A stretch of 64,000 nt of DNA from Spirochaetales bacterium (GTDB lineage Bacteria > Spirochaetota > Leptospiria > Leptospirales > Leptonemataceae). Each line of letters begins with the position of its first letter. Within the stretch, counting starts at the first letter, position 1. The notes under the pieces are model-generated. The model was not told where the DNA came from, made no database searches, and saw only the letters and a program-made list of their open reading frames with translations. The DNA is taken from positions 27,096 to 91,095 of the forward strand of contig JACKOY010000017.1 of the NCBI GenBank assembly GCA_024233935.1, given 5' to 3'. Positions 1-64,000 of this stretch are shown one piece after another. The position numbers and the translations under genes are program-made.

Positions 1-645
1 GCGGGCGTTAAACGCATCGAGAATGGTTTGCATCCGCGACTCTTTTTCGGCCAGGCTCAACCCTCCGGCTGTAACGTTGCAGAAAGACACCAGGGCCGGA
101 TTCGCGTAATCGTACCCGTGGATGATCCAGGTGAGTGGCTGACCGCCATAACGGTTCTGTTTGATATAGTCGCCCTGGGCGACCAGGCTGCGCAGATTTG
201 ACTCGTAGGCGTTGAGCCGTGCATTCACGACCGGTGTGATGTCGGCTACAGCGTAGTCGTTGATGTCGTCGAGCATGTCATTGCCGCCGAGGCTCACAAG
301 CATGTAGGCCAGGTTCGGCCCGGCCTGTTCAATGACGCGCTGAAAACCCCGGGCCGTGTTCAGGTCGCCACTGATTGTCTGTCCGGCCAACACGACCGAA
401 GTCAGCCGATACCCGTGGTCCTGGATAAGCCAGTCATGGAGGTCCCGCTGTACCTGGGCTCCGTAGCCGAAATCGGTCCAGCTATCGCCCACCATGCCGA
501 AGCGTGTGTTTTCCTGATAGCAGAGGGACAGGATATTGCATTCGATCGCCGTGACCAGATCGTCCTGTTTGGAAGTGTCGCAGGCGCCGAACAGGCCTGC
601 CGCCGCGAAAAGACACAGAAAGCGTGGCGCGACGCTCCGAAGCAT
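1..645 (-). CDS. SGNH/GDSL-family lipase/esterase, probable lipoprotein; the C-terminal part runs off the window start
   Basis: Minus-strand ATG at 645..643 reads MLRSVAPRFLCLFAAAGLFGAC... (signal peptide with lipobox-like LFGAC). A GMVGDSWTD block matches the GDSx catalytic-Ser motif of SGNH hydrolases. It is not in the ORF track because it is open to position 1. Confidence 0.6.
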   Translation of the reverse strand, partial: MLRSVAPRFLCLFAAAGLFGACDTSKQDDLVTAIECNILSLCYQENTRFGMVGDSWTDFGYGAQVQRDLHDWLIQDHGYRLTSVVLAGQTISGDLNTARGFQRVIEQAGPNLAYMLVSLGGNDMLDDINDYAVADITPVVNARLNAYESNLRSLVAQGDYIKQNRYGGQPLTWIIHGYDYANPALVSFCNVTAGGLSLAEKESRMQTILDAFNAR

Positions 646-1080
646 GCCGCGTATATCTCAGCGGCCCGCCGGTACGTCAACTCCGAGACCGGGTCTTTCA
701 GCTTCCGGTGCCGGTGATGTCTTCGCTGTCGCCTTCGGCCGCGATGGCGCGCAAGAACAGCTCCTCCTGCCAGGATGTCGCGTTTTTCAGGCCCGGCACA
801 TTGTAGGGTGTGTGGCCCGGTGCGGCCGGCGTTGTGTTCTGTCCCATGTGGATGTTTTGCCTCTACATGGGATGTGGCTCGACTTCGGGGAAACCCCCGG
901 CCGAAAAGAGAATTTTGGAACCTTTCCGATGGAACCCGAACGACAGGTCGGCCGTCTTAATGATGCCCCAGGCCTGGACCGCCGATGCTTGTGGGGCACT
1001 CGTTCCATTACATTTTTTTATGAATCGATTGCCAGGATTTCAGGACCTTGCTAAAGGTCCTAAAAAATCTGGAGGAGTTC

Positions 1081-1332
1081 ATGTTACGCTTATTGTCCAG
1101 GAGAGTTGTCGGCGTGCTTTGTGTTGTGTTCCTGTCCCTCGGGCTGAATACGTGTGTCGACTGCGACCAGCAACGGTCAGATCGGGATACCTGTTCGGCT
1201 TTGTCCCTGCTGGCTTACGCAAACTGTTTAAACACCGGCACATCTTCAAGCTGCTTCTCGACTTTGCTCGCGGGCCTCATTTTGTGCGACACCGGTGTGG
1301 ACAGCGTTTGCGATACGGACGGAGACGAATAG
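1081..1332 (+). CDS. Small Cys-rich putative lipoprotein (84 aa); unknown function
   Basis: GGAGG sits 6-10 nt upstream of ATG 1081. N-terminal MLRLLSRRVVGVLCVVFLSLGLNTC is a signal peptide with lipobox. The ~60-aa mature part carries 8 Cys (CVDCDQQ..., ...SVCDTDGDE). The only support is the ORF, the RBS and the signal peptide. Confidence 0.4.
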   Translation: MLRLLSRRVVGVLCVVFLSLGLNTCVDCDQQRSDRDTCSALSLLAYANCLNTGTSSSCFSTLLAGLILCDTGVDSVCDTDGDE

Positions 1333-1394
1333 GTTCGGTGTTTGGTCGGTCGGGGGAGGGCCGTCTTCCGGGATGCTTTCCCGGGAACGGCGTT

Positions 1395-2381
1395 TCAACC
1401 GGCCAGTTCACCGCCGCAGCTGGAACCAGCTCCGGCCGTACAGCCGTAGCAATGATTCGCGGTCGCAATTCTTCGTTCGCGAAAAGCACGCGCATCAAAG
1501 TCGGCGATGTGGCGTATTTCGGCAGGCATGCCCAGCATCTGGTTGAAGTCGCAATCGAATAAATAGCCGTCCCAGCTGACCGAAATCTGATTGCGGCACA
1601 TCAACCCTTCAATGGTGGCCGGGTTGAACGCGTTGGCCAGGGTTTCCATGTACTGCTGGAATTTGTTTTTGCGGACGAGCGCGTCCAGAAAGCGGTTGAT
1701 CGGCATGTTGTTGATGCAGTACAGACTATTAAAGACAATGCCATAGTTCTGGCTCAGGTGCTCGCGGAAGTCGCGCTCGAGTTCGCTCTGAGAACCGCTT
1801 AGAAACAATCCCGACGGGTTGTAGACCAAATTCAGAGGCAAATCCGACCCGTAGCCGCGCGCGTTTAGTTGTTTCAAAACTGAAATTGATTTTTCAAAAA
1901 CTCCGCGGCCGCGTTGCCCGTCGGTGCGTGCCGCCGAGTAGTGTGGGAGTGACGAAACGACCTCCACCCGATGCTCGGCCAGAAAGTCCAGCAGCCATTC
2001 GTACCCCGGCTCTTCCGCTATCGTCAGGTTGCAACGGTCGATTACGTGTTTGCCGGCCCGTACGGAAGCAGTAACGAGCTCGCGGAAGTGCGGGTTCATC
2101 TCGGGTGCGCCGCCGGTCAAATCCACCGTGCGAATCTCGTCCAGATTCTCGATCAGATCAATACAGCGGGCTACTATTTCCGGACCCATAATCTCGGTGC
2201 GGCGGGGGGAAGCATCCACGTGACAGTGGTGGCAGGCCTGATTGCAGAGGCGGCCCACATTGATCTGCAATGTCGAGATGCCGATCGCCTCCAGGCGTTT
2301 CGACCCCGTCGCCTCCGCAAGCTGATCGACAAAGCTCCGGTCGTAAAGAGCCAGACAGTCCAGTTGTTCCGTTTCGGTCAT
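1395..2381 (-). CDS. Radical SAM/Cys-rich-domain protein of the ArsS (arsenosugar-biosynthesis radical SAM) family
   Basis: CNQACHHC is a CxxxCxxC radical-SAM cluster motif near the N-terminus. The Cys-rich C-terminal tail HCYGCTAGAGSSCGG is typical of the ArsS/TIGR04167-type family, and the length (328 aa) fits. Clean ATG start at 2381. Confidence 0.8.
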   Translation of the reverse strand: MTETEQLDCLALYDRSFVDQLAEATGSKRLEAIGISTLQINVGRLCNQACHHCHVDASPRRTEIMGPEIVARCIDLIENLDEIRTVDLTGGAPEMNPHFRELVTASVRAGKHVIDRCNLTIAEEPGYEWLLDFLAEHRVEVVSSLPHYSAARTDGQRGRGVFEKSISVLKQLNARGYGSDLPLNLVYNPSGLFLSGSQSELERDFREHLSQNYGIVFNSLYCINNMPINRFLDALVRKNKFQQYMETLANAFNPATIEGLMCRNQISVSWDGYLFDCDFNQMLGMPAEIRHIADFDARAFRERRIATANHCYGCTAGAGSSCGGELAG

Positions 2382-2387
2382 GGCTAT

Positions 2388-2771
2388 CTAGATACTCAGA
2401 TCGTCCACGTGGTTCATCATCTGCACACCATGCACCAGCACAATACCGGCCGACATGGCGGCCGCCACGTGGATCGCTTCATTCATTTGCTGTTCATCTG
2501 CGCCCTTCTCCAGGCACGCCCGGCTGTAGGCGTCAATGCAGTACGGGCAACGCAGGGCGTGCGAAACGGCCAGCGCTATCAAAGCCTTCTCACGCTCGCT
2601 GAGTGCTCCGGCCGCCATCGCCTTGCCGTAATATTCGAAGTATTTGTCGCCGAGTTCCTTGTTGACGCGGCCTATCTCGCCAAATCGGCCCAGGTCATTT
2701 TTGTCGAAGTAGTACGGTCGTTCTTCTGCCATGGTTCTCGGCTTATGATGTCCCGGCCGTTTTGTGGTCAC
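2388..2771 (-). CDS. AhpD-like / carboxymuconolactone-decarboxylase-family protein (the peroxidase-like partner usually found beside ArsS-type radical SAM genes)
   Basis: LRCPYCID CxxC motif of the AhpD core. It lies 6 nt upstream of the rSAM gene on the same strand. The listed start at 2771 is GTG; an internal ATG at 2732 (MAEERPYYFDK...) is an alternative start. Confidence 0.7.
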   Translation of the reverse strand: MTTKRPGHHKPRTMAEERPYYFDKNDLGRFGEIGRVNKELGDKYFEYYGKAMAAGALSEREKALIALAVSHALRCPYCIDAYSRACLEKGADEQQMNEAIHVAAAMSAGIVLVHGVQMMNHVDDLSI

Positions 2772-2838
2772 ATACTTTTTCTATTGGTCTCGTGTCCCAT
2801 GTGCTGTTCGGGCGATGCAGTCCTGTATTTTTTGACGC

Positions 2839-3771
2839 GTGGGCCATCGACCGTACCTCTCAGCGGTTGCTTCAGGGATCGGGGCTGCTCTTGTCTGGGG
2901 CGGATTTCCCGTAATCAGCAAGTTGGGCCTGGAGCAAAGCCTGGGCGCGCTCGACATCACGGCTCTGCGCTACCTGGTCGCCGGTTTGATTCTTCTGCCC
3001 GTGCTGATCTCCCGCGGTTTTCAGAAACTGCCGGTCTTCGCCATAGCAGTTCTGGTCTGTGGCGCGGGCGCCCCGTACCTGTTGCTGGCCGTCGGGGGGT
3101 TGCAGTATGCGCCGGCCAGCCATTTCGGCATTATTGGTCCCGGGAGTATGCTGCTGTTTTCGGCCCTCGGAGGCCGGCTCTGGCAACACGATCGTTTCTC
3201 TGCCATGCGCATTCTTGGCATGGTCGTGATCGTTTCTGGAATTCTGGTTTTGGGCTGGGAGGGATTGTTCGCGGTCGGCGAGAACATCTGGATCGGTGAT
3301 CTGATGTTTGCTGCAGCCGGCCTATTCTGGTCCGGCTACACTCTGGCCGCGCGCCACTGGCATGTGGAGCCGTTGCATTCGATCGCGATCGTTTCCGTGC
3401 TGTCTATGGTTCTGTTTGTTCCGCCGTATCTGTTGTCGGATGTGAGCCACCTGCAGACGGCGCCGCCCGGTGAAATTTTGTTACAGGCTGTGTTTCAGGG
3501 CCTGTTTTCGGCCACGCTTGCGCTTCTGTTTTATACGCGGGCGGTCTTTGTTCTGGGCGCCGCCAGGGCCGCGCTCTTTGCCGCGCTGGTGCCGGCTTTT
3601 GCCTGTGTGCTTTCCATACCGGTCTTGGGCGAATTTCCGACATCTTTTCAGCTGATCGGCGTGGCCCTGGTCACCATCGGCATGATTCTGGGATTGGGAT
3701 TGCGGCCCGTAATGGCTGTCCCGGCGCGGTCAGAACCGCGGCGGGATGCCGGGGAAATAGAACGCGACTGA
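2839..3771 (+). CDS. EamA/DMT-superfamily transporter (10 TM)
   Basis: Ten hydrophobic segments arranged as two 5-TM halves; Gly/Ala-rich TM helices typical of EamA. The start is a non-ATG (GTG at 2839), so the exact start is uncertain. Confidence 0.6.
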   Translation: MGHRPYLSAVASGIGAALVWGGFPVISKLGLEQSLGALDITALRYLVAGLILLPVLISRGFQKLPVFAIAVLVCGAGAPYLLLAVGGLQYAPASHFGIIGPGSMLLFSALGGRLWQHDRFSAMRILGMVVIVSGILVLGWEGLFAVGENIWIGDLMFAAAGLFWSGYTLAARHWHVEPLHSIAIVSVLSMVLFVPPYLLSDVSHLQTAPPGEILLQAVFQGLFSATLALLFYTRAVFVLGAARAALFAALVPAFACVLSIPVLGEFPTSFQLIGVALVTIGMILGLGLRPVMAVPARSEPRRDAGEIERD

Positions 3772-3817
3772 TTGCGCTTGTGTCCCGGCTGTCGCCGGGC
3801 AGCCTGCCACGAAATTC

Positions 3818-6568
3818 ATGGTCTCCTTTATGAACGATAGCGGGATCGGAACAAGGGCCGGGCGTGCGCGCCGGCCCGGAATCAAGTATGCGATCCCGGC
3901 CCTTGCAATGTTCTTCCTTGCCTTCGCACTCGGTCCGAAGCTCGCCGCCGAGCCTCTTGAGAGCAGCGTAGTAGAAAACGGCGAAGCCTTTGACCTGAGC
4001 CGCCTTGGCTGGCGAGCGGCTCCGCTTGAGGATTCCGAGAACGCTACTGCAATCGCCCGCGCGTATTCGCTGGACGACGGCGCCGCGCAAACTCCGCCAC
4101 CGGATCGCTTTGTTTCGGTGGCAGCTTTTCCAATTCGGATGAATCGGCTCTTCCCTACCGACGTGGGGCCGGAGTTGCGTGATTTCTTGCTGACCACGTC
4201 CTTTTCTATCAACGCAACAGCGACTGAACGGTTGCGGCAACCGGCTCTATTGCTGCCGGGCATTGGTGAAGGTTGGTCCGTCTTTCTAAACGGAGTCCAG
4301 ATCGGCAGCAGCACTGGCGAGGGATCCGCGCAAGGCCTTACGCCGCGCTACATGCGCAATCTCGTTTTGCCCTTTGATCGTGACGTCTTGAACGAGACGA
4401 ACCGACTCGTCATTCACCTTCGTGGATACGCACCGGCAACGCCGCTGGCCGACAATTTTCTGTTCGGTCTCACCGTGAATCGCGGTTATCTGCTGGGATC
4501 CGAGAACGCCCTGAAAGCGTCCACCGAGCAGTACGGTGAAATTACGCTCTATGGCGTGTACATATTCTTTGGACTGTACCACATATTCCTGTTTCTGCAC
4601 CGGCGCAAGGAACGGTACAATCTCTTCTTCGGCCTCTTCTCAATCGTACTCGCTCTGTACCTGCTGGCGTTTACGAATCGCGCTTTTCAGATGGTCGAAA
4701 ATAGCGCCTATCTGATTCTGATCGCTTACCCGGCCCAACCCCTGGCGCTGGCGCTCTTTTTGCCCTTTCTCGAGAGTTACTTTTATCCCGACCGGCCCAT
4801 GCCGCGAATTCTGATCGGGGGGCTGGCGGCAAACTTGAGTGTCGCGGCATTCCTCCTGATCAGCCCTTACCGCTTCGCGCAATCCGGTTTGATCTTCTGG
4901 TATCTGCTGGCGGCGCCTCAGATCCTGTATCTGTTGGCCTTCATAGCCGGAACCATACGTCGCAGACTGCCCGATGCGCGCAAGCTTGCCATGGCGCTTG
5001 TCATGGGGCTCGCTTTGATGGTCTGGGACATTCTGGATACGGTTCTTTTTCGCACCCAGATCCGACTTATCCAGTTCGGACATTTGACAATCATCATGGT
5101 GCTGGTGGGACTACTGGCCCGGCGCTTTGTCCGGGTGTACAATCAATCCGAGGAGCTGGCCGCAAATCTGGACAACAAAGTCAGCGAGCGGACCCTTGAG
5201 CTGCAGAAAACCTGGCAGAAACTTGAATCGGCCTATCGCCAGGCGGAGGGTTCCCGCAAAGAAATCGAGAAGCTATCGGAGTTCTCCCGTCTGCTGAACG
5301 AGACCACGAACTACGAAGAAGTTGTCCTGCGAATCTTCGAATACATCGAAGTGACTTTTGATATTGAAGGTATCTGGCTTTTGCGCGTTGACCGGCCGAC
5401 TCAAGAATTTTACCTCACCCGCGTTTCGGCCGCCAGCCTGGAACACTACGATGACGAAACCATCGCATTCTTCCGGAACACGCGGTTCAAGCTGGACGAA
5501 AGCGCGGGCACAATCTATCATGTTTACCAGAAGAAGAAGCCGCTGTTCTTGCGTCGTATTCGTCTCGATCGGGCCAGCCAGCCTTTCGATCGCCTGGTGG
5601 TAGAGCGCCTGGGGCTCGAGTCTGCGCTGGATGTGCCGCTCGTAATCCACGGAGATGTGACGGGTGTCGTCATATTCACGCGCTACCAACGTAGCCTGAA
5701 CCTGAGCCGGGGCGACATTGGGACGATTACACGCTTTTGCGCTCAGGTGGCCGGCGTTCTCCATACGGCTTCGCTCTTCCAGCAGGTGGAACGGGAGCGC
5801 GAAAAATCGGACCGGTTGCTCTACAATATTTTGCCGGACGCGATCGCGGACGAACTCAAGGAGAAAGGCCAGGTCCGCCCAAGAAAGCATGAGGATGTAA
5901 CGATACTCTTTACGGACTTCAAATCATTTACGTCTGAAGCCGAGCAGATGCCGGTAGAGGAACTGGTTGAAGATCTTGATGCGGTCTTCGAGCAGTTCGA
6001 TCGAGTGTGCGCCCGCTACGGTATCGACAAACTCAAAACAATCGGTGACTCGTACATGGCGGCCGGCGGGCTTACCGTTGTCAATCATACGCACCCCGTT
6101 GACGTGGTGCTTGCTGCGATGGACATTATGGACTTTGTTACACAGGTTAACGAGATTCGTCGCGAAATCACCGGGGGCAAATTCTGGACCATGCGAATCG
6201 GCGTACATACCGGACCGGTCATCAGCGGCGTAATCGGCAGGGCCCGTTTCGCGTACGACATCTGGGGGGACGCGGTGAACCTGGCCTCCCGTATGGAGAC
6301 TGCCGGCACGCCGGGGCTGATCAATATCTCTCAGAAATCCTATGATCGGGTGAAGTATTTCTTCGATTGCGAATACCGTGGTCGAATCCCGGTGAAGAAT
6401 CGTGGTCAGGAGAACATGTACTACGTGAAAGGCATTCGCGCATCGTTATCCAAAACGCAACCTGGCCGCGTCCCGGACGACGACTTCCGGAGGCTTTACG
6501 ACCGCTTACACAGCGGCGCCCGCCTGCGCTTTAAGAGTGAGTCGTCGGCGTCCGGGGCCGGTTCCTGA
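3818..6568 (+). CDS. Sensor adenylate/guanylate cyclase: periplasmic 7TM-DISM-type sensor domain, 7TM region, coiled coil, GAF domain, class III cyclase domain
   Basis: N-terminal signal/TM, a large extracytoplasmic domain, then 7 hydrophobic helices (LYGVYIFFGLYHIFLFLHRR... pattern of 7TMR-DISM receptors). The C-terminal block VTILFTDFKSFT...KLKTIGDSYMAAGG...WGDAVNLASRME is a class III nucleotidyl cyclase signature. Confidence 0.85.
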   Translation: MVSFMNDSGIGTRAGRARRPGIKYAIPALAMFFLAFALGPKLAAEPLESSVVENGEAFDLSRLGWRAAPLEDSENATAIARAYSLDDGAAQTPPPDRFVSVAAFPIRMNRLFPTDVGPELRDFLLTTSFSINATATERLRQPALLLPGIGEGWSVFLNGVQIGSSTGEGSAQGLTPRYMRNLVLPFDRDVLNETNRLVIHLRGYAPATPLADNFLFGLTVNRGYLLGSENALKASTEQYGEITLYGVYIFFGLYHIFLFLHRRKERYNLFFGLFSIVLALYLLAFTNRAFQMVENSAYLILIAYPAQPLALALFLPFLESYFYPDRPMPRILIGGLAANLSVAAFLLISPYRFAQSGLIFWYLLAAPQILYLLAFIAGTIRRRLPDARKLAMALVMGLALMVWDILDTVLFRTQIRLIQFGHLTIIMVLVGLLARRFVRVYNQSEELAANLDNKVSERTLELQKTWQKLESAYRQAEGSRKEIEKLSEFSRLLNETTNYEEVVLRIFEYIEVTFDIEGIWLLRVDRPTQEFYLTRVSAASLEHYDDETIAFFRNTRFKLDESAGTIYHVYQKKKPLFLRRIRLDRASQPFDRLVVERLGLESALDVPLVIHGDVTGVVIFTRYQRSLNLSRGDIGTITRFCAQVAGVLHTASLFQQVEREREKSDRLLYNILPDAIADELKEKGQVRPRKHEDVTILFTDFKSFTSEAEQMPVEELVEDLDAVFEQFDRVCARYGIDKLKTIGDSYMAAGGLTVVNHTHPVDVVLAAMDIMDFVTQVNEIRREITGGKFWTMRIGVHTGPVISGVIGRARFAYDIWGDAVNLASRMETAGTPGLINISQKSYDRVKYFFDCEYRGRIPVKNRGQENMYYVKGIRASLSKTQPGRVPDDDFRRLYDRLHSGARLRFKSESSASGAGS

Positions 6569-6591
6569 AGGAGTACCCATCGGGCTGCACC

Positions 6592-7089
6592 TCAGATCTT
6601 GCGGCCGTAATAAAGATGGTCGTATGTGGCGCCGTCCATATGCACGACGCCAGGTAAGCGTCCCCAGAGTTCAAAGCCGGCTTTCTTGAGTAAGGCGATG
6701 CTTGCAGAATTGCAGTCAAAGACAATGGCGAAGGCCGTTTCGTAACGCAGATCGCGGCAACGCTCGAGCAGTGCGTGCAGAAGGGCGCTTGCGATTCCGA
6801 GTCGGTGAAAATCGGCGTGCACGTAGTAGCTTACCTCGACGGTTTTTTCGAGAGCCGGCCGACCCGGCCGGTACGGACTCAGGTAGGCGTAGCCGACAAC
6901 CTGTCGATCCAGGCGCGCGACCAAAAGCGGATATGCGGAAGTCAGGTGGCTTTCAAACCAGGCGCAACGGTCCGCCGCCAGGACGATTTCTGTGTCTCCG
7001 GTCGCCACGCGGCTGGCGATGGCCTGGTTGTAGATGACCACTATCGCTTCGAGGTCCTCCGCTGTGGCGTCTTCAATTACAGGCTTCAT
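6592..7089 (-). CDS. GNAT-family N-acetyltransferase (phosphinothricin-acetyltransferase-like)
   Basis: 165 aa. MKPVIEDATAEDLEAIVVIYNQAI... and the HRLGIASALL acetyl-CoA-binding region are typical of PAT-type GNATs. Confidence 0.75.
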   Translation of the reverse strand: MKPVIEDATAEDLEAIVVIYNQAIASRVATGDTEIVLAADRCAWFESHLTSAYPLLVARLDRQVVGYAYLSPYRPGRPALEKTVEVSYYVHADFHRLGIASALLHALLERCRDLRYETAFAIVFDCNSASIALLKKAGFELWGRLPGVVHMDGATYDHLYYGRKI

Positions 7090-7111
7090 AAGAGACCCGA
7101 AGCGCTCAAGA

Positions 7112-7996
7112 CTATGGTTTCGACTCGCTCGCGGCCTGCGCGCCCGGCGTCATGGGGTTGTGTTTCAGCGCTTGTTCGAAACGCGCCAGTTCCGCCTGCA
7201 CGCCGTCTGCCGCCAGAAGAAGGGATGTGCCCACGAGCGCCGCGTCGAAGTCCTGCAGTACGCGCCCTATGTTCTCGGAGCTGAGTCCCGACTCCGCCAC
7301 CCGCACACTACCGGCCGGCAGGCGGTCCGCGAGCAGGTAACGGTCGCTGACGATCGAGTGATCTGCGACGGGAAGAAACCGGCGCAACCAGTGTTGCAGG
7401 CCGAGTCGGCGGGAATCCAGTTTGCGGGAATTGATGCCACAGATACGCGCCCCGGTCGGGAGCATCGAAATTTCCTGTTCGTCGTGGGCTTCGTAGAGTA
7501 CGTCCAGACCCAGGGACTGCGCACAATCTCCCAGGCGTTGCAACTCCTCAGCGTTCAAGATCGTGGTCATGAGTAGTATCGCATCGGCACCGTAGGCGCG
7601 GGCTTCGAAGATCTGGTATTCATCGATAATAAAATCCTTTCGCAAAATGGGTTTGGAAATTATCGACCGCAGTTCACCCAGCTGCATAATCGACTGGCCG
7701 AAATAGGTTTCATTCGTCAGCACGGAAACGGCCCGGACAATCTCGCTCTTTTCGTACGCAACCGGCGCGGCCGCGACGTTTTCGGCCCGCATGGAACCCA
7801 TGCTTGGCGAACGCACTTTGATTTCTGCAATCAGTCCCTTACTTTTGCGAAGAGCCTGCTCCAGAGAACGGGGCGGCTTTGCGCGGGCGGCCCGAAGCTG
7901 GATTTCGCTATCGGTCGTCAGTCGGCGCGACCGGGCGATAGCGTCGCGGGTGTCTGCCAGAATGGACTTCAGAATTCCTGATTTTGCGTGCGCCAT
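7112..7996 (-). CDS. trpC: Indole-3-glycerol-phosphate synthase
   Basis: IAEIKVRSPSMG (the IAEIKxxSPSxG TrpC motif), ...ILRKDFIID..., and a TIM-barrel-sized product of 294 aa. Confidence 0.8.
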   Translation of the reverse strand: MAHAKSGILKSILADTRDAIARSRRLTTDSEIQLRAARAKPPRSLEQALRKSKGLIAEIKVRSPSMGSMRAENVAAAPVAYEKSEIVRAVSVLTNETYFGQSIMQLGELRSIISKPILRKDFIIDEYQIFEARAYGADAILLMTTILNAEELQRLGDCAQSLGLDVLYEAHDEQEISMLPTGARICGINSRKLDSRRLGLQHWLRRFLPVADHSIVSDRYLLADRLPAGSVRVAESGLSSENIGRVLQDFDAALVGTSLLLAADGVQAELARFEQALKHNPMTPGAQAASESKP

Positions 7997-8121
7997 GACC
8001 CCTCTCCCGGTGGCTCAACAGCAGTTTCAGCGGTGCTTCGGAGGGTCAAGCCTTCGTGTCTGATGCCGGGCCCGACGCCAAAATCGCTTGCAGCCCGGAA
8101 GATGATTATCCCAATTCAGCG

Positions 8122-11100
8122 ATGATCGACGGCGCGCGCCGAAAACGTGTCAGAGGGCTGGCGGTCGCACCCCTTCTACTCGCACTGTTCGGTTGCGCCC
8201 GGTCGGATGCGCCATCGCCTCCAGAGATCACCGGCGGCGTCGCCGATCTTTCGGGCTGGGACTTCGCGACCGACGGCATCGTGGCGCTTGATGGAAACTG
8301 GGAATTTCTGCCCGAACAGTTTTTGCAGGGTGCGGAGTTCTCCGGGCAAAGGCCCCTCAATGTGTCCGTGCCCGGCGGCTGGAGTGGAGCGGTGGATGAA
8401 TCCGGCGGCCGGCCCTTCGCAGACGGGTGTGGTTCTGGAACATACCGGCTGAGATTGCAACTGCCGGATGACTACGGATCCGTGCTCGCGCTCCACCTGC
8501 CGCGCCTCTACACAGCATCTGAAGTCGATATCGACGGCCAGCTTGTCCAGACCTTCGGCGTCCTGTCGAAGACGGCCGAAGATGCAGAACCGGAACCGCA
8601 CGCGAACATCATCGTTTTTCATCCAGCCTCATCGGAAGTGGAGATCGTCGCGCGCATATCGAATTTTCACTTTCGCGATGGTGGCATTCGCCATTCGGTC
8701 CTGTTGGGCTTGCCCCGGCAGATTCAAGAGCAACACGAGAATCGCCTGGATCAGGACCTTTTTCTCGCGGGTGCGTACCTGATCATGGGATTTTATCACA
8801 TTCTGCTTTTTGCTTTGCGTCGTTCGGATTTCTCACCGCTCTCTTTCGGTCTGGCCTGCGTGGCCCTGGCCGTCCGGCAGACCCTGGTCTGGGAATTTTC
8901 GCTCCCGGCCCTTTTTCCCCAGCCCGGCTACGAACTCTATCTGCGATTGGAATACCTGACGATGCTTGTTGTTCCGGCCAGCGTGTGGGTGTATGTACGT
9001 CTCTTATTCCCGGAGGAATATCCGGCGCCGGTGCTGCGGCTCTTGCTTTTGCTTTCGGCTGCTCTCTCCCTCTTTACTCTATTTGCGCCCACGGTTGTCT
9101 TCAGCCGGTATCTGATCGTATACCAACTGCTATTGCTGGCGGGCAGTTGCATATCAGCTGCCTTCATCGGTCTGGCCTTGAAGCGTCGCCGTCCCGGCAG
9201 CGCATTGATCAGCGTGGGTGTTCTGGTGACCCTCGCAGGCACTCTCGCCGTAATTCTGTACTACATGGGCTTCACCCAATTCGGCGATTACGGTCGCTAT
9301 TCACTGCTGGGTTTTATCGCCTGCAACGCGGCTCTGATTTCCGTGCGTTACGAACGAGCCTTTCGAACCGTAAAGCGTCTTTCAGGAGAACTGAGCTCCA
9401 AGAATGAGGAGCTGACGCGCCTGGACCGCCTCAAGGACGATTTTCTGGCCAATACTTCGCATGAATTGCGCACGCCGTTGAACGGAATCATCGGCATTAC
9501 GGAATCTGTGCTGTCGGGGGCCAGCGGGAGCCTGAACGAGTCCACCCGCCAGAACCTGCGGCTGGTTGCCTCAAGCGCCCGGCGTCTCAATAATCTGGTA
9601 AACGACGTGCTGGACTTTTCCAGATTGCGGCATGCGGACCTGGCGCTCCGGCCGGTCGCGGTCGATCTGGATTCGGTGATCGAAGTAGTCCTTTCCCTCT
9701 CACAACCGTTGCTGACCGATCGTCCGATCGAACTGCGGCACCTGCGCAAGCCCGACCTGCCTCCGGTGCTTGCGGACGAGGACCGGGTCGAGCAGATACT
9801 GCACAACCTGGTTGGAAACGCTGTCAAATTTACGAAGCAGGGACACATCAGCGTGGGTGCGTCCTTGCTGCCGGCGGCCCCAGGACGCGAGGCCTACGTC
9901 GAGATTTTCGTGGAAGATACGGGCATCGGGATACCGCCGGACAAGCAATCTATGATTTTTGAAAGTTTTACCCAGGCCGACGGATCCATTTCGCGGGAAT
10001 ACGGCGGCACGGGCCTCGGGCTTTCTATCTCGCGAAGACTGGTGGAATTGCACGGGGGAGCGATCGCGCTCGCCTCCACCCCCGGCCGGGGATCGCGCTT
10101 CAGCTTTACACTCCCGGTTGCAAACGAGCAGACCGCGGTTGTGCGGTCTGACAAAAGCGCAAAACGATCGGTTGGGCAACCCGCTTTGCCCGAGGAACAA
10201 CTCGAAGTGTTCGGCGGGGACGACACTGCCCCGCCATCGGGTCACATCTTGATTGTCGACGACGATCCAGTGAACCTCCAGGTTTTACGCAATCACCTGC
10301 TGCTCGAAAGGTACCGCGTGACGTACGCATCGAACGGGCGCGAAGGTCTGCTCGCCCTTGAGAAGAACCCGGAGATAGATCTGGTGCTTCTGGATGTCAT
10401 GATGCCTGGTCTGACAGGCTATGAGGTGGCGCGAATCATTCGTGAAACGCGATCGACGACTGAACTTCCGATTATCCTGCTCACGGCGCGCACGCGCATC
10501 AACGACCTGGTGACCGGTCTTGAAAGCGGGGCCAACGACTATCTCACCAAACCTTTCGACGCGCGTGAACTTCTGGCACGCGTACGTACAATGTTGGAGC
10601 TGCGTCGCGCGGCCCGGACCCAAACGAGCCTGGAGGCCCTGCGGGCTGAACTGGAACTGGCCCGCACCATCCAGCAATCGCTCCTGCCCGACACCGTTCC
10701 GTCAATTCCCGGCCTCGAGGTGGCTGTTCGGTATCGGTCCATGGAACTGGTCGGCGGGGATTTCTATGACATTCGAACGACCGAATCGGGCGCCGGCTTT
10801 TTGATCGCCGACGTCTCAGGCCACGGTGTTCCGGCGGCGTTGATTGTCTCTATCGTAAAGACGGCCTTCTGGTTTGAAAAAGAACACCTCGCGACTCCAG
10901 CGGAGCTGCTTTCCAGCATGAACCGAATACTGACCGGAAACATCAAGAGCGAATTCGTTACGGCCTGCTATGCGTACGTGGACCTTGAACAAAAGCGTTT
11001 GCTGGTGGCAAACGCCGCGCATCCCTCGCTACTGCTTCTGAAGCGCGATGGAACCCCGGTTCGTGAAATTCGGCCCCGGGGACGGCTGCTCGGCTTTTTT

Positions 11101-11361
11101 GACGAAATCAGCTTTCAAACTGAAAGCCTGCAGTTGGAAGCGGGGGACCGGCTTTTGCTCTACACGGACGGCATTTTTGAAGCCGAGAACGAAAATCAGG
11201 AACTGTACGGCGAAGAGCGTCTGCACGCTTTCTGCCAACAAAAGGAAGGCCTCCGGGCTGACGCCTTCGCGGACGGGCTTCTCGAAACGCTGATGGATTG
11301 GAGCGGCGGCGCCGAATCCATTCAGGACGACATCGCACTCATTGTAGTCGACGTTCTTTAG
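8122..11361 (+). CDS. Hybrid sensor: 7TM-DISM periplasmic domain + 7TM, histidine kinase (HisKA+HATPase), receiver domain, PP2C/SpoIIE phosphatase
   Basis: - Signal peptide: ...LLLALFGCA.
- 7TM block: [15 protein letters not shown].
- H-box: [16 protein letters not shown].
- G-box: [18 protein letters not shown].
- Receiver: [11 protein letters not shown]...[16 protein letters not shown]...KPFD.
- PP2C/SpoIIE region: [17 protein letters not shown]...LYTDGIFE.
- The ATG at 8122 is preferred over the upstream ATG 8056 because of the signal peptide. Confidence 0.85.
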
Positions 11362-11378
11362 CAAGCTCGCGCATTGCT

Positions 11379-12083
11379 TTACAGTTCCTGAGGCTCTTCG
11401 AAACATTTCCCGGTCGGCGTGATACTGATCATGCGGTCGACGCCCAGCACGCGCGTATCGCCCGAACCCTTTTCTCTAATCAGCGCGTACAGCCGGCCGC
11501 GATAGGTGAAGAGCCGCAGGGGATCGATTTCTGATTCCTGAGGTTTCGGCAGGTTCGTTGAGGAGTATCGAATCGCGCAGGTTTGCAGGCTCAGGATCGC
11601 CGTGTTCAGGGTGTCCATCATGTCGGCCCGATCGGCAGGCGTTTTTGAGATGCCGCCATCGTTCATCACGAATTCCTGAATTTGCTCAAGGCGTTTGGTC
11701 ATCTCGGGCGGTAGCGCCAGTTCCAGCTTGCGAAAGGCCGCCGCGATGTGCTCTTCCATCTCGGCGCCCCGCATAGTATTCGGGTCAGCTTTTAAGGAAT
11801 AAAGCGCGATCATTTCGGCCAGACTGAAATCAATGCGCGGCAGGGTCAGGTTCGGCAGCCGTTCGACAAACTCCTCGGGTAAACGAAAACGCTTGGTGTT
11901 TCTCTCAAAAGGCTCTTCGACGATCGGTAGACCCAGGCGTTCGGCGAGCTTAAAGTAGCGATGGACCGTACGCCGATCGACCTGTAACCCCTCGGCCAGG
12001 CTTTCGATGGTTGCTCCGTCGGGCCCGGCCAACTGGTCTACGAAGAGCAAGAACTGATAAACATTGCGTCCGCGGTCGACCAT
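11379..12083 (-). CDS. WYL-domain transcriptional regulator (N-terminal HTH + C-terminal WYL)
   Basis: HTH: TIESLAEGLQVDRRTVHRYFKLAERLGLPIVE. The C-terminal ...DPLRLFTYRGRLYALIREKGSGDTRVLGVDRM matches the WYL ligand-binding fold pattern. ATG at 12083; the longer ORF start at 12098 is TTG. Confidence 0.65.
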   Translation of the reverse strand: MVDRGRNVYQFLLFVDQLAGPDGATIESLAEGLQVDRRTVHRYFKLAERLGLPIVEEPFERNTKRFRLPEEFVERLPNLTLPRIDFSLAEMIALYSLKADPNTMRGAEMEEHIAAAFRKLELALPPEMTKRLEQIQEFVMNDGGISKTPADRADMMDTLNTAILSLQTCAIRYSSTNLPKPQESEIDPLRLFTYRGRLYALIREKGSGDTRVLGVDRMISITPTGKCFEEPQEL

Positions 12084-12593
12084 GTTGACTACCAACAATG
12101 GACGAATGGCACGTGCGGGAAAATGTAATACTGCAGCATATTAATAAAAAATAAATTGTGTGACCAGATATGTCATAACCAGCGTGGCAACGGGTTGAGG
12201 CGACCTGAGACAGAACCGGGCACACATCGCTCACGAAAGGTTAACCCTTCGCGGGCGCCGGGCAAAACTGCATGCAGGTTCGGGCTCCACTCACGAAACG
12301 CCGTTCAGCTTTCACCGGCATCGTCCTGCCGACCCGCCGCAAAGAAAATGCTTCGCCTCATTCGGCCCCGGGCACCAGGAGCCCGGGCGTTGCGAAGCCA
12401 CATCGGCGCCATGTCCGCAAACACGGCCGGCGTCGAGGAGGGCTGCTCCGGGCCCGTCCCTTGAGCATGCGACCGACCCTCCGGCGCGGATCGCCCTTTT
12501 CACCGGCCCCGGCGCGTTCCTGCTGCGACCGGAAACCTGTTGAATATCATAAATCTTCTCTTGCGTTGCGGGCTGCACGTGCGGGCTTGAACA

Positions 12594-13202
12594 ATGGATG
12601 CGGGACGACTTATTCTCAGACTACTCACGGACGAAACGCTGCGGGACCAGGTGTTCTATCTACTGGTTCTCATCGCGGTAGTTTCCACCATTCTCAGTAT
12701 TACGGCCACCTGGTTGAATTTTCTCAAGACCAGGCTGGAACGGGAGAAGTGGAAACACGAGAAGGAAAGCTGGAAGATCAATCTCATAAGCCAGGTGGAC
12801 CTGGATTTGTTTAAGAAGCGTCTGGAAAGCTATCCGCTGATTATGCAGACCCTGAGCCCCCTGTCGGACTACATGCTGGACCAGATCCCACGGAGCACTT
12901 TAAAGAAAGTGGCCACGGAACTTCATCGGGCGGCGTACGGGGAGCCGGGCCTGTTTATGGATTCGGACACGCGCAAGGAGATCGTGAAGTTGCGCGACCT
13001 GTGTCAGCGTTTTGCCGCGGCGCCTGACAGGGGAGACCGCTCCCGATTGCGACGTGAGTTGCTGCGCCGTCGTACGGATGTGATTGAACGTCTGCGACGC
13101 GATCTCGGCCACCGCAGTATCTGGCGCCCGGACCTCGAGGAGTTTCTATCGCTGAGCGACGAGAAAGCCCGTAGCGCGTTACCCGCAGGTCACCGGGCCT
13201 GA
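12594..13202 (+). CDS. Hypothetical membrane-anchored coiled-coil protein (202 aa)
   Basis: ATG at 12594. One N-terminal TM (VFYLLVLIAVVSTILSITATWLNFL), then a charged coiled-coil-like stretch. No recognisable domain. Confidence 0.4.
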   Translation: MDAGRLILRLLTDETLRDQVFYLLVLIAVVSTILSITATWLNFLKTRLEREKWKHEKESWKINLISQVDLDLFKKRLESYPLIMQTLSPLSDYMLDQIPRSTLKKVATELHRAAYGEPGLFMDSDTRKEIVKLRDLCQRFAAAPDRGDRSRLRRELLRRRTDVIERLRRDLGHRSIWRPDLEEFLSLSDEKARSALPAGHRA

Positions 13203-13303
13203 AGTGACCGGCCCGCTTCAGCGCCAACCTGAAGATAAGCGGAGTCTGTTTCTTGACGGCCGCCGGGATGCCCTTCAGCGTGTCGCGGCCGGGAGGCCGA
13301 AAC

Positions 13304-14017
13304 ATGAGCGCAGATGCGAACGAGACCCAGTATATCGACATTGATGGCGAAGCACCGCGGGTCGATGACGCTGTCTTGAGCCGGCACAGCATCCGCGACT
13401 ACAGCAATCGGCCGGTGCCACGCGAAACTCTGGAAGAGTTATTCGAGCTGGCACTGCGGGCTCCCAGCTGGAAGAATTCCCAGCCCTGGCGTATCTATGT
13501 CTTGACCGGCGCTACCCGCGATCGGGTCGCCGCTTCGCTTGTAAAAGCCGCCCGGGAAACGCAGTCGTCACAACCGGACTTTGAATGGCCCGCAGCCTAT
13601 CCGGCCGACGCCAGGCGGCGTATGTTTGATCTCGGCATGCGGGTCTATGAGGCGGCCGGAATTGAACGAAAGGACAAGGCGGCCCGCGACGAATTTATGC
13701 TGCGCAATTTCAATTTCTTTGGTGCTCCGGTGGGCGTGTTTATCACGACCACCTTCGAACCGAATTACTATGTCGCGCTCGACCTGGGTTGCCTGTTGGA
13801 ATCGATCATGCTTCTGGCCCGGGCGCGCGGCCTGGCTACCTGTCCGCAGGCCGCGCTGGGCGCTTTCCCGGAGGTCGTGCGTCGAGAGCTTGCGTTGTCG
13901 GACGCGGAGCGCGTGGTATGCGGGCTCAGCATGGGCTATGCCACACCGGATTCGAAGCTCAATCGCTTTCATTCGCCGCGGGCGCCGCTCGCAGAACTGC
14001 TTCAATTTCGAGAGTAG
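13304..14017 (+). CDS. Nitroreductase-family NAD(P)H-flavin oxidoreductase
   Basis: GGGAGG sits 8 nt upstream of ATG 13304. LSRHSIRDYSNRPVPRETLEELFELALRAPSWKNSQPWRIYV is the classic nitroreductase N-terminal FMN-binding pattern. Confidence 0.8.
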   Translation: MSADANETQYIDIDGEAPRVDDAVLSRHSIRDYSNRPVPRETLEELFELALRAPSWKNSQPWRIYVLTGATRDRVAASLVKAARETQSSQPDFEWPAAYPADARRRMFDLGMRVYEAAGIERKDKAARDEFMLRNFNFFGAPVGVFITTTFEPNYYVALDLGCLLESIMLLARARGLATCPQAALGAFPEVVRRELALSDAERVVCGLSMGYATPDSKLNRFHSPRAPLAELLQFRE

Positions 14018-14157
14018 GAGTTCGCGCGGGGATGCGGCGTCGCGGCCGGACCCGCTTCGAAGCAGGATCCGATTCGGTGATCCTCACGGTCGTTTTTCTT
14101 TTTGTAGCAGGGGGAGGCAATGCTTGCTTTCGTAGTGCGGAGCAGCTTTTTCGTCCC

Positions 14158-14583
14158 ATGAATCTTCCGGGCCCTGTACCTCTCTCCTTGCTTTTGTTTC
14201 TGTTCTGGACTTTGCTTCTCGCACTCATCACGGTGTCTTACCGCGGTCTTCTGGTCTTTTCCGGTCAGAAACGCATTCACGAGTTCCCGGCCGATCAGCC
14301 CCACGGTAAGGACTGGTACCGTCGCCTGATGCGAGCTCATCTGAATTGCCTGGAGAACTTGCCCGTGTTTGCGACTCTGATCCTCCTCGGGCTCTTCATG
14401 AATCGTACGCAGCACTTCGAGCAGTTTGTACTGTTGATTCCTGCCTTTCGTGTCGTGCAATCCACAACCCACGTGATTTCCGGCGGCCCCATCGCAGTAA
14501 CGATTCGCTTCAGTTTCTACTTCTTGCAGATCGCTATGCTGGTCTGGATCGGTTTGGGGCTGCTTGGTCTGGTGGGTTATTGA
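14158..14583 (+). CDS. MAPEG-family membrane protein (141 aa, 4 TM)
   Basis: Four hydrophobic helices. The RAHLNCLENLPVFATLILLGLF region resembles the MAPEG conserved core. It ends 7 nt before the next gene. Confidence 0.55.
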   Translation: MNLPGPVPLSLLLFLFWTLLLALITVSYRGLLVFSGQKRIHEFPADQPHGKDWYRRLMRAHLNCLENLPVFATLILLGLFMNRTQHFEQFVLLIPAFRVVQSTTHVISGGPIAVTIRFSFYFLQIAMLVWIGLGLLGLVGY

Positions 14584-14589
14584 TCTAAC

Positions 14590-16371
14590 ATGAATCCTGT
14601 TGGCCCGGCGAACGCTCCCGATCCACGTAACCGATGGGCAGCCTGGATCGCGCTCTTCTTTTGTGTCTGGGCCGTAGTCAGTCGCGTTTGGGTCACCGAA
14701 GACGCCTACATAACATTTCGTGCGATTGAAAACCTGTTCGCCGGACACGGCCTGGTTTTTAATCCCGGGGACCGCGTGGAGGTGTTTACGCATCCGCTCT
14801 GGATGTTGTTGCTGGTGTCGATTCGTGCTATCGGCCTGCCATTGCATATCGGTTCGATCGTTCTGGGTCTGAGTTTTTCTCTGGGCACGCTTGCCTTTCT
14901 TGTGTTTCGCCGCACGCCGGCGGGCAACCGCGCTTTGCCGGTCGCGGCCCTGGCTCTGGTTTCGATCTCGGGCTTTCGTGATTTCGCGACCGCGGGCATG
15001 GAATACAGCCTGGTATTCTTTCTTCTGACTTTATTGGTCTTTGCTCTGCGGACCGAGAAACTACGTGACCGGCCCTTTTTTTACTCCGGTCTGCTCGCAG
15101 CACTATACCTGACCAGGCCGGAGCTGGCTTTGCTTGCGGTGTACTACAGTGCGTTTTTCGCTTTCGAGTTGCTCGAACTAGATGGTCGGGAGCTCTTTTA
15201 CAAGCGGGACCTTTCGGCTCTCGCGGGCCGGGTACTCCGCAAGGGGCTGCCCTGGCTTGTCGGTTTTGTTCTGGTGGCGGGCAGCTATCATCTGTTTCGG
15301 GCGTTCTATTATGGAGATATTTTTCCGAACACCTACTACGCGAAGGCCGGCCTCTCTTCCTATTTTTCGCAGGGCTGGAAGTATCTGGCGCTGACCTTGC
15401 TCTGGTCGCCTGCGCTCTGGCTGCTCGCCATTTGGTTTTTCATTACGATGGCGTGGCGGCGCTTGCGGGCCGTCGCAGCTCCGCGGCTGCACTTCGAGAC
15501 CCTGCGTGAACTGGGAGCTGCCGTTCTGGTCACGGTGTACGTGGTGCGGGTTGGCGGGGATTTCATGGCTTTTCGTTTTCTTCTGGCGCCAATCATGCTC
15601 GCCGTGCTTGCATTGCAACGGCTGATGGACGCATTTCCGATGGGGCAGGGGCGCCCCTGGTTGCGACTGGCGCTGCCGGCACTGGCTCTCGTGCTTTCGT
15701 TTTTCCCGGTGCCGCCTTCGAGTGGTGTGATCGCCGATGAACGACAACAGTTTGTTGAGGGCGAGACGCTGGTGACGCTCTGGACATCGTCGGAACATCG
15801 CTGGGGCCGGACCGGCCACCGGTTCGGGGAATTTGCGCGCTGCCTGGGCGTCGAAGAAATGCACATCACCAACAGCATTACCCAGGCGCGTTGCATGCAG
15901 GGCATCGGCCTGGGGTACTTTGGTGTAAACGCCGGGCCGCAGGTTTGGATTCTGGACGAACAGGGCCTGCCCAATCGAGACGTGGCCACAAGTCCGGTGC
16001 TCTTTCGCTGGCGACCCGGCCACGAACACTACATCGATTTAAGCCATGTGGTTCGCAGTCGTTCCTGGTTTTGTTCTTCCGGGGAGCCGGCTTTTGATCG
16101 TGTGATGGCAACTCCGATTGGCATACTGATCAGTCTGGATCCGGCCGTGCTTTCTACGGTTCCCGACGTGCGGTCGCGGCTGGCCGCCCTGGTCCGGCTT
16201 AAAAATGCCGGAAGCGTCATCGTGCCCATGCTGGAAACTGAGTACGGCGTGCGCGTCGAAGAACTGGAACGTCAGGCCGTCACCTGGCAAGCCGATCCGT
16301 TGCTCACGTTCCAACATCGTTGCTGGCGCAACTCCTGGCCGCCCGATCGCGAGCGCCCGTACCCATTCTAG
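14590..16371 (+). CDS. Polytopic integral-membrane protein, putative GT-C-type glycosyltransferase (arabinofuranosyl/mannosyl-transferase-like)
   Basis: 593 aa with more than 10 TM helices. An early acidic motif VTEDAYITFRAIENLF lies in the first loop, where GT-C enzymes carry a DD/DE motif. The assignment is by architecture only. Confidence 0.5.
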   Translation: MNPVGPANAPDPRNRWAAWIALFFCVWAVVSRVWVTEDAYITFRAIENLFAGHGLVFNPGDRVEVFTHPLWMLLLVSIRAIGLPLHIGSIVLGLSFSLGTLAFLVFRRTPAGNRALPVAALALVSISGFRDFATAGMEYSLVFFLLTLLVFALRTEKLRDRPFFYSGLLAALYLTRPELALLAVYYSAFFAFELLELDGRELFYKRDLSALAGRVLRKGLPWLVGFVLVAGSYHLFRAFYYGDIFPNTYYAKAGLSSYFSQGWKYLALTLLWSPALWLLAIWFFITMAWRRLRAVAAPRLHFETLRELGAAVLVTVYVVRVGGDFMAFRFLLAPIMLAVLALQRLMDAFPMGQGRPWLRLALPALALVLSFFPVPPSSGVIADERQQFVEGETLVTLWTSSEHRWGRTGHRFGEFARCLGVEEMHITNSITQARCMQGIGLGYFGVNAGPQVWILDEQGLPNRDVATSPVLFRWRPGHEHYIDLSHVVRSRSWFCSSGEPAFDRVMATPIGILISLDPAVLSTVPDVRSRLAALVRLKNAGSVIVPMLETEYGVRVEELERQAVTWQADPLLTFQHRCWRNSWPPDRERPYPF

Positions 16372-16376
16372 CGGTT

Positions 16377-16393
16377 CGCCGCAAACCGCGGCG
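16377..16393. terminator. GC hairpin (CGCCGC-aaacc-GCGGCG) between convergent genes; candidate bidirectional terminator without a clear U-tract
   Basis: Seen directly: a 6-bp perfect stem with a 5-nt loop, placed between the stop at 16371 (+) and the stop at 16417 (-). Confidence 0.25.
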
Positions 16394-16416
16394 ATTAGCG
16401 AGAAAACGCGGGAGGC

Positions 16417-17178
16417 CTAAAAGCTGTCGTAGACGTAGAAGCTACCGAACAAAGCCGTACAGTCGTTCTGCATTGCAGTGTCGCTGGCGTAATCTCCCGT
16501 GTAGCCGCGATACGAGACCAATCCCTGTCCGGTTCCGCTTCCCTGATACGTCTTGCAGGTGCCCTGGCGACTTGTGCTGCTGCAGGCGGCGGCGTTGTAG
16601 GTGCCACCGATGTTGGCGCAGTGGGTGGCCGGGTTGTCAAAGTCCGTATCGTAGTCCATACATTCGTTTGCAAGTGTTCCATCAAATCCGGTGCAACGGC
16701 CGGAACCCGAGGGAGTCTGAAATGTACTGGTCGTGTCGATCTCGTAGGAACCTGCAGAACTGCCGACGCCGGAAACCACCGCATAGGTAGTGCCGGAACT
16801 GAAAACGGTCAGCGAAAAGCCTTCGGCACTCCCCGCCCCGTTGTTGTTGTAGCGGGTCCCGGAACCGGAAGGGTTCGAACAGAAGAAGATCTCTCCGTCG
16901 AAGCCACCACTCAGGCCGTACAGGACTACAAGGTATTTGCCTCCGGCCGAGCCGAAGAAGCTGTACCCGTCTTCGGTCCCCGACGAAAGCGTGCCGTTTC
17001 GAGCCGTGCCCGTCAGGCTACCCGAAGATGTGGCCGTCGTGTCGCCACACGTGATTGCATTCGAAGAGCCACTTCGTGAAGCACCAAGCAGAAGCAGTGC
17101 AAGCGGATCAATCTCTTCCTCGGCCGGTTCGGTCGTGCAGGCCAGGGTAACCGCCACGGAGCACATAAGAATCGGCAT
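16417..17178 (-). CDS. Ser/Gly/Thr-rich secreted lipoprotein, hypothetical
   Basis: MPILMCSVAVTLACTTE signal peptide with lipobox. Low-complexity S/G/T-rich mature region with 10 Cys. Start chosen at the ATG that gives the signal peptide. Confidence 0.45.
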   Translation of the reverse strand: MPILMCSVAVTLACTTEPAEEEIDPLALLLLGASRSGSSNAITCGDTTATSSGSLTGTARNGTLSSGTEDGYSFFGSAGGKYLVVLYGLSGGFDGEIFFCSNPSGSGTRYNNNGAGSAEGFSLTVFSSGTTYAVVSGVGSSAGSYEIDTTSTFQTPSGSGRCTGFDGTLANECMDYDTDFDNPATHCANIGGTYNAAACSSTSRQGTCKTYQGSGTGQGLVSYRGYTGDYASDTAMQNDCTALFGSFYVYDSF

Positions 17179-17257
17179 CCATCGGCGGTAATGGCAAGGG
17201 AGGTCCATAACCGCACCTGCTTTGCATGCCATAAAATATGTAAATTAAAAAAATATA

Positions 17258-18406
17258 TCAATGTAAAATATTGTTCTGTTTGAGACGCGATGCCGGTCGG
17301 TCCCGCGGTGTTCCGCCCAGGAAGCGCCAGGCTTTCTCCAGGTAGCCCACCGGGGGCAGCGGCCGGTGCGGCAGTTCGTACGCGTCTTGCTGCCCGGACG
17401 CAATATCCTCTTCAAGGGTTTCGGCCCAGTGCGGGTCGATGGCGTTCAGCCGGCGATCGACCTGGCGTTTGCTCGCAGAAGCCAGAGCGAGGTAACTTTC
17501 ACGCAGGCGTTCCCGGCACAAAACCCGATAGGCATTCGTTCGCAGGCGCCGAAAAAGCACCCCACCGCTGGCATGATCGAATCGTCGTCGTCCGAGGCGA
17601 AACGCGCGCGCATTTTGAAGCAGATAAGGCAGATAGTCCCGGCAGATCCGCAAGAAAATCGCATCCCAGTTCTTCGAATCGAAGCGGGGCGCGCTCGTCC
17701 AACGCGCTCGAAAGGAACTGGCCCGCGCATTCCAGAGCCGGGCTACCCATTCATAGACTTCCGGAGCCCGCTGCCGCATGATCGAAGCCGGCGTCGGATC
17801 GATGCTGAAATGCCGGAACATGGGTCCCATAAATGCAAAGTCGACCAGGCCGGGGGCCGATCCCGAAAGAAAAGGCTGTTCGCGCAGAATGTTCGAGAGC
17901 GAACTCAGGCTTTCCAGATACAACTCCTCAATGGTCGGTCGCGTTTCCCGACGTACGCCATCGCCGCGGACGAAAACCAGATACTGCCTGGCGGCGAAGT
18001 AGTACGCGAGCCAGCGTCCGGGCAAAGGTCCGCCGCTTAGAATTTCGCGGCCGGCCCGCAGACGATTCAGCGCCCGGTCGGGGGCAAAGGCCCAGCGGTA
18101 GTACATGGCCGGCCTCCAGAGCCATTCATCGCAGTAGTCTTCGATGAGCAGCGCCAGAAAGCGGCGGGCGGGATCCGCAGGCAATACGGGAGCGGAAGGG
18201 TGGGCCTGTTCCAGAAACGCGATCATCGGGCTCGTATCGCTCAACCAGTGACCATCCGCAGTTTGCATGACCGGCACTTTCATAAGGCCGGTCTTCGCAT
18301 AGACCGTGTTCAGCAACTGCGCGTGCGTCACTGTGATTCTTTCAAAGGGAATTTCTTTGTAGCGGAGGTAGCTCTCGAACTTGCCGCTGAAGTACGAGAT
18401 ATCCAT
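17258..18406 (-). CDS. Glutathione S-transferase-like protein (GST N- and C-terminal domains)
   Basis: From ATG 18406: MDISYFSGKFESYLRYKEIPFERI... (thioredoxin-like GST N-domain), followed by a helical C-domain. The upstream 142 codons of the long ORF lack coding character. Confidence 0.6.
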   Translation of the reverse strand: MDISYFSGKFESYLRYKEIPFERITVTHAQLLNTVYAKTGLMKVPVMQTADGHWLSDTSPMIAFLEQAHPSAPVLPADPARRFLALLIEDYCDEWLWRPAMYYRWAFAPDRALNRLRAGREILSGGPLPGRWLAYYFAARQYLVFVRGDGVRRETRPTIEELYLESLSSLSNILREQPFLSGSAPGLVDFAFMGPMFRHFSIDPTPASIMRQRAPEVYEWVARLWNARASSFRARWTSAPRFDSKNWDAIFLRICRDYLPYLLQNARAFRLGRRRFDHASGGVLFRRLRTNAYRVLCRERLRESYLALASASKRQVDRRLNAIDPHWAETLEEDIASGQQDAYELPHRPLPPVGYLEKAWRFLGGTPRDRPASRLKQNNILH

Positions 18407-18575
18407 CAGATACACGCGCGGGAGGGACGATTCGGCGGGTCGGGATTGCACACAAATGGCTAAACCGGGCTTCTGGAATGTCAAATGCATTGGCGCAAAT
18501 CCTGATTGACGCAAACCGATGGATGCGCTAATATACCCCATAGGGTATATCCTGGCGGAACGACCGGAGGTGGTG

Positions 18576-21500
18576 ATGGACTCGGAGCAGGGCAAGACAC
18601 TCAACTGGACCGGCCGCATAACGCGGCTGTTTGTTGAAAATGGCCGCCTGACTTTGCTTTTGGCCCTGACTCTGCTCGGATGGGGACTCTTTGCCTTTGC
18701 CACGACCCCGCGCCAGTACAATCCACGCATTACGGCCCCCGCCTTTGAACTGGTTGTGGAGTTTCCGGGCGCCAGTCGGCGGGAAGTCCTGGAGCAGGTC
18801 ACGCGGCCCCTGGAAAATGTAATCTCCGACATCCCGGGTGTGGAAGACGTCTACTCTGTGACCACCCGCGGCGGCCGCTCGGTTGTGCGCGCGAATTTCT
18901 TTGTCGGTGAAGATCCTCAGGCTGCCAAAATTCTTCTATCCGATCGCATTCAAAGCAATCTGAACCTGGCGCCCCTCGGCATCCAGGCGCCGCTGATTCG
19001 TTCTATTGATCCGGACGACGTGCCGGTCATGACGATTGCTCTTTATGGAGCGAACACTGACCCCATTGCGTTGCGCAAGCTCGGCTTTCGCCTCCGCGAT
19101 CGGTTGCGAACCGTTGCGGGCGCTTCGAACATAGAAGTGATCGGCGGACGGCGGCGGGAGCTTTCCATACGCTTCGACCCGAATCGCATGGCCCGGAGCG
19201 GGATCGCCCTCGAAGACATTGAACGGGCTCTGCAGCGCTCCAATGTGTACATGCACTCGGGTCAGATCAAGTCTCCCGATCGATCGCTCGAACTTGAGGC
19301 CACCGGCGCCGTGGAACGCCCGTCCGATCTCGAGAACCTCGTGGTAGTCACCGGCGATTTCGGTCAAACACGCCTGCGCGAAGTGGCCACGGTCCGGGAG
19401 GCTACGCGCGAAATTGAAGACTACGTGCGTCACATGGAACGCACGCCGACAGGCCCGGCCGAATACGATGACGTTGTTCTTCTGAGCGTGGCCAAACTCA
19501 AAGACGCGAACATCTCAGACGTAACCCAAAGCGTCAGCGCCGAGCTGGAACGTCTCCGCCAGGACTTTCTTCCTGACAATGTTCAGGCACGGGTTATTGT
19601 AAATGAAGGGGAAACGGCCACCGAAGAGATTCGCGGTCTGGTCATAAACCTCGTACAGGCGATCACGATTGTGATCGCCATTCTCTTGTTTTTTCTGAAC
19701 GTGCGTGCCGCGATTCTGGTCGCAGTTTCGATACCGCTGACTCTCCTGACTGTTTTCGGGATTGCTCATCTTTCCGGTCAGAGCATCAATCGCATTACGC
19801 TCTTTGCGCTGATCCTTTCCCTCGGACTTCTGGTCGATAACGCGACGGTCGTCATTGAAAATATCGTGCGCTGGTTCCGGGATCGCGGTGCGCAGGATCG
19901 AGACCGGGCCCGCTCGCTGATCGTCGCGGCGGTCAGCGAGGTGGGTCCAGGACTCTTCATGTCCACCGTTACAACGGTGCTGGCTTTTATTCCCATGGCA
20001 TTTGTCACGGGCATGATGGGGCCGTACATGGGGCCGATTCCGTTTTTTGTTCCGGCGGCGCTCATTGTTTCCCTGTTCTTGTCTTTTAGTATCAATCCCT
20101 GGCTGGCGGCCATCATTCTACCAGTGGGAACGCCGGACGCTGCTTCGACGGCGCCGCATCCGCTGCTGCAACGTGTGTCGGCTTTATTTCGACCCCTGTT
20201 CGATCTCGGGGAGCGAATCTTTCAGCTGTACCGTCGTTTTCTGCACAACATTCTCTCTGATCGTCGATTGCGTCTGCGGGTTCTGATGGGCATTTTGGTT
20301 TTGATAACGCTTTCGGCCGCCTTGCCCGCCGTGCAGCTGGTGCGCTTTCGCATGTTGCCAAAAGCCGATCGACGGCAGTTCTTTCTGTTTATTGATCTGC
20401 CGGCGGGCACACCTCTGGCGGAAACCCTGCGCGTCACACGCGCCTACGAACAGCTGCTTTTGGCCGAGCCCGAGATCGTCATGACGCAGTCCTTTGTGGG
20501 CCAACCGCCGATTCTCGATTTCAACGGGCTTTTCCGGGGTGTTTCCGAACGTGTGCTTCCGCATCAGGCAAGCATTCGCGTTGGCCTGACCCATCCGGAC
20601 GATCGTGGCGAGACTTCGGCGGAGCTCGTACGCGGATATCGAGACGATCTGCTTGCCGCTCGCTCACAGATCGCAAATGCTGAAACGCTTCGTCTGAAAC
20701 TGGTCGAGGACCCGCCGGGGCCGCCGGTGCTTTCAACTTTACTGGTCCGGGTTCAGGGGTACGATGAAGACTTGCTTCGATCGGTAGCCACAGACCTGCG
20801 TCCCTTTGTCGACTCCGTATCGGGCGTGGTCGATACCGATATTTCGGTTCCGGAAGACACGACCACGCTGCAGGTGCGCATCGACAATGCCCGCGCCACC
20901 CGTAGCCGGGTGGATGCGATTCGCATCGCAAACGCGCTCTCCACTTCTTACGGCGGCCGTGTGGTCGGTGTCTATCACAACGAGAACAATATTGAGCAGG
21001 AATTCATCACGTTGCGCATGGATCGGCGCTTTCGCGAATCGCCGGCGACACTGAGTGAGCTTTACATTTACAATGATCTCGGAATTCGTGTGCCGCTTTC
21101 CGATGTGGCCCGCATCGTATCCGTTCCGACCGAAAAACCGATTCGGCGCGAGAACCGTCTGTCGACCGTGTATTTGTACGGCGATATGTCCGGCCGTTCC
21201 ATCACCTACTCCGCGATCGATATTCTGAGTCACCTGAGCGACTATCGTCTGCCTTCCGGCGAAGCGGAACTGGAAGATTTCTCGTTGTTCGGGGCAACGT
21301 ATCGTCTGCCGGACGGCCGGGAGGTGCAGGTATCGATCGGCGGCGAATGGGAGCTGACGCTGGAAGTGTTTCGGGATCTGGGTCTGGCGATGGGTGTCGC
21401 CGTCTTTCTTGTGTATGTCGTTCTTGTGGCTCAGTTTTCTTCGTTTAAGGAACCGCTGATCATCATGTCCACCATTCCGCTGGGTCTGATCGGTGTGTTG

Positions 21501-21866
21501 CCGGGATTCATGGTGCTTGGCTGGCTCGGTGACATCTACTTCAATGCAACTTCGATGATCGGCGTGATTGCGTTGGCCGGCATTGCCGTGAACAATTCGA
21601 TTATTTTGTTGGAGTATCTGAACTCGCTGAAAGGCACCGGTCTGGGCCTCGAAGAGGCCCTCGTCCAGGCCGGCATGACGCGCTTTCGGCCGATCATGTT
21701 GACCACGGCCACTACCATGTTGGGTTCCCTCACTATTGCGGGCGATCCGGTCTGGGCGGGACTGGCCTACGCGATCGTTTTCGGCCTGGGTGTTTCCTCG
21801 GTGCTTACGCTGATTGTCTTTCCCGCGCTCTATCAATGGCTCGATGGCGGGGAGTGGGAATCGTAG
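18576..21866 (+). CDS. RND-family efflux transporter permease (AcrB/CzcA-like, 12 TM with two large periplasmic loops)
   Basis: GGAGG sits 6 nt upstream of ATG 18576. TM1 is followed by a large loop, repeated twice. Conserved RND blocks present (...GLLVDNATVVIENI..., ...GIAVNNSIILLEY...). Confidence 0.85.
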   Translation: MDSEQGKTLNWTGRITRLFVENGRLTLLLALTLLGWGLFAFATTPRQYNPRITAPAFELVVEFPGASRREVLEQVTRPLENVISDIPGVEDVYSVTTRGGRSVVRANFFVGEDPQAAKILLSDRIQSNLNLAPLGIQAPLIRSIDPDDVPVMTIALYGANTDPIALRKLGFRLRDRLRTVAGASNIEVIGGRRRELSIRFDPNRMARSGIALEDIERALQRSNVYMHSGQIKSPDRSLELEATGAVERPSDLENLVVVTGDFGQTRLREVATVREATREIEDYVRHMERTPTGPAEYDDVVLLSVAKLKDANISDVTQSVSAELERLRQDFLPDNVQARVIVNEGETATEEIRGLVINLVQAITIVIAILLFFLNVRAAILVAVSIPLTLLTVFGIAHLSGQSINRITLFALILSLGLLVDNATVVIENIVRWFRDRGAQDRDRARSLIVAAVSEVGPGLFMSTVTTVLAFIPMAFVTGMMGPYMGPIPFFVPAALIVSLFLSFSINPWLAAIILPVGTPDAASTAPHPLLQRVSALFRPLFDLGERIFQLYRRFLHNILSDRRLRLRVLMGILVLITLSAALPAVQLVRFRMLPKADRRQFFLFIDLPAGTPLAETLRVTRAYEQLLLAEPEIVMTQSFVGQPPILDFNGLFRGVSERVLPHQASIRVGLTHPDDRGETSAELVRGYRDDLLAARSQIANAETLRLKLVEDPPGPPVLSTLLVRVQGYDEDLLRSVATDLRPFVDSVSGVVDTDISVPEDTTTLQVRIDNARATRSRVDAIRIANALSTSYGGRVVGVYHNENNIEQEFITLRMDRRFRESPATLSELYIYNDLGIRVPLSDVARIVSVPTEKPIRRENRLSTVYLYGDMSGRSITYSAIDILSHLSDYRLPSGEAELEDFSLFGATYRLPDGREVQVSIGGEWELTLEVFRDLGLAMGVAVFLVYVVLVAQFSSFKEPLIIMSTIPLGLIGVLPGFMVLGWLGDIYFNATSMIGVIALAGIAVNNSIILLEYLNSLKGTGLGLEEALVQAGMTRFRPIMLTTATTMLGSLTIAGDPVWAGLAYAIVFGLGVSSVLTLIVFPALYQWLDGGEWES

Positions 21867-21895
21867 AGGCGCTCGCTCGGTATGGCTGCCGGTTT

Positions 21896-22294
21896 CTAAA
21901 ACCCCGGCGCAAGTAACCTGAGTTTTCGCGCCGCTTTGGAAAGGGCCGCGTCCAGGCTCGCGATCGGCGTTTTCAGGCGCCACGCGGCTTCCAGGTAGGC
22001 CGCATCGTAGGCGGACAATTTGTGGTTTCGGGCAAGCTTCAGAATATCCTCGGGGGATCCCGAATCAATGAGCACGATTGGTAGCGCACGCAGACGCTTC
22101 CAGACCTGAGCCGTATAAGCCGGCGTGATTCGGTTTCGTCTCTCGGCTACGAGCAGAGCATTCGTCAGCTCCAGCCGCCAGAGGCTGATGGTCCGGATGT
22201 CGTGCTGGTCCAGTCGGTCCAGCAATTCTTCGGCGGCCGGTTTTTGTTCGTCTTCGAAAAACCACGACAGGGTTACGGAAGCATCCACAATCAC
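21896..22294 (-). CDS. vapC: PIN-domain ribonuclease toxin VapC
   Basis: MIVDASVTLSWFF... carries the first acidic residue of the PIN fold; 132 aa. Its start overlaps the stop of the upstream antitoxin gene by 4 nt. Confidence 0.8.
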   Translation of the reverse strand: MIVDASVTLSWFFEDEQKPAAEELLDRLDQHDIRTISLWRLELTNALLVAERRNRITPAYTAQVWKRLRALPIVLIDSGSPEDILKLARNHKLSAYDAAYLEAAWRLKTPIASLDAALSKAARKLRLLAPGF

Positions 22295-22527
22295 CGGCGC
22301 CCCTCTTCAATGAACTCCTTAACCGGTCCGCCCAGCTTCTTGCCGCGTCTTTCAGAACGAATTCTGGCGATTGCCCGCCGCGTAGCCTGCGGGTCGTCCT
22401 GGCTTACTGGTAGCAGTCGAGCTACGGGTATGCCGTTCTTGGTGACCAAAAAGGCTTCGCCCGCGCGTGTTTCTTCCAGAAAGCGCGAAAAGTGCACCTT
22501 GAGCTCGTTGGAGGCCACGGTTCTCAT
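22291..22527 (-). CDS. Phd/YefM-type antitoxin partner of VapC
   Basis: 78 aa. NELKVHFSRFLEETRAGEAFLVTKNGIPVARL is the typical Phd/YefM antitoxin N-terminus. ATGA-type overlap with vapC. Confidence 0.7.
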   Translation of the reverse strand: MRTVASNELKVHFSRFLEETRAGEAFLVTKNGIPVARLLPVSQDDPQATRRAIARIRSERRGKKLGGPVKEFIEEGRR

Positions 22528-22797
22528 TTCAACCAGTATATCGACCAGTTGATTCGGGTCAAATGAAAAGTCCCGGAACGGGTGTGGCCTGCGAACGCAT
22601 CGCTTCGCCGCGGGCTTCTATGCGCCCTAAAAAGCACCGGGGCCGGGTCTCAGCTGCGAGTGAGGGATCCCGGTCATGCTCCAGCGCCGGAGCGAATTGC
22701 AAGCACGCTCAACCTGGAACTGAGACCCGGAGCCGGGCGCGGCCTTTCGAGCCGGGAAAGCGTCTTGAGCTTGAGACTCGCGGCGCGAAGCGGGACG

Positions 22798-23961
22798 TCA
22801 CGCCTTAGCGGCTGTTGCCGGGGCGGGAGGCGCGATATAGGTAAAGGCGCGCTGCACTTTGTGGACGACCAGCATGCCGTGGGCGTGATCGCTGAAGGCG
22901 CCGGCGTCATCCAGGGCCTCGGTAATGCCTTCGACCTGGGACTCGGCGACGATCAAAGTTGCGCTTTCCCGTGCCGGCGGGACTGACCTGGCGGTTCGTG
23001 CACTGGCGCGAATGTGGCGTGTGCGGGCGATGGTGGCCCCGCTTGCGCCCCGACGCATGGCCTCTTCGACCAACGGGTTAGCCTTTCCTTCGTCGACGGT
23101 CAGGTTCATTTCCACAAGGCCACTCAGGTACTTGCGACCGACTTGATCGGAGGAATCAAGGCCGGTACGACGCCGCCACTCGCTGTTGCCGGTAATCTGA
23201 TCGAGGGCGGCAATCACCTGCTCCATGCTGGCCGCGTGCTCCTGGGCGCCACGGCTCACGCGCAGGTTGGGCACTCCCTTGCGAAGCGGGTATAGATAAA
23301 TGAATCCCCGTCCTGGTTGGTCCAGCTTGCCGGTGTCAATCATCATGTCCATGAGCATCTCGGCATCGAAGCTGCTTACGGGCACCGTAATCACTTCTTT
23401 CTCGGCCGGGATCGCGATTCGCAGCAACCCCATCTTGTCGCGTACTCCGGTGCCGCGGCCGAAGTGAATGCCGGGTACTCCGGTTCCGGTATCGAGCGCA
23501 ATGCGCGCCGTTTCGTCCCCGTGCCCCCGTTGTACAATGGCGCACAGACCTGCAAGATTGCTGTGTAACACGGCGGGCGCGGGCGCGAGCCGTGAGCGAA
23601 CCTGATTTGGAGCGCACAGTTCGTGGGCCTTTCGCAACACGACATCCTCGCTGAATACCGAACCGCGGCCGGGGGCATCCAGATTGCCCCGACTCATGAT
23701 GACGTTGAGCGCCGCTGCTTCCGAGCCCGGTTCCACGATGAGCGTCAGCAGTTCGGCAGGATCGTCTGCGAGCAACGATCTTGAGAAAAGTCCAAAAAGA
23801 CCGGAGCGTTGTTCAACGATTGCCGTGCGTCCGGCCCGCACGTGCAAACCGCGCACACCCGATGCGAGCAACTCGTTGACCACGGCGCCCGAGACGTTGC
23901 GATTCAGCGTGGCTCGAATGCGAACCACACGCTGGCCCGGTTGTTTAGGCCCCCACAGCAA
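22798..23961 (-). CDS. Tandem P-II-like (GlnB/SbtB-like) signal-transduction domain protein, about four repeats
   Basis: Four ~95-aa repeats, each with a Gly-rich T-loop-like element (VRAGRT..., HFGRGTG..., DQPGRGF..., DAPGRGS...). Sits immediately downstream of, and overlapping, the DUF1538 gene as in known DUF1538/P-II-like pairs. The assignment rests on repeat pattern plus gene context. Confidence 0.45.
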   Translation of the reverse strand: MLWGPKQPGQRVVRIRATLNRNVSGAVVNELLASGVRGLHVRAGRTAIVEQRSGLFGLFSRSLLADDPAELLTLIVEPGSEAAALNVIMSRGNLDAPGRGSVFSEDVVLRKAHELCAPNQVRSRLAPAPAVLHSNLAGLCAIVQRGHGDETARIALDTGTGVPGIHFGRGTGVRDKMGLLRIAIPAEKEVITVPVSSFDAEMLMDMMIDTGKLDQPGRGFIYLYPLRKGVPNLRVSRGAQEHAASMEQVIAALDQITGNSEWRRRTGLDSSDQVGRKYLSGLVEMNLTVDEGKANPLVEEAMRRGASGATIARTRHIRASARTARSVPPARESATLIVAESQVEGITEALDDAGAFSDHAHGMLVVHKVQRAFTYIAPPAPATAAKA

Positions 23962-26068
23962 GTTCTTTCTCCTGAGTTTGGCGTTCCTCTTCGCGCAGCA
24001 GGGCGTTGCGGCGCTTCGTCACGCGCAATCCTACCAGAAGCACCGAAAGGATCGGGAAGACCGAGGCCATGGAAAGAATGCCGAAACCTTCCAGCACGCC
24101 GACTTCCCCGCCGATGCCAAGTCCCATGGCCAGAACCAGCGGCACCGTGATCGGTCCGGTCGTCACACCGGCAGAGTCCCAGCCAATGTTCACAAATTCC
24201 TCGGTTGAAAGCTTCGTAATGGCGAGCAAGACCAGGTAAGGCGGCACAAGCAGGTACACCAATGGCAGATCCCAGATGATCTTTGCAACACCGACGGCAA
24301 TGCCGATGCCGACCCCGATCGCGACAGCCTGCATGAGCAGGCTTTTCTTAAAGGTTCCTACCGTAATTTCTTCTACCGTCAGTCCCAGGGCATTCAGCGC
24401 CGGCTCGGCCAGAGTTGCCCCGTAGCCCATGATGAAAGCAAAGATCAAAACGACCACAAGACCGGCAAGGCCACCGACGTGTCCGAAAAGCGGGCCCCGG
24501 GAAGGAACAAAGCTGTAAGTTCCCGTAGTGGCATCGTAGTTTGATTCGTGGAAATGCAACGTTACGATTTCACCTTCCTTCTGGGTGAAAAAGAACCGTT
24601 CGACCTCGCCGTCGGCGTTGATGGCGCGCTGGACGAGACCCTGATCAAAATTCTTGATATCGAAACGTTGGTCGGGCAGCTCAATTTCCTTAAACGAAGC
24701 CGGCAGATTGCTGCCCACCTGCCGACCGAGACGATCCAGACCAAGCTCAATGCCGATGCTGAAGATCATCATTCCCAGAATCGCGAAAAATAATCCGAGC
24801 AGGCATTCGTCAGGTTGGGGCAAACGCTCCCGCAAGATCAAAAAAAGCACGAGCAACATCGGGGCGGCAAGCAGAGCGATGGCCTGCACCGCAGCCCGCA
24901 TATTTCGCAGCAGCAAGGACGTCGGATCGATGGCGGGTACACTTACCGGCTGCGCCGCCGCGGCTGCCAGGGCCGCCTCGTTGCCAAAGACCGCCAGCCT
25001 CTGAGCTTCGGTGCCCTTTTCCAGCGCCCATCGCTGCACGGCCGATAGCGTTCCCGTAGGGGGCCCAAAAATCTGCGCGGCGCGTTCGGCATCGCCGGCC
25101 AGCTCGCGTAAAGCAGCCAGCATGGCTTCCTGGCCGCCGTAGTACGCGTTCTGAGCCTCAATGCCGGCGCTCTGAAAGAGATAGCTCTGCATGGAAGCTT
25201 CGCTCTCGAAAAGCCGCTCAACGCCGGGGCGATTTTCAGGCGCGAAGAACTGACCTACCGGGGCCGGCTCGGGAACCTGTACCCGCAGTGTCAAAGCCAG
25301 CGAAAGCACCGCCAGGATGGGGAACAAACTTGCCAGAGTCACAACACCGAAACCGGCCGACGCCGAATCACCGCTCCCGGTCATGCGCGAAATGCCAATG
25401 CCCAGGGCCAGCACCAGCGGAACCGTAACAGGGCCGGTTGTCACCGCGCCGCAATCCCAGGCGAGACCCAAAATGTAGGCCAGATTTGCATCGAAGTGCG
25501 AGTAGGCGGTCAGCGCCAATAGCCCACCGATGAGTATATATATGAAGGGTTTGAGAGACCAGTTGTAGAGAAAGCGCAGCATGCCGAACATCACGGCGAT
25601 GCCAACACCGGCGCCAACGGAGTAGACCAGCACATCGGCCTTCAGATTCAACAGATGAAAAAGCAGCGGTGTCTTCCAGGGTTTTACGGCCGCGCCGGCG
25701 CTTTGCAGTACCTGGATCGCGGGTTCGGCCATGGTCGCGAGAAACCCGAGCACAACCGAGAAAAGCAGTATCACGGGCAGGGATGACTTCTGCGGCAGTT
25801 TTACGCCTACCACTTCGCCGAGGGGCATAAGGCCCAGCAAGAGCCCCTCCATAAAGAAGGTCAGTCCGACCACAACGAGGGCGATTCCAAACGCGATTCC
25901 GGTCGCCTCCGCAATGGGAATGCCCAGCACGAGCGTTTGAAATAGAATCAGGTAGAGAATGATCAACCAGACCGATTTGATCTGTTCCATCAAACGTTGT
26001 TTGATGTACGGGCCAATCAGAGCGAGCGCCTGGGAAAACGTGAGACGTATTTTTTCTTTGCGCGCCAT
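23945..26068 (-). CDS. Fused double DUF1538-type membrane protein (putative transporter) with inserted soluble segments
   Basis: 707 aa. Two homologous multi-TM modules (each starting ...GIPIAEATG.../...GYGATLAEPALN...). Such modules normally occur as two adjacent DUF1538 genes followed by a P-II-like gene. Confidence 0.55.
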   Translation of the reverse strand: MARKEKIRLTFSQALALIGPYIKQRLMEQIKSVWLIILYLILFQTLVLGIPIAEATGIAFGIALVVVGLTFFMEGLLLGLMPLGEVVGVKLPQKSSLPVILLFSVVLGFLATMAEPAIQVLQSAGAAVKPWKTPLLFHLLNLKADVLVYSVGAGVGIAVMFGMLRFLYNWSLKPFIYILIGGLLALTAYSHFDANLAYILGLAWDCGAVTTGPVTVPLVLALGIGISRMTGSGDSASAGFGVVTLASLFPILAVLSLALTLRVQVPEPAPVGQFFAPENRPGVERLFESEASMQSYLFQSAGIEAQNAYYGGQEAMLAALRELAGDAERAAQIFGPPTGTLSAVQRWALEKGTEAQRLAVFGNEAALAAAAAQPVSVPAIDPTSLLLRNMRAAVQAIALLAAPMLLVLFLILRERLPQPDECLLGLFFAILGMMIFSIGIELGLDRLGRQVGSNLPASFKEIELPDQRFDIKNFDQGLVQRAINADGEVERFFFTQKEGEIVTLHFHESNYDATTGTYSFVPSRGPLFGHVGGLAGLVVVLIFAFIMGYGATLAEPALNALGLTVEEITVGTFKKSLLMQAVAIGVGIGIAVGVAKIIWDLPLVYLLVPPYLVLLAITKLSTEEFVNIGWDSAGVTTGPITVPLVLAMGLGIGGEVGVLEGFGILSMASVFPILSVLLVGLRVTKRRNALLREEERQTQEKELAVGA

Positions 26069-26129
26069 GGAATGCCTGGCGCGTATAATATCTAACCGGG
26101 CCCAGGATCAAGAAAAAAACTTCGCCCCG

Positions 26130-26526
26130 TTTCTGGCCTCCTTTCTGAAATCGGTGGTTTTCGCCGGTCTTTTGTTCCTGCGACACGGCACGGAAGATCA
26201 AAATCAAAAGAGCATTCTCGGGCTTGCCCGTGCGCGCAGACAATTCTGAACACCCTATTCTTGATTTTCAGGCCATCCAGCGTCGACTGGCTGAGATGGC
26301 CGCGCGGACGGAAGCCGCGCGCTGGTTGGTGTATCGCGCCGCCTTTCTCAAGTCCCGCGGTAAGGGCTGCTTTCGGGAGATCAGCGTGGCCAAACTGATC
26401 GCATCGGAGGCGCTCGTTGAACTGGCGCGCTCCGGTATGCAGATTTTTGGAGGGCAGGCGTACGCCCCTTTCCAATCCCAGGCTCGTTTGCAATTGACAA
26501 CGCCCGGGCGCTTCCATATGAGGTAG
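26130..26526 (+). pseudogene. Decayed acyl-CoA dehydrogenase gene (N-terminal-domain fragment + C-terminal helical domain; middle domain missing)
   Basis: Frame 1 (26130-26249): ...FAGLLFLRHGTEDQNQKSILGLARA resembles the ACAD N-domain ...GTEEQKxKYLPxLA. Frame 2 (26224-26526): FQAIQRRLAEMAARTEAARWLVYRAA...KLIASEALVELARSGMQIFGGQAY is the ACAD C-terminal domain. There is no intact ORF and no catalytic middle domain. Confidence 0.6.
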
Positions 26527-26540
26527 CGGAGATCTAGCCT

Positions 26541-26789
26541 ATGGTTGCGGAAGTTGTTCAATACGTTGTAATGCTTGGACTGGTAGGCGTGGGGGCCTAC
26601 CTGGTTGTGCGGCTGGTGCGGATTCTACGCGACGGCGCCTTTACAATGCGAGGGCAGCTCTATACGCGAAAGAACTGGTTCATGTACTCGATGGTTATTG
26701 TGCGGGACCTGATCCTGATCGCGATGATGTTGGGTGGCGGTCTGCTTTTCCTGTATCTGAAGATCTTTCGTGGCGTACAGTTTGTGTAG
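26541..26789 (+). CDS. Hypothetical small 2-TM membrane protein (82 aa)
   Basis: The ORF and two hydrophobic helices only. Confidence 0.25.
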   Translation: MVAEVVQYVVMLGLVGVGAYLVVRLVRILRDGAFTMRGQLYTRKNWFMYSMVIVRDLILIAMMLGGGLLFLYLKIFRGVQFV

Positions 26790-26914
26790 TCCGTTTGTGT
26801 GCATGAAATGCGTGCGTGGCCAGAACGGCCTTTGAGCTATAGAACGCGATCACCTGCGCTTGCGAGCGAAGAGACCCGCAAGCCACGCATGCAGACGATG
26901 TGTACGGTTTTTGC

Positions 26915-27775
26915 TCAGTCGCTCTGTTTGCGTTCGGCAAGCATGCGGTCGAGTTCTTCCGGGTCGGGGGATCCGCGGTGCGGGCTGATCGATTCTCCAC
27001 CGTCCATTACGACGATGGAGCCCGTCATCCAGCTACCCGAGGGCGAAGACATGAAGACAATCATGTCACCGATTTCTTCCGGTTTCCCGCCGCGGCGTAG
27101 CGGGATCGTATGAACAAACTTTTCGAAGTCACCGCCCTTCTCGAAGGCTTTGGTGACGCCCTCGGTGACGATCGGCCCCGGCGCAACCGCGTTGACCCGA
27201 ATGCCGAAGCGCGCCCACTCCAGAGCCAGGGTCTTTGTCAACGCATCAATGCCCGACTTTGCCGCGCAGGCCGGCGCCATGCCCACCCAGCCATCTTTGT
27301 GAAGCGTCATGCTGATGCTGACTATGTGTCCGCCACGATCTTTCATGTGTCTGTGCGCGGCCCGGCAGCAATAAAAGGTTCCGTTCAGATCAATGTCGAT
27401 CACAGCGTGCCAGAGCTTGTCGCGGAGTTTGTGGGCGGGGAAGTAGAAGTTGCCGGCCGCATTGTTAACCAGGATATCCAGCTGGCCCAGTTCGTCGACG
27501 ACGCGGCGAAAGGTTTGATTTACGACCCCCGAATCCCGAACGTCCATGCCAAGACCGATGGCCCGGACGCCGTAAAGCCGGGCGATCTCGCTTGCCACCC
27601 GGGCGCATTGCTCCTCCCGACGGCTGGCAATCGCTATATCGGCCCCGGCCTGGGCCAGGCGATGAACCACTCCGAGGCCAATTCCGCTCGAACCGCCGGT
27701 CACAAAGGCGACTTTCCCTTTCAAGAGTCCGTCTTTGAATATGAAGGGTTCCTCGCTTTTTACCACGTCGCTCAT
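26915..27775 (-). CDS. SDR-family oxidoreductase, 2,4-dienoyl-CoA-reductase-like
   Basis: GKVAFVTGGSSGIGLG Rossmann motif. Catalytic region ...SISMTLHKDGWVGMAPACAAKSGIDALT. Overall pattern resembles DECR-type SDRs. Confidence 0.8.
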   Translation of the reverse strand: MSDVVKSEEPFIFKDGLLKGKVAFVTGGSSGIGLGVVHRLAQAGADIAIASRREEQCARVASEIARLYGVRAIGLGMDVRDSGVVNQTFRRVVDELGQLDILVNNAAGNFYFPAHKLRDKLWHAVIDIDLNGTFYCCRAAHRHMKDRGGHIVSISMTLHKDGWVGMAPACAAKSGIDALTKTLALEWARFGIRVNAVAPGPIVTEGVTKAFEKGGDFEKFVHTIPLRRGGKPEEIGDMIVFMSSPSGSWMTGSIVVMDGGESISPHRGSPDPEELDRMLAERKQSD

Positions 27776-27870
27776 GGCGCACTGCTCCGTTTCCAGGCCC
27801 CGATGTCAAAGAACTTCTGCCTGTATCGCGGGCAATCACAGGGCATGTTTCGTCGGGCTTTGATTTTTTT

Positions 27871-27900
27871 TTGTTTCTTCCCCGGGGACAGCCCTACAAT
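27871..27900 (+). promoter_or_regulatory. Candidate sigma70-like promoter for gltA (TTGTTT - 18 nt - TACAAT)
   Basis: Hexamers at 27871-27876 and 27895-27900, about 100 nt upstream of ATG 27997, in a T-rich stretch of the divergent intergenic region. Confidence 0.2.
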
Positions 27901-27996
27901 CTTGATATGAAAGACCATGCGGCCACGGCAGTGGGCCTTTCGCGCTGGCGAGCGCCGCAGGGAATTCAGACAACCACACAGGACGGAACGAGGCGT

Positions 27997-29283
27997 ATGG
28001 CAGGTGCAGCAAAGCTGGTTTACGATGGTCAGGAGCTTGAATTGCCGATCATTGAGGGAACGGAAAACGAGCGCGCGATCGATATCGGCAAGCTGCGCGG
28101 CACGACGGGCCTCATCACCGTTGACGAAGGCTTTGTAAACACCGGCTCGTGCAAAAGCGGCGTTACGTTCCTGGATGGCGAACAGGGCATCCTGCGCTAT
28201 CGCGGCTACCCCATTGAGGATCTCGCGGAGAAGTCCACGTTTTTAGAAGTCGCTTACCTGCTCATCTACGGCGAGCTTCCGACCAAAGAACAATACGAAG
28301 ATTTTCAGCACAGCATTACCGTGCACACCATGATCCACGAGGATCTAAAACGACTGTACGATGGCTATCCCAAAGACAGCCACCCCATGTCGATTCTCTC
28401 TTCTATGATCGTGACGCTTTCGGGTTATTATACGGATTCCTCGGACCCCTTGATTCCCATGCATCGCGAAATCTCCATGGCGCGACTGCTGGCCAAGACG
28501 CCAACTATCGCGGCTTATTCGTACAAAAAGTCCATCGGGCAGCCCTTTGTATACCCGCGCAACAATCTGAGCTACATCGGAAACTTCATGAACATGATGT
28601 TCTCGGTTCCTGCCACCGATTATGAAGTGGACCCGGTGATTGAGCGCGCGCTTGATACCCTTCTGATTCTGCACGCCGATCACGAGCAGAACTGCAGCAC
28701 GTCTACCGTTCGTCTGGTGGGCTCCAGTCGCGCCAATCTGTATGCGACCATTGCCAGCGGTGTCTGCGCTCTCTGGGGGCCGTTGCACGGTGGGGCGAAT
28801 CAGGCCGTCATCGAAATGCTGAGTCGCGTGCACGAAGACGGTGGCGATGCGAAAAAGTACATCGAACTTGCCAAAGACAAAAACTCAACCTTCCGGCTGA
28901 TGGGATTCGGTCACCGGGTTTACAAAAATTTCGACCCGCGGGCGCGCATCATCAAAAAAGCCTGCGACGACGTTTTGAAAAAGATGGGTGTGCACGATCC
29001 GCTGCTCGAAATCGCCAAGAAGCTCGAAGAGGCGGCGCTTGAAGACGAGTACTTTGTCGAACGAAAGCTCTATCCCAACGTGGATTTCTATTCGGGCATT
29101 ATCTACCGCGCGATTGGCATTCCGACCGACATGTTTACGGTCATGTTCGCCCTCGGTCGTATGCCGGGCTGGATTGCCCAGTGGAAGGAGATGATCGAGA
29201 ATCCGGGAACGCGCATTGGCCGTCCGCGTCAGGTCTATAATGGCGCCACCGAACGTCGTTATCAGGATATCGGGAAGCGCTGA
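27997..29283 (+). CDS. gltA: Citrate synthase
   Basis: 428 aa from ATG 27997 (RBS GGAACGAGG). Conserved blocks: LLIYGELPT, HADHEQNCSTSTVRLVGSS, GPLHGGAN, GFGHRVYKNFDPRA. Confidence 0.9.
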   Translation: MAGAAKLVYDGQELELPIIEGTENERAIDIGKLRGTTGLITVDEGFVNTGSCKSGVTFLDGEQGILRYRGYPIEDLAEKSTFLEVAYLLIYGELPTKEQYEDFQHSITVHTMIHEDLKRLYDGYPKDSHPMSILSSMIVTLSGYYTDSSDPLIPMHREISMARLLAKTPTIAAYSYKKSIGQPFVYPRNNLSYIGNFMNMMFSVPATDYEVDPVIERALDTLLILHADHEQNCSTSTVRLVGSSRANLYATIASGVCALWGPLHGGANQAVIEMLSRVHEDGGDAKKYIELAKDKNSTFRLMGFGHRVYKNFDPRARIIKKACDDVLKKMGVHDPLLEIAKKLEEAALEDEYFVERKLYPNVDFYSGIIYRAIGIPTDMFTVMFALGRMPGWIAQWKEMIENPGTRIGRPRQVYNGATERRYQDIGKR

Positions 29284-29669
29284 TGCGTATTCGCGTTGAA
29301 GATATTCGGGTACGCAATCGAATCCGGAGAGATCCAGGTCATCTGGCTGACTTGAAAGACAGCATGAATCGGCTGGGACTGCTCCAGCCGATTCTGATTG
29401 ACCCTCAGAACAACCTGGTCGCCGGCTTTCGGCGCCTGCAGTCCGCGCGCGAACTCGGCTGGGATACCATCGAAGCACGCATCATCGACGTGGAAGACAA
29501 ACGCGAGCGCCTCATTATCGAGGCTGAAGAGAACACGACCCGTCGCGATTTCACTCCCGAGGAACTGGAAAAGGCCGACCGCTTGCTGGAACGTTACAGC
29601 CATGAAGGCTTCTTCCGTCGTTTTCTGGCCTGGATTCTGGATCTGTTTGATCGCATTTTTCGAAGGTAG
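29283..29669 (+). CDS. ParB/Srx-like nuclease-domain protein (128 aa)
   Basis: ...IRVRNRIRRDPGHLADLKDSMNRLGLLQPILID... matches the ParB N-terminal domain pattern (conserved R-rich box, LLQPI). ATG overlaps the gltA stop (TGATG). Confidence 0.6.
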   Translation: MRIRVEDIRVRNRIRRDPGHLADLKDSMNRLGLLQPILIDPQNNLVAGFRRLQSARELGWDTIEARIIDVEDKRERLIIEAEENTTRRDFTPEELEKADRLLERYSHEGFFRRFLAWILDLFDRIFRR

Positions 29670-29687
29670 GGGGCGTAGTTGCCCCCT
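29668..29687. terminator. Hairpin AGGGGGC-gtagtt-GCCCCCT followed by CTTTA; candidate terminator between the convergent ParB-like gene and hsdR
   Basis: A perfect 7-bp GC-rich stem with a 6-nt loop, directly overlapping the ParB-like stop codon. Confidence 0.4.
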
Positions 29688-29690
29688 GCT

Positions 29691-32600
29691 TTAAGCCGCC
29701 TCCGCATTCTTCCGAATCCCCGCAACCACGGCCAGTATTCCTTCGACCTGCGGCTTCATGAAGAGGCCGGTCACGCCTTCGGAGTGCAGATCAGTGAATG
29801 GTGCCTCAAACAGCGCCTCCGGCTCGATCGCTCCATTCTGGGTCAGGTAGTTGATAATGCGGTCCAGGAAGGCGATCTGGTCGGCGGTCAGGTTCCCTGC
29901 CGCGAGGAAGTCGGCGAAGGCGGCCTTGGCTGCCATCCTATCGAGGCCCACGATACTGCGGATAAACAGGCCGAGCGGCTGGTCGCCGATCTCGCGCTCG
30001 TAGTCCTCCCGCGTCCCAAGAGCGCCGTCCTGCGAGAATAGAATCGCTTCAAGGTGCTGAAGGTCCGTGCTCGTCAACGGCTGGTTTTGCTTCAGCTTCC
30101 AGATTGTTGTATCGTCGTGTTCCAGTCCGCGAATGAGCTTCTCCACCCGACGTCGGTAGTTTTCCAGCCCCGGTTCGCGTTTGACCAGATCATCGCGCAT
30201 GATGACCGCGCCCGCCTCGTCGGTGAAGTCGGTGTACACGAGGCGCTGTGCGGCGGCTTTATCCAGCAGTTGAACAACCTCGCGCAGCTCGGATCGAATC
30301 GCTTCAATCTTCGGAACGGTGGCCGCTTTCCAGAAGGCGTCGTCTTGAAGCGGCCGGATCGTTGGCATGCGCTTCTCGATCGCCGGGATGTTCTTTTTCA
30401 GCTCCAGATTCATCGCGAGATCGCGAACCTTTGATTCCAGGGCGTCACGTCGCGAGCCCTCCGTGAGCATTTCGATTTGCAGATTGTGGATTAAAAGATC
30501 GAAGCGGGCGGCCTCCTCACTCTGATACGGATGAGAGATCAGCGGACTTACGTGCTCGGTTAGTTCCGCGACGTCAGATTCAGCGACCTTGTCCCACGCC
30601 TTGCGATCCATATATGGTCGAACAAATTTTTGATGAGGTCGCACCACGAAGCTTTCAGGATCCAGAGCGGCGACCTCATGATGCATTTGATCGAGCAATT
30701 GGCCGGCGTACCTGCGGTGTTCCAGATCATCACGCATGGCGCTTCGACGAATTTCCAGCGCCAGTATGAGCCGGCGATTGAAGATCTTCTGAGAGAGCGA
30801 AGGCTGCGCCACGGTCTCCATGCCTTTGGGATGCGCGTCGAAGAAGTCCAGGTTCCCGCAGAAGTCGAAGATCAGGAAGTGCTCTTTGTGCTGGCCCGGG
30901 CCAAATAGGTCTTCGCAGAGGCGCGTTCCGCGTCCGACCATCTGCCAGAACTTCACACGGGAGCGCACCATCTTGAAGAATACCAGGTTCACCACCTCGG
31001 GAATGTCCACGCCGGTATCGAGCATGTCCACCGATGCCGCAATGTGGGGGTCCGAGTTCTTCTTCTCGAAGTCTTCCATGAGGGAATCGACGTACTTGAC
31101 CTGGTTGTGGACCACGCGCATGAATTTTCCGGCGAGGTGAGGGTACAGCAGGTCGAAGCGGTCGCGGACAAATTCTGCGTGCCGCTGGTTCCTGGCGAAG
31201 ATGATGGTCTTGCCCAACCGTTCCCCGCCCGCGACTTTGATGCCGTGGTCCATGACATGGGCGAGCACGCGGTCCACTGTGTCCGCGTTGAAGAGCCAGC
31301 TATTCAGTGCGGATGAGTCGATTTCTTCCGGCAGGGTCCCGGTGTCCTCGTCGAAGAACTTCTCTTCGTATTCTTCCTGCTCCTCTTCGGTCAGGTCCGC
31401 GTACTTGATGCCCTCCCGCTGGAACTTGAGCGGGACGACGGCAGCCAGCGGCGGACAGAGGTACCTGTCGTTCACGCCTTCATCAAGGCCGTAGGCGAAC
31501 GTGGGCTGGCCCTCTTCGAGTTCCAGGAACTGATAGGTGTTGCGGGAGACCTCGTCGCGTGGTGTGGCGGTCAGGCCGATGATGAGACTGTCGAAGTAGT
31601 CGAAGATGGCGCCGTACTTTTTGTAGACGGAGCGGTGGACTTCATCGAGCCAGATGAGGTCGAAGTAGCCGGGGCCGAAGCGGGCCTGCCCTCCGGTTTT
31701 GCGCTCATCAATCGCATTCATGAGCGTCGGATAGGTGGAGATGACGACGCGGCTGTTGTCGTCCTCCTTCTCATCGAGCAGGTTCACGAGCGATGCATTT
31801 GGCAGGTGCTCCTTGAACGCCTTGTATGCTTGCGTCACGAGCTTGCGACGATCGGCCAGGAAGAGGACGCGGCGGACCCAGTTCGCCTTCATGAGCAGTT
31901 CGGTGATGGCCACAGCGGTGCGGGTCTTTCCGGTACCCATGCTCATGGCGAGCAGGCAGCGGCGACGGCGTTTGGTCAGGTCTTCGGTGACGCGGCGCAC
32001 GGCTTCAATCTGATAGGGACGGTTTACGATACCCTGATTGATGTCGGCCGTGGTGAGGTCCGCGCGCGTTTGCCTGCGATTCACCGCAAGCTGGAGTTCA
32101 TCCCGGGTGAGGAAGCCCTGCACCTGCCGGGGAGGATAGGAAGCCTTCTCGTCCCAGAACCAGGTCTCGTAGCCGTTGGAGTAGAAGATGAGCGGATAGC
32201 GGTCGGTCATCTGTTCCAGGCAGCGGGCATAAAGTTCGGCCTGTCGCTCGCCTTCGCGGGGGCTCTTCTTGGTGCGCTTAACTTCGATGACCGCCAGTGG
32301 AAGGCCATCGTCGCCCCAGAGCACGTAATCGGCGTAGCCCGTCCCGTCGTTCCTTCCCGAAGAGGTCGGCATGCCACGCACTTCGTATTCGCGGACGTTG
32401 GGGCCGTGGGGGTCCCAGCCCGCTTCGCGCAGCATGAGGTCAATGAAGAGGTCGCGGGTTTCGCTCTCGTTGTGGTCGAGCTTCTCGGTCTGCGCAGAGG
32501 CCACTTTCCGGTTCTTCGCCTTCAGAGACTGAAGCTCGGCACGGTAGCGTTCGACTTCCGCGCTGACTTTCGCGAGCGCCTCCTCATGCTCACGCGCCTT

Positions 32601-33095
32601 CGCATCGCGCGCTTCCAGATCCTTCTTGAGCTTCTGGAGTTCGGCGGCGCTCTTCTCGGCGGTCCCGGTTTTGGGTATGAGGTCCGGGTTGAAGGCCGGG
32701 ATGAAGGGCGCGTAGCTGGAGTAGAGTTTGGCAAACCAGGCCAGGAAGAGGTGCAGGTGCTTGAGAAGCAGAATCGCATTCTGAGCTTGCACGCGAAAGC
32801 CCGGATGGACGGCTTGATTGCCCAGCTTGCGGATGGCATTGACCGGCTGGAAGAGCTCAGGTGGCAGCAGGCGTTCCTTGAAGGACGGTTCGTGCATCAT
32901 GGCCGCGAGCGTGCGTTCGTACGGCGGTGTGAGCGAGTTGTCGTTCTCGAAGAGCCAGGTGAGGACGGCTTCGAGAGTGTAGCGGGCGTAGAAGACCGAC
33001 GTGCGCGGGTCGGCGTAGGCACTGACCTCGGCCTTGTTGGCAGAGTCGAAGAGGCCGCCCCAGTTCTGCTGGAGGTAGTCGAAGTTGGAGTTCAT
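29691..33095 (-). CDS. hsdR: Type I restriction enzyme R subunit (EcoKI-like), with EcoEI_R_C-type C-terminal domain
   Basis: MNSNFDYLQ... EcoKI-like N-terminus. Nuclease motif: region ...DYVLWGDDGLPLAVIEVKR. DEAD-box helicase motifs GTGKTRTA and DEVH. 1134 aa. Confidence 0.9.
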   Translation of the reverse strand: MNSNFDYLQQNWGGLFDSANKAEVSAYADPRTSVFYARYTLEAVLTWLFENDNSLTPPYERTLAAMMHEPSFKERLLPPELFQPVNAIRKLGNQAVHPGFRVQAQNAILLLKHLHLFLAWFAKLYSSYAPFIPAFNPDLIPKTGTAEKSAAELQKLKKDLEARDAKAREHEEALAKVSAEVERYRAELQSLKAKNRKVASAQTEKLDHNESETRDLFIDLMLREAGWDPHGPNVREYEVRGMPTSSGRNDGTGYADYVLWGDDGLPLAVIEVKRTKKSPREGERQAELYARCLEQMTDRYPLIFYSNGYETWFWDEKASYPPRQVQGFLTRDELQLAVNRRQTRADLTTADINQGIVNRPYQIEAVRRVTEDLTKRRRRCLLAMSMGTGKTRTAVAITELLMKANWVRRVLFLADRRKLVTQAYKAFKEHLPNASLVNLLDEKEDDNSRVVISTYPTLMNAIDERKTGGQARFGPGYFDLIWLDEVHRSVYKKYGAIFDYFDSLIIGLTATPRDEVSRNTYQFLELEEGQPTFAYGLDEGVNDRYLCPPLAAVVPLKFQREGIKYADLTEEEQEEYEEKFFDEDTGTLPEEIDSSALNSWLFNADTVDRVLAHVMDHGIKVAGGERLGKTIIFARNQRHAEFVRDRFDLLYPHLAGKFMRVVHNQVKYVDSLMEDFEKKNSDPHIAASVDMLDTGVDIPEVVNLVFFKMVRSRVKFWQMVGRGTRLCEDLFGPGQHKEHFLIFDFCGNLDFFDAHPKGMETVAQPSLSQKIFNRRLILALEIRRSAMRDDLEHRRYAGQLLDQMHHEVAALDPESFVVRPHQKFVRPYMDRKAWDKVAESDVAELTEHVSPLISHPYQSEEAARFDLLIHNLQIEMLTEGSRRDALESKVRDLAMNLELKKNIPAIEKRMPTIRPLQDDAFWKAATVPKIEAIRSELREVVQLLDKAAAQRLVYTDFTDEAGAVIMRDDLVKREPGLENYRRRVEKLIRGLEHDDTTIWKLKQNQPLTSTDLQHLEAILFSQDGALGTREDYEREIGDQPLGLFIRSIVGLDRMAAKAAFADFLAAGNLTADQIAFLDRIINYLTQNGAIEPEALFEAPFTDLHSEGVTGLFMKPQVEGILAVVAGIRKNAEAA

Positions 33096-33110
33096 CTACG
33101 TTCCGGGGCG

Positions 33111-33485
33111 CTACATAACCCTTTCGCTCTTGTGCAACACTGCTGCCAGTTTCTTGTCCAGCGTCCAAACGCGCAACTGCCGACGGCGTGCCTCCGCGAG
33201 CAATACAGCGTCGACCAGACCAATACCCTTTGCGCCGAACTTTTTCTCAAAGGCAAGACGCCCGCCTTCCACAATACCCTGGTTGCTCTGGGGGTCCTGG
33301 AGAGTCTCCCAGTAGGCGGTGACAAAGTCGGCCTCGGCCGTGCTCCTGCAGCCCTGCAGCAATTCACCAAAGACGAGCGCATGGACCCGGATCTGGCCGG
33401 CTTCGATCAATTCCCGGAGCTGTGTAAACACCGGCTCTTTGCGGCGAAAGAACTCCACCCAAACGGACGTATCAACCAGAATCAC
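33111..33485 (-). CDS. vapC: PIN-domain toxin VapC
   Basis: MILVDTSVWVEFF... 124 aa. 4-nt overlap with the upstream antitoxin. Ends 15 nt before the hsdR start. Confidence 0.8.
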   Translation of the reverse strand: MILVDTSVWVEFFRRKEPVFTQLRELIEAGQIRVHALVFGELLQGCRSTAEADFVTAYWETLQDPQSNQGIVEGGRLAFEKKFGAKGIGLVDAVLLAEARRRQLRVWTLDKKLAAVLHKSERVM

Positions 33486-33700
33486 GTGACTTTCCGGTTC
33501 AAAGCCCTCACCTGCGCCGCCGTAAAGTCAGTCCGAAACTGAAGGGGCCGCCGATTCAGCTTCTCGTTCAGGCGGCGCAGCTTCGCCAGCCGCACCCATT
33601 CACCGAGCGCCAAATTCAGGGATTCCGTAATCGTTTCCCCGCCCGTATATTCCTGAACCTCACGGACCAGTTCATCCGGAAGTAGTGCGGTCACCTTCAT
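33482..33700 (-). CDS. vapB: VapB-type antitoxin (72 aa)
   Basis: MKVTALLPDELVREVQEYTGGETITESLNLALGEWVR... is typical of the small RHH/DUF2191-like VapB antitoxins. ATG at 33700 chosen (the ORF-track start at 33736 adds 12 aa). Confidence 0.6.
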   Translation of the reverse strand: MKVTALLPDELVREVQEYTGGETITESLNLALGEWVRLAKLRRLNEKLNRRPLQFRTDFTAAQVRALNRKVT

Positions 33701-33831
33701 ACTCTGGAGTATACGATAGAGCAGCGTATGCTGCAACGTCTTTTTGAGTGCGCGTGACCGTCACGGCCTCCAGCGGTAGCGCTGGTGCACGCTGATGCGA
33801 AGGTCACGCGGCCTCAAAGAAGACCGGTGCT

Positions 33832-34356
33832 TTAGTGGTTCCGATCGCGGTATTCCAGCAACCCGCGGTCGACGAGAAAAGGCTCAACTCGCAGGCTGAG
33901 CAGCTGATGAAGACCGCATGCTGAAGCGATAGACATCTTCCCTGCTCGGTCTTTGATCTCCTGAGAAATGACCGTTGGGATATCGCCTGTTTTTTTTATC
34001 TTGATAGCCATAGCAAGAATGTACGGGTCCGCTTCCTCGGGTTGGTCTGGTTTGTTGGGGTCGAGAATGTGCCGCGTCTGCGGGTGCTCCAGCACTCTCC
34101 GTACTTCCTCAAAAACCGGCTCAAATCGGGTAGCTTGCTTCTTGTATAGCCTTGCCCAGTGATAGGGAAGGAACCCAGGGTCCGTACCGCCCCGCTTCTC
34201 CAGCTCCGCCACAACCTGTGAAGGATACACCAAGGCATCACTCTGCAGCAGTTCAGTCAACCCCTGAAAGATAGCCTTCTCTCCGGCCTTGCCCACGATG
34301 GCACGTATTTCGCCAAGCGCGGATGTATCGAACACCCAGATCGCCTGACCTGCCAT
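33832..34356 (-). CDS. DUF4411-family PIN-like nuclease (predicted toxin/effector)
   Basis: 174 aa. WVFDTSAL... N-terminal acidic motif of the PIN-like DUF4411. ATG overlaps the stop of the upstream ImmA gene by 1 nt (ATGA). This pairing is recurrent inside type I restriction-modification loci. Confidence 0.65.
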   Translation of the reverse strand: MAGQAIWVFDTSALGEIRAIVGKAGEKAIFQGLTELLQSDALVYPSQVVAELEKRGGTDPGFLPYHWARLYKKQATRFEPVFEEVRRVLEHPQTRHILDPNKPDQPEEADPYILAMAIKIKKTGDIPTVISQEIKDRAGKMSIASACGLHQLLSLRVEPFLVDRGLLEYRDRNH

Positions 34357-35516
34357 CAGGCGAATTTCCCGCCCGCAGCTTCGACCGCGCGCAGGTCAGT
34401 ATGGGAGATTTTAAGATACCCCATCGCATCATCGCGGGTGATGAGTTCTTCCTTCAATGCTGCTACAAAGCCCGCAGCAACGGCCTGTCCGTATTCATCA
34501 CGGCGGATCTCGAGTCGATTCCTTCCACCGCCGCCCCCGCCACGCTTCTTCTCTTCGATATTGCGGGGGATGCTCTCGTACAGGTCCCAACGCGCCACAC
34601 CCCTGTCGATAAGACGCAGGATCGTTGCTGTTACGCTTACGTTGAGCTTGCGCGCGAGCGTGCGCGCTTGACCGTAATCCTGAATTCGTACTGTGTTTCC
34701 GCCCAGCTCCGATCGGATCGTCGCTTGCACAAGCGACCAGGGCAACAAAACGGCCGCGGCGAACCGATCACACCAACGTTCGTGCTCGTCTTCAGCTTTG
34801 GTTCGGATCTGAGCGCGACCGATATCGTGGCATGCTGAATCCGACCGTGTAAGCAAATGTCCCAATTCATGGAGCATGCTGAAGACACGGACAGTCTCCG
34901 GCCAGGCACTGCTAAACACAACCGCCGGGGCATACTCATCCCAGAGTGAAAAGCCCCTCACACCATCCGCTCCAAGCGGTAGCTGAAACGCAAGAACGCC
35001 GAGACCCTCCAGGGCTGCGCGCCAGGCCTTCACCGCAATACTATCCGACTGGAACGCCACCTGGGTTGCGTGGTCGATGCCCAACTTCTTGCGCATGCTC
35101 TCCGCAGCCGATTCGGGATCCGATGCTGAGCTAAAAACAGGAATCTCTGGTTTCTGAACCCCCAGTTCCCTGCGTGTCCAGGAGAGCGTCCCCTGAAGCC
35201 GGCGCACCTCTCGTATTTTGCTCAACTCGTTCTCGCGGAGGAACTCCCTGGTCCTCGTGATAGGGTGCCGGAACTCAATCTTGCGAGCCTCGGCACGCGG
35301 AGGTTCGGCCAGCAACAGGATAGCGGGAGGCCGGTGGAGCTGTGCGGCAAGGTCCTTGAACTTCGTGAGCCCGGGTTGCTCCGTCTCATCAATCCAGGCC
35401 TGAAGCGTTGCGGGCTCAATCTTCAGTCGAGCACACAGCTCCTCCGTGGAATAGCCTGACTTGTCTATTGCCCATTTCAATACCGCTCCGGTAACGGGGA
35501 CCGTGGTTCCTCTCAT
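34356..35516 (-). CDS. XRE-family HTH + ImmA/IrrE-type zinc metallopeptidase (DUF955)
   Basis: N-terminal HTH (GAVLKWAIDKSGYSTEELCARLKIEPATLQAW). HExxH at FSMLHELGHLL. Start placed at ATG 35516 (MRGTT...); the ORF-track start is at 35540. Confidence 0.75.
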   Translation of the reverse strand: MRGTTVPVTGAVLKWAIDKSGYSTEELCARLKIEPATLQAWIDETEQPGLTKFKDLAAQLHRPPAILLLAEPPRAEARKIEFRHPITRTREFLRENELSKIREVRRLQGTLSWTRRELGVQKPEIPVFSSASDPESAAESMRKKLGIDHATQVAFQSDSIAVKAWRAALEGLGVLAFQLPLGADGVRGFSLWDEYAPAVVFSSAWPETVRVFSMLHELGHLLTRSDSACHDIGRAQIRTKAEDEHERWCDRFAAAVLLPWSLVQATIRSELGGNTVRIQDYGQARTLARKLNVSVTATILRLIDRGVARWDLYESIPRNIEEKKRGGGGGGRNRLEIRRDEYGQAVAAGFVAALKEELITRDDAMGYLKISHTDLRAVEAAGGKFA

Positions 35517-35627
35517 AGCGCCGCCACTGCCGATTTGCATTCTTGAATTCTGTCAGCATTCATACCATCATGGACGTCTGACACGATTAACTTCATCAGG
35601 GCTGCCTGCCAACGACAGCTTTGCACA

Positions 35628-36809
35628 TTATGGACCATTGTTTTCATTGAAGTCAAGTTCTCCCTTGAAGGCGCGTTGCAGAAGAGAGTTGAAGAGGTCA
35701 TCGGAAGCCATGATTGCCTTGGCATTGCGAGACCGCACCGCCGCGAGCTTCTCGGTAGCCCGATCCCATGCGGCCTGCAATTCGGCGGGGGGAAGAATCA
35801 GCGCGACATCCTTCAGTCGACCATGGGAAATGAGAGGCTGTCCCGCCTGGCTCTTGTACTGGTTTAGGTCCAGCAGTGTTAAGAGGCGATTCAGGAAGCC
35901 GAGGCTGAACTGATCCCGATTCTCGGCGACATAGAGCGCATTGTCTGAGACCCAGCACGGGCCCGTGGCGTGATAACTATTCCCACAGTAGACGCCGACT
36001 CGCCCGAGGATCACTGTGGGCTCGCTCACAAGTGGCGTCGTCGTGTAGCCAATGATTCCGTTTCCGCCGTACACCGGCACGGGACCTTGCTCACTGAGCG
36101 TTCGATTTCGGATGCTTTCGCCAGACTTAAGTCTCAAAGACTCTGCGAACGGCCGCACTTCCCACCCCTTCGGATTCGTCACCGGGTCCCCGAACATATC
36201 CAGAAACACCGACTGGAGCAATTCATCCAGCCTGGCGATGACCTGCTTCCGCTTGCGGCGGATGGAGTCGGCCTTGTCGAGAACCGCGGCGATTCGCTTC
36301 TGGATGTCGAGGGGCGGGAGGGGGATTGGCAGCCCTTTGAGTTTGGTGCTGTTCACACCCGGCTGCGTCGAACCACTTGCCGCGCCGACCACAGCTCCCC
36401 AGTACTGCGGCGTCTGGAAGAAGTAGCTCAAGAAGCCAGGGTCCAAGCGCTGCAGGTCCGGGCGAACCCGTATAAGGTACGAGGCAAAGACGGCATCCTT
36501 GGGGCACTCCCTGATGAGAAACGATTTCCCCGTTGTGGCCCCGGTACGAGCGAAAACGATGTCGCCGGGTGCTAGCCTGTACTTCGCCACGTCTTCCCGC
36601 GAACATCGGCAGTACGGAACGCCACTCCAATCAACATGGCCATTCTGGATGTCCGTTATGCGGAGAAAGCGAGGCCCGACCTCCGCTGCCGAAGCAGACT
36701 CCGTATGTCCGTAGTCAATCTTCTCGGAAAGCTCGCTCAGGCTATGAGTAGGCCAGCTCAAGGTGTGCCCCCTTGGTCGGAATCCAAGCTCTCCATGAAA
36801 CACCGCCAT
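35628..36809 (-). CDS. hsdS: Type I restriction-modification specificity subunit, two target-recognition domains
   Basis: N-terminal ...LSWPTHSLSELSEKIDYG (HsdS opening). Central conserved spacer LPPLDIQKRIAAVLDKADSIRRKRKQ. C-terminal repeat ...LPPAELQAAWDRATEKLAAVRSRNAKA. The start is uncertain because the first 52 nt overlap the upstream gene. Confidence 0.85.
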   Translation of the reverse strand: MAVFHGELGFRPRGHTLSWPTHSLSELSEKIDYGHTESASAAEVGPRFLRITDIQNGHVDWSGVPYCRCSREDVAKYRLAPGDIVFARTGATTGKSFLIRECPKDAVFASYLIRVRPDLQRLDPGFLSYFFQTPQYWGAVVGAASGSTQPGVNSTKLKGLPIPLPPLDIQKRIAAVLDKADSIRRKRKQVIARLDELLQSVFLDMFGDPVTNPKGWEVRPFAESLRLKSGESIRNRTLSEQGPVPVYGGNGIIGYTTTPLVSEPTVILGRVGVYCGNSYHATGPCWVSDNALYVAENRDQFSLGFLNRLLTLLDLNQYKSQAGQPLISHGRLKDVALILPPAELQAAWDRATEKLAAVRSRNAKAIMASDDLFNSLLQRAFKGELDFNENNGP

Positions 36810-37396
36810 TTGCGAATGACAGGCGCAAGTCGCGACAGGATGCGGATAAGTACGAAGGTGCGATAGTTCTGATAGCTATCTCCCGCAAGCTCAAGATCGC
36901 GTGTCAGTCGTGCCTCCTTGTCTTCGTCAGTGTGCAGTGTCTCGCCGAATAGCTGGGTTTCCAGAGTTTGCCGAATCGCCTGCCCGTGAAACAAGCCAAG
37001 TTTGTAGTCCCCCGGCTCCGACTCTGGATGAATTAGAGCCGATTCTTGCAATTCCAGGATAGCTTTCCAGCGGCTCCGCAGGGCCGCGCTATGGTCCTTG
37101 ATTTCCTGCGGGAATCGACCATCCTGAATCCAATCGTCAGCTGCCGCAATCGACGTCGGCTCTTTGCGCTGATACAGGAAGCGCAGCCGCCGGAGGGTGT
37201 TGTGCAGCGATTCGGTTAGGCTAACGAGGCTTTCGTCAGCGTCGAGTGCCAACTGATATTCACCGCTAAATGTCATCCCGAACTTCTTCTTCCGCGGTGG
37301 CGTATAGTTCGCGATGATTCGGTCCTCTTCAAACTCACGGACGCGACGCAGAAACGCATCAAGGCGAAATGCTGTTTCATTGGGGCTGCGACTCAC
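36758..37396 (-). CDS. Hypothetical 212-aa protein, translationally coupled (ATGA) to the upstream GmrSD-like gene; no recognisable domain
   Basis: The ORF has coding-like composition. Its ATG overlaps the stop of the DUF262/DUF1524 gene. It is predicted soluble and charged. Its function is unknown. Confidence 0.5.
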   Translation of the reverse strand: MSRSPNETAFRLDAFLRRVREFEEDRIIANYTPPRKKKFGMTFSGEYQLALDADESLVSLTESLHNTLRRLRFLYQRKEPTSIAAADDWIQDGRFPQEIKDHSAALRSRWKAILELQESALIHPESEPGDYKLGLFHGQAIRQTLETQLFGETLHTDEDKEARLTRDLELAGDSYQNYRTFVLIRILSRLAPVIRKWRCFMESLDSDQGGTP

Positions 37397-37422
37397 TTCA
37401 ACATCCCCGCCAGTTCGTTCAG
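37391..37422. repeat. Copy A of a 32-nt direct repeat (3' end of the GmrSD-like gene); pairs with 39597..39628
   Basis: ACTCACTTCAACATCCCCGCCAGTTCGTTCAG differs from ACTCACTTCAGCATCCCCGCCAGCTCGTTCAG by 2 substitutions, both synonymous. On the minus strand both copies encode ...LNELAGMLK*. Confidence 0.8.
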
Positions 37423-39591
37423 GCGAGTTGGCCCCACCAGGTCAGAGAAGATGCGCTCCGCCCTTTGTACCACCAACGCTTTGAACCGTTCGCGGTTCTC
37501 CTCTTCAAACCAATCATGCTTATTCGTTGAGATGTTCTTCCAACCCTCCACGGTATCGGTAGCGATATGGGATGCATTCGCCAGATCGTCATCATCACAG
37601 AGTCGGTACCACTGCAACCTTCTCTTCACCGACAAATGCCGACCCTCGAACCGGAGTTTGTCGCCGGGAGCCAGGTCCTGGTCGCTTCGGTTCAGTTCTT
37701 TCGGCCATACGCGCAGATTGCCAATGCTTCCTTGCAGAAGGTATCTCATCGTAACGTCATCCCAAAAGGCCCTGGGGATGTCTCTGATCCCACGCATGTT
37801 CACACTGGCCGATGGGACAATATGATCAAGATCGTAAGGTGTGTCCTCTCGGCGCAGTTGGAAGGCCGCCGGGTCGTAACCCCCGTACCAGCGATTGATC
37901 CAGGACCGCTGAACGTAGAGCAGAGCGTCACCGGAAGACTTGAGCATTTCGCTGAAGACACTATCGCCAACAGGGCGCAGGCCAGTAGCATACTGTTCGG
38001 TTGAGAGCACCTGAAAGCCTATGCGTTCCTCGTCGTTCGTTCTTTTCAAAACTGCATCATAGATCGCTTCAAACATGCCCTCGGTTTTTGCAGGCGCGCT
38101 ACGGGCCACCCGGAAAATGGCGCGAACCAGGCTTTCCCGTGCTCTGTGTCCCCCGCGGCCAAAAAAGAAGTGCATATAGAGCGCAAGCCGTATCAGGTCA
38201 TTCCTCACCAAGTCGGGAGAGATATCTTTCCCGTACACGCAGGCACAAGCCACGTGCCAATAATGCCAGTCGAGTCTGGCCACCAACGGAATCGGGAGGC
38301 CGGGATCATCCCCACCCTTGTCCGGCGCGTACAGAATGGCATTGCGACATTGGATAAGCGACTCGGTGAAAGGTCCTTTTCTGTGGTGCCCGGCGTATAC
38401 GGCGCGCAACTGGGCAATGACCTGGTCTATATCATGCTGGTCGCCGGTGAAGATGCGGTTGTACTGCTTGCTATTGAGCGCAACTACATCGGGGGCGCGA
38501 TCCGCCGGCTCTTCCTCTTCTTCTTGTTCTTCATCGTTGCCTATCAACGATTCCGCTGCCGACCCGCTTGTGGCAGCCATTGCCAGTCGTAGAGAAAGAT
38601 GCACGATTCGCAATGGTGTCATCAGCCGACCGAATTCCCGATTCGCAAAAACCGTCCACACCATGTCGTGGAACTCGGGCCATTTCATCTTGAGGGCGGA
38701 GTAGAATAGTTCATCGGGGCCCATCACGACACCCTGAGAATTGAGGCGATTGAAAGCAGTGTTCAAGTCACCGATATTCGACAGATTGTAAACGATATGG
38801 ATCGGAATGCGCGCCTCACGCAAAACCTGAATCGCACGCGTCAATGAGCTCAGTCGTGCCCGTAGAGCTTCGACATTCTCTACGTAGCGAGAACGAAGGC
38901 TGGGATGCAGATGTTCGATTTGCAAGGGATCAAAGGGGTCGGCTTCCGAAGCATGCGCCAGCCATTCCGCAACAGGCACCGGTAGCTTGGCCGCCAACGG
39001 AAATGACCGGAGCAACATTGATCCGGAGTCTTGCTGGAAGGCGTGCCGATTGGAGAATCCGAGTGGCTCCAGCATCTCAATCTCTTTAGGATGATCGTAG
39101 GGAATAGTTCCTCCCCACGGTCGCAGGGTTGTCGTCACATAGAACGCGAGATCGCTCTCGCCATGGTCCGCTTCCCCTATATCGACCCAAAGCCTTTCAA
39201 TCGCACCCACTCTGGTATCTCGAAATCCCAACGAGACGGCAATGCTCCTTTGCTGACCGTCGAGAATGAAGACCTCTTGGCCGGTGAGCGCTCGTGAAGA
39301 GTGCGCGCTATCCCTCACAGACGATTGCAGGGAGCGAATTCGCAGGTTGCTTTCGGCGAAGTTCTCTGCGGGGCACAACAACAAGGAACCAATCGGGAAT
39401 CCTCGAAACAACGAATCCCACAGCCGCGACAGCCTGTCCTCATCCCAGACTGCATCCCTTTGAAATGCAGGCAGCTTGAGCAGTGCGTCTTCGCCGTCGT
39501 TGATTTCGGCCGCCAACTCCTGTATCCCAATGCTGGCAAGACTCTGCCGGTCCCGAAGTATTCTGGCGAGGTCAAATTCCGAACTTGTCAT
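37393..39591 (-). CDS. GmrSD-family type IV (modification-dependent) restriction endonuclease-like protein: DUF262 (ParB-like NTPase) + DUF1524 (His-Me finger nuclease)
   Basis: N-terminal LPAFQRDAVWDEDRLSRLWDSLFRGFPIGSLLL is the DUF262 signature. C-terminal DLDHIVP...GNLRVWPKELNRS is the DUF1524/HNH-like motif. 732 aa. Confidence 0.75.
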   Translation of the reverse strand: MTSSEFDLARILRDRQSLASIGIQELAAEINDGEDALLKLPAFQRDAVWDEDRLSRLWDSLFRGFPIGSLLLCPAENFAESNLRIRSLQSSVRDSAHSSRALTGQEVFILDGQQRSIAVSLGFRDTRVGAIERLWVDIGEADHGESDLAFYVTTTLRPWGGTIPYDHPKEIEMLEPLGFSNRHAFQQDSGSMLLRSFPLAAKLPVPVAEWLAHASEADPFDPLQIEHLHPSLRSRYVENVEALRARLSSLTRAIQVLREARIPIHIVYNLSNIGDLNTAFNRLNSQGVVMGPDELFYSALKMKWPEFHDMVWTVFANREFGRLMTPLRIVHLSLRLAMAATSGSAAESLIGNDEEQEEEEEPADRAPDVVALNSKQYNRIFTGDQHDIDQVIAQLRAVYAGHHRKGPFTESLIQCRNAILYAPDKGGDDPGLPIPLVARLDWHYWHVACACVYGKDISPDLVRNDLIRLALYMHFFFGRGGHRARESLVRAIFRVARSAPAKTEGMFEAIYDAVLKRTNDEERIGFQVLSTEQYATGLRPVGDSVFSEMLKSSGDALLYVQRSWINRWYGGYDPAAFQLRREDTPYDLDHIVPSASVNMRGIRDIPRAFWDDVTMRYLLQGSIGNLRVWPKELNRSDQDLAPGDKLRFEGRHLSVKRRLQWYRLCDDDDLANASHIATDTVEGWKNISTNKHDWFEEENRERFKALVVQRAERIFSDLVGPTRLNELAGMLK

Positions 39592-39596
39592 GCGTA

Positions 39597-39628
39597 ACTC
39601 ACTTCAGCATCCCCGCCAGCTCGTTCAG
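39597..39628. repeat. Copy B of the 32-nt direct repeat (3' end of hsdM)
   Basis: See copy A. It encodes the HsdM C-terminus ...KELNELAGMLK*. Confidence 0.8.
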
Positions 39629-41077
39629 CTCCTTCTGAATCTCCGCTTCCATCTTCTGGATGTCGGCGATAATCTTCTTGGGCGGGTCGTACTCGATTTC
39701 GTCATGCACGACCTCTTTGTAGCGATTCACGGACAGGTCGTAGTTGTTCTGTCGAATCTCATCCACCGGGACGAAGAAGCTCTGGTCCGTCCGTTTGCGC
39801 TTCTTCTCCCCGTCCAGATTCTGCCAGCGTTTCAGGACGTCCGGCAGGTTGTTGTTCTCGTGCTTCGAAGTATCCAGCGGAGTGCGCTTGTCATCGAGCG
39901 AGAAGCCGTCCGCCTGCATGTCGTAGAACCAGACCTGGTCCGTCCCGCCCGAGTTGGTCTTCGTGAAGATGAGGAAGGCCGTCGAGACTCCGGCGTAAGG
40001 CTTGAAGACTCCGGAAGGCATCTTCACCACCGCCTGAAGCTGATGCTCGTCGATGAGCTTTTTGCGAATCCCCACATGCGCCCGCGACGACCCGAAGAGC
40101 ACCCCGTCTGGCACAATGCAGGCACACCGTCCGCCGACTTTCAGGAGATTCAGGAATAGTGCCAGGAACAAGAGCTCCGTTTTCTTCGTCTTTACTGTCT
40201 GGAGCAGGTCTTTGGCCACCGTGGAGTAGTCGAGCGAGCCCTTGAAGGGCGGATTGGCCAGCACTACCGAGAACTGATCCCGTACCGTTGAAGCCGCCTC
40301 CGAGAGCGCGTCTTTCGAGATGATGTTCGGGTTCTCAACACCGTGCAACAGCATGTTCATCACACCGATGCGGAGCATGGTCACATCGAACTCGATGGCG
40401 TGGAACATGTCCGAGTTGAAGTGTGCCAGCTTCTTCTTGTCGTTGAACATGCCCTCGTGGTTGTCCCGCAGATACTCGCCAAAGGCGATCAGGAAGCCGA
40501 AGGTCCCGGCCGCCGGGTCGCAGACCGTGTCCTCGGGAGTCGGGGCCAGCATATCGACCATGAGGCGGATGATGTGGCGCGGAGTGCGGAACTGACCATT
40601 CTGCCCGGCCGATGCAATCTTCGAAAGCAGGTACTCGTACAGGTCTCCCTTCGTGTCGCGCCGCTCCATCGGGATCTCCGAGAGCGCGGAGACTGTTCGC
40701 TCCAGTAGATGCGGAGTGGGAATCATGAAGGTGGCGTCTTTCATGAGGCGGGCATAGCCGCTGTCTTCGTTGCCGTGCAGGTTCTTCATGAACGGGAAGA
40801 CCTCGGTGCTCATGACTTTGTACATCTCCGCCGCCTCCATGTCCTTGAAGCGGGACCAGCGGAGATGCTGCTGCTTCTTGTTGAAGACCGGGTCTTCAAT
40901 CTGGGGCTTGCCGAGAGTATTGGCCTTCTTCTCCCGCGCGGTATGGATGTCGTCCAGGCGCTTGATGAACAGGAGATACGTAATCTGTTCGATCACGGTC
41001 AACGGGTTTGAGATTCCCCCGGTCCACATGCCTTCCCAGAGGCGGTCTATCTTACTGCGGAGTTCTCCGGTGATCAT
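39599..41077 (-). CDS. hsdM: Type I restriction-modification N6-adenine DNA methyltransferase subunit
   Basis: MITGELRSKIDRLWEGMWTGGISNPLTVIEQITYLLFIKRLDD (HsdM N-domain). AdoMet motif I: DPAAGTFGFL. Motif IV: NPPF. 492 aa. Confidence 0.9.
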   Translation of the reverse strand: MITGELRSKIDRLWEGMWTGGISNPLTVIEQITYLLFIKRLDDIHTAREKKANTLGKPQIEDPVFNKKQQHLRWSRFKDMEAAEMYKVMSTEVFPFMKNLHGNEDSGYARLMKDATFMIPTPHLLERTVSALSEIPMERRDTKGDLYEYLLSKIASAGQNGQFRTPRHIIRLMVDMLAPTPEDTVCDPAAGTFGFLIAFGEYLRDNHEGMFNDKKKLAHFNSDMFHAIEFDVTMLRIGVMNMLLHGVENPNIISKDALSEAASTVRDQFSVVLANPPFKGSLDYSTVAKDLLQTVKTKKTELLFLALFLNLLKVGGRCACIVPDGVLFGSSRAHVGIRKKLIDEHQLQAVVKMPSGVFKPYAGVSTAFLIFTKTNSGGTDQVWFYDMQADGFSLDDKRTPLDTSKHENNNLPDVLKRWQNLDGEKKRKRTDQSFFVPVDEIRQNNYDLSVNRYKEVVHDEIEYDPPKKIIADIQKMEAEIQKELNELAGMLK

Positions 41078-41233
41078 GGTTGGTTGCTGCCCTGGTTCCT
41101 GATTTCCGACGAGCTTGCAGGCTGCCCGGGCTCTGGCAACTCACCTTCGTCAAAAGACTACAATTCCGGTAGCTGCGGCCCGTTTCTTCAACCGGCGAGT
41201 ATCATTCTCTCAGCATGGGAGGCGAGTCTGGGT

Positions 41234-41264
41234 GCGGTATGTGCCACGATTTGTCACATACCGC
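41234..41264. promoter_or_regulatory. Perfect 10-bp inverted repeat GCGGTATGTG-N11-CACATACCGC upstream of hsdM; candidate operator
   Basis: Seen directly. Lies 157-187 nt upstream of the hsdM start, in the 292-nt intergenic region that must hold the island promoter. Confidence 0.3.
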
Positions 41265-41369
41265 GCCCCATTCCCAGTTCGTCGGGCGCTTCTAGGAATC
41301 CGGCCAGAGCCTTGAGCATCGCTGCATTTATAGAATTCCGGCGCAGGCTCCCGCAAACTCCAATCAGTT

Positions 41370-41858
41370 TCACGGTTCAGGCCTTCGTGAATCGCTGGCA
41401 TTCTTAGAGATGCCGCGCCGAAGAAGCGCAACTCGATCAATAGTCTGCATGTCCTGAAATCCGAAGGGCCGGTACAGGTCAGCCGCGTCCTTCGTAATCA
41501 AGATGCCGGTCAACGACCGAAGCTCCGGATGCGTGGCCACGTATTCGATCAAGCGCCGGCCGAGGCCCTGTCGCCGACGCGCCGGAATTACAAAAACGTC
41601 GGCCAGGTAGTAGACCGTCGCGAAATCCGAAACGACCCGCGCATAGCCAAGCATCGCACCGCGCCTTTCGTAGATTCCGAAGTTCAGCGAAGCCGCAATC
41701 GACTGTTCGACAACGTGTCGCTCCCGTCCCAGGGCCCAATATGCATTCTTGCTGAGATACTCGTGAACCAGGGCCACGTCCAGGCGGGCGCGATCGGTGG
41801 AGATTGTAACGTCGCTATCCATCGGGGTCCTCACCGATTTTAAGTGAAGAAGAGTCAC
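41370..41858 (-). CDS. GNAT-family N-acetyltransferase
   Basis: ...FVIPARRRQGLGRRLIEYV... is the acetyl-CoA-binding motif A (R/Q-x-x-G-x-G/A). 150-162 aa; the alternative ATG is at 41822. Confidence 0.7.
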   Translation of the reverse strand: MTLLHLKSVRTPMDSDVTISTDRARLDVALVHEYLSKNAYWALGRERHVVEQSIAASLNFGIYERRGAMLGYARVVSDFATVYYLADVFVIPARRRQGLGRRLIEYVATHPELRSLTGILITKDAADLYRPFGFQDMQTIDRVALLRRGISKNASDSRRPEP

Positions 41859-41906
41859 CCGCGGACTGCAAGTTGGAAAAACGAGAATACGCGGCGTGCT
41901 GTTCGC

Positions 41907-42305
41907 CTACGGCGCGGGCCAGACATCCAGCCGGCAATAAAACGTCCCGGTGCCGGTCCGGACGACCCAGTAGGCATGATCGATCCATTGGGGCGGAAAA
42001 GTGGTCGTGTCGAAGCGGTGGATTTCTGGATCCTCAGACGGCATGGTGTGGGACTCGGCGATCAAAAATACAGTGCCTTCACGAATTTCTACCCGTGCTA
42101 CGGCCGGCAGGTCGGCCTGCCTTTCCACAAAGAGCGTATCTACATCACGGGAGGCATGGACGACCCGCGAAGCATCGTTAACTCTGCAGATCGGTGCTCC
42201 GCCCGGCTCCCGTAGCGCAACCGAGCAGCCCAGAGCACACGCAAAAAGTGGCAGGAAAGAGGCGACATGCAGCGCGTGAACGAGAGCGCGCCTGCTCAAA
42301 ACCAA
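41907..42305 (-). CDS. Hypothetical lipoprotein (132 aa)
   Basis: Signal peptide with lipobox ...SFLPLFACALGCS. No domain recognised. Confidence 0.4.
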   Translation of the reverse strand: MVLSRRALVHALHVASFLPLFACALGCSVALREPGGAPICRVNDASRVVHASRDVDTLFVERQADLPAVARVEIREGTVFLIAESHTMPSEDPEIHRFDTTTFPPQWIDHAYWVVRTGTGTFYCRLDVWPAP

Positions 42306-43543
42306 CTCCGCTTCTTTGGGGGGTCAAGTTGTTCGAGACGCTCGCGTAGGTACTCCAGTTCGTCCTCTTCTCGAATGGCCCGGGCAAGGCGCAGCAAGGG
42401 AAAACCTTTGTTTGTAAGAATGGCCGCCCGCACCTCTTCCTCTTCGTCGCGGGCGAGTCTCAAAAGAGTCGCATCTTCGCAGCTCTCGAGGTCCTCGCGA
42501 CGCGCAAGGGCTGCGCGTACGCTGTCGTCTGTGTCAGAAGCGAGGAGCTCCAGAACCGACGGGGGGCAGTGCGGATTGCGCGCGAGCCCGGCGCGTACGT
42601 CATAGTCTTCGTCTTTTGCCAGTTGCAGAGCGAGTTCCGGCGTTAGCCTTTTCCAGCGCGCCACGGCCTGGCGCACCTCGTCGTCTTCGTGCGCACAAAG
42701 TCTCCGGAGCAGTTCCGGCCCTGGCTTGCGGGTAACCAGCGCGATGGCCCGGGCCCGGTCCGAATCGGCCAGCAGCCAGTCGAGGCTGGTTTTTTCCGGC
42801 AGGTCGGCGATCAAATAAAACTCGCGCACGATCGGTCGCGGATGCAAATGAAACCACAGGTCGTCCGGCAGGTAGTTCTGCACCTGACAATAAGGACATT
42901 TGACGAGGCGTGAGCTTCCATCGACTTCCAGAGCTCCGCCGCATTTCATACATTGCAGTACCACCGGCGTGCCGGCGGGGCCGGCCTGGACCGGTTCAAC
43001 TTCGCTGCCGGAATCTTCCGAGCGCGGTCCTTCTCCAACAATCGCCAGGGCGCCGGGACAAATCGTTTGAACCAGCTCGTCCGCAGGGCGGATCGCCAGC
43101 GGCTGCTTGCATTTTTCACAACGCAGCTCCTTTTCGGGATCGAGATTGTGCAGCGCTTCTTTGCTCAGCTCCTGACCGCAATTTGTGCAGCCGGGAGGAA
43201 CGCGACGATGCTGAATGCGAATGCCGAGACTCAAAAAGCGAATCTGACCGCCGACACGTTCGCGTCGAATCAGTGCTACCGGAAGCGTATCTTCGTCGAA
43301 GACCTGTTTCCACCAGCGCAGATCGAGATTGTTTTTGCGCCCGCAGGCGCTGCAGACAATAGAAGCTGTAAAGGCGTTGATCGGCAGCGAAGCCTGGCAA
43401 TGCCGGCACTGAGCGGCCAGACGAATTCCGAAACTCACGCGAAAGGTTCCGGCGATCTTGCCGGGGATGCTGCGATCAAGCTCATCGCGCGTACTCACCT
43501 CAAAGTCGCGAAATCCTTCCAGGTCCGTGATTTCGTTCAGCAT
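42296..43543 (-). CDS. Hypothetical protein with multiple CxxC zinc-ribbon pairs and C-terminal HEAT/LRV-like helical repeats
   Basis: At least five CxxC pairs (CRHC, CSAC, CTNC, CEKC, CMKC, CPYC). Repeated ...DEEVRAAL.../...DDSVRAALAR... units in the last 130 aa. Confidence 0.5.
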   Translation of the reverse strand: MLNEITDLEGFRDFEVSTRDELDRSIPGKIAGTFRVSFGIRLAAQCRHCQASLPINAFTASIVCSACGRKNNLDLRWWKQVFDEDTLPVALIRRERVGGQIRFLSLGIRIQHRRVPPGCTNCGQELSKEALHNLDPEKELRCEKCKQPLAIRPADELVQTICPGALAIVGEGPRSEDSGSEVEPVQAGPAGTPVVLQCMKCGGALEVDGSSRLVKCPYCQVQNYLPDDLWFHLHPRPIVREFYLIADLPEKTSLDWLLADSDRARAIALVTRKPGPELLRRLCAHEDDEVRQAVARWKRLTPELALQLAKDEDYDVRAGLARNPHCPPSVLELLASDTDDSVRAALARREDLESCEDATLLRLARDEEEEVRAAILTNKGFPLLRLARAIREEDELEYLRERLEQLDPPKKRSWF

Positions 43544-43636
43544 CAGCCAGAGGTCCCGACCGCTTCGTCGGTCTTTGATCGAAGCGCCACAGTAGCGGAG
43601 AAAATGTTCATCGACGTTTTCCGAATCGTACCGGGC

Positions 43637-44731
43637 TCACATGGAGTCGAGGATTGCCCGGCGTTTGCTTTCGTACTCTTCGCCCGTGATCAGTCCGTCG
43701 TCGTGCAATTGCTTGAGTTCCTGCAGTTTCGCGTGGGCGCCTTTCGGCGGGGACGATGGCGTTGCCCCCAGGTTCCCGCCCAGCATCTGCCCCAGACCGA
43801 TGCCGGCCCCAATGCCAACCCCGGCGCCGGCCACCCCACCTTCGTTGCGTGCGGCCTCGCGCAGGGCTTCGAGCTTTTGCATTTCGGTGTAATTGATGCC
43901 GGCCGCTTCCGCTGCCTGCACCTCGGCCTGCACGTCGGCAATGCGGTTGATGCGCTGCATGGTCTCGTTGTCAAAGCCGGTGCCCTCGACCCGAAAGTCA
44001 GTGATGGCAAAGCCCAGCGCCCCGAACAAGGGCTGTAATTTCAAAATCAGCGCTTCGGAGATTTCTTCGCGGTTGGCGTCGATGTCGGCGTATGAGAATT
44101 TCGACTCGGCCAGGTAATCGGCGAGAGGCTGGCCGATGCGGGCGGCGGTGATTTCTCGGATGTCGTTTACGTCATAGATTTCTTTTCCGCCGACCACGCT
44201 GCGAAAAAATAAGGCCGGGTCGGTGATGCGAAAGGCGTAGTTGCCGTGAGATTTCAGGCCGACCGGGAACCGATACACCGGATCCACGTACTTGATCACG
44301 GTCGCCGTGCCCCAGCGGCAGTTTAAGATCTCGGCCGTGCGAAAGAAGTACAGTCCAACTTTGTGCTCGCTTTCGAACATCTGCAGCACGCGTGTGATCG
44401 TTGTCCAGAAGGGAATGTTTGCAGTCTTGAGTTCGTGCAGGCCTTCCTGGGTATGCACGGCCTCCACCCGACCCTGGTACACGAACAGGCAACCCTGGCC
44501 CGGCCCCACGATCAGTTTCGATGCGTTTTTGATTTCGTCGCCGTTTTCGGTCCAGCGATAGAACAGGTGCTCGGGTTGTGGGTCGTTCCACTGAATGACC
44601 GACCGCAACTGCGAGCGCGTGTCGAGCTTCTGGTCGAGCCCGTCGACCGTTTCGTTCAGCGTGCGTCCCAGCCGCTTTTTGATGCCGGCTTTGATTCGGT
44701 CGGCCGTACTCTGCTCTTCGTCGTCAGCCAT
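43637..44731 (-). CDS. SPFH/Band-7-like domain protein with C-terminal SHOCT domain
   Basis: The C-terminal ...LQELKQLHDDGLITGEEYESKRRAILDSM is a SHOCT motif. The body resembles the SPFH-like proteins often auto-annotated as virion core protein-like, and carries a Gly-rich linker. Confidence 0.6.
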   Translation of the reverse strand: MADDEEQSTADRIKAGIKKRLGRTLNETVDGLDQKLDTRSQLRSVIQWNDPQPEHLFYRWTENGDEIKNASKLIVGPGQGCLFVYQGRVEAVHTQEGLHELKTANIPFWTTITRVLQMFESEHKVGLYFFRTAEILNCRWGTATVIKYVDPVYRFPVGLKSHGNYAFRITDPALFFRSVVGGKEIYDVNDIREITAARIGQPLADYLAESKFSYADIDANREEISEALILKLQPLFGALGFAITDFRVEGTGFDNETMQRINRIADVQAEVQAAEAAGINYTEMQKLEALREAARNEGGVAGAGVGIGAGIGLGQMLGGNLGATPSSPPKGAHAKLQELKQLHDDGLITGEEYESKRRAILDSM

Positions 44732-44923
44732 GTCTGCGTTCCGCGCACATCTGGATACTGGCCAGTGTGCAGTTTACCGTGGCATCGCAGTGTGCTTTGT
44801 CCAGCGAAACGCGTGCGTATCCAGACGGAAAGTGGGCGGGTGTTTCGGTATTGACGGAAGCAGGTGTACGGGCAGAGTCTGGACCCCATGCAGAGGCGAG
44901 GCTCATCTGCAATATTTCGTGCC

Positions 44924-45871
44924 ATGACGGAATGGCCCGTGCTGCTGGCCCTGGGGCTATGGGCCGTCAACGATCACGCCTTAAAAGGGCGGGCCTTGAG
45001 TTTGCTGACCGGCAAGCTGAGCGATGTCGCCGGCCTGTTTGTTTTTCCCGTTTTTCTCGCCTGCGTTTTGCGTTTGTGTTTTTCACGAACCCTCAAACGT
45101 GTTTCGGATACGTCACTGGTGTTATTTGGGGCCGCTACGACGGGGCTGGTCTTCTTCGGCATCAACTTCGATCAGGTTGCGAACGAAGCCTTTTATCGAG
45201 CTTTTTCGATCGGACCGCTGCACCTGGCCGGCACGGCCGATCCCACGGATCTTCTGTGCCTGCCGGTGATTCTGCTTTCCGTATATATTGTGCAGAGAAA
45301 AACGCGGCGATCACGAACAGCGAAAAAACCGGGAGAAACGCGAGTCATGCTCTGGTCTGAACGTGAATCGAATTTCCGCGCCAGCCCCGGTCGACACGGG
45401 CCGTCGCGTGTCCTTTTGGCTTTTGTTCTCTGCCTGGTGTTCTTAACAACGGTGGCAACCTCTGTGGTGCTGCTGCCCCGGGAGGCTGCGTTGCAGGTGG
45501 CCTGGCCGGAGGACGGCCAGAAGTTCCAGACCGGCGAACCAATCCGACTGATCTGGTATGAAGAGCAACCGTTCGCGGAGTACCTGCTTACAATCGAAGG
45601 CAACACGGGAAGGCAGGAAATTGCCTTCGGGCGCGACGCAATTCAGTTTTACGAAGATGAGCGACTCGAGGCCACGCGGCTCCACTTTACACCCGCCGTC
45701 GATCTGGATCCGGGCGTGTATCACTGGCGTCTGCGCGGCCACGGCCTGACGGTACCGTGCGTCGGCCCGGAAGAAGAGGAGGCCTTGCTGTACCGTAGTG
45801 AGGTACGTTGGCTGTGCAGCACGATCATCGCGGAACGTACGCTGGTTGTTCTGCCCCGGGCGACCGAATGA
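44924..45871 (+). CDS. Hypothetical membrane protein (N-terminal 4-5 TM + extracytoplasmic domain)
   Basis: Start at ATG 44924 (MTEWPVLLALGLWAV...). Its stop overlaps the start of the next gene (ATGATG/TGA). Confidence 0.45.
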   Translation: MTEWPVLLALGLWAVNDHALKGRALSLLTGKLSDVAGLFVFPVFLACVLRLCFSRTLKRVSDTSLVLFGAATTGLVFFGINFDQVANEAFYRAFSIGPLHLAGTADPTDLLCLPVILLSVYIVQRKTRRSRTAKKPGETRVMLWSERESNFRASPGRHGPSRVLLAFVLCLVFLTTVATSVVLLPREAALQVAWPEDGQKFQTGEPIRLIWYEEQPFAEYLLTIEGNTGRQEIAFGRDAIQFYEDERLEATRLHFTPAVDLDPGVYHWRLRGHGLTVPCVGPEEEEALLYRSEVRWLCSTIIAERTLVVLPRATE

Positions 45872-46407
45872 TGCGGAAATTACTTGCCGTGCTCGTTTCA
45901 GCGACCCTGGTCGGATGTGCGAGCGCGCATGGCCGCGATCGATTAAACGACTTTGCCGACATAGCGGCGGCGAGCGTAGACCGTGGTTTCGGCATCGAAG
46001 CTTCGGTGGGCCCTGCCAGCGCAGGCGCGGGCGCTTTCACCAACTCAGCAATCGCAGCCAGAGCGGGCGCTTCGGTGCAGGACGGTTTCGATTCCAGTGC
46101 TACGTTTCTGCTTGGATTCGGTTGCGGGCCGGCTTTGTTGCATATCGAACGTTTTGCACCCGAGGGAACAATCTTTCCGGACGAAGAAACCGCGACGCTA
46201 TTCTTGCGCAATAAGTTCGCCTGTTCCGAGCGCGGGTTTCAAGCATATCAGTACGGGCGGATACGATTGCGCGCGGCTCTGATCCTCGGATTCAGCATCG
46301 AACTGAACTGGCTTGAGGCCATCGACTTTTTCGCCGGTTGGCTTCAGTTCGACCCGCTGGCCGACGATCGTTACGTGATCTACGAGCGACTTGCGCGGGA
46401 GCAATGA
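45868..46407 (+). CDS. Hypothetical lipoprotein (179 aa)
   Basis: MMRKLLAVLVSATLVGCASA signal peptide with lipobox. Coupled to the upstream gene. Confidence 0.5.
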   Translation: MMRKLLAVLVSATLVGCASAHGRDRLNDFADIAAASVDRGFGIEASVGPASAGAGAFTNSAIAARAGASVQDGFDSSATFLLGFGCGPALLHIERFAPEGTIFPDEETATLFLRNKFACSERGFQAYQYGRIRLRAALILGFSIELNWLEAIDFFAGWLQFDPLADDRYVIYERLAREQ

Positions 46408-46492
46408 GTCCTGGTTGGAGATTCGGCTGGCGGCTCGGATCAGGGCGATGGAGCTTGTGTCAGGAAAACCGGCTCGGGTAACTCTTCGCACC

Positions 46493-46756
46493 TCAGGCGA
46501 GTAGCGCCGCCACGAGCGCAAAGCCAACCGGTAAGACAAAAGGCGCGACGATTGCGGCAACTCTGTGTCCGAGCGGTATGGATTTGCGCCCGATCGCCAG
46601 CGCCCCCAAGACGATGCTTGCCATGAACAAAGGAATGGTCAGCAGAATGAGTGCGACGGCACTGCTTGCACCGGAGCGCATGAGCCAGAAACCGCCCGCC
46701 ATGGCAACCACGGTTGTCAGGTTCACAAGGAGGGCCGCAACAATAAGGGCGTGCAT
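46493..46756 (-). CDS. Hypothetical small 2-3 TM membrane protein
   Basis: The ORF and hydrophobicity only. Confidence 0.3.
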   Translation of the reverse strand: MHALIVAALLVNLTTVVAMAGGFWLMRSGASSAVALILLTIPLFMASIVLGALAIGRKSIPLGHRVAAIVAPFVLPVGFALVAALLA

Positions 46757-46768
46757 GACAATCCAGGC

Positions 46769-47233
46769 CTAAGGCTGGTCTTCTTCTTTATAGCTATCGA
46801 GCTTTTCGCGGACCAGGCGCGCACACTCGTCCATCATGGGGTTGGGATCGAAATCCTGATCGGTGTATTCGATTCGGAGGCGAACGACAGCCGATAACCG
46901 ACCCATAATGAATTCCGTATCGGGCTCAAATTCAATCGAGTCGATACGCTCGCGTGTAATCTCGGGAAACGTTTCGGCCAGCTGGTTGCGAATTTCGACC
47001 GAATCCACTTCAGCCACGCGGCGCGAAATCTCAATGCTGCGAGCATGGTCGGGGTTCACTTCGGCGTTGTGTGTGCGAATGCTTTTGTAGATGACCGGGG
47101 GCCGACAGGCGCCCAGGCAAAGGGCAAAGAAAGCCAGAAGGAAAGCCGCATAGAGCCGCCGGGGTCCAAACCTTAACCGGGGGGCACTGTGGCGGGAGTG
47201 TCGTGTTCGAATCGTATGCATTGTATTGTTCAA
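46769..47233 (-). CDS. Small lipoprotein, paralogue A of the 48372..48761 product
   Basis: Signal peptide ...AFFALCLGAC. The C-terminal 100 aa align with paralogue B (IEISRRV/IEIAREI, LAETFPEI/LAEQFPDI, IDSIEFEPDT/IDSIEFFPET, FDPNPMMDECA/FDPNAMMDACA). Confidence 0.5.
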   Translation of the reverse strand: MNNTMHTIRTRHSRHSAPRLRFGPRRLYAAFLLAFFALCLGACRPPVIYKSIRTHNAEVNPDHARSIEISRRVAEVDSVEIRNQLAETFPEITRERIDSIEFEPDTEFIMGRLSAVVRLRIEYTDQDFDPNPMMDECARLVREKLDSYKEEDQP

Positions 47234-47272
47234 GAGTGGAGCCGGGTGCAGGCCGTCAATTCAGGAATCGTT

Positions 47273-48358
47273 CTATCGCTCGCGAAACTCCAGCGATCTG
47301 ATCACCGTCAGGCCGATGTCCACAGCTGACCAGGAGCCCGGCAAACCGCTACTGGACCGCATCAAAAAGCCGGTGGTCGTGGAGCTGGTGGCAATATACT
47401 CCCCGCTGCCGTAGATCACATCGTAAGCGATACCGCTGTTTCCCGCGCAGGCGCTGGCCATGATGCCTTCGTTGCCCCAGTTCAGTCCGTCGCTCGAGAC
47501 ACTTACGTAGCAACTCTCCGTGCCACCGATTTCGCCACCGACGGCCACATTCAGAGCGCCGTTTGTGGCCACTCCCTGCGGACGTTCCCCCGCAGGTGCG
47601 GTCGAAAAAATCGTGCCGGTCGAAAAGTTTACGCCATCGGCAGCGTAGCGTGTGCCGTTCTGATCGGTAATCGCAAGCACTCCGCCTCCGGCCGCGGCGA
47701 TGACATCGTGGTAGCGAAAGCCACCGCCGATGTTGGTACCGTTCAGCGCCGCTATCGTCACTGTGGACGGATTAACCGACCGATGCAGGTTGCCTGCGCC
47801 GCCACCACCTTCGCCCATGTAGAAGTACCCATTGATGAAGTTGACAGTGCGTATGATCTGAGTTGCCGATCCATTCGGAGCGGTTGTCCAGGTGTAGCCA
47901 TCGCTGCTGGTGAGAATCAATGGCGCCGAGGCCCCATCATCTCCGACCGCCACAAAAATGCCATTGCCGTAAGCCACTTCCGAAATGCTCGACGCCCCGG
48001 CCCCGGGGCATCCGTTTGCGCTCCAGGTGCCCCCATCGGTCGTTGCGTACAGAGCGCACTCGGTTGTCGTCCGCCCCCCAACGACAATTTTCCCCGGGCC
48101 GATCGCCGCACCCAGAAGATCCAGGCAACCCGAGATCGTTTGGGCGGAAGGCCAGTAGTTGGCGCCGCTGGTCAGCACGACTCCGCAAACATTGGGCGGT
48201 CCCGCAATTTGACCCGCTCCCACAATCAGGGGCGCATAGGTCGCCAGATACAGCGTCAAAAGATCGCAGCCCGCGTCGGTTTCCGCGCAGGCAGTCGCGG
48301 CCCCACTGCAATGCATCCCGGCGGCGGCGATGGAGAGCGTGAGTAGTAAAGCACGCAC
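47273..48358 (-). CDS. Secreted Gly/Thr/Ala-rich protein, hypothetical
   Basis: Signal peptide (V)RALLLTLSIAAAGMHCSG, probably with a GTG start at 48358. Low-complexity G-rich body with several Cys. Confidence 0.45.
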   Translation of the reverse strand: MRALLLTLSIAAAGMHCSGAATACAETDAGCDLLTLYLATYAPLIVGAGQIAGPPNVCGVVLTSGANYWPSAQTISGCLDLLGAAIGPGKIVVGGRTTTECALYATTDGGTWSANGCPGAGASSISEVAYGNGIFVAVGDDGASAPLILTSSDGYTWTTAPNGSATQIIRTVNFINGYFYMGEGGGGAGNLHRSVNPSTVTIAALNGTNIGGGFRYHDVIAAAGGGVLAITDQNGTRYAADGVNFSTGTIFSTAPAGERPQGVATNGALNVAVGGEIGGTESCYVSVSSDGLNWGNEGIMASACAGNSGIAYDVIYGSGEYIATSSTTTGFLMRSSSGLPGSWSAVDIGLTVIRSLEFRER

Positions 48359-48371
48359 GTTCCGTCGACCC

Positions 48372-48761
48372 TCAGAGTGCGCCTTGTTTTTGAGCAACCG
48401 CTTCGCGCAGCAGGGCGGCGCAGGCATCCATCATGGCGTTAGGATCAAAGCTTTCATCCCCATAGGCGATGCGGGCCTGGATATGAACGACCTGGCGCTC
48501 CTGGACCGGGCGGGTCTCCGGAAAAAACTCAATCGAATCAATTTGAGCGGCGCTGATATCGGGAAACTGTTCGGCAAGCCGGGCACGCACACTCGCGGCC
48601 TGATCGTCAATGATCTCACGCGCGATTTCGATGTTTTGTTCTTCGTCGGCCCCAATTTCGACCGGTACCGAACGCATGCTCTTGAAGCTTGCGCCACCGC
48701 ACGCGCTCAAAAGCAGGAGTCCCACAGACGCGAGAGCGAATAAATACGTGCGAGTTTTCAT
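48372..48761 (-). CDS. Small lipoprotein, paralogue B
   Basis: MKTRTYLFALASVGLLLLSACGG lipobox. Homologous to 46769..47233 (see there). Confidence 0.55.
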   Translation of the reverse strand: MKTRTYLFALASVGLLLLSACGGASFKSMRSVPVEIGADEEQNIEIAREIIDDQAASVRARLAEQFPDISAAQIDSIEFFPETRPVQERQVVHIQARIAYGDESFDPNAMMDACAALLREAVAQKQGAL

Positions 48762-48841
48762 AATGCCTCCAAACCAGAACTGGTTGCACGCTTCCGGGTC
48801 CAGGGCTTCCGGGCAACCCCAAATCCACTTGAAAAGGCGGA

Positions 48842-49903
48842 TTATGTGGTAGCGCCGGCCAGGGCCAGCATGCCGCAGGCTGCATCAATGTCCTTGCCCG
48901 GAGAGCCGCGGTTGAAAACCGGCAGATCCGCATCCAGCAGAGTCGACTGGAACTCCTCAATTTCGGCTGCGGTTGGTCGACGCCAGCCCTGCAGATTTGT
49001 GTTCAGAGGAATCAGGTTGATTTTGCAGCGCACCGAGCGGCCGATCTTGACCAGCCGGGCCGCATTTTCCGGGCCCATGTTTACGTCCGGAATCATGACA
49101 TATTCAAACGTGATCTTTCGATCCAGAGTGCGCGTGTAACGCCGGGCAACTTCGAGCAACTTGTCCAGGGGATACTTGCGATCCACATCCATGATGGCGC
49201 CGCGCTCGGCTGCGTTGGCGTGGTTGAGAGAAATGGCGAGATTGAAGGGTTCGCGGTCCTTAATAAAACGTTCGATCGATGGAATTACACCGGCGGTCGA
49301 AATCGTAATATGACGGGCCCCCAGGTTCAGCCCCTCCGGATGATGCAGGATGTGCGCGGCCCGGATGACGTTTTCATAATTATGGAACGGTTCCCCCATG
49401 CCCATGAAAACGACATTGGTTACGGCCTCGCCCTTTCTGCGGATCAGCTCATAAACCTGGTCCACAATCTGCCAGGTTTCCAGGTTGCCGCGATAGACCA
49501 TGGTTCCGGTGGCACAGAAACGGCAGTTGAGCGTGCACCCGACCTGGGAAGAGATGCAAACCGTACGTCGGCGTGGCGAGACCAACCAGACCGCTTCGAT
49601 CTCGCGTACGGCTTCGCTCCGGCCCAGGTGTCCGGCATCGAATACAAAGCGCTCCGTGCCGTCTTCGGAAAGCACGCTTTTGACAACCGGCAGCTCCGGC
49701 AACGCGCCCTGATCGGCGAGGGTTGCGCGCAGAGCTTTTGGAAATTCAGTGAACTCATCGAGACTTTGAGCGAGATGTCGGTTGATGCGCCGAAAAGCCT
49801 GGCTGGCCCGAAAACGCGGCTGCCCGAGGGCCTCAAAGAAGCGTTCCAGTTCGGAGAGGCTTTTGCCTTTCAGCACCTGTTCTTCGGTCACAATCATAGT
49901 CAA
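48842..49903 (-). CDS. rlmN: 23S rRNA (adenine2503-C2)/tRNA methyltransferase, radical SAM
   Basis: ...SSQVGCTLNCRFCATG (CxxxCxxC). RlmN-typical blocks ...GMGEP..., ...ISTAG.... 353 aa. Confidence 0.8.
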   Translation of the reverse strand: MTMIVTEEQVLKGKSLSELERFFEALGQPRFRASQAFRRINRHLAQSLDEFTEFPKALRATLADQGALPELPVVKSVLSEDGTERFVFDAGHLGRSEAVREIEAVWLVSPRRRTVCISSQVGCTLNCRFCATGTMVYRGNLETWQIVDQVYELIRRKGEAVTNVVFMGMGEPFHNYENVIRAAHILHHPEGLNLGARHITISTAGVIPSIERFIKDREPFNLAISLNHANAAERGAIMDVDRKYPLDKLLEVARRYTRTLDRKITFEYVMIPDVNMGPENAARLVKIGRSVRCKINLIPLNTNLQGWRRPTAAEIEEFQSTLLDADLPVFNRGSPGKDIDAACGMLALAGATT

Positions 49904-50985
49904 AGAGGGGGATCAAAGGTCACGGGCTCCGGGGGATGGGCGACCACTTCGCCAATCTCAAAGGCCCGTCCTCCAAACCAGGTCTGGGAGGCCTCGGGCA
50001 ATTTCTTGAGCCCCTGATCGAGCGCTCCGAGGATCACGCGAACGCTCTCGGCCGGTACAATCAGAATCATCCCAATACCCATGTTAAATACGGAAAACAT
50101 TTCCCTGGCAGCCACTCCCCGTTTTGCAATCTCGGAAAAGACGCGCGGCGCCTGCCAGGCTTTCGGGTCGATGCGCACCCCGAGTCCTTCCGGGAGCACC
50201 CGCGGTATGTTTTCATAAAAGCCGCCGCCGGTAATGTGAGCGATAGCGTGGATTGGCAGGTTTTTGTCGAGCAGTGGGCGCAGCGCTCTTTCGTAAATCA
50301 CAGTGGGCCGCAACAAGACCTCGTGCTCCAGAAACTTCCGGTCCGCCGGAGATTCGGGCAGGTCCAGGCCATCTTTCAGGAACAGCCGTCGCACCAAAGA
50401 CATACCGTTGGAGTGCACACCCGAAGAAGGCAAACCGATCACGCGATCGCCCGGGGCTACGGCGCTGCCGCCGATGATTGCCGATCGCTCGACTACGCCC
50501 ACGGCAAAACCGGCCAGGTCATAGTCGTCCGGTTCCATGGTGTCGGGATGCTCGGCGGTCTCTCCGCCCATGAGCGAACAACCCGCTCTGCGGCACCCTT
50601 CGGCAATGCCGGAGACGATATCGTACATGCGTTGTTCGTCCAGCCGACCGCAGGCGATGTAGTCCAGAAATTGCAGCGGCTGCGCGCCCGATGCCAGCAG
50701 ATCATTCGTGCACATCGCCACAAGGTCAATGCCGACCGTTGTGTGCCGATTGAAGAGCTGCGCCAGGCGTAGTTTGGTGCCGACCCCGTCGGTGCTTGTG
50801 ACCAGCACCGGATCCCGGTAGCTTTTCAGAAAGGACACATCCATCAATCCGCCGAAGCCCGCCCGATCGGCAATCACCTGGCTGTGATGCGTGCTCCGGA
50901 CAACGTCCGCAATGCGTCGCACAAAGCTGCGGCCCTTCTCGGTGTCCACACCGGCGGCCCGGTAATTGATCGATTCTTCGGACAT
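49900..50985 (-). CDS. purM: Phosphoribosylformylglycinamidine cyclo-ligase (AIR synthetase)
   Basis: MSEESINYRAAGVDTEKG..., ...DGVGTKL..., ...AHITGGG... are conserved PurM blocks. Overlaps the rlmN start by 4 nt. Confidence 0.9.
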   Translation of the reverse strand: MSEESINYRAAGVDTEKGRSFVRRIADVVRSTHHSQVIADRAGFGGLMDVSFLKSYRDPVLVTSTDGVGTKLRLAQLFNRHTTVGIDLVAMCTNDLLASGAQPLQFLDYIACGRLDEQRMYDIVSGIAEGCRRAGCSLMGGETAEHPDTMEPDDYDLAGFAVGVVERSAIIGGSAVAPGDRVIGLPSSGVHSNGMSLVRRLFLKDGLDLPESPADRKFLEHEVLLRPTVIYERALRPLLDKNLPIHAIAHITGGGFYENIPRVLPEGLGVRIDPKAWQAPRVFSEIAKRGVAAREMFSVFNMGIGMILIVPAESVRVILGALDQGLKKLPEASQTWFGGRAFEIGEVVAHPPEPVTFDPPL

Positions 50986-51113
50986 GCTTTATTCTGGAGT
51001 CTCCACTTCCCAGGGGATCAAATCCGCGGGGCTCGCCCCGGGCAAGTGTTTGTTGGACAGGCGGTCGGTTTGCAGGCCGGAATCGGAGCAGGCCCAAAGG
51101 CGGGGTCGACCCG

Positions 51114-52472
51114 CTAACTGCCCGGAAGACCCGAGGCGAGAGCATCGTACATGGTGTGAAAACGTTCGTTGGGCACGCGCGGCTCATCCGCTCTGCTCAA
51201 CTCCGGTAGCAATCCCAGTACAAAATACATGTCCACTTCGCCTTTGTGTTTGGCCGCGACCTTGCCGCGGTATTCGCACTGGAAAAATTCGCGAACCAGT
51301 TCAAAAGTCGTGCCGGAAATGTTCACCCTTCCGGTGACGCCGGTTGATTCCAGGCGGCTGGCGGTGTTTACGGTGTCGCCCCAGACGTCGTAGGCAAACT
51401 TTCTTTCACCAATGACGCCCGCTACCAGCGGTCCGCTGTGAATTCCGAGTCGCAACTCCCAGTACGACAGGCCCTGGGATTCTTTGATCGACTTCATGCG
51501 ATTCATGAAGTCCTGGATTTCAAGCGCGGCCAGTACACAATCGATGGCGTGGGTCTTATTTGCGATGGGGATGCCGCCAGCGCACATATAGGCATCTCCG
51601 ATGGTCTTGAGTTTCTCCAGACGATAGTGATCGCAAACCTGATCGAAGTACGAAAAGCAACGATCCAGTTCGGAAATGAGTTCTTCCGGCCCCAGTTCGG
51701 CCGCGATCAGAGTGAAACCCTGGAAGTCGGTGAATAGTACGCTCGCCGATTCGTAGCGACGGGGTGTCGTACGACCGGTTTCTTTGAGTTCCTCGGCGAT
51801 TTCGGCCGGCAATATGTTCAGGAGCAATCGATCCGATTTTTCCCGTTCGGCATGGATGGTGCGTCGATCCCGGCGCGATTGACGCAGCAGGCTGCCGCGG
51901 CCTTGCTCGCGATCCAGAATGTTGGCCGACTGCAGACCCAGAAGAAAGTAGTACGACAAAAAGACACCAGCGGCCGGAAGCAGGACTATCAGATCGAGTT
52001 CGAAGCTGCCGAACCAAAAATTCAGGAGCACCGCCAGCAAAATAAAAAGTACGCCAAAAAGTACGGTGATCGGTACCCGATATACTCGAAAGCCCATCAA
52101 GGTGCCGATCGGGGCGAGCAATAACGCAAACAGCAGATAGCGAGGCGCGCCAGCAAACCAGATTGCACAGCCCGAGATCCAGGGAATCGTGCAAAAAAAG
52201 AAAAACCAGAAACGCCAGCGACGGACCGACCAGCGGCCGCTACGCAGCCGCGCTGCAGTGGCTGTTCCGCCCAGCATGCTCAGGAAAATCGCGCCCCCAC
52301 CCGCCACAAGCGGCGGGGCCGGAAAGCCGTTCGGGTCGAGGGCATAGATCGTGATGGCCGTGGCTATATAGAGGCTGCCCCAGAGGTTTGTGTGGAACAC
52401 AACCGGGTGCCGGAGCATAGCACGCAGGAACGATAGCATAGGCGGCAGGTGCCAGCCGGAACCCGCATTCAC
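51114..52472 (-). CDS. Membrane-anchored class III adenylate/guanylate cyclase (N-terminal ~6 TM)
   Basis: ...SDRLLLNILPAEIAEELKETGRTTPRRYESASVLFTDFQGFT...KLKTIGDAYMCAGG...WGDTVNTASRLES. Confidence 0.8.
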   Translation of the reverse strand: MNAGSGWHLPPMLSFLRAMLRHPVVFHTNLWGSLYIATAITIYALDPNGFPAPPLVAGGGAIFLSMLGGTATAARLRSGRWSVRRWRFWFFFFCTIPWISGCAIWFAGAPRYLLFALLLAPIGTLMGFRVYRVPITVLFGVLFILLAVLLNFWFGSFELDLIVLLPAAGVFLSYYFLLGLQSANILDREQGRGSLLRQSRRDRRTIHAEREKSDRLLLNILPAEIAEELKETGRTTPRRYESASVLFTDFQGFTLIAAELGPEELISELDRCFSYFDQVCDHYRLEKLKTIGDAYMCAGGIPIANKTHAIDCVLAALEIQDFMNRMKSIKESQGLSYWELRLGIHSGPLVAGVIGERKFAYDVWGDTVNTASRLESTGVTGRVNISGTTFELVREFFQCEYRGKVAAKHKGEVDMYFVLGLLPELSRADEPRVPNERFHTMYDALASGLPGS

Positions 52473-52597
52473 AAAGCATCAATCGTCTTTTGTCAGGTCC
52501 GGGATCAGAAATGCCCGGCAATCACCTGCTCGAGTCGCGGCCCGAAACCTGCTGCGGTCCCTGTTGACGGCGGCGATCCCGCTTCGAGAATACGGGC

Positions 52598-53857
52598 ATG
52601 TCCGGTACGCTCGCTCGTTTCATGCGATTCCTTGCCTGCTATGATCGCGCTGACGACCTGGGTCGGGATGAACAAAAGGCCTACCATGTGAGCTGTCTGG
52701 CGGCCGCACTGGCCGCGACCGTAACCCTTGTGCCGATTGTGCTTTCTATGTGGTTGCGTCCGCCAACCGAAGCGAGCGGGCGTATGGCCCTGTTTCCGAA
52801 CCTTTCAGCGGTCGCGGTCTATGGCTTTTGCTGGTGGCTGCTTCGCAATCGAAGAGTCTTTGCGGGTAAAGTCCTGCTGCTCGGTGAAGCCCTGACGCAC
52901 ATGACGATGCTTGTGATCGCTTTTGGTCTGCGTTCCGGCGTGCACTACTTCTACTTCGCCGCCTTCACGGCGCCACTGATCGTGTTCACACGCAAGGAGC
53001 GCCGCGCCCAGATCGCTCTGATGGTGCTTACGACGCTGGTTTTTTTGGCTGTGAATTACTACTATCTGGTGCTCGGCAACCATGGGCTTGTCTTTTCTGA
53101 ACGCTCCACGAGCTATGTGAATGTTTTTCTCATGGTCAATGCCGTTCTGGCGCTGGCGATTCTCGGGGGTTTTGTCTTTCACTTTTATCATGTGGGCTAC
53201 GTGGCCGAGGAACAGCTGGAAGCCGAACGGACGCGCTCCGAGAGGTTGCTCCTGAATATTTTGCCCGGACCGATCGCGGAGCGGCTCAAGAATGGAGACA
53301 TTCTGATTGCGGATCGTTACGAAGAGGCCACGGTGCTTTTCGCCGACATCGTGGGCTTTACGCCTCTTTCGGCGCGCCTTTCTCCGGACGAGCTGGTTGC
53401 CATGTTAAACGCGGTATTTACGGACTTTGACCGCATGGCCGAGCAGTTCGGCGTCGAAAAAATTAAAACCATTGGCGATGCCTACATGGTGGCCGGCGGA
53501 GTTCCCGAACACACGCCGGATCATGCTCTTCAGGTGGCGCAGATGGCGCTTGCGATGCAAAAACGTATGCGTGCTGAATCCAATGATCGCTCGCTCGAAC
53601 TGCGCATCGGCCTGCATTCCGGGCCGGTTGTGGCGGGTGTGATTGGCACACGAAAATTCATTTATGATCTTTGGGGCGACACCGTAAACACGGCGGCGCG
53701 CATGGAAGCCCACGGCCTTCCGGGTCGCATTCATGTGAGTTCGGCCACGCGCGACCAATTGAAGGATCGCTTTGCATACGAAAGGCGGGGTGTCATCGAA
53801 ATCAAGGGCAAGGGTCCCATGGAGACATTCTTTCTCGTGGATGGCTTTGACGGTTGA
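52598..53857 (+). CDS. Membrane-anchored class III adenylate/guanylate cyclase
   Basis: ...SERLLLNILPGPIAERLKNG...ATVLFADIVGFT...KIKTIGDAYMVAGG...WGDTVNTAARME. 5-6 N-terminal TM helices. The start is uncertain (several in-frame ATGs). Confidence 0.8.
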   Translation: MSGTLARFMRFLACYDRADDLGRDEQKAYHVSCLAAALAATVTLVPIVLSMWLRPPTEASGRMALFPNLSAVAVYGFCWWLLRNRRVFAGKVLLLGEALTHMTMLVIAFGLRSGVHYFYFAAFTAPLIVFTRKERRAQIALMVLTTLVFLAVNYYYLVLGNHGLVFSERSTSYVNVFLMVNAVLALAILGGFVFHFYHVGYVAEEQLEAERTRSERLLLNILPGPIAERLKNGDILIADRYEEATVLFADIVGFTPLSARLSPDELVAMLNAVFTDFDRMAEQFGVEKIKTIGDAYMVAGGVPEHTPDHALQVAQMALAMQKRMRAESNDRSLELRIGLHSGPVVAGVIGTRKFIYDLWGDTVNTAARMEAHGLPGRIHVSSATRDQLKDRFAYERRGVIEIKGKGPMETFFLVDGFDG

Positions 53858-53987
53858 AGCCCTGAGCTGCGCAAGAACACAAGGAGACTTTTAAGCTCTG
53901 TGAAGGTCAGCAAAGAGGCCTTTTGCTCCGGCTGCGACCTAATTTGGAGTTGCGCATGGTGGTCCGCGGCCACTCCTTTCAGTTATT

Positions 53988-55304
53988 GTGGGGTTTTTGA
54001 GGCGAAACCACATGGCGATCTGGCCGTCGGTGCTGACGGTCGTGCTGGGTTGTGTGTACGACCCGACCACCTCCAATGAGCCGGAGTTGGCCCTGCTTGC
54101 TCTGGCCCGGGCCGATTTCCCGTTCTCGGTTGTCAGCGAATCCGTTGGCGGCAGTCCCGGTGCCATGGTGATCGACGGCTCTTCCATTTTTATTGCCGGG
54201 AGTTCGAACCCGGGGGGCAACCTTAACTGGCGGGTTGAGCGACGGGATCGATACACGGGGGAACTCGTAAGCGAATTTGGTACGGCCGGCGTGCTGGATT
54301 TTGACCCGGGTTCAGGGAACGACGACGACCTCACGGATATCGCCCTTGATGCGACCTACATCTATCTCGTCGGAAACGATCGCAGCTCCGGCTCTCCCCA
54401 ATGGCGCATAGAAAAGCGGCTGGCCTCGACCGGCGCGCTGGTTTCCGGATTTGGATCGGGCGGTGTGATTACGAACGATCCCACGCCCGGCCAGAATGAC
54501 TTCTTAAACGCCATTGCCATCGATGGGACCTACATGTATCTGGCGGGTTCCCAATCGACCGGCGGCTCGGCTCAAGATTGGCGGCTGGAGAAGCGTGATC
54601 TGGCTTCGGGCAGTCTGGACGGTGGCTTCGGGACCGGCGGTGTGATTGTGCAGGGCGCGGGGAGCGGAACTCAGTCCCAGGCCTGGGCGGTCACTTACGA
54701 CACGAGCTATCTGTATTATGGCGGCGCCTATCGAGCCGCGACCGTCGATTGGCGCACCGAGAAACGCGACCGTACCACCGGCGCCCTGGTCGGCGGCTTC
54801 GGAACCGGAGGGCAGGTTGCGGGTCCGGCCAATGCCGGTCGGGATGAGATCTACGACATTGAAATCAACAGCGATTCTGTTTTTGTGAGCGGACTGACCC
54901 TTTCGCCAACAGTTCACTATCGTTTTGATCGCTATCTGCAGTCCGACGGCAGCAACGCGGGCGCGTTCGGGACCGGCGGCACCATCGACAACGATTTCAG
55001 CTCGGGTACTGATACTTTCGGCGACATCATTGTGGATTCGCCGTACGTATTTCTTCTGGGTTCCGATTTTACGAACGGTAGCGACCGGTTGCTGCGCGTG
55101 GAAAAGTTCGATGAGGTTACCGGCGCCTACATAAGCGCTTTCGGAAGCGGTGGCGTTTTGCAGATCAACAACTTTGCAGGCGAGGAGAACCTGCGCGCCG
55201 GTCGCGTGGACGGCACGTTTTTGTACATGGTCGGTGAAGACCAGAGCACATCGCCAGCTGCCTGGCGTCTGCTGAAGTACTACAAGTCGACCGGAACCCA
55301 GTAA
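53988..55304 (+). CDS. Repeat lipoprotein (about 8 x ~47-aa units, WR-x-EKRD...G-x-L...FG-x-GG; delta-60/beta-propeller-like)
   Basis: Signal peptide MAIWPSVLTVVLGC. Repeats seen directly (NWRVERRDRYTGELVSEFGTAGV / QWRIEKRLASTGALVSGFGSGGV / DWRLEKRDLASGSLDGGFGTGGV / DWRTEKRDRTTGALVGGFGTGGQV ...). Confidence 0.6.
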   Translation: MGFLRRNHMAIWPSVLTVVLGCVYDPTTSNEPELALLALARADFPFSVVSESVGGSPGAMVIDGSSIFIAGSSNPGGNLNWRVERRDRYTGELVSEFGTAGVLDFDPGSGNDDDLTDIALDATYIYLVGNDRSSGSPQWRIEKRLASTGALVSGFGSGGVITNDPTPGQNDFLNAIAIDGTYMYLAGSQSTGGSAQDWRLEKRDLASGSLDGGFGTGGVIVQGAGSGTQSQAWAVTYDTSYLYYGGAYRAATVDWRTEKRDRTTGALVGGFGTGGQVAGPANAGRDEIYDIEINSDSVFVSGLTLSPTVHYRFDRYLQSDGSNAGAFGTGGTIDNDFSSGTDTFGDIIVDSPYVFLLGSDFTNGSDRLLRVEKFDEVTGAYISAFGSGGVLQINNFAGEENLRAGRVDGTFLYMVGEDQSTSPAAWRLLKYYKSTGTQ

Positions 55305-55376
55305 CATGCGATATTTCTCAATCGGACCAAAGTCGTGTCGGATTGACAGCCCCCATGTAGACTGCTGTTCTGGCCT

Positions 55377-55760
55377 GTGCTCTCCGCCACGCAAATAGAG
55401 GGCCGCCTGTTGCCGGTCTTCGAGGCGCACCCTGAGATCCAGGCGGCCTGGCTCTTTGGATCGACCGTTACCGGTGATGGTGGTCCGCTTTCGGACATCG
55501 ACGTGGCGCTGCTTTTTTCAAAGCGTGTTTCTTTGCGGGAATTCGGGCTGGTGGTCAGCGATCTTTCTGAAGCGCTGGGGCGCAACGATGTGGATGCCGT
55601 TGACCTGTTCGATGCGAGCCCGCTTCTCCGGCATCGCATTTTTACGCGGGGACGTTTGCTGCTCGATCGCGAGCCGGTCGCCCGGGTGAACTTCACCGCC
55701 CGCGCCCTTTCGGAGTACTTCGATCTGATCCCCTCTCTGCGGAAAGTGTATGCCCCTTGA
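55377..55760 (+). CDS. mntA: Nucleotidyltransferase-domain antitoxin (MntA-like, type VII TA)
   Basis: ...LFGSTVTGDGGPLSDIDVALLF is the Pol-beta-type NTase motif GS-x(9-13)-DxD. GTG start. Overlaps the hepT start. Confidence 0.65.
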   Translation: MLSATQIEGRLLPVFEAHPEIQAAWLFGSTVTGDGGPLSDIDVALLFSKRVSLREFGLVVSDLSEALGRNDVDAVDLFDASPLLRHRIFTRGRLLLDREPVARVNFTARALSEYFDLIPSLRKVYAP

Positions 55761-56184
55761 TCCGGACGTCGTGCTTCGCCTGCTGGCGCAAGGGCGCCGG
55801 CATATCGAAATTCTGCGCACCTATCAAAAGATGCCGCGGCCCGAATTCAGATCGGAAGCCGGACGCATGCTGGCCGTGTTGCATGGCCTGCAGATCACGA
55901 TTCAGTGTTTGATCGACCTTGCGTTGCATGTTAGTGCTGCCCTGGGCGAAATGCGCATTGAGACCTACGCCGATGCGGCCCGAGCGCTGGTCGATCTTGA
56001 GGTGTTATCAGCCGGGCAGGGTGAGACCATGCGTGCCATGGTGGGGTTGCGCAATCTAATTGTGCATGCCTACGCCGCGATAGACGAAGAACGGATTCTG
56101 AGTCTGCTGGACTCTGGCCTTGATGATCTGGCGGGTCTTCTGGACGCCATGGAGCGCGATCTGAAGAAGCGCGGCGCCTTTTAG
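55750..56184 (+). CDS. hepT: HEPN-domain toxin HepT (DUF86)
   Basis: ...GLRNLIVHAY is the HEPN R-x4-HxY motif. 144 aa. ATG at 55750 overlaps the mntA end by 11 nt. Confidence 0.7.
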   Translation: MPLDPDVVLRLLAQGRRHIEILRTYQKMPRPEFRSEAGRMLAVLHGLQITIQCLIDLALHVSAALGEMRIETYADAARALVDLEVLSAGQGETMRAMVGLRNLIVHAYAAIDEERILSLLDSGLDDLAGLLDAMERDLKKRGAF

Positions 56185-56241
56185 AGGCTGCAAAGTGTGC
56201 TTTTTGCTTGTCCGGCCGGGGCCCGCCGGCGCGGTACGTGT

Positions 56242-58482
56242 ATGCTTCGATTTTATGTGCCCGGGCTGTTTCGCCGACTGCTCGTGATTCTTTTGCCCGC
56301 TCTGCTTGTCGGCCTCGCCGCAGCCCTTCCGGTTTTGCTCCATTCGGAGGCGGTCCTCAGTGAAGGACACTTCCCGTCCGATCGCAGTCGGCCGCTGCCG
56401 GGACTTTTGCCGGCCACGCTATCGGCCCCGGCCACCGTCATGCCGGATTGGCTGCGCGAAGCGGCGCTGTTTGCGGACAGCGGCCCCAGCCTGGAACTCT
56501 TTGAGGAGGCCGACGACGACGATCGGGAAGCTTTCGAATCCGTGGCCCGCTTTTTTCCGGCGCAGTTTCCTGCGCAATCTGGCAACGCCGCCTCTTCTGC
56601 AACTTTCGCCACACTGAATTCACGCGCGTTCTGGCAATCCCGCCTGCGACCGATCTTCGTGCGTGCGATCGTGGATGCGGATCAAAACACCTGGCAGGCG
56701 TTGTCGTTGCGTTTCGGGGGCATCCTGCTGGTGGGGCCCCGGGGAGAAGTACGCCCGCTCACGGCGCTTCCGCAGCGCTTTTTGCCGGCCGAATACTCCG
56801 GGCCGCAACTGTACCGGGACGTGCTGGATCTATGGCAGAATCCCAAACGACCGCAGGAACTCTGGCTCATCAACAAGCACAATGTTCTGCGAAGCCTGGA
56901 CGGTGGAGAGAGTTTTACGGTGTTTGACGTGCCGGCCGTTGTTCGGCGCGCGACTTTGACCGCGATCAGCGCGCGTATTGATGCCGAAGGCAATGTCACG
57001 GATCTGTATCTGGGTTCTGCCCTGCGTGGAGTCACGCGTTGTGCTCCGGGCAATGCACTTTCCGGTTGCTACCAGATCTTGCGCGGGCTTCCCAATCTAC
57101 ATCATCAAGATGGCGCCTACTTCTATGAAGAAATTTCGGGTCTGGTGTATGACCAGGCCGGCGAACGATTGTTGGCCACCACCAGCTTTCAGCCGGGTCT
57201 GTTTGCTCTTGCGCGGGGCGCGGCGGCCTTCACGCGCATGGAACTGCCGGGTTTGAATCCGGAGATTCCCATTCAGAATCTGCTTTTCGATCCGGGCACG
57301 CGCACGGCCTGGATTTCTACCGAAGGCGGTCTGCTTTCGCAGAGTCTGGACGACGGTAGCTGGCATTCTTACCGATGGGAAAGCCTTAAGGCGGTGCGAC
57401 GGACCGAAGCCACTGTGTCGCGACCGATTTCCTGGACCTTTGCAACGACGATGCCGGGCGGCCGGATTGGTTTTACCCGCACCCGATCCCCCGCAGTCAT
57501 TCGCGCACCCCGCAACATACGGGCGCTGTACGTCTCACCCACCAGCGCCCGGGAGCGTCAGACCCAGGTGTTTGATTTGCTCGATCGTTTTCAAATGAAT
57601 GCGGTCGTAATCGACGTGAAAGATGACTACGGTCGTCTGGTCTACGGCAGCAATCTACCGGAAGCGGTCGAGATGAACAACCACCGACCGCTGGCGCCGA
57701 TTCGCGAACTGGTTGCCCGCCTGAAAGAACGCAACGTATACGTGATTGCGCGTCAGGTTGTGTTTAAGGATGCGCGGGCTTTCGCCTACCAGGGCAATCG
57801 CTACGCGATCATTGACCGCACGACCGGCGGCCCCTGGGCCTACGAAGAGGTCGAACGCTGGGTCGATACCTACGCCGAGTGGATACATAACTACAATGTG
57901 CGTGTCGCCCGGGAAGTGGTCGAACTCGGTTTTGATGAGGTGCAATTCGACTACATTCGTTTTCCCTCGGACGGTCCCATCGGCAACGGCCACTGGCGTT
58001 TCCGTCGGGGTGATGCGTATCGGTCCGAGGCGCTGGAGAGCTTTTTGATGAAGGCCCGATCGGAACTCAACGTGCCGATCAGCATCGACATCTATGGCTA
58101 TCATGCGATGTACCGGTCGGGGGCCGTTATCGGTCAGGATGTCGTGGACATGGGGGAGTTCGTCGATGTGGTTTCCCCGATGCACTATTCCTCCCACTTC
58201 GGCGACAACTACCTGGACCACATCCATCCCCGCGAGGCGCGCACCCACGAGCTTCTGAGGACGGGGGTGGAGCGGCCGATTCGCATCGGCTCCGGTCGCT
58301 TTCTGGTGCGCCCGTGGCTACAGGCCTTTCGAATGCGGACCGGACCCTGGGGTTGGGGCGAACCCTACATGGAAAGTCAGATGCTGGGCGCCATCGAAGG
58401 GGGCGCCGCCGGTTTCTTGTGGTGGGGGCCGATTCAGGATTTCTACATGCCGGGTCGCGTTCAGGCCCGCATTTTCCAGTAA
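56242..58482 (+). CDS. Membrane-anchored putative glycoside-hydrolase-like TIM-barrel protein (DUF4015-like C-terminal domain)
   Basis: N-terminal TM (LLVILLPALLVGLAAALPVLL). The C-terminal region ...AVVIDVKDDYGRLVY..., ...ELGFDEVQFDYIRFP... resembles the DUF4015/GHL-type predicted hydrolases. Tentative. Confidence 0.4.
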   Translation: MLRFYVPGLFRRLLVILLPALLVGLAAALPVLLHSEAVLSEGHFPSDRSRPLPGLLPATLSAPATVMPDWLREAALFADSGPSLELFEEADDDDREAFESVARFFPAQFPAQSGNAASSATFATLNSRAFWQSRLRPIFVRAIVDADQNTWQALSLRFGGILLVGPRGEVRPLTALPQRFLPAEYSGPQLYRDVLDLWQNPKRPQELWLINKHNVLRSLDGGESFTVFDVPAVVRRATLTAISARIDAEGNVTDLYLGSALRGVTRCAPGNALSGCYQILRGLPNLHHQDGAYFYEEISGLVYDQAGERLLATTSFQPGLFALARGAAAFTRMELPGLNPEIPIQNLLFDPGTRTAWISTEGGLLSQSLDDGSWHSYRWESLKAVRRTEATVSRPISWTFATTMPGGRIGFTRTRSPAVIRAPRNIRALYVSPTSARERQTQVFDLLDRFQMNAVVIDVKDDYGRLVYGSNLPEAVEMNNHRPLAPIRELVARLKERNVYVIARQVVFKDARAFAYQGNRYAIIDRTTGGPWAYEEVERWVDTYAEWIHNYNVRVAREVVELGFDEVQFDYIRFPSDGPIGNGHWRFRRGDAYRSEALESFLMKARSELNVPISIDIYGYHAMYRSGAVIGQDVVDMGEFVDVVSPMHYSSHFGDNYLDHIHPREARTHELLRTGVERPIRIGSGRFLVRPWLQAFRMRTGPWGWGEPYMESQMLGAIEGGAAGFLWWGPIQDFYMPGRVQARIFQ

Positions 58483-58492
58483 AAGGAAGGCC

Positions 58493-58732
58493 TCAGCGTC
58501 GCTGACGGCTTTTTTTCGGGGCGCCTTTGGTCTCTGGCGCTTGCGGCCCCAGAGCTTCCAGCGCAAAGCCGTAGCTGGCCTGATTTTGCAGGCGGTCTTC
58601 GAGCAGTCCGGCCTCAAGTTTGGCCAGGCGATCCCGGATACGCTTGTCGCGGGCCAGCGCCATGCGCAGCTGCGGATCCTCGTTTCGTCCGAGGGCGTAA
58701 TTCATGAGCTCTGCGTCAGTCACGGGCTTCAC
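58493..58732 (-). CDS. Hypothetical small basic protein (79 aa)
   Basis: The ORF only; convergent with the upstream gene. Confidence 0.2.
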   Translation of the reverse strand: MKPVTDAELMNYALGRNEDPQLRMALARDKRIRDRLAKLEAGLLEDRLQNQASYGFALEALGPQAPETKGAPKKSRQRR

Positions 58733-58894
58733 AGCTTTATTATTATCGTTCCTGCGCCCCGGCTGCCCATTGATTTTTCCGGTTTGGGGTCGGTCGCTCC
58801 GAAAGCCACTTGACGCCGGCGGGAACGGGCAGTGCTCTTGTTCTTTATATAAAGACTTTCAGCTTTACCATGCGAACAAGATTGGGGGGACACA

Positions 58895-59794
58895 ATGATG
58901 GGGGACGAATCACGCCTCGTCGATATCGATGAACTGGCCGCCTCGCGCCAGAAACCGGAGCGCGCATCGGAACGAGCCCGGGCAAATCTGCTCTGGCGGG
59001 TTCTGCGCCGACAGCCCGAAATCGCTGCCGGTCGTGTGCGGGTTATTCGCGAGCACTTTCTACGGGTCATAGCGAGCAAGCCGACGGACTTCTTCGGCGC
59101 CGCCGAGGGTGATTTTCGGGCCCACCTCGGTGAAGTGCTGTTTGGGGATGGCGCCCGTCCGGATTTTGCGGCGGCTTTGCTTCTGCGCGTCTACGGGGCC
59201 TATCAAAAAGAAGAAGGGTACCTTGAGGGTCGCAAGGAAGACTTCACGTTTGATGTGCTCTTCCAGGCCATTGAGCATCTTGGCCTGAACCGCAGCAATG
59301 AGTCCGAGGCCTCCCTTCTGGCCGGAGGAGCGCTGACCGGCAACGATCGCGACCGCATTCTGGCTTACTTCCGGGCTTATAACGACCTGGCTCGCCGCAT
59401 GTCCCTGGCAGGCCCCCCGCGGGCGCTCATGGATGATCGTGAGGCGATCGTGGACGAAATTGCGGCCCGCAATCCGCTGATCACCATATCCGGATTGGAT
59501 GGCATGTTTCGTTATCAACTCGCCCAGATTCTGCTTTCGCAGAAGTACGCCTGTCACGATCTTCTGAAGCTGTGGTGTCGCGAGTATGGTTTCGAGCCCG
59601 ACGCCATTGAGCGTGTGCAAAATTATATTCCGGACAATGCCCCCTTGCACGATTTTCGCACACATTACGCAAAGGCCATCAAACGCTTCCGGGACGACCA
59701 GGGCGCCGATGATCTGGATATTCTGCTTCTGCGCACGCTCGCGAACTACTTCACATCCTGGGTGATGGGCGTTTCGGAAAAGATACCGGCCTGA
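58895..59794 (+). CDS. Hypothetical protein (299 aa)
   Basis: ATG-initiated ORF with coding-like composition. No domain recognised. Confidence 0.4.
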   Translation: MMGDESRLVDIDELAASRQKPERASERARANLLWRVLRRQPEIAAGRVRVIREHFLRVIASKPTDFFGAAEGDFRAHLGEVLFGDGARPDFAAALLLRVYGAYQKEEGYLEGRKEDFTFDVLFQAIEHLGLNRSNESEASLLAGGALTGNDRDRILAYFRAYNDLARRMSLAGPPRALMDDREAIVDEIAARNPLITISGLDGMFRYQLAQILLSQKYACHDLLKLWCREYGFEPDAIERVQNYIPDNAPLHDFRTHYAKAIKRFRDDQGADDLDILLLRTLANYFTSWVMGVSEKIPA

Positions 59795-59972
59795 GCAGGA
59801 GCGAACGGCAGGCTTCGGTCTGGTTCTTTCGTGCCCGCGCGCAAACCGCTTAACCTCCGATCGGAGTAGTTTCCAGTTTCCCCTGATTGGTCTGAAAGGC
59901 GACCGTGCGGTTTGGCATGAGTCCCCGGCCGATTCCGTTCCTGACGCGAAAGTGGCATTTGTGCTGAAGGCC

Positions 59973-61091
59973 CTACCCACCTTCCTCATCCACCGACTGA
60001 TTCGGAATGATCCCCGAACCGTGAACACCGCCTACAGCTTGCATATTCCCATGGTCGGCCCGGGCGGTGCGACGGGCGCGGAACTCCATGGGCGTCAGGC
60101 CGGTGTGCTCCTTGAAGGCCCGATGAAACGGGCCCATCGAACCGTAACCCAGACGGGGAGCGAGTCGGGAGACCGGGAGGTCGGGCGTGTCCACCAGCAT
60201 CCGGCAGGCCTCCTCAATACGATAGCGGTTGAGGAAGTCGTTGAAGTTGCGATACCCCAGCGTTTGGTTAATGAGCCGGCGCAAACGATATTCCTGGGTG
60301 GCAAGCTGTACCGCCAACTTGCGGATCGTGAGTCCCTCCGCCCGGTAGGCGCACTCTTCCTCCATGGAACGCCGTAAGGCATTGCGCAGGGTGGCGTCCT
60401 TGTCGGCGGCCGCGGTTCGCGGGGCTGCCGACACATCGAGAAAGCCCGGCCGCATCTGCAAGAGCACGAGCGAAAGGGTGATCGTACCGAGGTAGAGGAG
60501 AGCCGGAGTCGAAGCGGAAATCAGGGGGCCCCGTTCGGGCAACTGGAGGATTAATCGCGCCACGACGAACAGCAAAAGCAGAAGCGCCCCGATCCCGAGC
60601 TGATGCACTCGCATGCGACGTCTCCACTCTAGCAGGTCCGCGTTCAGCGTGCCCAGCCCAACGACCAGCGAAGAAGCAATGAAAGCCGCAGCAACGCACG
60701 AACCGAATACCGCACACCACCAGCCGATCGCGCGGGCACTGCCGCGTGCCGCAGGGCCCAGGTCGGCAGGCCACCACCACAGAGCCGTCAAGACGGCGAG
60801 GCTCAGGATAAAAAGCCCCGAATGCCACCATCGCAGACGAAATCGCTCGAGAAACACTGTTTCGGAAAACCACCAAAATAAGAATGCAACCGTGGGTGGA
60901 AGTACCGCCGAAGCCCAGCCTGCAGGCGAGCTGCCCTCCGAGATATAGGGAAGCAGGACCTCCAGTACCAACAACAGGCACATCGCCAGAACCTGAATGG
61001 CACCGCGGGCGCGTCGGTAGCGCGCAAGAAACAGCATGAGCAACAGCAACAGATGCGACACCGACAAAAACCGAAATACGTCCGAAACCAT
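59973..61091 (-). CDS. AraC-family transcriptional regulator with N-terminal multi-TM sensor region
   Basis: C-terminal double HTH: ...LTIRKLAVQLATQEYRLRRLINQTLGYRNFNDFLNRYRIEEACRML... and ...VSRLAPRLGYGSMGPFHRAFKEHTGLTPMEFR. Six or more TM helices upstream. ATG at 61091 chosen to avoid overlap. Confidence 0.7.
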   Translation of the reverse strand: MVSDVFRFLSVSHLLLLLMLFLARYRRARGAIQVLAMCLLLVLEVLLPYISEGSSPAGWASAVLPPTVAFLFWWFSETVFLERFRLRWWHSGLFILSLAVLTALWWWPADLGPAARGSARAIGWWCAVFGSCVAAAFIASSLVVGLGTLNADLLEWRRRMRVHQLGIGALLLLLFVVARLILQLPERGPLISASTPALLYLGTITLSLVLLQMRPGFLDVSAAPRTAAADKDATLRNALRRSMEEECAYRAEGLTIRKLAVQLATQEYRLRRLINQTLGYRNFNDFLNRYRIEEACRMLVDTPDLPVSRLAPRLGYGSMGPFHRAFKEHTGLTPMEFRARRTARADHGNMQAVGGVHGSGIIPNQSVDEEGG

Positions 61092-61134
61092 GGCCAGGCC
61101 GTGATCGTCCTTTGCTCTCCGGGGGTTTACAAGC

Positions 61135-61911
61135 TCAAAACGAACCGGTTTCGACCTCATCGGCTTCCTGGATGTCGGGGAATGCCCGGTAGATTTCGCG
61201 GGCATCTACTGGGCCCCAATGCCCAACCCAGAAGAGCACGTAGCCCTCCTGTAGCAAACGGGCCAGATTCGTGCGCCACAAAGAACGATCCTTGTGGAAG
61301 AAGTGTTCGGTCGGAACGTTGGCATTGGTCATTGAGCCGCGGATCAGATCTCCAACGACCGCCTCCCGATCGTTCAGCAGCACGACCAGGGATCCATCCG
61401 TGTGACCGGGCATCGGGCGTACCGTGGCCGCAAGGCCGTACTCCTCAAGGGAACGCTCGTTCTCAACGAGGATGTTCGGGCGAAACGGACGGTACGTCTT
61501 GTTCGACAAGAGCTTTACAAAGTACGCAAATAGACTGGTCGGCTTGAGCTCGTCGTTGTGGCCCGACATGCACATGCTCAGGTCTCCCGCCCCCGCCATG
61601 ATCGGAATGTGGTATGTGCTCTGGAAGTACGGCGCAGCGCCGGCGTGATCGCCGTGGCAGTGGGTCAGCACGATCAGCTTCACATCCTGCACGCGATGTC
61701 CCGTGCTACGAATTGCCTCTTCGATTTCCTGTTCCGCCCCCGCCACGCTCGTATCGATGAGGACCAACCCCGAGTGACCCTGCACCAGATAGACATTGGC
61801 TATGCCGATTTCGAACTTCGTCACGGGCGAATGTTCGATCAGCGCCTGTGACGAGGGCGCGAGACCCGCGCAGGCGGCAGCCAGCAAAGAGGGCACGCAC
61901 ACCAAAACCAT
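61135..61911 (-). CDS. MBL-fold metallo-hydrolase, secreted/lipoprotein
   Basis: Signal peptide MVLVCVPSLLAAACAG. HxHxDH motif LTHCHGDHAG. 258 aa from ATG 61911. Confidence 0.7.
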   Translation of the reverse strand: MVLVCVPSLLAAACAGLAPSSQALIEHSPVTKFEIGIANVYLVQGHSGLVLIDTSVAGAEQEIEEAIRSTGHRVQDVKLIVLTHCHGDHAGAAPYFQSTYHIPIMAGAGDLSMCMSGHNDELKPTSLFAYFVKLLSNKTYRPFRPNILVENERSLEEYGLAATVRPMPGHTDGSLVVLLNDREAVVGDLIRGSMTNANVPTEHFFHKDRSLWRTNLARLLQEGYVLFWVGHWGPVDAREIYRAFPDIQEADEVETGSF

Positions 61912-62024
61912 GCGGATCAAAGCGCCGCGCGCAACCGCGCCGGGGCGGCTAACGGCATACAGCCGGGGCGTCGGCGCGGTCCGGCTGCGTGCGCGGGCCC
62001 GGAGTGAGCCTCCAGCGGCCGCGC

Positions 62025-62447
62025 TCACTGCACTCTCCGGCCGAAACCCAGCACCCAGAATCCAACGCCACCCAGAGAAGGCAGCACGACAAAAATCGAA
62101 AGAGCCAGAAAGACCAGGTCGTTTGTAACGACGCCGGTCCAATCAATCCCGCGCACGTGGAGTGCCGCTTTGATGGCGGTGAGGAGCCAGTTGGCATAGT
62201 TGGCCACGACGAGCAGCACGGCAATGCGTCCCGCGCCGATCGATCCGTACTTCAGGTGCGGAAGTGACTGGGCAAATCCAAACAAGAGAAAGGCTCCCAT
62301 CAGGGCATTGAGATGCGATGCCAGCGCCGTCTGTCCGTCAATGGCGATCTTGCCCGTCATCCCTGCCGAGACGTATATGCCGGTCAGGAGCCCCAGGAGG
62401 AGCAGCAATGCCGCCGAACGCAACAGTTGAATTCGTATCCGTTCCAT
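62025..62447 (-). CDS. Hypothetical 4-TM membrane protein (140 aa)
   Basis: From ATG 62447 (MERIRIQLL...); four hydrophobic helices. Confidence 0.4.
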   Translation of the reverse strand: MERIRIQLLRSAALLLLLGLLTGIYVSAGMTGKIAIDGQTALASHLNALMGAFLLFGFAQSLPHLKYGSIGAGRIAVLLVVANYANWLLTAIKAALHVRGIDWTGVVTNDLVFLALSIFVVLPSLGGVGFWVLGFGRRVQ

Positions 62448-62874
62448 AGATGAAAAGCGTATCACGAGTTGCCGGCCCGGTCCATAGGCAGGACTAAAAT
62501 CGCCATGTCGATTTCGAAATCGAGACACTCTTTGATCCGGGACCCGTGCAATAATGCGCATATGCAATGGAAACCAGCAAATCTGCACGCGGTCGCAGTT
62601 CATGAAACGCTGCTCATGCGAACCAACTGCGGTTCGCCTTTGCCGAGCACGCCGGGCCACTGCGGCGAGGAGCTTCGTCAGCTGATCCCCCGTTGCGACG
62701 ACTTGTCCGGCACGCTCGCCGATCTCGCACCGCGGCGGGCCGCTTTTGAGCCTTGCGGGCTATGGCCTGGTCGTTTGGGCGTGGCCGGTAGCGTCAAGCG
62801 GGTGTCTCGCCAATCTAGCGTCGCCTCGTGAAGCGGCCGGCATTGCGGTTGTGGTGCACGCCAACTCTGCCCCG

Positions 62875-64000
62875 CTAATCGGGGATTTTGCGCGAGCGCA
62901 TGATTTTTGAATAAAGTTTTGCAGACTCCCGCGGGCTTCGCTTCTGACTTTCAAAGTCCACGTGAACGAGACCGAACCGGGCCGTGTAACCCTCGGCCCA
63001 TTCGAAGTTGTCCATAAACGACCAGTGGTAGTACCCTTCCACCGGGATGCCGGCCTCCAGGGCCCGGAGCACCTGACGCAGGTGATCCATTAAGAACTGC
63101 GACCGTCGCGCATCGACCGCGTCGGCGATCCCGTTTTCGGTGATGCGTATGGGCAGGCTGTAACGCTCGTGAGTCTGCTTGAGCAGGCGAAACAAACCCT
63201 CCGGGTAGATCTCCCACTGAAGATCGTTGCGCGGATTCTCGGGATGGGTTTCGATTTTGATGAACAGGGTTCCGGGTTTGGTCAGAGAAAAGCTGATAAT
63301 ATCACGCGTGTAATAGTTCAGGCCAAAGAAATCCCAGGCCTGGCCATCGTGCACGCGCTCTTCGGCGCCCAGAGGCGGCAAAAGGCAACCGGAGTGGAGC
63401 GAGTCCGTAAACACATGGTTAAATCTTCTGTCAGCCTCGCGCGCCCGGTCCAGATCCAGGGCGTTGGTGCTGTCTTTGGGGTCCATCACGCGCAGATGTT
63501 TTGCAATCGAGATCGAAGGATGTTTCCAGTTTTTGGCGGCGTGAATCTCTCGAATGCGATCATACGCGTGAAAATGGGCGATCAGCATATTACGCTGCAC
63601 GCGCAGGGAGTTCAGGTAGCCGGAAATTCCCCGCTTCCCGGGGGGCCAGCGACCGTCCATGTATGCCAGAACCGCGTACACGTTGGGCTCGTTAAAGGTA
63701 ATGTACTCCTCAACCAGATCTCCTACGCCCTCGACAATGAAATTCACGAAGGCGTAAAATTCGGGTAGGTTTTCAGTTTTGGTCCATCCGCCCTTTTCCA
63801 ACCACCAGTAGGGCAACACAAAATGATTCAGGGTCAGAAGCGGACGGATGCGTTTTGCCCGCAGGCTGCCAAGCATCTTGCGAAAGTGTTCCAGAGCGAG
63901 AATGTCGAAAGGCGCGCCGGGGGCCGGTTGAAAACGAGACCAATCTACGCCCAGGCGGTACGCCTGATGACCCATGGACTTCATGAGTTTGAAGTCTTCG
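62875..64000 (-). CDS. Glycoside hydrolase family 1 beta-glucosidase (N-terminus beyond window end)
   Basis: Catalytic nucleophile motif ITENG. Acid/base motif TFNEPN (NEP). The first listed Met is internal; alignment position (~residue 70 of a typical GH1) implies the gene continues past 64000. Confidence 0.8.
   Translation of the reverse strand, partial: EDFKLMKSMGHQAYRLGVDWSRFQPAPGAPFDILALEHFRKMLGSLRAKRIRPLLTLNHFVLPYWWLEKGGWTKTENLPEFYAFVNFIVEGVGDLVEEYITFNEPNVYAVLAYMDGRWPPGKRGISGYLNSLRVQRNMLIAHFHAYDRIREIHAAKNWKHPSISIAKHLRVMDPKDSTNALDLDRAREADRRFNHVFTDSLHSGCLLPPLGAEERVHDGQAWDFFGLNYYTRDIISFSLTKPGTLFIKIETHPENPRNDLQWEIYPEGLFRLLKQTHERYSLPIRITENGIADAVDARRSQFLMDHLRQVLRALEAGIPVEGYYHWSFMDNFEWAEGYTARFGLVHVDFESQKRSPRESAKLYSKIMRSRKIPD

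What the first reader, a model, noticed from the sequence alone, without database searches (positions are those of the whole stretch)
29283..41369. Composite defence island: one type I restriction-modification operon carrying three nested accessory defence/TA modules
All nine genes from hsdM (start 41077) to hsdR (end 29691) lie on the minus strand. They have 1-8-nt overlaps or gaps of 125 nt or less.

Order: hsdM, GmrSD-like DUF262/DUF1524, orphan 212-aa gene, hsdS, XRE-HTH/ImmA peptidase, DUF4411 PIN-like, vapB, vapC, hsdR.

That places a methylation-targeting type I system, a type IV enzyme, and two toxin/abortive-infection-type pairs in one apparent transcription unit. The cluster is bounded by a 292-nt promoter region with a perfect inverted repeat at one end, and by a ParB-like nuclease gene plus hairpin at the other.

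Insertion of defence cargo between type I subunit genes is a known phenomenon. This particular combination, with its 212-aa orphan, is not one I can match to a described system.
Basis: partly seen in the sequence, partly recalled or inferred. Interest (0 to 1): 0.7.

Follow-up and report, generated by a model that had tools for sequence, protein, structure and literature searches.

The report
Type I restriction operon stuffed with defence cargo
A spirochaete's three-gene DNA restriction system has picked up four extra units between its genes (an enzyme predicted to cut modified DNA, two toxin-antitoxin pairs and one unknown gene); this kind of nesting is already well documented, but a small duplicated scar shows how one of the pieces was slotted in.

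Summary
Nine co-directional minus-strand genes run hsdM (41077) to hsdR (29691) in the stated order.

hsdM, hsdS, hsdR, the DUF262 N-domain, the M78 peptidase and the VapC PIN domain have solid HMM support. The DUF1524, DUF4411 and VapB calls are sub-threshold but fit motifs and context.

- 36 of 56 related type I operons carry cargo between hsdM and hsdR.
- GmrSD_N, M78(+DUF4411) and PIN cargo each recur in that set.
- Published work describes GmrSD-like and toxin-antitoxin systems embedded in type I operons.
- A single transcript is untested.

New points:
1. The DUF262 gene is bracketed by a 32-nt direct repeat (30/32) of the hsdM 3' end. Both proteins therefore end in LNELAGMLK, and the next gene keeps the native ribosome-binding site and overlapping stop/start.
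2. The same duplication (31-75 nt) occurs in 7 of 11 related operons with cargo at the hsdM-hsdS junction, and in 0 of 66 without.
3. The 212-aa orphan is a real but lineage-restricted gene. Its only relative sits alone in Leptonema illini, so it is not a DUF262 partner.

Verdict: new member of a known kind, moderate interest.

The parts
39599..41077 (-). hsdM, type I N6-adenine methyltransferase subunit (492 aa)
   Evidence: PADLOC MTase_I PDLC03021 at 1.3e-191, full length. Pfam N6_Mtase 8.7e-61 and HsdM_N 1.6e-15. NPPF and AdoMet-binding motifs are visible in the translation. GC3 is 0.82 against a window background of 0.67 +/- 0.04.
39597..39628 (-). Copy 1 of the 32-nt direct repeat: the native hsdM 3' end (codons LNELAGMLK, stop, GT)
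   Evidence: the repeat finder family D3; sequence read. The tail EL(E/A)GML(K/R)* is conserved across the HsdM family.
37393..39591 (-). DUF262 / GmrSD-BrxU-like predicted type IV restriction enzyme (732 aa)
   Evidence: Pfam GmrSD_N 4.7e-19. BrxU structure 7p9k: 1.6e-7 with the protein, 1.9e-19 with the subfamily profile. C-terminal GmrSD_C is sub-threshold at 6.6e-4. Across 24 subfamily members these are invariant: QR, DGQQR, F..N and DHI/GN/N634, the last set being the His-Me finger.
37391..37422 (-). Copy 2 of the 32-nt repeat, fused in frame to the end of the DUF262 gene. Its TGA overlaps the GTG start of orf212.
   Evidence: 30/32 identical to copy 1, with start-to-start spacing of 2206 nt. 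22 of the 24 aligned subfamily members end in [WF]xxW; the window protein and its closest relative P0003 are the two that do not, and the window protein ends in the hsdM tail instead.
36758..37396 (-). orf212, a lineage-restricted soluble all-helical protein of unknown function (212 aa, GTG start)
   Evidence: No family hit. One relative among 1.84 billion cluster representatives: P0083, 36% identity, E 1.5e-22. AF2 model has 7 helices, pLDDT 61. No transmembrane segment, pI 6.0.
35628..36761 (-). hsdS, specificity subunit (377 aa, TTG start, 4-nt overlap with orf212)
   Evidence: PADLOC Specificity_I 2.6e-72. Pfam Methylase_S matches two stretches. Start taken from gene calls on six contigs and from N-terminal alignment to relatives.
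34356..35516 (-). RmrA-like HTH + M78 (ImmA/IrrE) zinc-peptidase antitoxin/regulator (386 aa)
   Evidence: PADLOC RmrA 6.1e-22 over aa 21-384. Pfam Peptidase_M78 4.2e-12. HELGH motif in the translation.
33832..34356 (-). Divergent DUF4411-like PIN-type predicted toxin (174 aa), 1-nt overlap with the M78 gene
   Evidence: Pfam DUF4411 3.1e-4, below cut-off but covering 140 of 159 profile positions. hhalign against two bona fide DUF4411 cargo proteins gives E 7.6e-4, with the four acidic motifs aligned. The context matches the published HTH-DUF955 + DUF4411 arrangement (PMC5499597).
33482..33694 (-). vapB-like antitoxin (70 aa)
   Evidence: Pfam VapB_antitoxin is sub-threshold: 5.5e-4 for the 84-aa ORF and 1.3e-3 for the 70-aa gene call. 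It has a 4-nt overlap with vapC. The palindrome GTGACgGTCAC lies upstream.
33111..33485 (-). vapC PIN-domain toxin (124 aa)
   Evidence: Pfam PIN 1.4e-10, 42.3 bits against a cut-off of 23.6. NCBIfam TA_toxin_VapC 2.8e-12.
29691..33095 (-). hsdR, restriction/translocase subunit (1134 aa) with an N-terminal DUF4145 and a C-terminal EcoEI_R_C domain
   Evidence: PADLOC REase_I 2.4e-176. Pfam hits: HSDR_N, ResIII, Helicase_C, EcoEI_R_C, DUF4145. NCBIfam EcoAI/FtnUII 2e-77, below cut-off.
41078..41369 (-). 292-nt spacer upstream of hsdM, with a near-perfect inverted repeat at 41234-41264
   Evidence: As RNA the spacer folds with z = -2.9. No promoter consensus match was found in it.
29669..29686 (.). 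GC-rich hairpin between the convergent hsdR and ParB_N stop codons
   Evidence: Sequence read: GGGGGC-gtagtt-GCCCCC.

Best explanation
This is an intact type I restriction-modification operon (hsdM-hsdS-hsdR). Its HsdR belongs to an EcoAI/EcoEI-like family that carries an N-terminal DUF4145 domain. The host is a Leptonema-like spirochaete. The operon has been used as a landing platform for four separate cargo units at its two inter-subunit junctions.

**Cargo.**
- At the hsdM-hsdS junction: a BrxU/GmrSD-type DUF262 + His-Me-finger enzyme, predicted to be a type IV restriction enzyme, and a lineage-specific helical protein, orf212.
- At the hsdS-hsdR junction: a RosmerTA-type pair (HTH-M78 peptidase RmrA-like protein plus a divergent DUF4411 PIN-like toxin) and a VapBC pair.

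**How it most likely works (inferred).**
- The type I enzyme methylates host DNA and cuts unmodified invading DNA.
- The DUF262 enzyme covers phages that escape by modifying their DNA.
- The two toxin-antitoxin pairs either abort infection or stabilise the locus.

**How the DUF262 gene was added (the structure is shown; the mechanism is inferred).**
- The insertion duplicated the last 32 nt of hsdM.
- hsdM therefore keeps its native C-terminus.
- The gene after the insert keeps the native GGCGGGG ribosome-binding site and the overlapping stop/start (GTGA) that couples its translation to the gene before it.
- The DUF262 reading frame now runs into the second copy and borrows the last nine hsdM codons and the stop.
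- The same footprint recurs with unrelated cargo in related operons. It is therefore a general way, or a selection filter, by which cargo enters this junction without breaking the operon.
For: **Gene identities and intact catalytic motifs:**

**Cargo is variable in this family.**
- 80 hsdM relatives (55-67% identity) from many phyla were retrieved.
- 56 of them show both hsdM and hsdR. 20 are compact M-S-R operons, 36 carry cargo, and 15 have more than 4 kb between hsdM and hsdR.
- Cargo families include GmrSD_N (3), M78 (3), PIN (3), DUF4411 (1), YhcG/DUF1016, integrases with spare hsdS genes, MNT/HEPN and Fic.
- The closest DUF262 relatives sit in other type I or DISARM-like loci, or alone, and are never followed by an orf212-like gene.

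**The duplication.**
- The 32-nt repeat is 30/32 identical and ends 2 nt past the stop codon in both copies.
- The tail EL(E/A)GML(K/R)* is native to the HsdM family. It replaces the C-terminal end of the DUF262 protein: 22 of 24 subfamily members end in [WF]xxW there, though the closest relative P0003 also lacks that motif.
- Seven of 11 related loci with hsdM-hsdS cargo carry a second copy of the hsdM 3' end (31-75 nt, alignment score 49-130). All 66 loci without such cargo score 32 or less.
- An eighth locus, L049, has a consensus-like ELERMLK* remnant.
- The cargo inside these duplications differs: YhcG, DUF3800-like, VapBC-like, UPF0175/DUF3368-like, and an 8-gene block. This argues for several independent events.

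**Composition.** hsdM and hsdR have GC3 of 0.82 and 0.77. Host background is 0.67 +/- 0.04, and the cargo genes are 0.61-0.70.

**Precedents.**
- Translational coupling of hsdM and hsdS is established for EcoKI (PMC3510504).
- Embedding in type I systems is documented.
Against: - No functional or transcript data exist for this organism.
- The DUF1524, DUF4411 and VapB assignments are below the curated cut-offs.
- The 174-aa protein had no database homologue and its AF2 model failed at pLDDT 47.
- Three related loci with hsdM-hsdS cargo (L031, L085, L088) show no tail copy, so duplication is frequent but not obligatory.
- No repeat flanks orf212 or the two toxin-antitoxin modules, so how they arrived is unknown.
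- Some loci with duplications may share ancestry, for example the YhcG cases L038, L071 and L074.
- All 23 contigs that carry this exact hsdM have the same arrangement, so no cargo-free variant was seen.
Confidence: 0.8

Rival explanations
1. The nine genes form one integrated multi-protein system. The accessory proteins work physically with the HsdMSR complex, making this a new composite system rather than independent modules.
For: Tight spacing and co-orientation. The DUF262 protein carries the HsdM C-terminal nonapeptide. TgvAB protected better when the surrounding type I cluster was present (PMC11411939).
Against: - Each module occurs independently in other contexts.
- 20 of 56 family members work with M-S-R alone.
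- In related loci the tail copy often lies outside any cargo ORF, for example L074 and L091. The in-frame fusion here therefore looks incidental.
Confidence: 0.07
2. The two toxin-antitoxin pairs are selfish addiction modules that stabilise the locus, or simply hitch-hike on it. They are not anti-phage defences. This reading can coexist with the main explanation.
For: - VapBC pairs are classic addiction modules.
- The 111-nt and 137-nt gaps with promoter- and operator-like elements suggest autonomous, autoregulated expression.
- Toxin-antitoxin genes are common cargo in relatives.
Against: RosmerTA-type RmrA systems and DarTG2 embedded in a type I system have shown anti-phage activity. Embedded genes are enriched for defence functions.
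Confidence: 0.3
3. DUF262 and orf212 form an obligate two-gene type IV system, analogous to TgvAB.
For: 4-nt overlap between the two genes. TgvAB is a precedent for a two-protein GmrSD-like system embedded in a type I operon.
Against: - Six loci holding three DUF262 relatives, at 49%, 33% and 28% identity, contain no orf212-like gene.
- The only orf212 homologue lies alone, near IS elements and rpoD, in Leptonema illini.
- The hsdM-tail copy sits exactly between the two genes, which marks them as separate insertions.
Confidence: 0.08
4. orf212 is not a gene; it is a chance ORF or a remnant.
For: No family hit, and a low-confidence structure model.
Against: - It has a homologue at 36% identity over 185 aa, E 1.5e-22, in another genus.
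- It has exact 4-nt overlaps with both neighbours.
- Its composition is host-like.
Confidence: 0.04

Closest known systems
TgvAB, a GmrSD-like type IV system embedded in the type I R-M operon of Vibrio cholerae VPI-2 (PMC11411939); also RloF in Campylobacter jejuni
   Same: A DUF262-family enzyme nested between type I subunit genes on the same strand. The QR, DGQQR and FxxxN motifs and a His-Me-finger nuclease are conserved. The proposed logic is complementary: type I acts on unmodified DNA and type IV on modified DNA.
   Different: - Here it is a single 732-aa fused protein of a rare subfamily, not two proteins.
- It sits at the hsdM-hsdS junction. RloF lies between hsdR and hsdS, and tgvAB is described as similarly positioned.
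- It is bracketed by a duplication of the hsdM 3' end.
- Activity is untested.
BrxU / GmrSD (structure 7p9k; PADLOC HEC-05)
   Same: The N-terminal DUF262 matches BrxU at 1.9e-19 with the subfamily profile. HEC-05 models hit at 3.3e-15. The domain order is DUF262, helical linker, HNH-like C-terminus.
   Different: Only the first ~130 residues align by sequence. The C-terminal domain is below the Pfam cut-off. The protein is ~150 residues longer than BrxU and ends in a grafted HsdM tail.
RosmerTA (RmrT/RmrA) and the HTH-DUF955 + DUF4411 three-component toxin-antitoxin arrangement (Millman 2022 preprint; PMC10440598; PMC5499597)
   Same: An HTH + M78 zinc peptidase (PADLOC RmrA 6.1e-22) is followed directly, with a 1-nt overlap, by a small PIN-like protein. 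The same pair occurs at the hsdS-hsdR junction of related operons L050, L052 and L065.
   Different: The toxin is very divergent: DUF4411 is below cut-off, no PADLOC RmrT model hits it, and no database homologue was found. The gene order is antitoxin first. Toxicity is untested.
EPEC RRDM island: DarTG2 embedded between hsdS and hsdR, controlled by RptR (PMC12255303)
   Same: Toxin-antitoxin cargo lies between hsdS and hsdR in a co-directional type I cluster with an upstream regulatory region.
   Different: No RptR-like first gene is present here. The upstream element is a 13-nt-arm palindrome rather than TAGCTA repeats. There are two toxin-antitoxin pairs plus cargo at the other junction.
'Guilt-by-embedding' cargo in type I R-M, BREX and DISARM systems (10.1101/2024.01.29.577857)
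   Same: The general phenomenon: cassettes of defence genes nested in multi-gene systems. Several cargo families seen in relatives here are PADLOC candidates, for example PDC-S02 (YhcG).
   Different: A term search of that paper found no mention of recombination, no relevant mention of duplication, and nothing on how cassettes enter. The hsdM-tail duplication reported here bears on that question.

Membership tests
Type I restriction-modification system | HsdM with an N6-adenine methyltransferase domain and an HsdM_N domain, with intact NPPF and AdoMet motifs | tested here: met
   (1.3e-191). The motifs ANPPFKG and DPAAGTFGF are in the translation.
Type I restriction-modification system | HsdS with two target-recognition domains | tested here: met
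   Pfam Methylase_S matches two stretches. PADLOC Specificity_I 2.6e-72.
Type I restriction-modification system | HsdR with a PD-(D/E)xK nuclease region, an SF2 motor and a C-terminal domain | tested here: met
   HSDR_N, ResIII, Helicase_C and EcoEI_R_C hits. PADLOC REase_I 2.4e-176. The motifs GTGKT, DEVH and D...EVK are in the sequence.
Type I restriction-modification system | Sequence-specific methylation, and ATP-dependent restriction of unmethylated DNA | not testable with these tools
   Needs a methylome and restriction assays.
Type IB (EcoAI/EcoEI) subfamily | The equivalog-level NCBIfam EcoAI/FtnUII model scores above its cut-off | tested here: not met
   NF046051 scores 261 bits against a cut-off of 550. 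PRK11448 scores 319 against 729. The HsdR is related to this subfamily but is not a member by this test.
GmrSD / BrxU type IV restriction enzymes | N-terminal DUF262 with the QR, DGQQR and FxxxN motifs | tested here: met
   Pfam GmrSD_N 69.7 bits against a cut-off of 33.2. The motifs are invariant in 24 subfamily members. BrxU match.
GmrSD / BrxU type IV restriction enzymes | C-terminal DUF1524 His-Me-finger nuclease | tested here: inconclusive
   PF07510 scores 20 bits against a cut-off of 23, E 6.6e-4. However, D589-H590-I591, G624-N625 and N634 are invariant in the subfamily.
GmrSD / BrxU type IV restriction enzymes | Modification-dependent DNA cleavage | not testable with these tools
SspE-like or other specificities are not excluded.
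RosmerTA | RmrA: HTH plus an ImmA/IrrE (M78) zinc peptidase with HExxH | tested here: met
   PADLOC RmrA 6.1e-22 over aa 21-384. Pfam M78 46.4 bits against a cut-off of 22. HELGH motif present.
RosmerTA | An adjacent toxin (RmrT) that RmrA neutralises, and anti-phage activity | not testable with these tools
   An adjacent 174-aa gene is present, but no PADLOC model hits it. Toxicity is untested.
DUF4411 (PIN-like) | Pfam PF14367 scores above the gathering cut-off | tested here: not met
   21.0 bits against a cut-off of 23.5. BLASTP against a bona fide DUF4411 is not significant.
DUF4411 (PIN-like) | Four conserved acidic residues of the PIN-like site, and a position downstream of an HTH-DUF955 gene | tested here: inconclusive
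   hhalign gives E 7.6e-4 and probability 25%, with D/E/D/E motifs aligned over 142 columns. The context matches PMC5499597. The AF2 model was unusable.
VapBC type II toxin-antitoxin | VapC PIN-domain toxin | tested here: met
   PIN 42.3 bits against a cut-off of 23.6.
VapBC type II toxin-antitoxin | A small upstream antitoxin gene that overlaps the toxin gene | tested here: inconclusive
   There is a 70-aa gene with a 4-nt overlap. VapB_antitoxin scores 19-20 bits against a cut-off of 23.4.
Embedded defence cargo in a type I operon | Accessory genes lie between the subunit genes on the same strand, and are variable among related operons | tested here: met
   36 of 56 related operons carry cargo, of many different families.

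The most novel reading that the evidence does not exclude
The duplicated hsdM 3' end is the footprint of a general cassette-exchange route at the hsdM-hsdS junction. I did not find this route described in the literature I searched.

In this reading, cargo travels as a unit that carries 30-75 nt of an hsdM tail. It enters by recombination with the resident tail, in a Campbell-like manner, and can leave the same way. This would make this widespread type I family an integrase-free, integron-like platform in which every cassette inherits the native ribosome-binding site and stop/start coupling.
Probability: 0.25. Interest if true: 0.65.

Novelty: new member of a known kind. Interest (0 to 1): 0.38.

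Why it matters
The composite locus is one more example of defence genes nested in a type I operon, so it adds little on its own.

Two things have some value:
- **The hsdM-tail duplication.** It gives a concrete, sequence-level clue to how cargo is inserted at an overlapping, translationally coupled gene junction without inactivating either neighbour. It is also a simple signature that could be searched genome-wide to date and count embedding events.
- **Two nearly family-less genes** (orf212 and the 174-aa PIN-like gene). By their position they are candidates for defence-related functions.

Tried and rejected
- **orf212 sequence searches.** A word-indexed search found only the protein itself. 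Full HMMER against 1.84 billion representatives found one relative. Pfam, PADLOC and NCBIfam gave nothing, even at E = 5.
- **The 174-aa protein.** The homologue search found nothing. BLASTP against a real DUF4411 was not significant. The AF2 model had pLDDT 47, so no fold search was attempted.
- **A third, eroded hsdM-tail copy at the orf212-hsdS junction.** Rejected; alignment is no better than shuffled sequence, P = 0.2-0.5.
- **Flanking duplications around the hsdS-hsdR cargo.** None in the window. Only one related locus, L036, has a 29-nt duplication of the hsdR start.
- **ParB_N as part of the island.** Only one weak hit next to a related operon (L018), and the gene overlaps the citrate synthase stop. 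Not included.
- **The Leptonema 237-aa neighbour of the orf212 homologue.** It has no relative in the window and no Pfam hit. Its N-terminus looks lipoprotein-like by eye.
- **A second site for the upstream palindrome** (an operator shared with the toxin-antitoxin modules). None found.
- **Strain-level presence/absence of cargo.** All 23 contigs read have the same arrangement.
- **Literature on hsdM 3'-end duplication.** Nothing found in the searched library.

Full report
**1. What is there**

ORF listing and translation, together with independent gene calls on six metagenome contigs of the same strain, confirm nine co-directional minus-strand genes.

| Gene | Coordinates | Junction to next gene |
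|---|---|---|
| hsdM | 41077-39599 | 7-nt gap |
| DUF262 | 39591-37393 | 4-nt overlap |
| orf212 | 37396-36758 | 4-nt overlap |
| hsdS (TTG start) | 36761-35628 | 111-nt gap |
| HTH-M78 | 35516-34356 | 1-nt overlap |
| 174-aa gene | 34356-33832 | 137-nt gap |
| vapB | 33694-33482 | 4-nt overlap |
| vapC | 33485-33111 | 15-nt gap |
| hsdR | 33095-29691 | (end) |

The organism is a Leptonema-like spirochaete MAG. A source names the orphan as 'Spirochaetales bacterium H7A21_16630'. The rest of the window is ordinary chromosome: signalling proteins, an RND pump and citrate synthase. It has no tRNA genes, and none of the flanking ORFs I scanned is an integrase or transposase.

**2. Gene identities**

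The type I core is unambiguous and looks intact.
- HsdM: PADLOC MTase_I 1.3e-191.
- HsdS: Specificity_I 2.6e-72, with two Methylase_S stretches.
- HsdR: REase_I 2.4e-176, with HSDR_N, ResIII, Helicase_C and EcoEI_R_C plus an N-terminal DUF4145.
- The NPPF, AdoMet, Walker A, DEVH and D...EVK motifs are visible in the translations.
- The HsdR is EcoAI/EcoEI-like but falls below the NCBIfam equivalog cut-offs.

The 732-aa protein is a GmrSD/BrxU relative.
- GmrSD_N 4.7e-19.
- BrxU 7p9k: 1.6e-7 with the protein and 1.9e-19 with a 24-member subfamily profile.
- The QR, DGQQR, F..N and His-Me-finger residues (DHI, GN, N634) are invariant in the subfamily.
- The DUF1524 model itself stays just under its cut-off at 6.6e-4.

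The other cargo genes:
- The 386-aa protein is an RmrA-type HTH + M78 peptidase (PADLOC 6.1e-22, HELGH motif).
- The 174-aa protein is only a weak DUF4411 match. Pfam gives 3.1e-4 and hhalign gives 7.6e-4 with the four acidic motifs aligned.
- It does sit where published HTH-DUF955 + DUF4411 modules place the toxin (PMC5499597).
- VapC is a clear PIN domain. VapB is sub-threshold but correctly placed.

**3.

The repeat finder reported a 32-nt direct repeat, 30/32 identical, at 39597-39628 and 37391-37422.
- These are the 3' ends of hsdM and of the DUF262 gene.
- Both proteins end in LNELAGMLK, both genes end in AAGTGAGT, and the repeat brackets exactly the DUF262 gene.
- The tail is native to HsdM. 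Across 80 relatives the protein ends in EL(E/A)GML(K/R)*.
- Of 24 aligned DUF262 subfamily members, 22 end in [WF]xxW. The window protein and its closest relative P0003 are the two exceptions, and the window protein ends in the hsdM tail.
- The tail DNA contains GGCGGGG eight nucleotides upstream of the GTG that overlaps the stop codon. That is the ribosome-binding site and the stop/start overlap for the next gene.
- hsdM-hsdS overlap with translational coupling is established for EcoKI (PMC3510504).

The insertion therefore left hsdM with its own C-terminus. It also left the gene after the insert, now orf212, with the native translation-initiation context.

**4. The scar is recurrent**

I retrieved 80 loci with an HsdM 55-67% identical to this one, from many phyla, and mapped hsdS and hsdR in them.
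- 56 loci show both hsdM and hsdR.
- 20 are compact M-S-R operons, with about 1.1-1.35 kb between the hsdM stop and the hsdR start.
- 36 carry cargo.
- 15 have more than 4 kb between hsdM and hsdR. The window has 6.5 kb.

Eleven related loci have cargo at the hsdM-hsdS junction.
- Seven carry a second copy of the hsdM 3' end: L035 (two extra copies), L038, L071, L074, L080, L083 and L091.
- Where the hsdM-proximal end of the copy is preserved (L035, L074, L080, L091) it stops at the stop/ATGA overlap just before the next gene. In L038 the last 16 nt of the two copies have diverged.
- The copies are 31-75 nt long, with local alignment scores of 49-130.
- The 66 loci without hsdM-hsdS cargo all score 32 or less, and shuffled controls score 28 or less.
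- L049 has a consensus-like ELERMLK* remnant before hsdS.
- Three loci have no copy: L031, L085 and L088.

The cargo enclosed by these duplications differs. I read these identities from the translations rather than from per-ORF HMM results:
- YhcG/DUF1016 nucleases.
- A DUF3800-like gene plus a repeat-like ORF.
- A VapBC-like pair.
- A UPF0175/DUF3368-like pair.
- An eight-gene block.

I therefore infer several independent events. The variable repeat length argues against a fixed attachment site. It fits two other models:
- Recombination of tail-bearing cassettes with the resident tail.
- Rare insertion events that are filtered by the need to keep both the HsdM C-terminus and the downstream initiation region.

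At the hsdS-hsdR junction the genes are normally separated by a spacer. There, only one of 36 loci (L036) shows an analogous duplication, and the window shows none.

**5. Is the combination new?**

Pfam and PADLOC scans of the 122 cargo ORFs from related operons gave these counts:

| Cargo family | Count |
|---|---|
| DUF1016_N (YhcG-type, PADLOC PDC-S02) | 4 |
| Integrases (spare hsdS genes also occur as cargo, Methylase_S 3) | 4 |
| GmrSD_N | 3 |
| Peptidase_M78 | 3 |
| PIN | 3 |
| IS200 | 3 |
| MNT/HEPN-type | 2 |
| Fic | 2 |
| DUF4411 | 1 |

- An M78 + DUF4411 pair sits at the hsdS-hsdR junction in L050, and an M78 gene at the same junction in L052 and L065.
- DUF262 genes sit there in L044 and L068.
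- The closest relative of the window's DUF262 protein (49% identity) lies next to a different type I family that also carries a DUF4411 gene. Others lie in a DISARM-like cluster or alone.
- Published work describes GmrSD-like TgvAB embedded in a type I operon, and notes that GmrSD homologues are frequent in type I loci (PMC11411939).
- It also describes DarTG2 between hsdS and hsdR (PMC12255303).
- A systematic catalogue lists 17,432 genes embedded in BREX, DISARM and type I systems (10.1101/2024.01.29.577857).
- A TA + hsdMS + GmrSD operon has been reported in Belliella (PMC5499597).

The exact nine-gene combination may be unique. It is nevertheless a mix from a known pool, placed on a known platform.

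**6. The orphan**

orf212 is a real gene.
- It has one relative among 1.84 billion cluster representatives: a 202-aa protein at 36% identity over 185 aa, E 1.5e-22.
- That relative is in assembly GCA_000243335.1, which I recognise as Leptonema illini DSM 21528. It lies alone, between IS copies, an unrelated 237-aa gene and rpoD. It is not in an R-M locus.

orf212 is therefore lineage-restricted, not a widely mobile defence gene, and not a conserved DUF262 partner.
- It is soluble, mildly acidic and predicted all-helical.
- Fold search gave only generic bundles.
- The tail copy lies between DUF262 and orf212, so orf212 was already downstream of hsdM when DUF262 arrived (inferred).
- No repeat marks the entry of orf212 itself.
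- Its function remains open. My best guess is an independent fourth cargo unit whose translation is coupled to the gene upstream.

**7. Composition**

hsdM and hsdR have GC3 of 0.82 and 0.77, which is +3.6 and +2.5 sd above the window background of 0.666 +/- 0.043 (n = 30 ORFs). The cargo genes lie at 0.61-0.70, within the host range. The core and the cargo therefore have different histories, which fits stepwise assembly.

**8. Transcription**

This cannot be settled here.
- The consensus scan found no promoter in the 292-nt upstream spacer.
- It found one sigma-70-like match (TTGACT-18-CATAAT, 35656-35627) just upstream of the M78 gene. The number of matches equals the shuffle expectation.
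- The spacer before vapB holds a perfect GTGACgGTCAC palindrome and a TATACT box.
- Toxin-antitoxin modules are usually autoregulated, so I expect internal promoters in addition to any read-through.
- The upstream 13-nt-arm palindrome is unique in the window. It could be an operator, but no candidate regulator heads the cluster.

**9. Verdict**

This is a new member of a known kind. The extra value lies in the hsdM-tail duplication, which I did not find described in the searched literature. It deserves a systematic survey.

Noticed in passing
window 32751-33095 (HsdR aa 1-115) and all related loci L016-L095: HsdR carries an N-terminal DUF4145 domain (Pfam 6.9e-8). PADLOC candidate PDC-M16A hits aa 1-215 at 8.1e-22. 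Nearly all of the 56 related HsdR proteins align from residue 1-3, so this extra domain is a trait of the whole type I family. Its role is unknown.
   Followed up: partly
window 29691-41077: hsdM (GC3 0.82) and hsdR (0.77) are compositional outliers against the window background of 0.67 +/- 0.04. The embedded cargo genes (0.61-0.70) look host-like. This suggests the core and the cargo have different origins or ages.
   Followed up: partly
L035:6327-7631 and L038:12495-12770: In two related operons, one unit between hsdM-tail copies is a ~90-105-codon ORF beginning M..FFR.EGPK..S.GQ. It looks like the translation of a short repeated element rather than a gene. L035 has three tail copies in a row, so cassettes can stack at this junction.
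   Followed up: partly
L036:12657-13853: One related operon has hsdS-hsdR cargo (an antisense 330-aa ORF) flanked by a 29-nt duplication (96.6% identity) of the first bases of hsdR. This mirrors the hsdM-tail duplication at the other junction.
   Followed up: no
L101 (contig end) and L100: Among 23 contigs carrying this exact hsdM, one ends 4 nt after the hsdM stop and another about 150 nt after it. This could be ordinary fragmentation, or an assembly-graph branch at the repeat caused by a subpopulation without the DUF262 cassette. It is not testable without reads.
   Followed up: no
window 29283-29669 (+): A 128-aa ParB_N-only protein starts on the last base of the citrate synthase gene (27871-29283) and converges on hsdR. 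It is more likely co-expressed with gltA than part of the island. Pairing a ParB/Srx-fold protein with citrate synthase is unusual.
   Followed up: partly
window 41234-41264: A palindrome, GCGGTATGTGcCA-cgatt-TGtCACATACCGC, is unique in the 64-kb window. It lies about 155 nt upstream of hsdM and about 105 nt downstream of the GNAT gene stop. It has no T-run, so it looks more like an operator than a terminator. The 292-nt spacer folds with z = -2.9.
   Followed up: partly
window 42296-44731 (-): Upstream of the island, separated from hsdM by a 130-aa ORF and the GNAT gene, lie an SPFH/Band_7_1 + SHOCT protein (364 aa) and a 415-aa protein with zinc-ribbon and HEAT/LRV-repeat hits. I did not test whether they have any defence association.
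   Followed up: no
L012:9139-10609 (assembly GCA_000243335.1, Leptonema illini): The only homologue of orf212 sits beside two IS (DDE_Tnp_1) copies and a 237-aa gene with no Pfam hit, whose N-terminus looks like a lipoprotein signal. It lies just upstream of rpoD-dnaG-rpsU. That is a mobile-element-rich spot, but not an R-M locus.
   Followed up: partly

What the first reader, a model, noticed from the sequence alone, without database searches (positions are those of the whole stretch)
36758..39591. GmrSD-like type IV enzyme with a translationally coupled 212-aa orphan protein, inserted between hsdM and hsdS
The 732-aa protein has a textbook DUF262 N-terminus (LPAFQRDAVWDED...GFPIGSLLL) and a DUF1524 His-Me finger C-terminus (DLDHIVP...GNLRVWPKELN).

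Its stop overlaps the ATG of a 212-aa ORF (ATGA). That ORF has no motif I can recognise: no HEPN Rx4-6H and no obvious nuclease or NTPase signature. It in turn runs into hsdS.

A two-gene GmrSD-like + unknown partner module is a candidate uncharacterised defence accessory.
Basis: partly seen in the sequence, partly recalled or inferred. Interest (0 to 1): 0.65.

Follow-up and report, generated by a model that had tools for sequence, protein, structure and literature searches.

The report
Type IV nuclease nested in type I operon
A restriction enzyme that attacks modified phage DNA, and a small orphan gene, sit inside a classical type I restriction operon, but sequence scars and comparison with other genomes indicate that the two arrived separately and are not a dedicated pair.

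Summary
The two ORFs exist at the stated coordinates on the minus strand, packed between hsdM and hsdS. The 732-aa protein is an intact, divergent GmrSD/BrxU-type enzyme. It has a DUF262 domain with QR, DGQQR and FxxxN motifs and a His-Me finger (DH…N…N). Its Pfam DUF1524 score is below threshold.

The overlap with the 212-aa ORF is GTGA, not ATGA. orf212 is a real gene and not a piece of hsdS. Across about 15 billion proteins it has one homologue, 36% identical, in Leptonema illini. That copy stands alone, with no GmrSD or restriction genes nearby. Five GmrSD homologues examined (27–49% identical) have no such partner.

A 32-nt copy of the hsdM 3' end lies exactly between the two genes and supplies the nuclease's last nine codons. 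The same scar delimits unrelated cargo in 6 of 13 related cargo-bearing type I loci, and in none of 55 without cargo. Cargo there includes YhcG nucleases, DUF3800 and VapBC.

I therefore read these as separate insertions into the hsdM/hsdS stop–start junction, not a two-gene module. The function of orf212 stays unknown: it is a soluble helical protein with no fold or family match.

The nested type IV enzyme is a known kind of arrangement. The recurring hsdM-tail scar is the more interesting by-product.

The parts
39599..41077 (-). hsdM, the type I methyltransferase subunit (492 aa). It ends ...LNELAGMLK*.
   Evidence: Pfam HsdM_N and N6_Mtase, E 8.7e-61. 80 relatives at 55-67% identity were found in genomes.
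39597..39628 (-). hsdM tail, copy 1: the last 9 codons, the stop and GT. It contains the vestigial GTG AGT start of the ancestral downstream gene.
   Evidence: Direct repeat D2, 30 of 32 nt identical to 37391-37422. Both differences are synonymous.
39588..39602 (-). Four-codon mini-ORF GTG AGT TAC GCA TGA. It overlaps the hsdM stop (GTGA) and the GmrSD-like ATG (ATGA).
   Evidence: Read directly from the sequence. That it works as a re-initiation relay is inferred.
37393..39591 (-). GmrSD/BrxU-like type IV restriction enzyme (732 aa). It combines a DUF262 NTPase/sensor domain, a family-specific central helical region and a His-Me finger nuclease.
   Evidence: Pfam GmrSD_N at 69.7 bits. PADLOC HEC-05, N-terminus only. 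PDB BrxU 7p9k, N-terminus. 57 homologues, all with PF03235.
38698..39507 (-). DUF262 (GmrS / ParB-Srx-like) domain, residues 29-298. It carries Q44-R45, D111-G-Q-Q-R115 and F280...N284.
   Evidence: Pfam stretch 29-298. The columns are invariant in A2.
37681..37845 (-). His-Me finger (DUF1524-like) nuclease core, residues 583-637: PYDLDHIVP ... GNLRVWPKELNRSD (D589, H590, N625, N634, D637).
   Evidence: Pfam GmrSD_C at 19.3 bits, below the gathering score of 23. The residues are invariant in 12 homologues.
37391..37422 (-). hsdM tail, copy 2. It supplies the last 9 codons and the stop of the GmrSD-like gene, and the GTG AGT start of orf212. This is the scar of the insertion.
   Evidence: (E 5e-9). 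GmrSD homologues end differently.
36758..37396 (-). orf212, a soluble, predicted all-helical protein of unknown function. It has a GTG start overlapping the GmrSD stop (GTGA), and its stop overlaps the hsdS TTG (TTGA).
   Evidence: One homologue, P0059 from Leptonema illini, 36% identical, E 1.5e-22. No family or fold match.
35628..36761 (-). hsdS, the type I specificity subunit. It is 377 aa from TTG at 36761 (MSWPT...). The alternative ATG at 36809 gives 393 aa.
   Evidence: Pfam Methylase_S. PADLOC Specificity_I, E 2.6e-72, with profiles starting at residue 17-19 of the long ORF. Gene calls.
33832..35540 (-). HTH-ImmA/IrrE metallopeptidase (394 aa) with an overlapping DUF4411 PIN-like protein (174 aa). 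This is further cargo between hsdS and hsdR.
   Evidence: Pfam Peptidase_M78, and DUF4411 at a weak 21 bits. PADLOC RmrA, E 6e-22.
33111..33736 (-). VapB-VapC (PIN) toxin-antitoxin pair. This is further cargo.
   Evidence: Pfam VapB_antitoxin (weak) and PIN, E 1.4e-10.
29691..33095 (-). hsdR, the type I restriction subunit (1134 aa), with an N-terminal DUF4145 and a C-terminal EcoEI_R_C domain.
   Evidence: Pfam ResIII, HSDR_N, EcoEI_R_C and DUF4145.

Best explanation
This is one type I restriction-modification operon on the minus strand. The gene order is hsdM, GmrSD-like, orf212, hsdS, ImmA/IrrE-DUF4411, vapBC, hsdR. Its internal junctions have collected defence-island cargo.

**The 732-aa protein.** It is a single-polypeptide, modification-dependent (type IV) nuclease of the GmrSD/BrxU kind. 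By analogy with BrxU, SspE and TgvB, the DUF262 NTPase domain senses modified DNA and licenses the C-terminal His-Me finger to cut it. It would then cover phages whose modified bases escape the type I enzyme.

**How it got there.** The gene entered at the hsdM-stop/hsdS-start overlap. The recombination duplicated the last 32 nt of hsdM. The duplicate now provides the nuclease's last nine codons, its stop, a Shine-Dalgarno-like GGGGA and the GTG start of the next gene.

**orf212.** It is a genuine but extremely rare gene, seen only in Leptospirales. It was inserted separately at the same junction, two codons into the old hsdS reading frame. It is a passenger, not a dedicated GmrSD subunit. Like its stand-alone Leptonema homologue, it most likely acts on its own. 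My best guess is a small soluble helical protein with a conserved His/Asp patch (H123, H137, H155, D157, D159) that binds a ligand or metal, or regulates something.

**Expression.** All four genes are chained by stop-start overlaps (GTGA, ATGA, GTGA, TTGA). HsdS synthesis is therefore probably relayed through translation of the cargo.

**Shown:** the gene identities, motifs, overlaps, the repeat, and the lack of co-occurrence. **Inferred:** the substrate class, the translational relay, the recombination mechanism, and any role of orf212.
For: **Domain and motif evidence for the GmrSD-like enzyme**
- Pfam, PADLOC and PDB matches.
- Invariant catalytic and NTPase residues across 12 homologues.
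- The literature reports that GmrSD homologues are frequently nested in type I loci: RloF, TgvAB and Machnicka 2015 (PMC11411939; PMC4619093).

**Operon structure**
- There is no intergenic space.
- The consensus scans flagged weak terminator-like hairpins inside the coding sequence, and I treated none as an operon boundary.

**Separate acquisition**
- The 32-nt hsdM-tail repeat lies exactly at the GmrSD/orf212 boundary, 30 of 32 nt identical, both differences synonymous, with unrelated sequence upstream.
- The GmrSD homologues have a different native C-terminus.
- In related loci, hsdM-tail copies of 30-115 nt occur only where cargo separates hsdM from hsdS. Counting the window, that is 7 of 14 loci against 0 of 55, Fisher p = 3e-6.
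- Those copies bracket unrelated cargo: DUF3800, YhcG nuclease (twice), MazE-PIN and unknown proteins. Wherever the contig extends past it (L042, L045, L087, L098, and the first eight bases in L081), the last copy is followed at once by hsdS; L090 ends at the copy.

**No partnership elsewhere**
- orf212 has one homologue among 1.84 billion cluster representatives. A profile search adds none.
- That homologue is monocistronic, sits next to IS elements, and has no restriction or GmrSD genes nearby.
- GmrSD homologues P0003, P0004, P0005, P0007 and P0012 lack an orf212-like neighbour.
- No orf212 relative occurs in 80 related type I loci.

**orf212 is a real gene**
- 36% identity over 185 residues, with no frame disruption.
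Against: - Co-transcription and 4-nt overlaps are also what a functional pair would look like. TgvAB shows that a type I-embedded GmrSD-like enzyme can need a second protein.
- With only two family members, absence of co-occurrence rests on a single independent observation.
- The rest of the L. illini genome could not be searched for a GmrSD-like or type I partner elsewhere.
- The order of the two insertions cannot be resolved.
- A donor that already carried GmrSD-tail-orf212 could have delivered both in one final step.
- The substrate of the nuclease is unknown. Its DUF1524 match is below Pfam's threshold.
- The structure models of orf212 are weak (pLDDT 61), so the 'helical bundle' and the His/Asp patch are tentative.
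Confidence: 0.6

Rival explanations
1. GmrSD-like plus orf212 form a two-protein type IV system. orf212 acts as an accessory, regulatory or immunity subunit, comparable to TgvA for TgvB or GmrS for GmrD.
For: - The stop-start overlap is GTGA, with no spacer.
- Both genes lie in the same slot of the operon.
- TgvAB is a precedent for a two-protein GmrSD-like system embedded in a type I operon.
Against: - orf212 has no DUF262 or DUF1524 and no other recognisable domain.
- No co-occurrence is seen in any other genome.
- The overlap sequence is inherited from the hsdM/hsdS junction, not evolved for this pair.
- An hsdM-tail scar separates the two genes.
- Members of this GmrSD subfamily occur as single genes.
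Confidence: 0.15
2. orf212 belongs functionally to the type I system, not to GmrSD. It would have been the gene directly downstream of hsdM before the nuclease arrived. It might modulate or guard the HsdMS/HsdR complex, as PrrC does with EcoprrI.
For: - Sequence after the duplicated hsdM tail is, under a homology-facilitated illegitimate recombination model, the recipient's original downstream sequence. Here that sequence is orf212.
- There is precedent for type I-embedded accessory genes that sense the state of the RM complex (PMC12707154).
Against: - No orf212 relative occurs in 80 related type I loci.
- The Leptonema homologue has no hsd genes nearby.
- The weak collinear resemblance of orf212 residues 120-209 to HsdM residues 209-287 is not significant (hhalign P = 0.26; HMMER E 0.08 in a small set).
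Confidence: 0.15
3. orf212 has no function in this locus. It is a decaying hitchhiker or a mis-called ORF, kept open only because ribosomes must traverse it to reach hsdS.
For: - The family is extremely rare, with two members.
- It has no domain or fold match.
- No sequence variants are available to test selection: the cluster has one member, and the contigs are at least 99.9% identical.
Against: - The homology to the Leptonema protein is full-length and uninterrupted, with blocks of conserved polar residues: NTLRxLRFxY, EPTS, GLFHG, LHxDxDK.
- A 636-nt ORF is much longer than a relay would need. A 4-codon mini-ORF does that job upstream.
Confidence: 0.08

Closest known systems
[quoted passage not shown]
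   Same: - GmrSD-family nuclease gene(s) sit inside a type I R-M operon and are co-transcribed with hsd genes.
- It has the DGQQR and His-Me finger motifs.
- A second adjacent protein is present.
   Different: - TgvA is itself a DUF262 protein and is required for defence. orf212 has no DUF262 or any other known domain.
- tgvAB travels as a pair, with 1,341 hits reported in that paper. orf212 never co-occurs with a GmrSD gene elsewhere.
BrxU (PDB 7p9k) / PADLOC HEC-05 and Eco94GmrSD: single-polypeptide GmrSD enzymes
   Same: - The architecture is an N-terminal DUF262 NTPase with a C-terminal His-Me finger.
- They work as single genes embedded in other defence clusters. The members of this subfamily examined here are likewise single genes.
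   Different: - Only about 100 N-terminal residues align with BrxU or HEC-05.
- The central region of about 280 residues is specific to a small subfamily of 57 database proteins.
- The C-terminal domain falls below Pfam's DUF1524 threshold.
RloF and other 'R-linked ORFs' of Campylobacter jejuni type I loci (Miller et al. 2005, as cited in PMC4619093 and PMC11411939)
   Same: DUF262 proteins and assorted unrelated ORFs are inserted between hsd genes.
   Different: - RloF lies between hsdS and hsdR. Here the insertion is at the hsdM/hsdS overlap.
- Here the insertion is marked by a duplicated hsdM 3' end.
PrrC in the EcoprrI type I locus
   Same: It is an accessory gene nested within a type I operon, and its activity is tied to the RM complex.
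   Different: PrrC is an anticodon nuclease with an NTPase domain. orf212 shows no nuclease or NTPase motif and no homology to it.

Membership tests
GmrSD family (type IV, DUF262 + DUF1524) | N-terminal DUF262 / GmrS (ParB-Srx-like) domain | tested here: met
   Pfam PF03235 at 69.7 bits against a gathering score of 33.2. All 57 homologues carry PF03235.
GmrSD family (type IV, DUF262 + DUF1524) | QR, DGQQR and FxxxN motifs of the NTPase domain | tested here: met
   Q44-R45, D111-R115 and F280/N284 are invariant in 12 sequences. The motifs are as defined in PMC11411939.
GmrSD family (type IV, DUF262 + DUF1524) | C-terminal DUF1524 / GmrD domain recognised by its profile | tested here: inconclusive
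   PF07510 scores 19.3 bits, below the gathering score of 23, and only with the C-terminus scanned alone. 3 of 12 subfamily members match at E<=0.01. There is no PDB sequence match for this part.
GmrSD family (type IV, DUF262 + DUF1524) | His-Me finger catalytic residues (DH ... N ... N/H) | tested here: met
   D589-H590, N625, N634 and D637 are invariant in A2.
GmrSD family (type IV, DUF262 + DUF1524) | NTP-stimulated cleavage of modified (hmC, ghmC or other) DNA, with no cleavage of unmodified DNA | not testable with these tools
   This needs biochemistry or phage assays.
Two-protein GmrSD-like systems (TgvAB, GmrS+GmrD) | The partner protein carries a DUF262 or DUF1524 domain | tested here: not met
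   orf212 has no Pfam, NCBIfam, PADLOC or PHROG hit even at E<=10. Its homologue P0059 has none either.
Two-protein GmrSD-like systems (TgvAB, GmrS+GmrD) | The two genes co-occur across genomes | tested here: not met
Type I restriction-modification system | Complete hsdM, hsdS (two TRDs) and hsdR in one locus | tested here: met
   Pfam and PADLOC hits over the full length of all three.
HsdS (hypothesis that orf212 is a frameshifted 5' part) | Sequence similarity to HsdS TRD or conserved regions, with hsdS incomplete without it | tested here: not met
   - HsdS profiles start at residue 17-19 of the downstream ORF and cover it to the end.
- orf212 is not hit by an HsdS HMM built from 74 sequences.
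- orf212 has its own homologue.
HEPN / other toxin or nuclease folds (for orf212) | Rx4-6H motif or a significant structural match | tested here: not met
   - By eye, neither family member has an Rx4-6H motif (sequences).
- Foldseek PDB and BFVD give nothing at E<=0.001.
- The models are of low confidence.

The most novel reading that the evidence does not exclude
The hsdM-stop/hsdS-start overlap of this type I family acts as a cargo-capture slot. Each acquisition leaves a copy of the hsdM 3' end (30-115 nt). The copy keeps the downstream gene translationally coupled and can serve as a portable homology arm. Arrays of unrelated defence genes build up this way, with up to three tail copies in L042 and nested fragments in L098. 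Excision between the repeats should also be possible. In this reading the window shows two stacked captures, and orf212 is a new, uncharacterised defence-island gene. A still more novel reading is also not excluded: orf212 could be a new kind of regulator that links the type IV nuclease to the type I complex.
Probability: 0.35. Interest if true: 0.6.

Novelty: new member of a known kind. Interest (0 to 1): 0.35.

Why it matters
- A GmrSD-type enzyme nested in a type I operon gives layered defence: type I against unmodified DNA, type IV against modified DNA. This arrangement is already documented, so this locus mainly adds a divergent subfamily member.
- Two things go beyond that. First, orf212 is a clean example of a defence-island ORFan, with two members in 15 billion proteins, that could be tested cheaply.
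- Second, the duplicated hsdM tail offers a sequence signature for finding cargo inserted into type I operons. It may also help work out how defence genes move between such operons without a dedicated recombinase.

Tried and rejected
- **Family searches.** orf212 and P0059 were scanned against Pfam, NCBIfam, PADLOC and PHROGs. Nothing matched, even at E<=10.
- **PDB sequence search.** The two-sequence profile gave only a chance hit at E 0.27.
- **More family members.** I tried phmmer against 1.84 billion representatives, a profile search of 5.8 billion clusters, GTDB genomes, IMG/VR, and phage and plasmid records. Only the Leptonema protein turned up.
- **Fusion partner in longer GmrSD homologues.** The idea was that P0012 (917 aa) carries orf212 as a fused C-terminal domain. 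hhalign probability was 0.1%.
- **Diverged HsdM fragment.** The alignment is collinear but not significant: hhalign P = 0.26, HMMER E 0.08-1. Rejected.
- **DNA mimic or membrane protein.** pI is 6.0 and there is no hydrophobic segment. Rejected.
- **Empty-site variant.** A metagenome scan with the 26-nt junction pattern gave one hit, in an unrelated LuxR-type regulator gene. All ten contigs returned for orf212 are the same strain, and each of the five that reaches upstream of orf212 carries the complete GmrSD gene.
- **Internal promoters or terminators.** The promoter-like count was at chance level. Terminator-like hairpins were more frequent than in shuffles, but all lie within coding sequence and I could not relate any to a gene boundary.
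- **Literature.** I searched for hsdM 3'-end duplications flanking inserted genes. Nothing was found in the library. This was not an exhaustive search.

Full report
**Anatomy**

All genes of interest are on the minus strand and form one tightly packed block:

| Gene | Coordinates | Notes |
|---|---|---|
| hsdM | 41077-39599 | HsdM_N + N6_Mtase |
| GmrSD-like ORF | 39591-37393 | 732 aa |
| orf212 | 37396-36758 | 212 aa |
| hsdS | 36761-35628 | 377 aa from TTG; a longer ATG ORF starts at 36809 |
| HTH-ImmA/IrrE peptidase | 35540-34356 | |
| DUF4411 PIN-like protein | 34356-33832 | overlaps the peptidase gene |
| vapB-vapC | 33736-33111 | |
| hsdR | 33095-29691 | |

There is no intergenic space between hsdM and hsdS. 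The consensus scans flagged only weak terminator-like hairpins inside the coding sequence there, and I treated none as an operon boundary. Ten public contigs at least 99.9% identical to the window show the same layout. They are annotated as a Leptospiraceae / 'Spirochaetales bacterium' MAG.

**Checking the observation**

The 732-aa protein has the quoted motifs.
- Pfam GmrSD_N (DUF262) matches residues 29-298 at 69.7 bits.
- PADLOC HEC-05 (BrxU-type) models and the BrxU crystal-structure sequence (7p9k) match only the first 100-130 residues.
- The C-terminal domain reaches only 19.3 bits on Pfam GmrSD_C, against a gathering score of 23, when scanned alone.
- In an alignment with the 11 closest homologues (27-49% identity), the NTPase motifs are invariant: Q44-R45, D111-G-Q-Q-R115, F280...N284. 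So are the His-Me finger residues D589-H590, N625, N634 and D637.
- I conclude it is an intact, divergent member of the GmrSD family.

The overlap with orf212 is GTGA (GTG start at 37396), not ATGA.

orf212's stop overlaps a TTG that starts hsdS (MSWPT...). HsdS profiles begin there, and 6 of the 9 public gene calls with a complete hsdS place the start there.

**Is orf212 real, and is it part of hsdS?**

- HsdS is complete without it.
- A phmmer scan of 1.84 billion cluster representatives found exactly one other family member. It is a 202-aa hypothetical protein of Leptonema illini DSM 21528, with E 1.5e-22 and 36% identity over 185 residues without frame disruption.
- A two-sequence profile found no more. 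Neither did scans of GTDB genomes, IMG/VR, phage records or plasmid records.
- orf212 is therefore a genuine protein-coding gene of a very rare family known only from Leptospirales.
- It has no hit in Pfam, NCBIfam, PADLOC or PHROGs.
- It is soluble, with pI 6.0 and no hydrophobic segment.
- It is predicted to be all-helical, at low confidence: pLDDT 61, pTM 0.55-0.61.
- Fold searches returned only generic helical bundles or nothing.
- Conserved blocks between the two members are FLxRxREFExD, NTLRxLRFxY, EPTS, SAxIHxPxS, GLFHG and LHxDxDKxxRxxDL. They include three His and two Asp. This suggests a binding site, but nothing more can be said.

**Is it a GmrSD partner?**

- The Leptonema homologue is monocistronic. 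It lies downstream of a lipoprotein-like gene and two IS transposases, beside rpoD-dnaG. There is no GmrSD, hsd or other defence gene in 20 kb.
- Conversely, none of five GmrSD homologues examined is followed by an orf212-like gene:

| Homologue | Context |
|---|---|
| P0003 (49% identical) | follows hsdS-hsdR, then a convergent gene |
| P0004 | inside a DUF1156-methylase / SNF2 cluster |
| P0005 | followed by an unrelated 82-aa ORF |
| P0007 | followed by a convergent gene |
| P0012 | followed by a convergent gene |

- tblastn and an orf212 HMM find nothing in these loci or in 80 related type I loci.

**The scar between the two genes**

- The last 32 nt of hsdM are CTGAACGAGCTGGCGGGGATGCTGAAGTGAGT. 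They comprise nine codons, the stop and GT.
- They recur at the end of the GmrSD-like gene with 30 of 32 identities. Both differences are synonymous, and the upstream sequence is unrelated. Within-locus blastn gives E 5e-9.
- Both proteins therefore end LNELAGMLK. The GmrSD homologues end differently, so the nuclease's tail is borrowed from hsdM.
- The repeat includes GTG AGT. In relatives, hsdS starts at the hsdM stop and often begins M-S (for example ATG AGT TGG, MSW...).
- In copy 1 this vestigial start opens a 4-codon mini-ORF. Its stop overlaps the GmrSD ATG.
- In copy 2 the same start has become the start of orf212.
- The present hsdS begins TTG AGC TGG CCT. orf212 therefore sits between codons 2 and 3 of the ancestral hsdS.

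**The scar is recurrent**

- I fetched 80 genome loci with HsdM relatives at 55-67% identity.
- In 55 of 69 evaluable loci, hsdS follows hsdM directly. In 14 loci, including the window, something else comes first.
- Copies of the hsdM 3' end occur downstream only in the second group. All end at the stop codon:

| Locus | Tail copy length |
|---|---|
| L042 | 53 nt and 47 nt (two copies) |
| L045 | 62 nt |
| L081 | 30 nt |
| L087 | 65 nt |
| L090 | 115 nt |
| L098 | 70 nt, plus fragments |
| window | 32 nt |

- That is 7 of 14 loci against 0 of 55, Fisher p = 3e-6.
- The bracketed cargo is unrelated from locus to locus: DUF3800, YhcG/DUF1016 PDDEXK nucleases, MazE-PIN pairs and unknown proteins.
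- Wherever the contig continues beyond it (L042, L045, L087, L098, and the first eight bases in L081), the last tail copy is followed at once by hsdS; in L090 the contig ends at the copy.
- The left breakpoint is fixed at the stop codon. The right breakpoint varies.
- This fits recombination anchored by homology in hsdM with an illegitimate second join. It does not fit a site-specific recombinase. This mechanism is inferred.

**Consequences for the window**

- The GmrSD-like gene is one such capture.
- orf212 lies outside the bracket and was inserted in a separate event. Which event came first cannot be resolved.
- A module that travelled as a unit would not carry an hsdM tail between its two genes.

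**How it most likely works**

- The nuclease would act like BrxU, SspE or TgvB. The DUF262 domain binds and hydrolyses nucleotide and senses modified DNA. The His-Me finger cuts (functions as reviewed in PMC11411939 and PMC12707154).
- Embedding it in a type I operon gives complementary coverage. The same has been argued for BrxU with BREX and for TgvAB with the VPI-2 type I system.
- The chain of overlaps (GTGA, ATGA, GTGA, TTGA) suggests that orf212 and HsdS are made by termination-reinitiation. This is inferred.
- orf212 most likely acts independently of the nuclease, as its Leptonema homologue must. Its biochemical role is unknown.

**Comparison with known systems and verdict**

- GmrSD homologues inside type I loci are well documented: RloF, TgvAB, and Machnicka et al. 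2015.
- This enzyme is a new, divergent member of that kind.
- It is not a TgvAB-type two-protein system. The partner lacks DUF262 and does not co-occur with GmrSD genes.
- The two-gene-module interpretation is not supported, though an interaction is not excluded.
- The recurring hsdM-tail duplication was not found in my limited literature searches. It may be the more useful lead.

Noticed in passing
L042, L045, L081, L087, L090, L098 (hsdM 3' ends and downstream copies; coordinates) and window 39597-39628 / 37391-37422: Direct copies of the hsdM 3' end (30-115 nt, all ending at the stop codon) bracket unrelated cargo inserted between hsdM and hsdS. They occur in 7 of 14 cargo-bearing loci and in 0 of 55 loci without cargo. 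L042 has three copies in series. L098 has nested fragments.
   Followed up: partly
window 39588-39602 (minus strand): A four-codon mini-ORF, GTG AGT TAC GCA TGA, links the hsdM stop (GTGA) to the ATG of the GmrSD-like gene (ATGA). It looks like the vestigial start of the ancestral hsdS, reused as a re-initiation relay.
   Followed up: partly
window 33832-35540 (minus strand): An HTH-ImmA/IrrE (Peptidase_M78) gene has its stop overlapping a 174-aa DUF4411 PIN-like gene. The first matches PADLOC 'RmrA' models (E 6e-22). This putative regulator/toxin pair is nested between hsdS and hsdR. Similar ImmA-like genes sit in the same position in L057, L059 and L072.
   Followed up: partly
window 33111-33736 (minus strand): A VapB-VapC (PIN) toxin-antitoxin pair lies immediately upstream of hsdR. 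It is a third cargo unit inside the same type I operon.
   Followed up: no
window 32750-33095 (N-terminus of hsdR, minus strand): HsdR carries an N-terminal DUF4145 domain (residues 21-115) ahead of the HSDR_N nuclease domain, and an EcoEI_R_C C-terminal domain.
   Followed up: no
L022 (JGI contig Ga0307412_10177627), 688-713: The 26-nt junction pattern GAACTGGCGGGGATGCTGAAGTGAGT occurs exactly at the 3' end of an unrelated LuxR/FixJ-type response regulator gene (...VELAGMLK*). The rest of the contig shows no similarity to the window. By my rough estimate an exact 26-mer is not expected by chance, and I cannot explain it.
   Followed up: partly
window 38497-38535 (GmrSD-like residues 353-365): An acidic run, EEQEEEEEPADR, is inserted in the central region of the nuclease. 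It is shared in part only with the closest homologue, P0003, and is absent from the other ten aligned homologues.
   Followed up: no
orf212 residues 120-209 versus HsdM residues 209-287: There is a collinear but statistically insignificant resemblance: GLFHG/MFHG, LH/LHG, F-VLI/YSLIL, F..SLD/FKGSLD around the NPPF motif region. hhalign P = 0.26, so I treat it as chance.
   Followed up: yes
L013 (JGI 3300041085), 3131-14349: A GmrSD-like homologue (P0004) is embedded between a DUF1156 methylase and an SNF2 helicase, in a DISARM-like cluster with DUF4365 genes upstream. This shows that the subfamily also nests in other defence systems.
   Followed up: no

What the first reader, a model, noticed from the sequence alone, without database searches (positions are those of the whole stretch)
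37391..39628. 32-nt near-identical direct repeat at the 3' ends of hsdM and the GmrSD-like gene gives both proteins the same C-terminal nonapeptide
Copy A (37391-37422, ACTCACTTCAACATCCCCGCCAGTTCGTTCAG) and copy B (39597-39628, ACTCACTTCAGCATCCCCGCCAGCTCGTTCAG) differ at 2 positions, both synonymous. Read on the minus strand, both encode ...LNELAGMLK-stop.

HsdM and a type IV endonuclease should not share a C-terminus by descent. This looks like a junction duplication left by recombinational insertion of the [GmrSD-like + 212-aa] cassette at the very 3' end of hsdM. The inserted gene would have inherited the hsdM tail and its coupled downstream start.

This may mark a cassette-exchange hotspot.
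Basis: seen in the sequence. Interest (0 to 1): 0.6.

Follow-up and report, generated by a model that had tools for sequence, protein, structure and literature searches.

The report
Relic hsdM end after gene insertion
A 32-base copy of the end of a restriction-system methylase gene was left behind when a second restriction gene was spliced into the operon, probably because it holds the ribosome-binding site and start codon of the next gene; similar relics occur in 11 related operons.

Summary
The repeat is real. Copies at 37391-37422 and 39597-39628 match at 30 of 32 bases, are unique in the window, and are identical in 18 independent metagenome contigs.

Copy B is the native 3' end of hsdM. 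All 78 genome relatives that could be read through to their stop codon have a homologous tail, and the closest relative ends ...ELAGMLK*. Copy A is a relic of that end fused in frame to a GmrSD-family type IV restriction gene. None of 56 homologues of that gene ends this way.

The repeat brackets the GmrSD gene alone (2,206-bp period), not GmrSD plus the 212-aa gene.

Copy A holds a Shine-Dalgarno-like GGCGGGGA and the only usable start codon of the 212-aa gene, a GTG overlapping the TGA stop. It therefore most likely persists as a translation-initiation module. The shared nonapeptide looks incidental.

The same footprint, 30 to about 430 nt, occurs in 11 other loci among 145 distinct related type I loci. 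It was seen only where extra genes sit after hsdM, and the cargo varies.

GmrSD embedding and hsdM-hsdS coupling are known. I found no description of the recurrent tail relic. The recombination route is inferred, not shown.

The parts
39599..41077 (-). hsdM, type I R-M methylase subunit, 492 aa
   Evidence: Pfam N6_Mtase 8.7e-61 and HsdM_N 1.6e-15. Relatives at 55-88% identity.
39597..39628 (-). Copy B (R1): the native last 9 codons of hsdM, the TGA stop and 2 further bases. It contains the SD-like GGCGGGGA and a GTG overlapping the stop (GTGA).
   Evidence: The 78 related loci readable through to the stop have a homologous tail; several end ...ELEGMLK* with gggatgctgaagtga, and 102 of 158 loci show an NTGA stop/start overlap.
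39588..39602 (-). Vestigial coupled start. GTG AGT TAC GCA TGA is a 4-codon mini-ORF that starts in the hsdM GTGA and stops in an ATGA overlapping the GmrSD ATG. The hsdM stop and the GmrSD ATG are 7 nt apart.
   Evidence: Read directly from the sequence. Whether it functions is an inference.
37393..39591 (-). GmrSD-family (DUF262 plus His-Me finger) type IV restriction-like gene, 732 aa. The last 9 codons and the stop are hsdM-derived.
   Evidence: Pfam GmrSD_N 4.7e-19. Invariant Q44-R45, DGQQR 111-115, D589-H590, N625, N634. AF2 model pLDDT 84.9; top PDB fold match is BrxU at E 2.5e-11. PADLOC HEC-05. No homologue shares the tail.
37391..37422 (-). Copy A (R2): relic of the hsdM 3' end. It supplies the C-terminal nonapeptide and stop of GmrSD, plus the SD-like motif and GTG start of the 212-aa gene.
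   Evidence: 30/32 identity to copy B. The GTG at 37396-37394 is the first possible start after an in-frame stop and the only canonical start before codon 41. Anti-SD pairing is -5.7 kcal/mol, the same as copy B.
36758..37396 (-). 212-aa gene of unknown function, a Leptospiraceae-specific family, translated from the GTG inside copy A through a 6-codon leader (VSRSPNE).
   Evidence: Only one other family representative among 1.84 billion (P0059, Leptonema illini, 36% identity), and it is not in an R-M locus. The alignment starts at residue ~7. The AF2 model is helical at pLDDT 60.7 and is not usable.
35628..36761 (-). hsdS specificity subunit. The likely start is TTG 36761-36759, overlapping the 212-aa gene's stop (TTGA), preceded by AAGGGGG. 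The longest ORF starts at 36809.
   Evidence: Pfam Methylase_S 9.8e-23. The junction was read. The N-terminus (M)SWP matches the HsdS starts of relatives.
33832..35540 (-). Second embedded pair between hsdS and hsdR: an HTH plus IrrE/M78 peptidase protein (394 aa) and a DUF4411 protein (174 aa), joined by an ATGA overlap.
   Evidence: Pfam Peptidase_M78 4.2e-12 and DUF4411 3.1e-4 (below its cut-off). PADLOC RmrA 6.1e-22.
29691..33095 (-). hsdR restriction subunit, 1134 aa
   Evidence: Pfam ResIII, HSDR_N, Helicase_C and EcoEI_R_C.

Best explanation
Copy B is the ordinary 3' end of hsdM. In this HsdM subfamily the last ~20-30 nt of the coding sequence also serve as the translation-initiation region of the next gene. 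They contain a Shine-Dalgarno-like G-rich run and an ATG or GTG that overlaps the TGA stop.

Proposed history (inferred): before the event, hsdM was followed directly by the 212-aa gene, which had no start codon of its own and used the hsdM GTGA. A GmrSD-family type IV restriction gene was then spliced between them. One junction lies 2 nt after the hsdM stop. The other lies inside the GmrSD reading frame, about 10 codons before its native end, and joins it in frame to the last 9 codons of an hsdM copy. hsdM therefore stays intact. GmrSD now ends in LNELAGMLK at a GTGA, and the 212-aa gene keeps its SD and start. The chain hsdM-GmrSD-212-hsdS remains linked by stop/start overlaps.

What is shown:
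- the hsdM origin of copy A;
- that the repeat brackets GmrSD alone;
- that the 212-aa gene depends on copy A for a start codon;
- that the footprint recurs in related loci.

What is inferred:
- that copy A is retained by selection for translation of downstream genes;
- the route. I favour one homologous crossover in hsdM plus one illegitimate crossover, either between two related type I loci or between incoming DNA and the resident locus (homology-facilitated illegitimate recombination).

The shared peptide is a by-product of an in-frame junction.
For: Origin of the tail:
- The tail is native to HsdM. The closest relative ends ELAGMLK* with the same last 26 nt as copy A, and several others end ELEGMLK* with gggatgctgaagtga.
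- No GmrSD homologue has it. Their homology runs to ...RAERIFSDLVGPTR and then diverges.

Function of the tail:
- The window -18 to -4 before the overlapping start pairs with the anti-SD at a median of -6.4 kcal/mol, against -2.2 for internal hsdM windows (p 6e-31). 102 of 158 loci have an NTGA overlap.
- The 212-aa ORF has no other start, and its homologue aligns only from residue ~7.

Recurrence:
- Direct downstream copies of the hsdM tail occur in L040, L043, L079, L085, L088, L096, L105, L128, L146, L162 and L168.
- Each copy ends at a TGA that overlaps the next gene's ATG or GTG.
- Control segments from elsewhere in hsdM gave only 14-25 nt chance hits, apart from L146/L147/L149, where the ~430-nt hsdM fragment also spans one control segment.
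- Tail copies occur in 0 of 90 loci with adjacent hsdS and in 7 of 24 with genes in between (Fisher p 8e-6).
- Cargo differs between loci.

Peptide is incidental:
- Cargo reads through the tail in only 3 of 12 junctions (WIN, L040 second copy, L088), about the 1/3 expected for random frames.

Foreign origin of the embedded genes:
- GC3 of the embedded genes is 0.61-0.64, against 0.82 for hsdM and 0.77 for hsdR.

Two-parent origin:
- In L040, L043, L162 and L168, copy 2 is closer to the hsdM tail of another genome than to the resident hsdM.
Against: - No empty-site relative was found, so the pre-insertion state is inferred.
- Translation from the GTG in copy A and coupling to GmrSD termination are untested.
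- The SD-like motif in this locus is only moderate (-5.7 kcal/mol).
- For WIN the origin test is a tie. Copy A is 2 mismatches from its own hsdM and 2 from the L105 hsdM, so in-situ duplication and a two-parent origin cannot be told apart.
- In 5 of 12 cases copy 2 is closest to its own hsdM.
- Of the 24 related loci with hsdS more than 150 nt downstream, 17 have no detectable tail copy, so the relic is not obligatory.
- The 30-32-nt left boundary falls at nearly the same codon in WIN and L079. This could hint at something more site-specific than random breakage.
Confidence: 0.7

Rival explanations
1. A two-gene cassette (GmrSD plus the 212-aa gene) inserted at the 3' end of hsdM, and the 32-nt repeat is the junction duplication of that cassette.
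For: GmrSD and the 212-aa gene have similar GC3 (0.62 and 0.61), lower than hsdM. They always occur together in the 18 population contigs.
Against: Copy A lies between GmrSD and the 212-aa gene, so the repeats flank GmrSD alone. There is no third copy at the 212/hsdS junction. The 212-aa gene needs copy A's GTG. The 212-aa family is otherwise a stand-alone Leptonema gene. The nearest GmrSD homologue, and three others checked, have no 212-aa neighbour.
Confidence: 0.08
2. The hsdM tail is an att-like site of a recombinase-free or trans-acting cassette system. Cargo plus tail excises as a circle by recombination between the repeats and re-integrates into any related hsdM tail, giving integron-like cassette exchange.
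For: Direct repeats flank diverse cargo in 12 loci. Arrays with 2-3 relics occur in L040 and L096. WIN and L079 share nearly the same 30-32-nt boundaries. Long repeat pairs are uniformly 91-96% identical, and only the 30-nt pair is perfect. That pattern fits loss of perfect long repeats by recombination.
Against: Repeat length ranges from 30 to about 430 nt with variable inner boundaries. No integrase or recombinase gene was found in the cargo proteins scanned (Pfam). No excised or empty form and no hybrid repeat was seen among 18 population contigs. The two mismatches cut the WIN repeat into identical blocks of 8, 12 and 10 nt. From my own knowledge, that is below the ~25 nt usually needed for RecA-dependent exchange.
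Confidence: 0.12
3. The shared nonapeptide is functional at the protein level. It mimics the HsdM C-terminal helix and docks the GmrSD enzyme onto HsdS or the methylase complex.
For: Both DNA differences are synonymous. Residues 724-731 are predicted as a short terminal helix set off by GPTR. In L088 a cargo protein carries at least 38 residues of the HsdM tail.
Against: Two synonymous transitions are expected by chance about 17% of the time. Only 3 of 12 junctions put the tail in the cargo's frame. Nine residues is very short for an interface. GmrSD relatives work in other contexts without it.
Confidence: 0.05
4. Chance similarity or assembly chimera.
For: None beyond the shortness of the repeat.
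Against: 0 of 100 shuffles give a match. The within-locus blastn-short E-value is 7e-9. The structure is identical in 18 contigs from different assemblers and samples.
Confidence: 0.01

Closest known systems
Type I-embedded GmrSD-like restriction genes (TgvAB in Vibrio cholerae VPI-2, RloF in Campylobacter jejuni, BrxU/HEC-05)
   Same: A DUF262 plus His-Me-finger type IV restriction gene sits inside a type I R-M operon. This is described as frequent (PMC11411939, which cites Machnicka et al. and Payne et al.). The fold and motifs match BrxU.
   Different: TgvAB needs two DUF262 proteins and lies between hsdR and hsdS. Here there is a single fused GmrSD between hsdM and hsdS, and its neighbour, the 212-aa protein, has no DUF262. 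The word 'repeat' does not occur in PMC11411939, and nothing in the passages I read mentions an hsdM-derived tail.
Translational coupling of hsdM and hsdS by overlapping stop and start (EcoKI)
   Same: The 3' end of hsdM overlaps the start of the next gene and the two are translationally coupled (PMC3510504 abstract). GTGA and TTGA overlaps link GmrSD to the 212-aa gene and the 212-aa gene to hsdS, and hsdM and GmrSD are separated by 7 nt.
   Different: Here the coupling module has been duplicated and re-used for a non-hsd gene. Coupling itself was not measured.
attL/attR duplication of a gene's 3' end by integrative elements (for example tRNA-gene targets). This comparison is from my own knowledge.
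   Same: The insert is flanked by direct repeats that reconstitute the 3' end of the target gene, so the gene stays intact.
   Different: There is no integrase, the repeat length varies, and the second copy is functional for the downstream gene rather than inert.
Homology-facilitated illegitimate recombination (de Vries & Wackernagel 2002; Prudhomme et al. 2002). Cited from memory, not retrieved here.
   Same: One homologous anchor (hsdM) plus one illegitimate joint would give a cargo insertion with a variable-length duplication of recipient sequence. It would also explain tail copies that resemble another genome's hsdM.
   Different: This is a process, not a family. Nothing here demonstrates it, and my paper search for it returned nothing useful.
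Transposon target-site duplication
   Same: Short direct repeats flank an insertion.
   Different: There is no transposase, no terminal inverted repeats, and no fixed length. 32 nt is far longer than typical target-site duplications.

Membership tests
Type I restriction-modification system | HsdM with an N6-adenine methylase domain and the HsdM N-terminal domain | tested here: met
   Pfam N6_Mtase 8.7e-61 and HsdM_N 1.6e-15.
Type I restriction-modification system | HsdS specificity subunit and HsdR helicase-nuclease in the same operon | tested here: met
   Methylase_S 9.8e-23. HsdR has HSDR_N, ResIII, Helicase_C and EcoEI_R_C. All are on the minus strand.
Type I restriction-modification system | ATP-dependent restriction and sequence-specific methylation | not testable with these tools
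   Requires enzymology or methylome data.
GmrSD-family type IV restriction enzyme | N-terminal DUF262 domain with QR, DGQQR and FxxxN motifs | tested here: met
   Pfam GmrSD_N 4.7e-19. Invariant Q44 R45, D111-R115, F280 and N284 in a 28-sequence alignment.
GmrSD-family type IV restriction enzyme | C-terminal DUF1524 His-Me finger nuclease | tested here: inconclusive
   The Pfam DUF1524 model did not hit at E<=0.01. However, D589-H590, N625 and N634 are invariant, and the full-length model aligns to BrxU (7p9k_A, E 2.5e-11, prob 1.0) and SspE.
GmrSD-family type IV restriction enzyme | Modification-dependent DNA cleavage | not testable with these tools
   Requires biochemistry or phage assays.
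TgvAB two-protein GmrSD-like system | A second, separate DUF262 protein encoded next to the GmrSD-like protein | tested here: not met
   The 212-aa neighbour has no Pfam or PADLOC hit, and its only homologues are Leptospiraceae hypothetical proteins.
Transposable element with target-site duplication | Transposase, terminal inverted repeats and a fixed-length duplication | tested here: not met
   No transposase domain lies between the repeats. No flanking inverted repeat was found. Repeat length ranges from 30 to about 430 nt across loci.
Integron or integrative-element cassette | Site-specific recombinase and a defined att site | tested here: not met
   No integrase was found among the locus proteins scanned. 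There are no tRNA genes in the window. No excised form was seen in 18 contigs.
Phase-variable type I locus (hsdS shufflon) | Extra partial hsdS copies and inverted repeats with a recombinase | tested here: not met
   There is a single hsdS. No inverted repeat with high complementarity was reported in hsdS.
Translationally coupled gene pair (stop/start overlap) | Overlapping stop and start with an upstream SD inside the preceding ORF | tested here: met
   GTGA at 37396-37393 with GGCGGGGA 7 nt upstream, and TTGA at 36761-36758 with AAGGGGG. Actual coupling was not measured.

The most novel reading that the evidence does not exclude
The hsdM/hsdS junction of this widespread type I subfamily is a genuine recombinase-free gene-capture platform. 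Related type I loci would trade or capture defence and toxin-antitoxin genes by a homologous crossover in hsdM plus an illegitimate joint. Each capture would leave an hsdM-tail relic that serves as a ready-made ribosome-binding and start module for the displaced gene. The relics (up to three per locus) would record the order of captures and provide homology for later shuffling or loss.
Probability: 0.3. Interest if true: 0.65.

Novelty: new variant of a known kind. Interest (0 to 1): 0.5.

Why it matters
Defence genes embedded inside restriction-modification operons are well documented, but how they get in without breaking the operon is not. This footprint suggests a simple rule. An insertion behind hsdM survives when the last 30 or more nucleotides of hsdM are duplicated, because those nucleotides are both the end of an essential subunit and the ribosome-binding site and start of the next gene. 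If that is general, hsdM-tail relics would give three things:
- a cheap computational marker for embedded and possibly novel defence genes;
- a way to order insertion events;
- a design hint for engineering genes into coupled operons.

For annotation, it also warns that the C-terminal peptide shared by HsdM and the GmrSD protein does not indicate a shared domain or a shared function.

Tried and rejected
- **Two hsdS alleles.** I first thought the population carried two alleles (377 and 393 aa). L001 is 100% identical to the window over 8,200 nt, so these are only different gene-caller start choices. Retracted.
- **Empty site.** All 18 contigs carrying the GmrSD or 212-aa protein have the same structure. 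The closest HsdM relative (P0061, 88%) has a different insertion. P0136 (77%) is a truncated hsdM followed by hsdR.
- **The 212-aa protein.** Word-index and exhaustive HMMER searches give one homologue family only. The AF2 model has pLDDT 60.7, too low to justify a fold search. Pfam and PADLOC gave no hit.
- **Homology between the WIN 212-aa and L105 162-aa genes.** None was detected.
- **Literature.** Three searches found no description of hsdM tail duplication. The search for homology-facilitated illegitimate recombination was badly targeted and useless.
- **Promoter and terminator scan.** Uninformative: 3 promoter-like sites against 3.3 expected, none in front of GmrSD.
- **Copy 2 always closer to a foreign hsdM.** Equal-length comparison shows this in only 3 of the 11 cases that could be compared (a fourth, L162, is supported only by the blast comparison), with ties or own-closest in the rest. 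I softened the claim accordingly.
- **Synonymous differences as evidence for selection on the peptide.** Rejected, because the chance probability is about 0.17.
Full report
**Observation**

They match at 30 of 32 bases, and identity collapses immediately outside them. With up to three mismatches they are the only matches in the window on either strand, and none appeared in 100 dinucleotide-preserving shuffles.

On the minus strand both encode LNELAGMLK followed by TGA. Both differences are synonymous transitions, but that outcome has a chance probability of about 0.17 and carries little weight.

The structure is present in 18 contigs from several ENA and Logan assemblies. The 11 contigs that contain both copies show the same two differences, and the other 7 carry copy A in the same flanks. 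No empty site and no hybrid repeat was seen. It is therefore neither chance nor an assembly artefact.

The source is a Leptospiraceae/Spirochaetales MAG.

**Anatomy of the locus**

All genes lie on the minus strand:

| Gene | Coordinates | Notes |
|---|---|---|
| hsdM | 41077-39599 | 7 nt before the next ATG |
| GmrSD-like gene | 39591-37393 | 732 aa |
| 212-aa gene | 37396-36758 | GTGA overlap with the GmrSD stop |
| hsdS | likely TTG at 36761, to 35628 | TTGA overlap with the 212-aa gene's stop |
| HTH-IrrE/M78 protein and DUF4411 protein | 35540-33832 | ATGA overlap between the two |
| small ORF and PIN gene | 33736-33111 | |
| hsdR | 33095-29691 | |

The 732-aa protein has the DUF262 domain with invariant QR, DGQQR and FxxxN residues, and invariant D589-H590, N625 and N634. 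Its model is confident (pLDDT 84.9), and the best PDB matches are BrxU and SspE. It is a GmrSD-family enzyme by fold and motifs, although the Pfam DUF1524 model itself did not hit.

**Whose tail is it?**

I fetched 80 genome loci encoding HsdM relatives at 55-67% identity, from many phyla. The 78 that could be read through to the stop have a homologous C-terminal helix. Several end ...ELEGMLK* with the DNA gggatgctgaagtga, and the stop usually overlaps the ATG or GTG of the next gene.

The closest relative (P0061, 88% identity, locus L105) ends ...ELAGMLK*, and its last 26 nt are identical to copy A.

None of the 56 homologues of the GmrSD-like protein ends this way. In the alignment, homology runs to ...RAERIFSDLVGPTR and then the homologues continue with about 10 unrelated residues. 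Four relatives examined in context carry no hsdM-like tail: one sits after hsdR, one lies near an hsdR, one lies between a DUF1156 methylase and an SNF2 helicase, and one stands alone.

**What the repeat brackets**

Copy A lies between GmrSD and the 212-aa gene. The repeated unit (period 2,206 bp) therefore contains GmrSD only.

The 212-aa gene is not part of it, and it depends on copy A:
- The GTG in copy A's GTGA is the first start codon after an in-frame stop, and the only canonical one before codon 41.
- The only homologue family (Leptonema illini H2CER7, 36% identity, in a non-R-M context) aligns from its own Met to residue ~7 of the window protein. VSRSPNE is therefore an added leader.

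The most economical history is hsdM-(GTGA)-212-hsdS first, with GmrSD inserted afterwards.

**Why a copy of the tail is kept**

Across 158 related loci I measured pairing to the 16S anti-SD in the window -18 to -4 before the overlapping start.

| Measure | hsdM tail | Internal hsdM windows |
|---|---|---|
| Median pairing energy | -6.4 kcal/mol | -2.2 kcal/mol |
| Windows at or below -6 kcal/mol | 54% | 9% |

The difference has p 6e-31, and 102 loci have an NTGA overlap. Both WIN copies score -5.7 kcal/mol through GGCGGGGA.

Translational coupling of hsdM and hsdS through an overlapping stop and start is established for EcoKI (PMC3510504).

The end of hsdM is thus simultaneously the C-terminus of an essential subunit and the initiation region of the next gene. 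Any insertion that preserves both must duplicate it. That this is the reason for retention is an inference.

**Recurrence**

I searched the last 150 nt of each hsdM against its own locus. This found direct downstream copies in 11 further loci:

| Locus | Tail copy | Cargo |
|---|---|---|
| L105 | 67 nt, 94% | two small unknown ORFs |
| L040 | 53 and 47 nt | DUF3800 and a 104-aa ORF |
| L043 | 62 nt, 92% | YhcG/DUF1016 |
| L079 | 30 nt, 100% | YhcG/DUF1016 |
| L085 | 65 nt, 92% | MazE-like plus PIN |
| L088 | at least 115 nt, 96% | unknown 265-aa protein |
| L096 | 70 nt, plus two weaker relics | FitA-like antitoxin, Phd plus PIN, and others |
| L128 | 103 nt, 91% | IS200-like transposase |
| L162 and L168 | 98 and 86 nt, 93% | PIN, a 236-aa ORF, a Schlafen/AlbA_2 protein |
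| L146 | ~430-nt hsdM fragment covering residues 358-491 | antitoxin- and PIN-like ORFs (by eye, not scanned) |

Three control segments from elsewhere in each hsdM gave only 14-25 nt chance hits. The exception is L146/L147/L149, where one control segment falls inside the ~430-nt duplicated hsdM fragment.

Every copy is direct and downstream, and each ends at a TGA overlapping the next gene's ATG or GTG.

Among 143 distinct related loci, none of the 90 with hsdS adjacent has a tail copy. Seven of the 24 with hsdS more than 150 nt away have one (Fisher p 8e-6). Three more cases sit on contigs too short to reach hsdS. Seventeen of those 24 loci lack a detectable copy, so the relic is common but not obligatory.

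**Peptide or nucleic acid?**

The cargo ORF reads through the tail to the shared stop in only three junctions: WIN, the second L040 copy and L088. Elsewhere the cargo stops before the tail, or at its edge. That is roughly the one-in-three expected from random junction frames.

The common nonapeptide of HsdM and GmrSD therefore looks like a by-product. In the GmrSD model it forms a short terminal helix (residues 724-731) after a break at GPTR.

**Route of insertion (inferred)**

Several features argue against transposition or site-specific recombination:
- the inner boundaries vary from 30 to about 430 nt;
- the outer boundary is fixed at the hsdM stop;
- no transposase, integrase or inverted repeats are present.

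In L040, L043, L162 and L168, copy 2 is closer to the hsdM tail of a different genome than to the resident hsdM. In L043 the last 16 nt of copy 2 encode ELEGMLG*, while the resident hsdM ends ELDALLK*. This fits recombination between two related type I loci, with a homologous crossover in hsdM and one illegitimate joint.

In five cases copy 2 is closest to its own hsdM, and in WIN the comparison is a tie. In-situ duplication is therefore not excluded.

WIN copy A shares CTGAAC with its own hsdM and GAA...TTG with the L105 hsdM. The two differences are thus derived changes in copy B, or they reflect a slightly different donor allele.

All long repeat pairs are 91-96% identical, and only the 30-nt pair is perfect. 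The two WIN mismatches leave identical blocks of 8, 12 and 10 nt. I read this as either inter-allelic divergence or survivorship of repeats too divergent to recombine. That reading is speculation.

The embedded genes have GC3 of 0.61-0.64, against 0.82 for hsdM and 0.77 for hsdR, so they have a different history from the hsd core.

**Comparison with what is known**

GmrSD-like genes embedded in type I loci are documented: TgvAB in Vibrio cholerae, RloF, and the survey by Machnicka et al. (PMC11411939). hsdM-hsdS coupling is also known (PMC3510504).

The present gene is a single-protein GmrSD, not a TgvAB pair.

I found no paper describing hsdM-tail relics next to embedded genes. The library is incomplete, so I cannot exclude prior mention.

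**Verdict**

- It is wrong about the cassette boundary, and its claim of cassette exchange is unsupported.
- The individual case is a modest evolutionary scar.
- The recurrent, functionally explicable footprint across phyla is the more interesting result.

Noticed in passing
window 39588-39602 (minus strand): After the hsdM stop, the vestigial GTG opens a 4-codon mini-ORF (GTG AGT TAC GCA TGA). Its stop overlaps the GmrSD ATG (ATGA). This may act as a relay for re-initiation, or it may be a coincidence.
   Followed up: partly
window 36758-36809: Gene callers give hsdS as 377 or 393 aa on identical DNA. The likely start is a TTG overlapping the 212-aa gene's stop (TTGA), preceded by AAGGGGG. 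The 393-aa ORF would overlap the 212-aa gene by 52 nt.
   Followed up: yes
window 29691-41077: GC3 separates the hsd core (hsdM 0.82, hsdR 0.77, hsdS 0.70) from all embedded genes (0.61-0.64) and from some flanking host genes (0.64-0.66). The embedded genes look more host-like than the hsd genes do.
   Followed up: partly
window 33111-35540: A second embedded block lies between hsdS and hsdR: an HTH-IrrE/M78 protein (PADLOC RmrA-like) with a DUF4411 protein, then a small ORF plus a PIN protein. I found no hsd-derived repeat at these junctions.
   Followed up: partly
window 42501-42691: Three direct repeats spaced 78 nt apart (66-71% identity) lie inside the 415-aa ORF. That ORF has faint LRV/HEAT-type repeat hits, so these are probably protein-repeat units.
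   Followed up: no
L040 6301-7629 (same as L122): This locus has three hsdM-tail copies in series: hsdM, then DUF3800, a tail, a 104-aa ORF ending in a tail, then hsdS. The two relics end ...GLLK* while the resident hsdM ends ...GLLG*. The first relic is closer to the hsdM tail of L047 than to its own.
   Followed up: partly
L146 8400-9470 (same as L147, L149); compare L054: The resident hsdM has an aberrant C-terminus (...PADTHAPAN*). A ~430-nt fragment carrying the normal hsdM end sits downstream of an antitoxin/PIN-like pair, directly in front of hsdS. L054 ends similarly (...DTLAPAN*) but showed no detectable copy.
   Followed up: partly
L128 1846-3099: An IS200-like Y1 transposase gene is the cargo between hsdM and a 103-nt tail copy. 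IS200/IS605 elements are not known (from my own knowledge) to make such duplications.
   Followed up: no
L105 5611-6831: In the closest relative, both the first cargo gene and the 162-aa gene after the tail copy start at GTGAGT, as the 212-aa gene does here. The 162-aa and 212-aa proteins show no detectable similarity, yet the ~25 nt before hsdS (AAGGGG...NTGA.CTGGCC) look alike in the two loci.
   Followed up: partly
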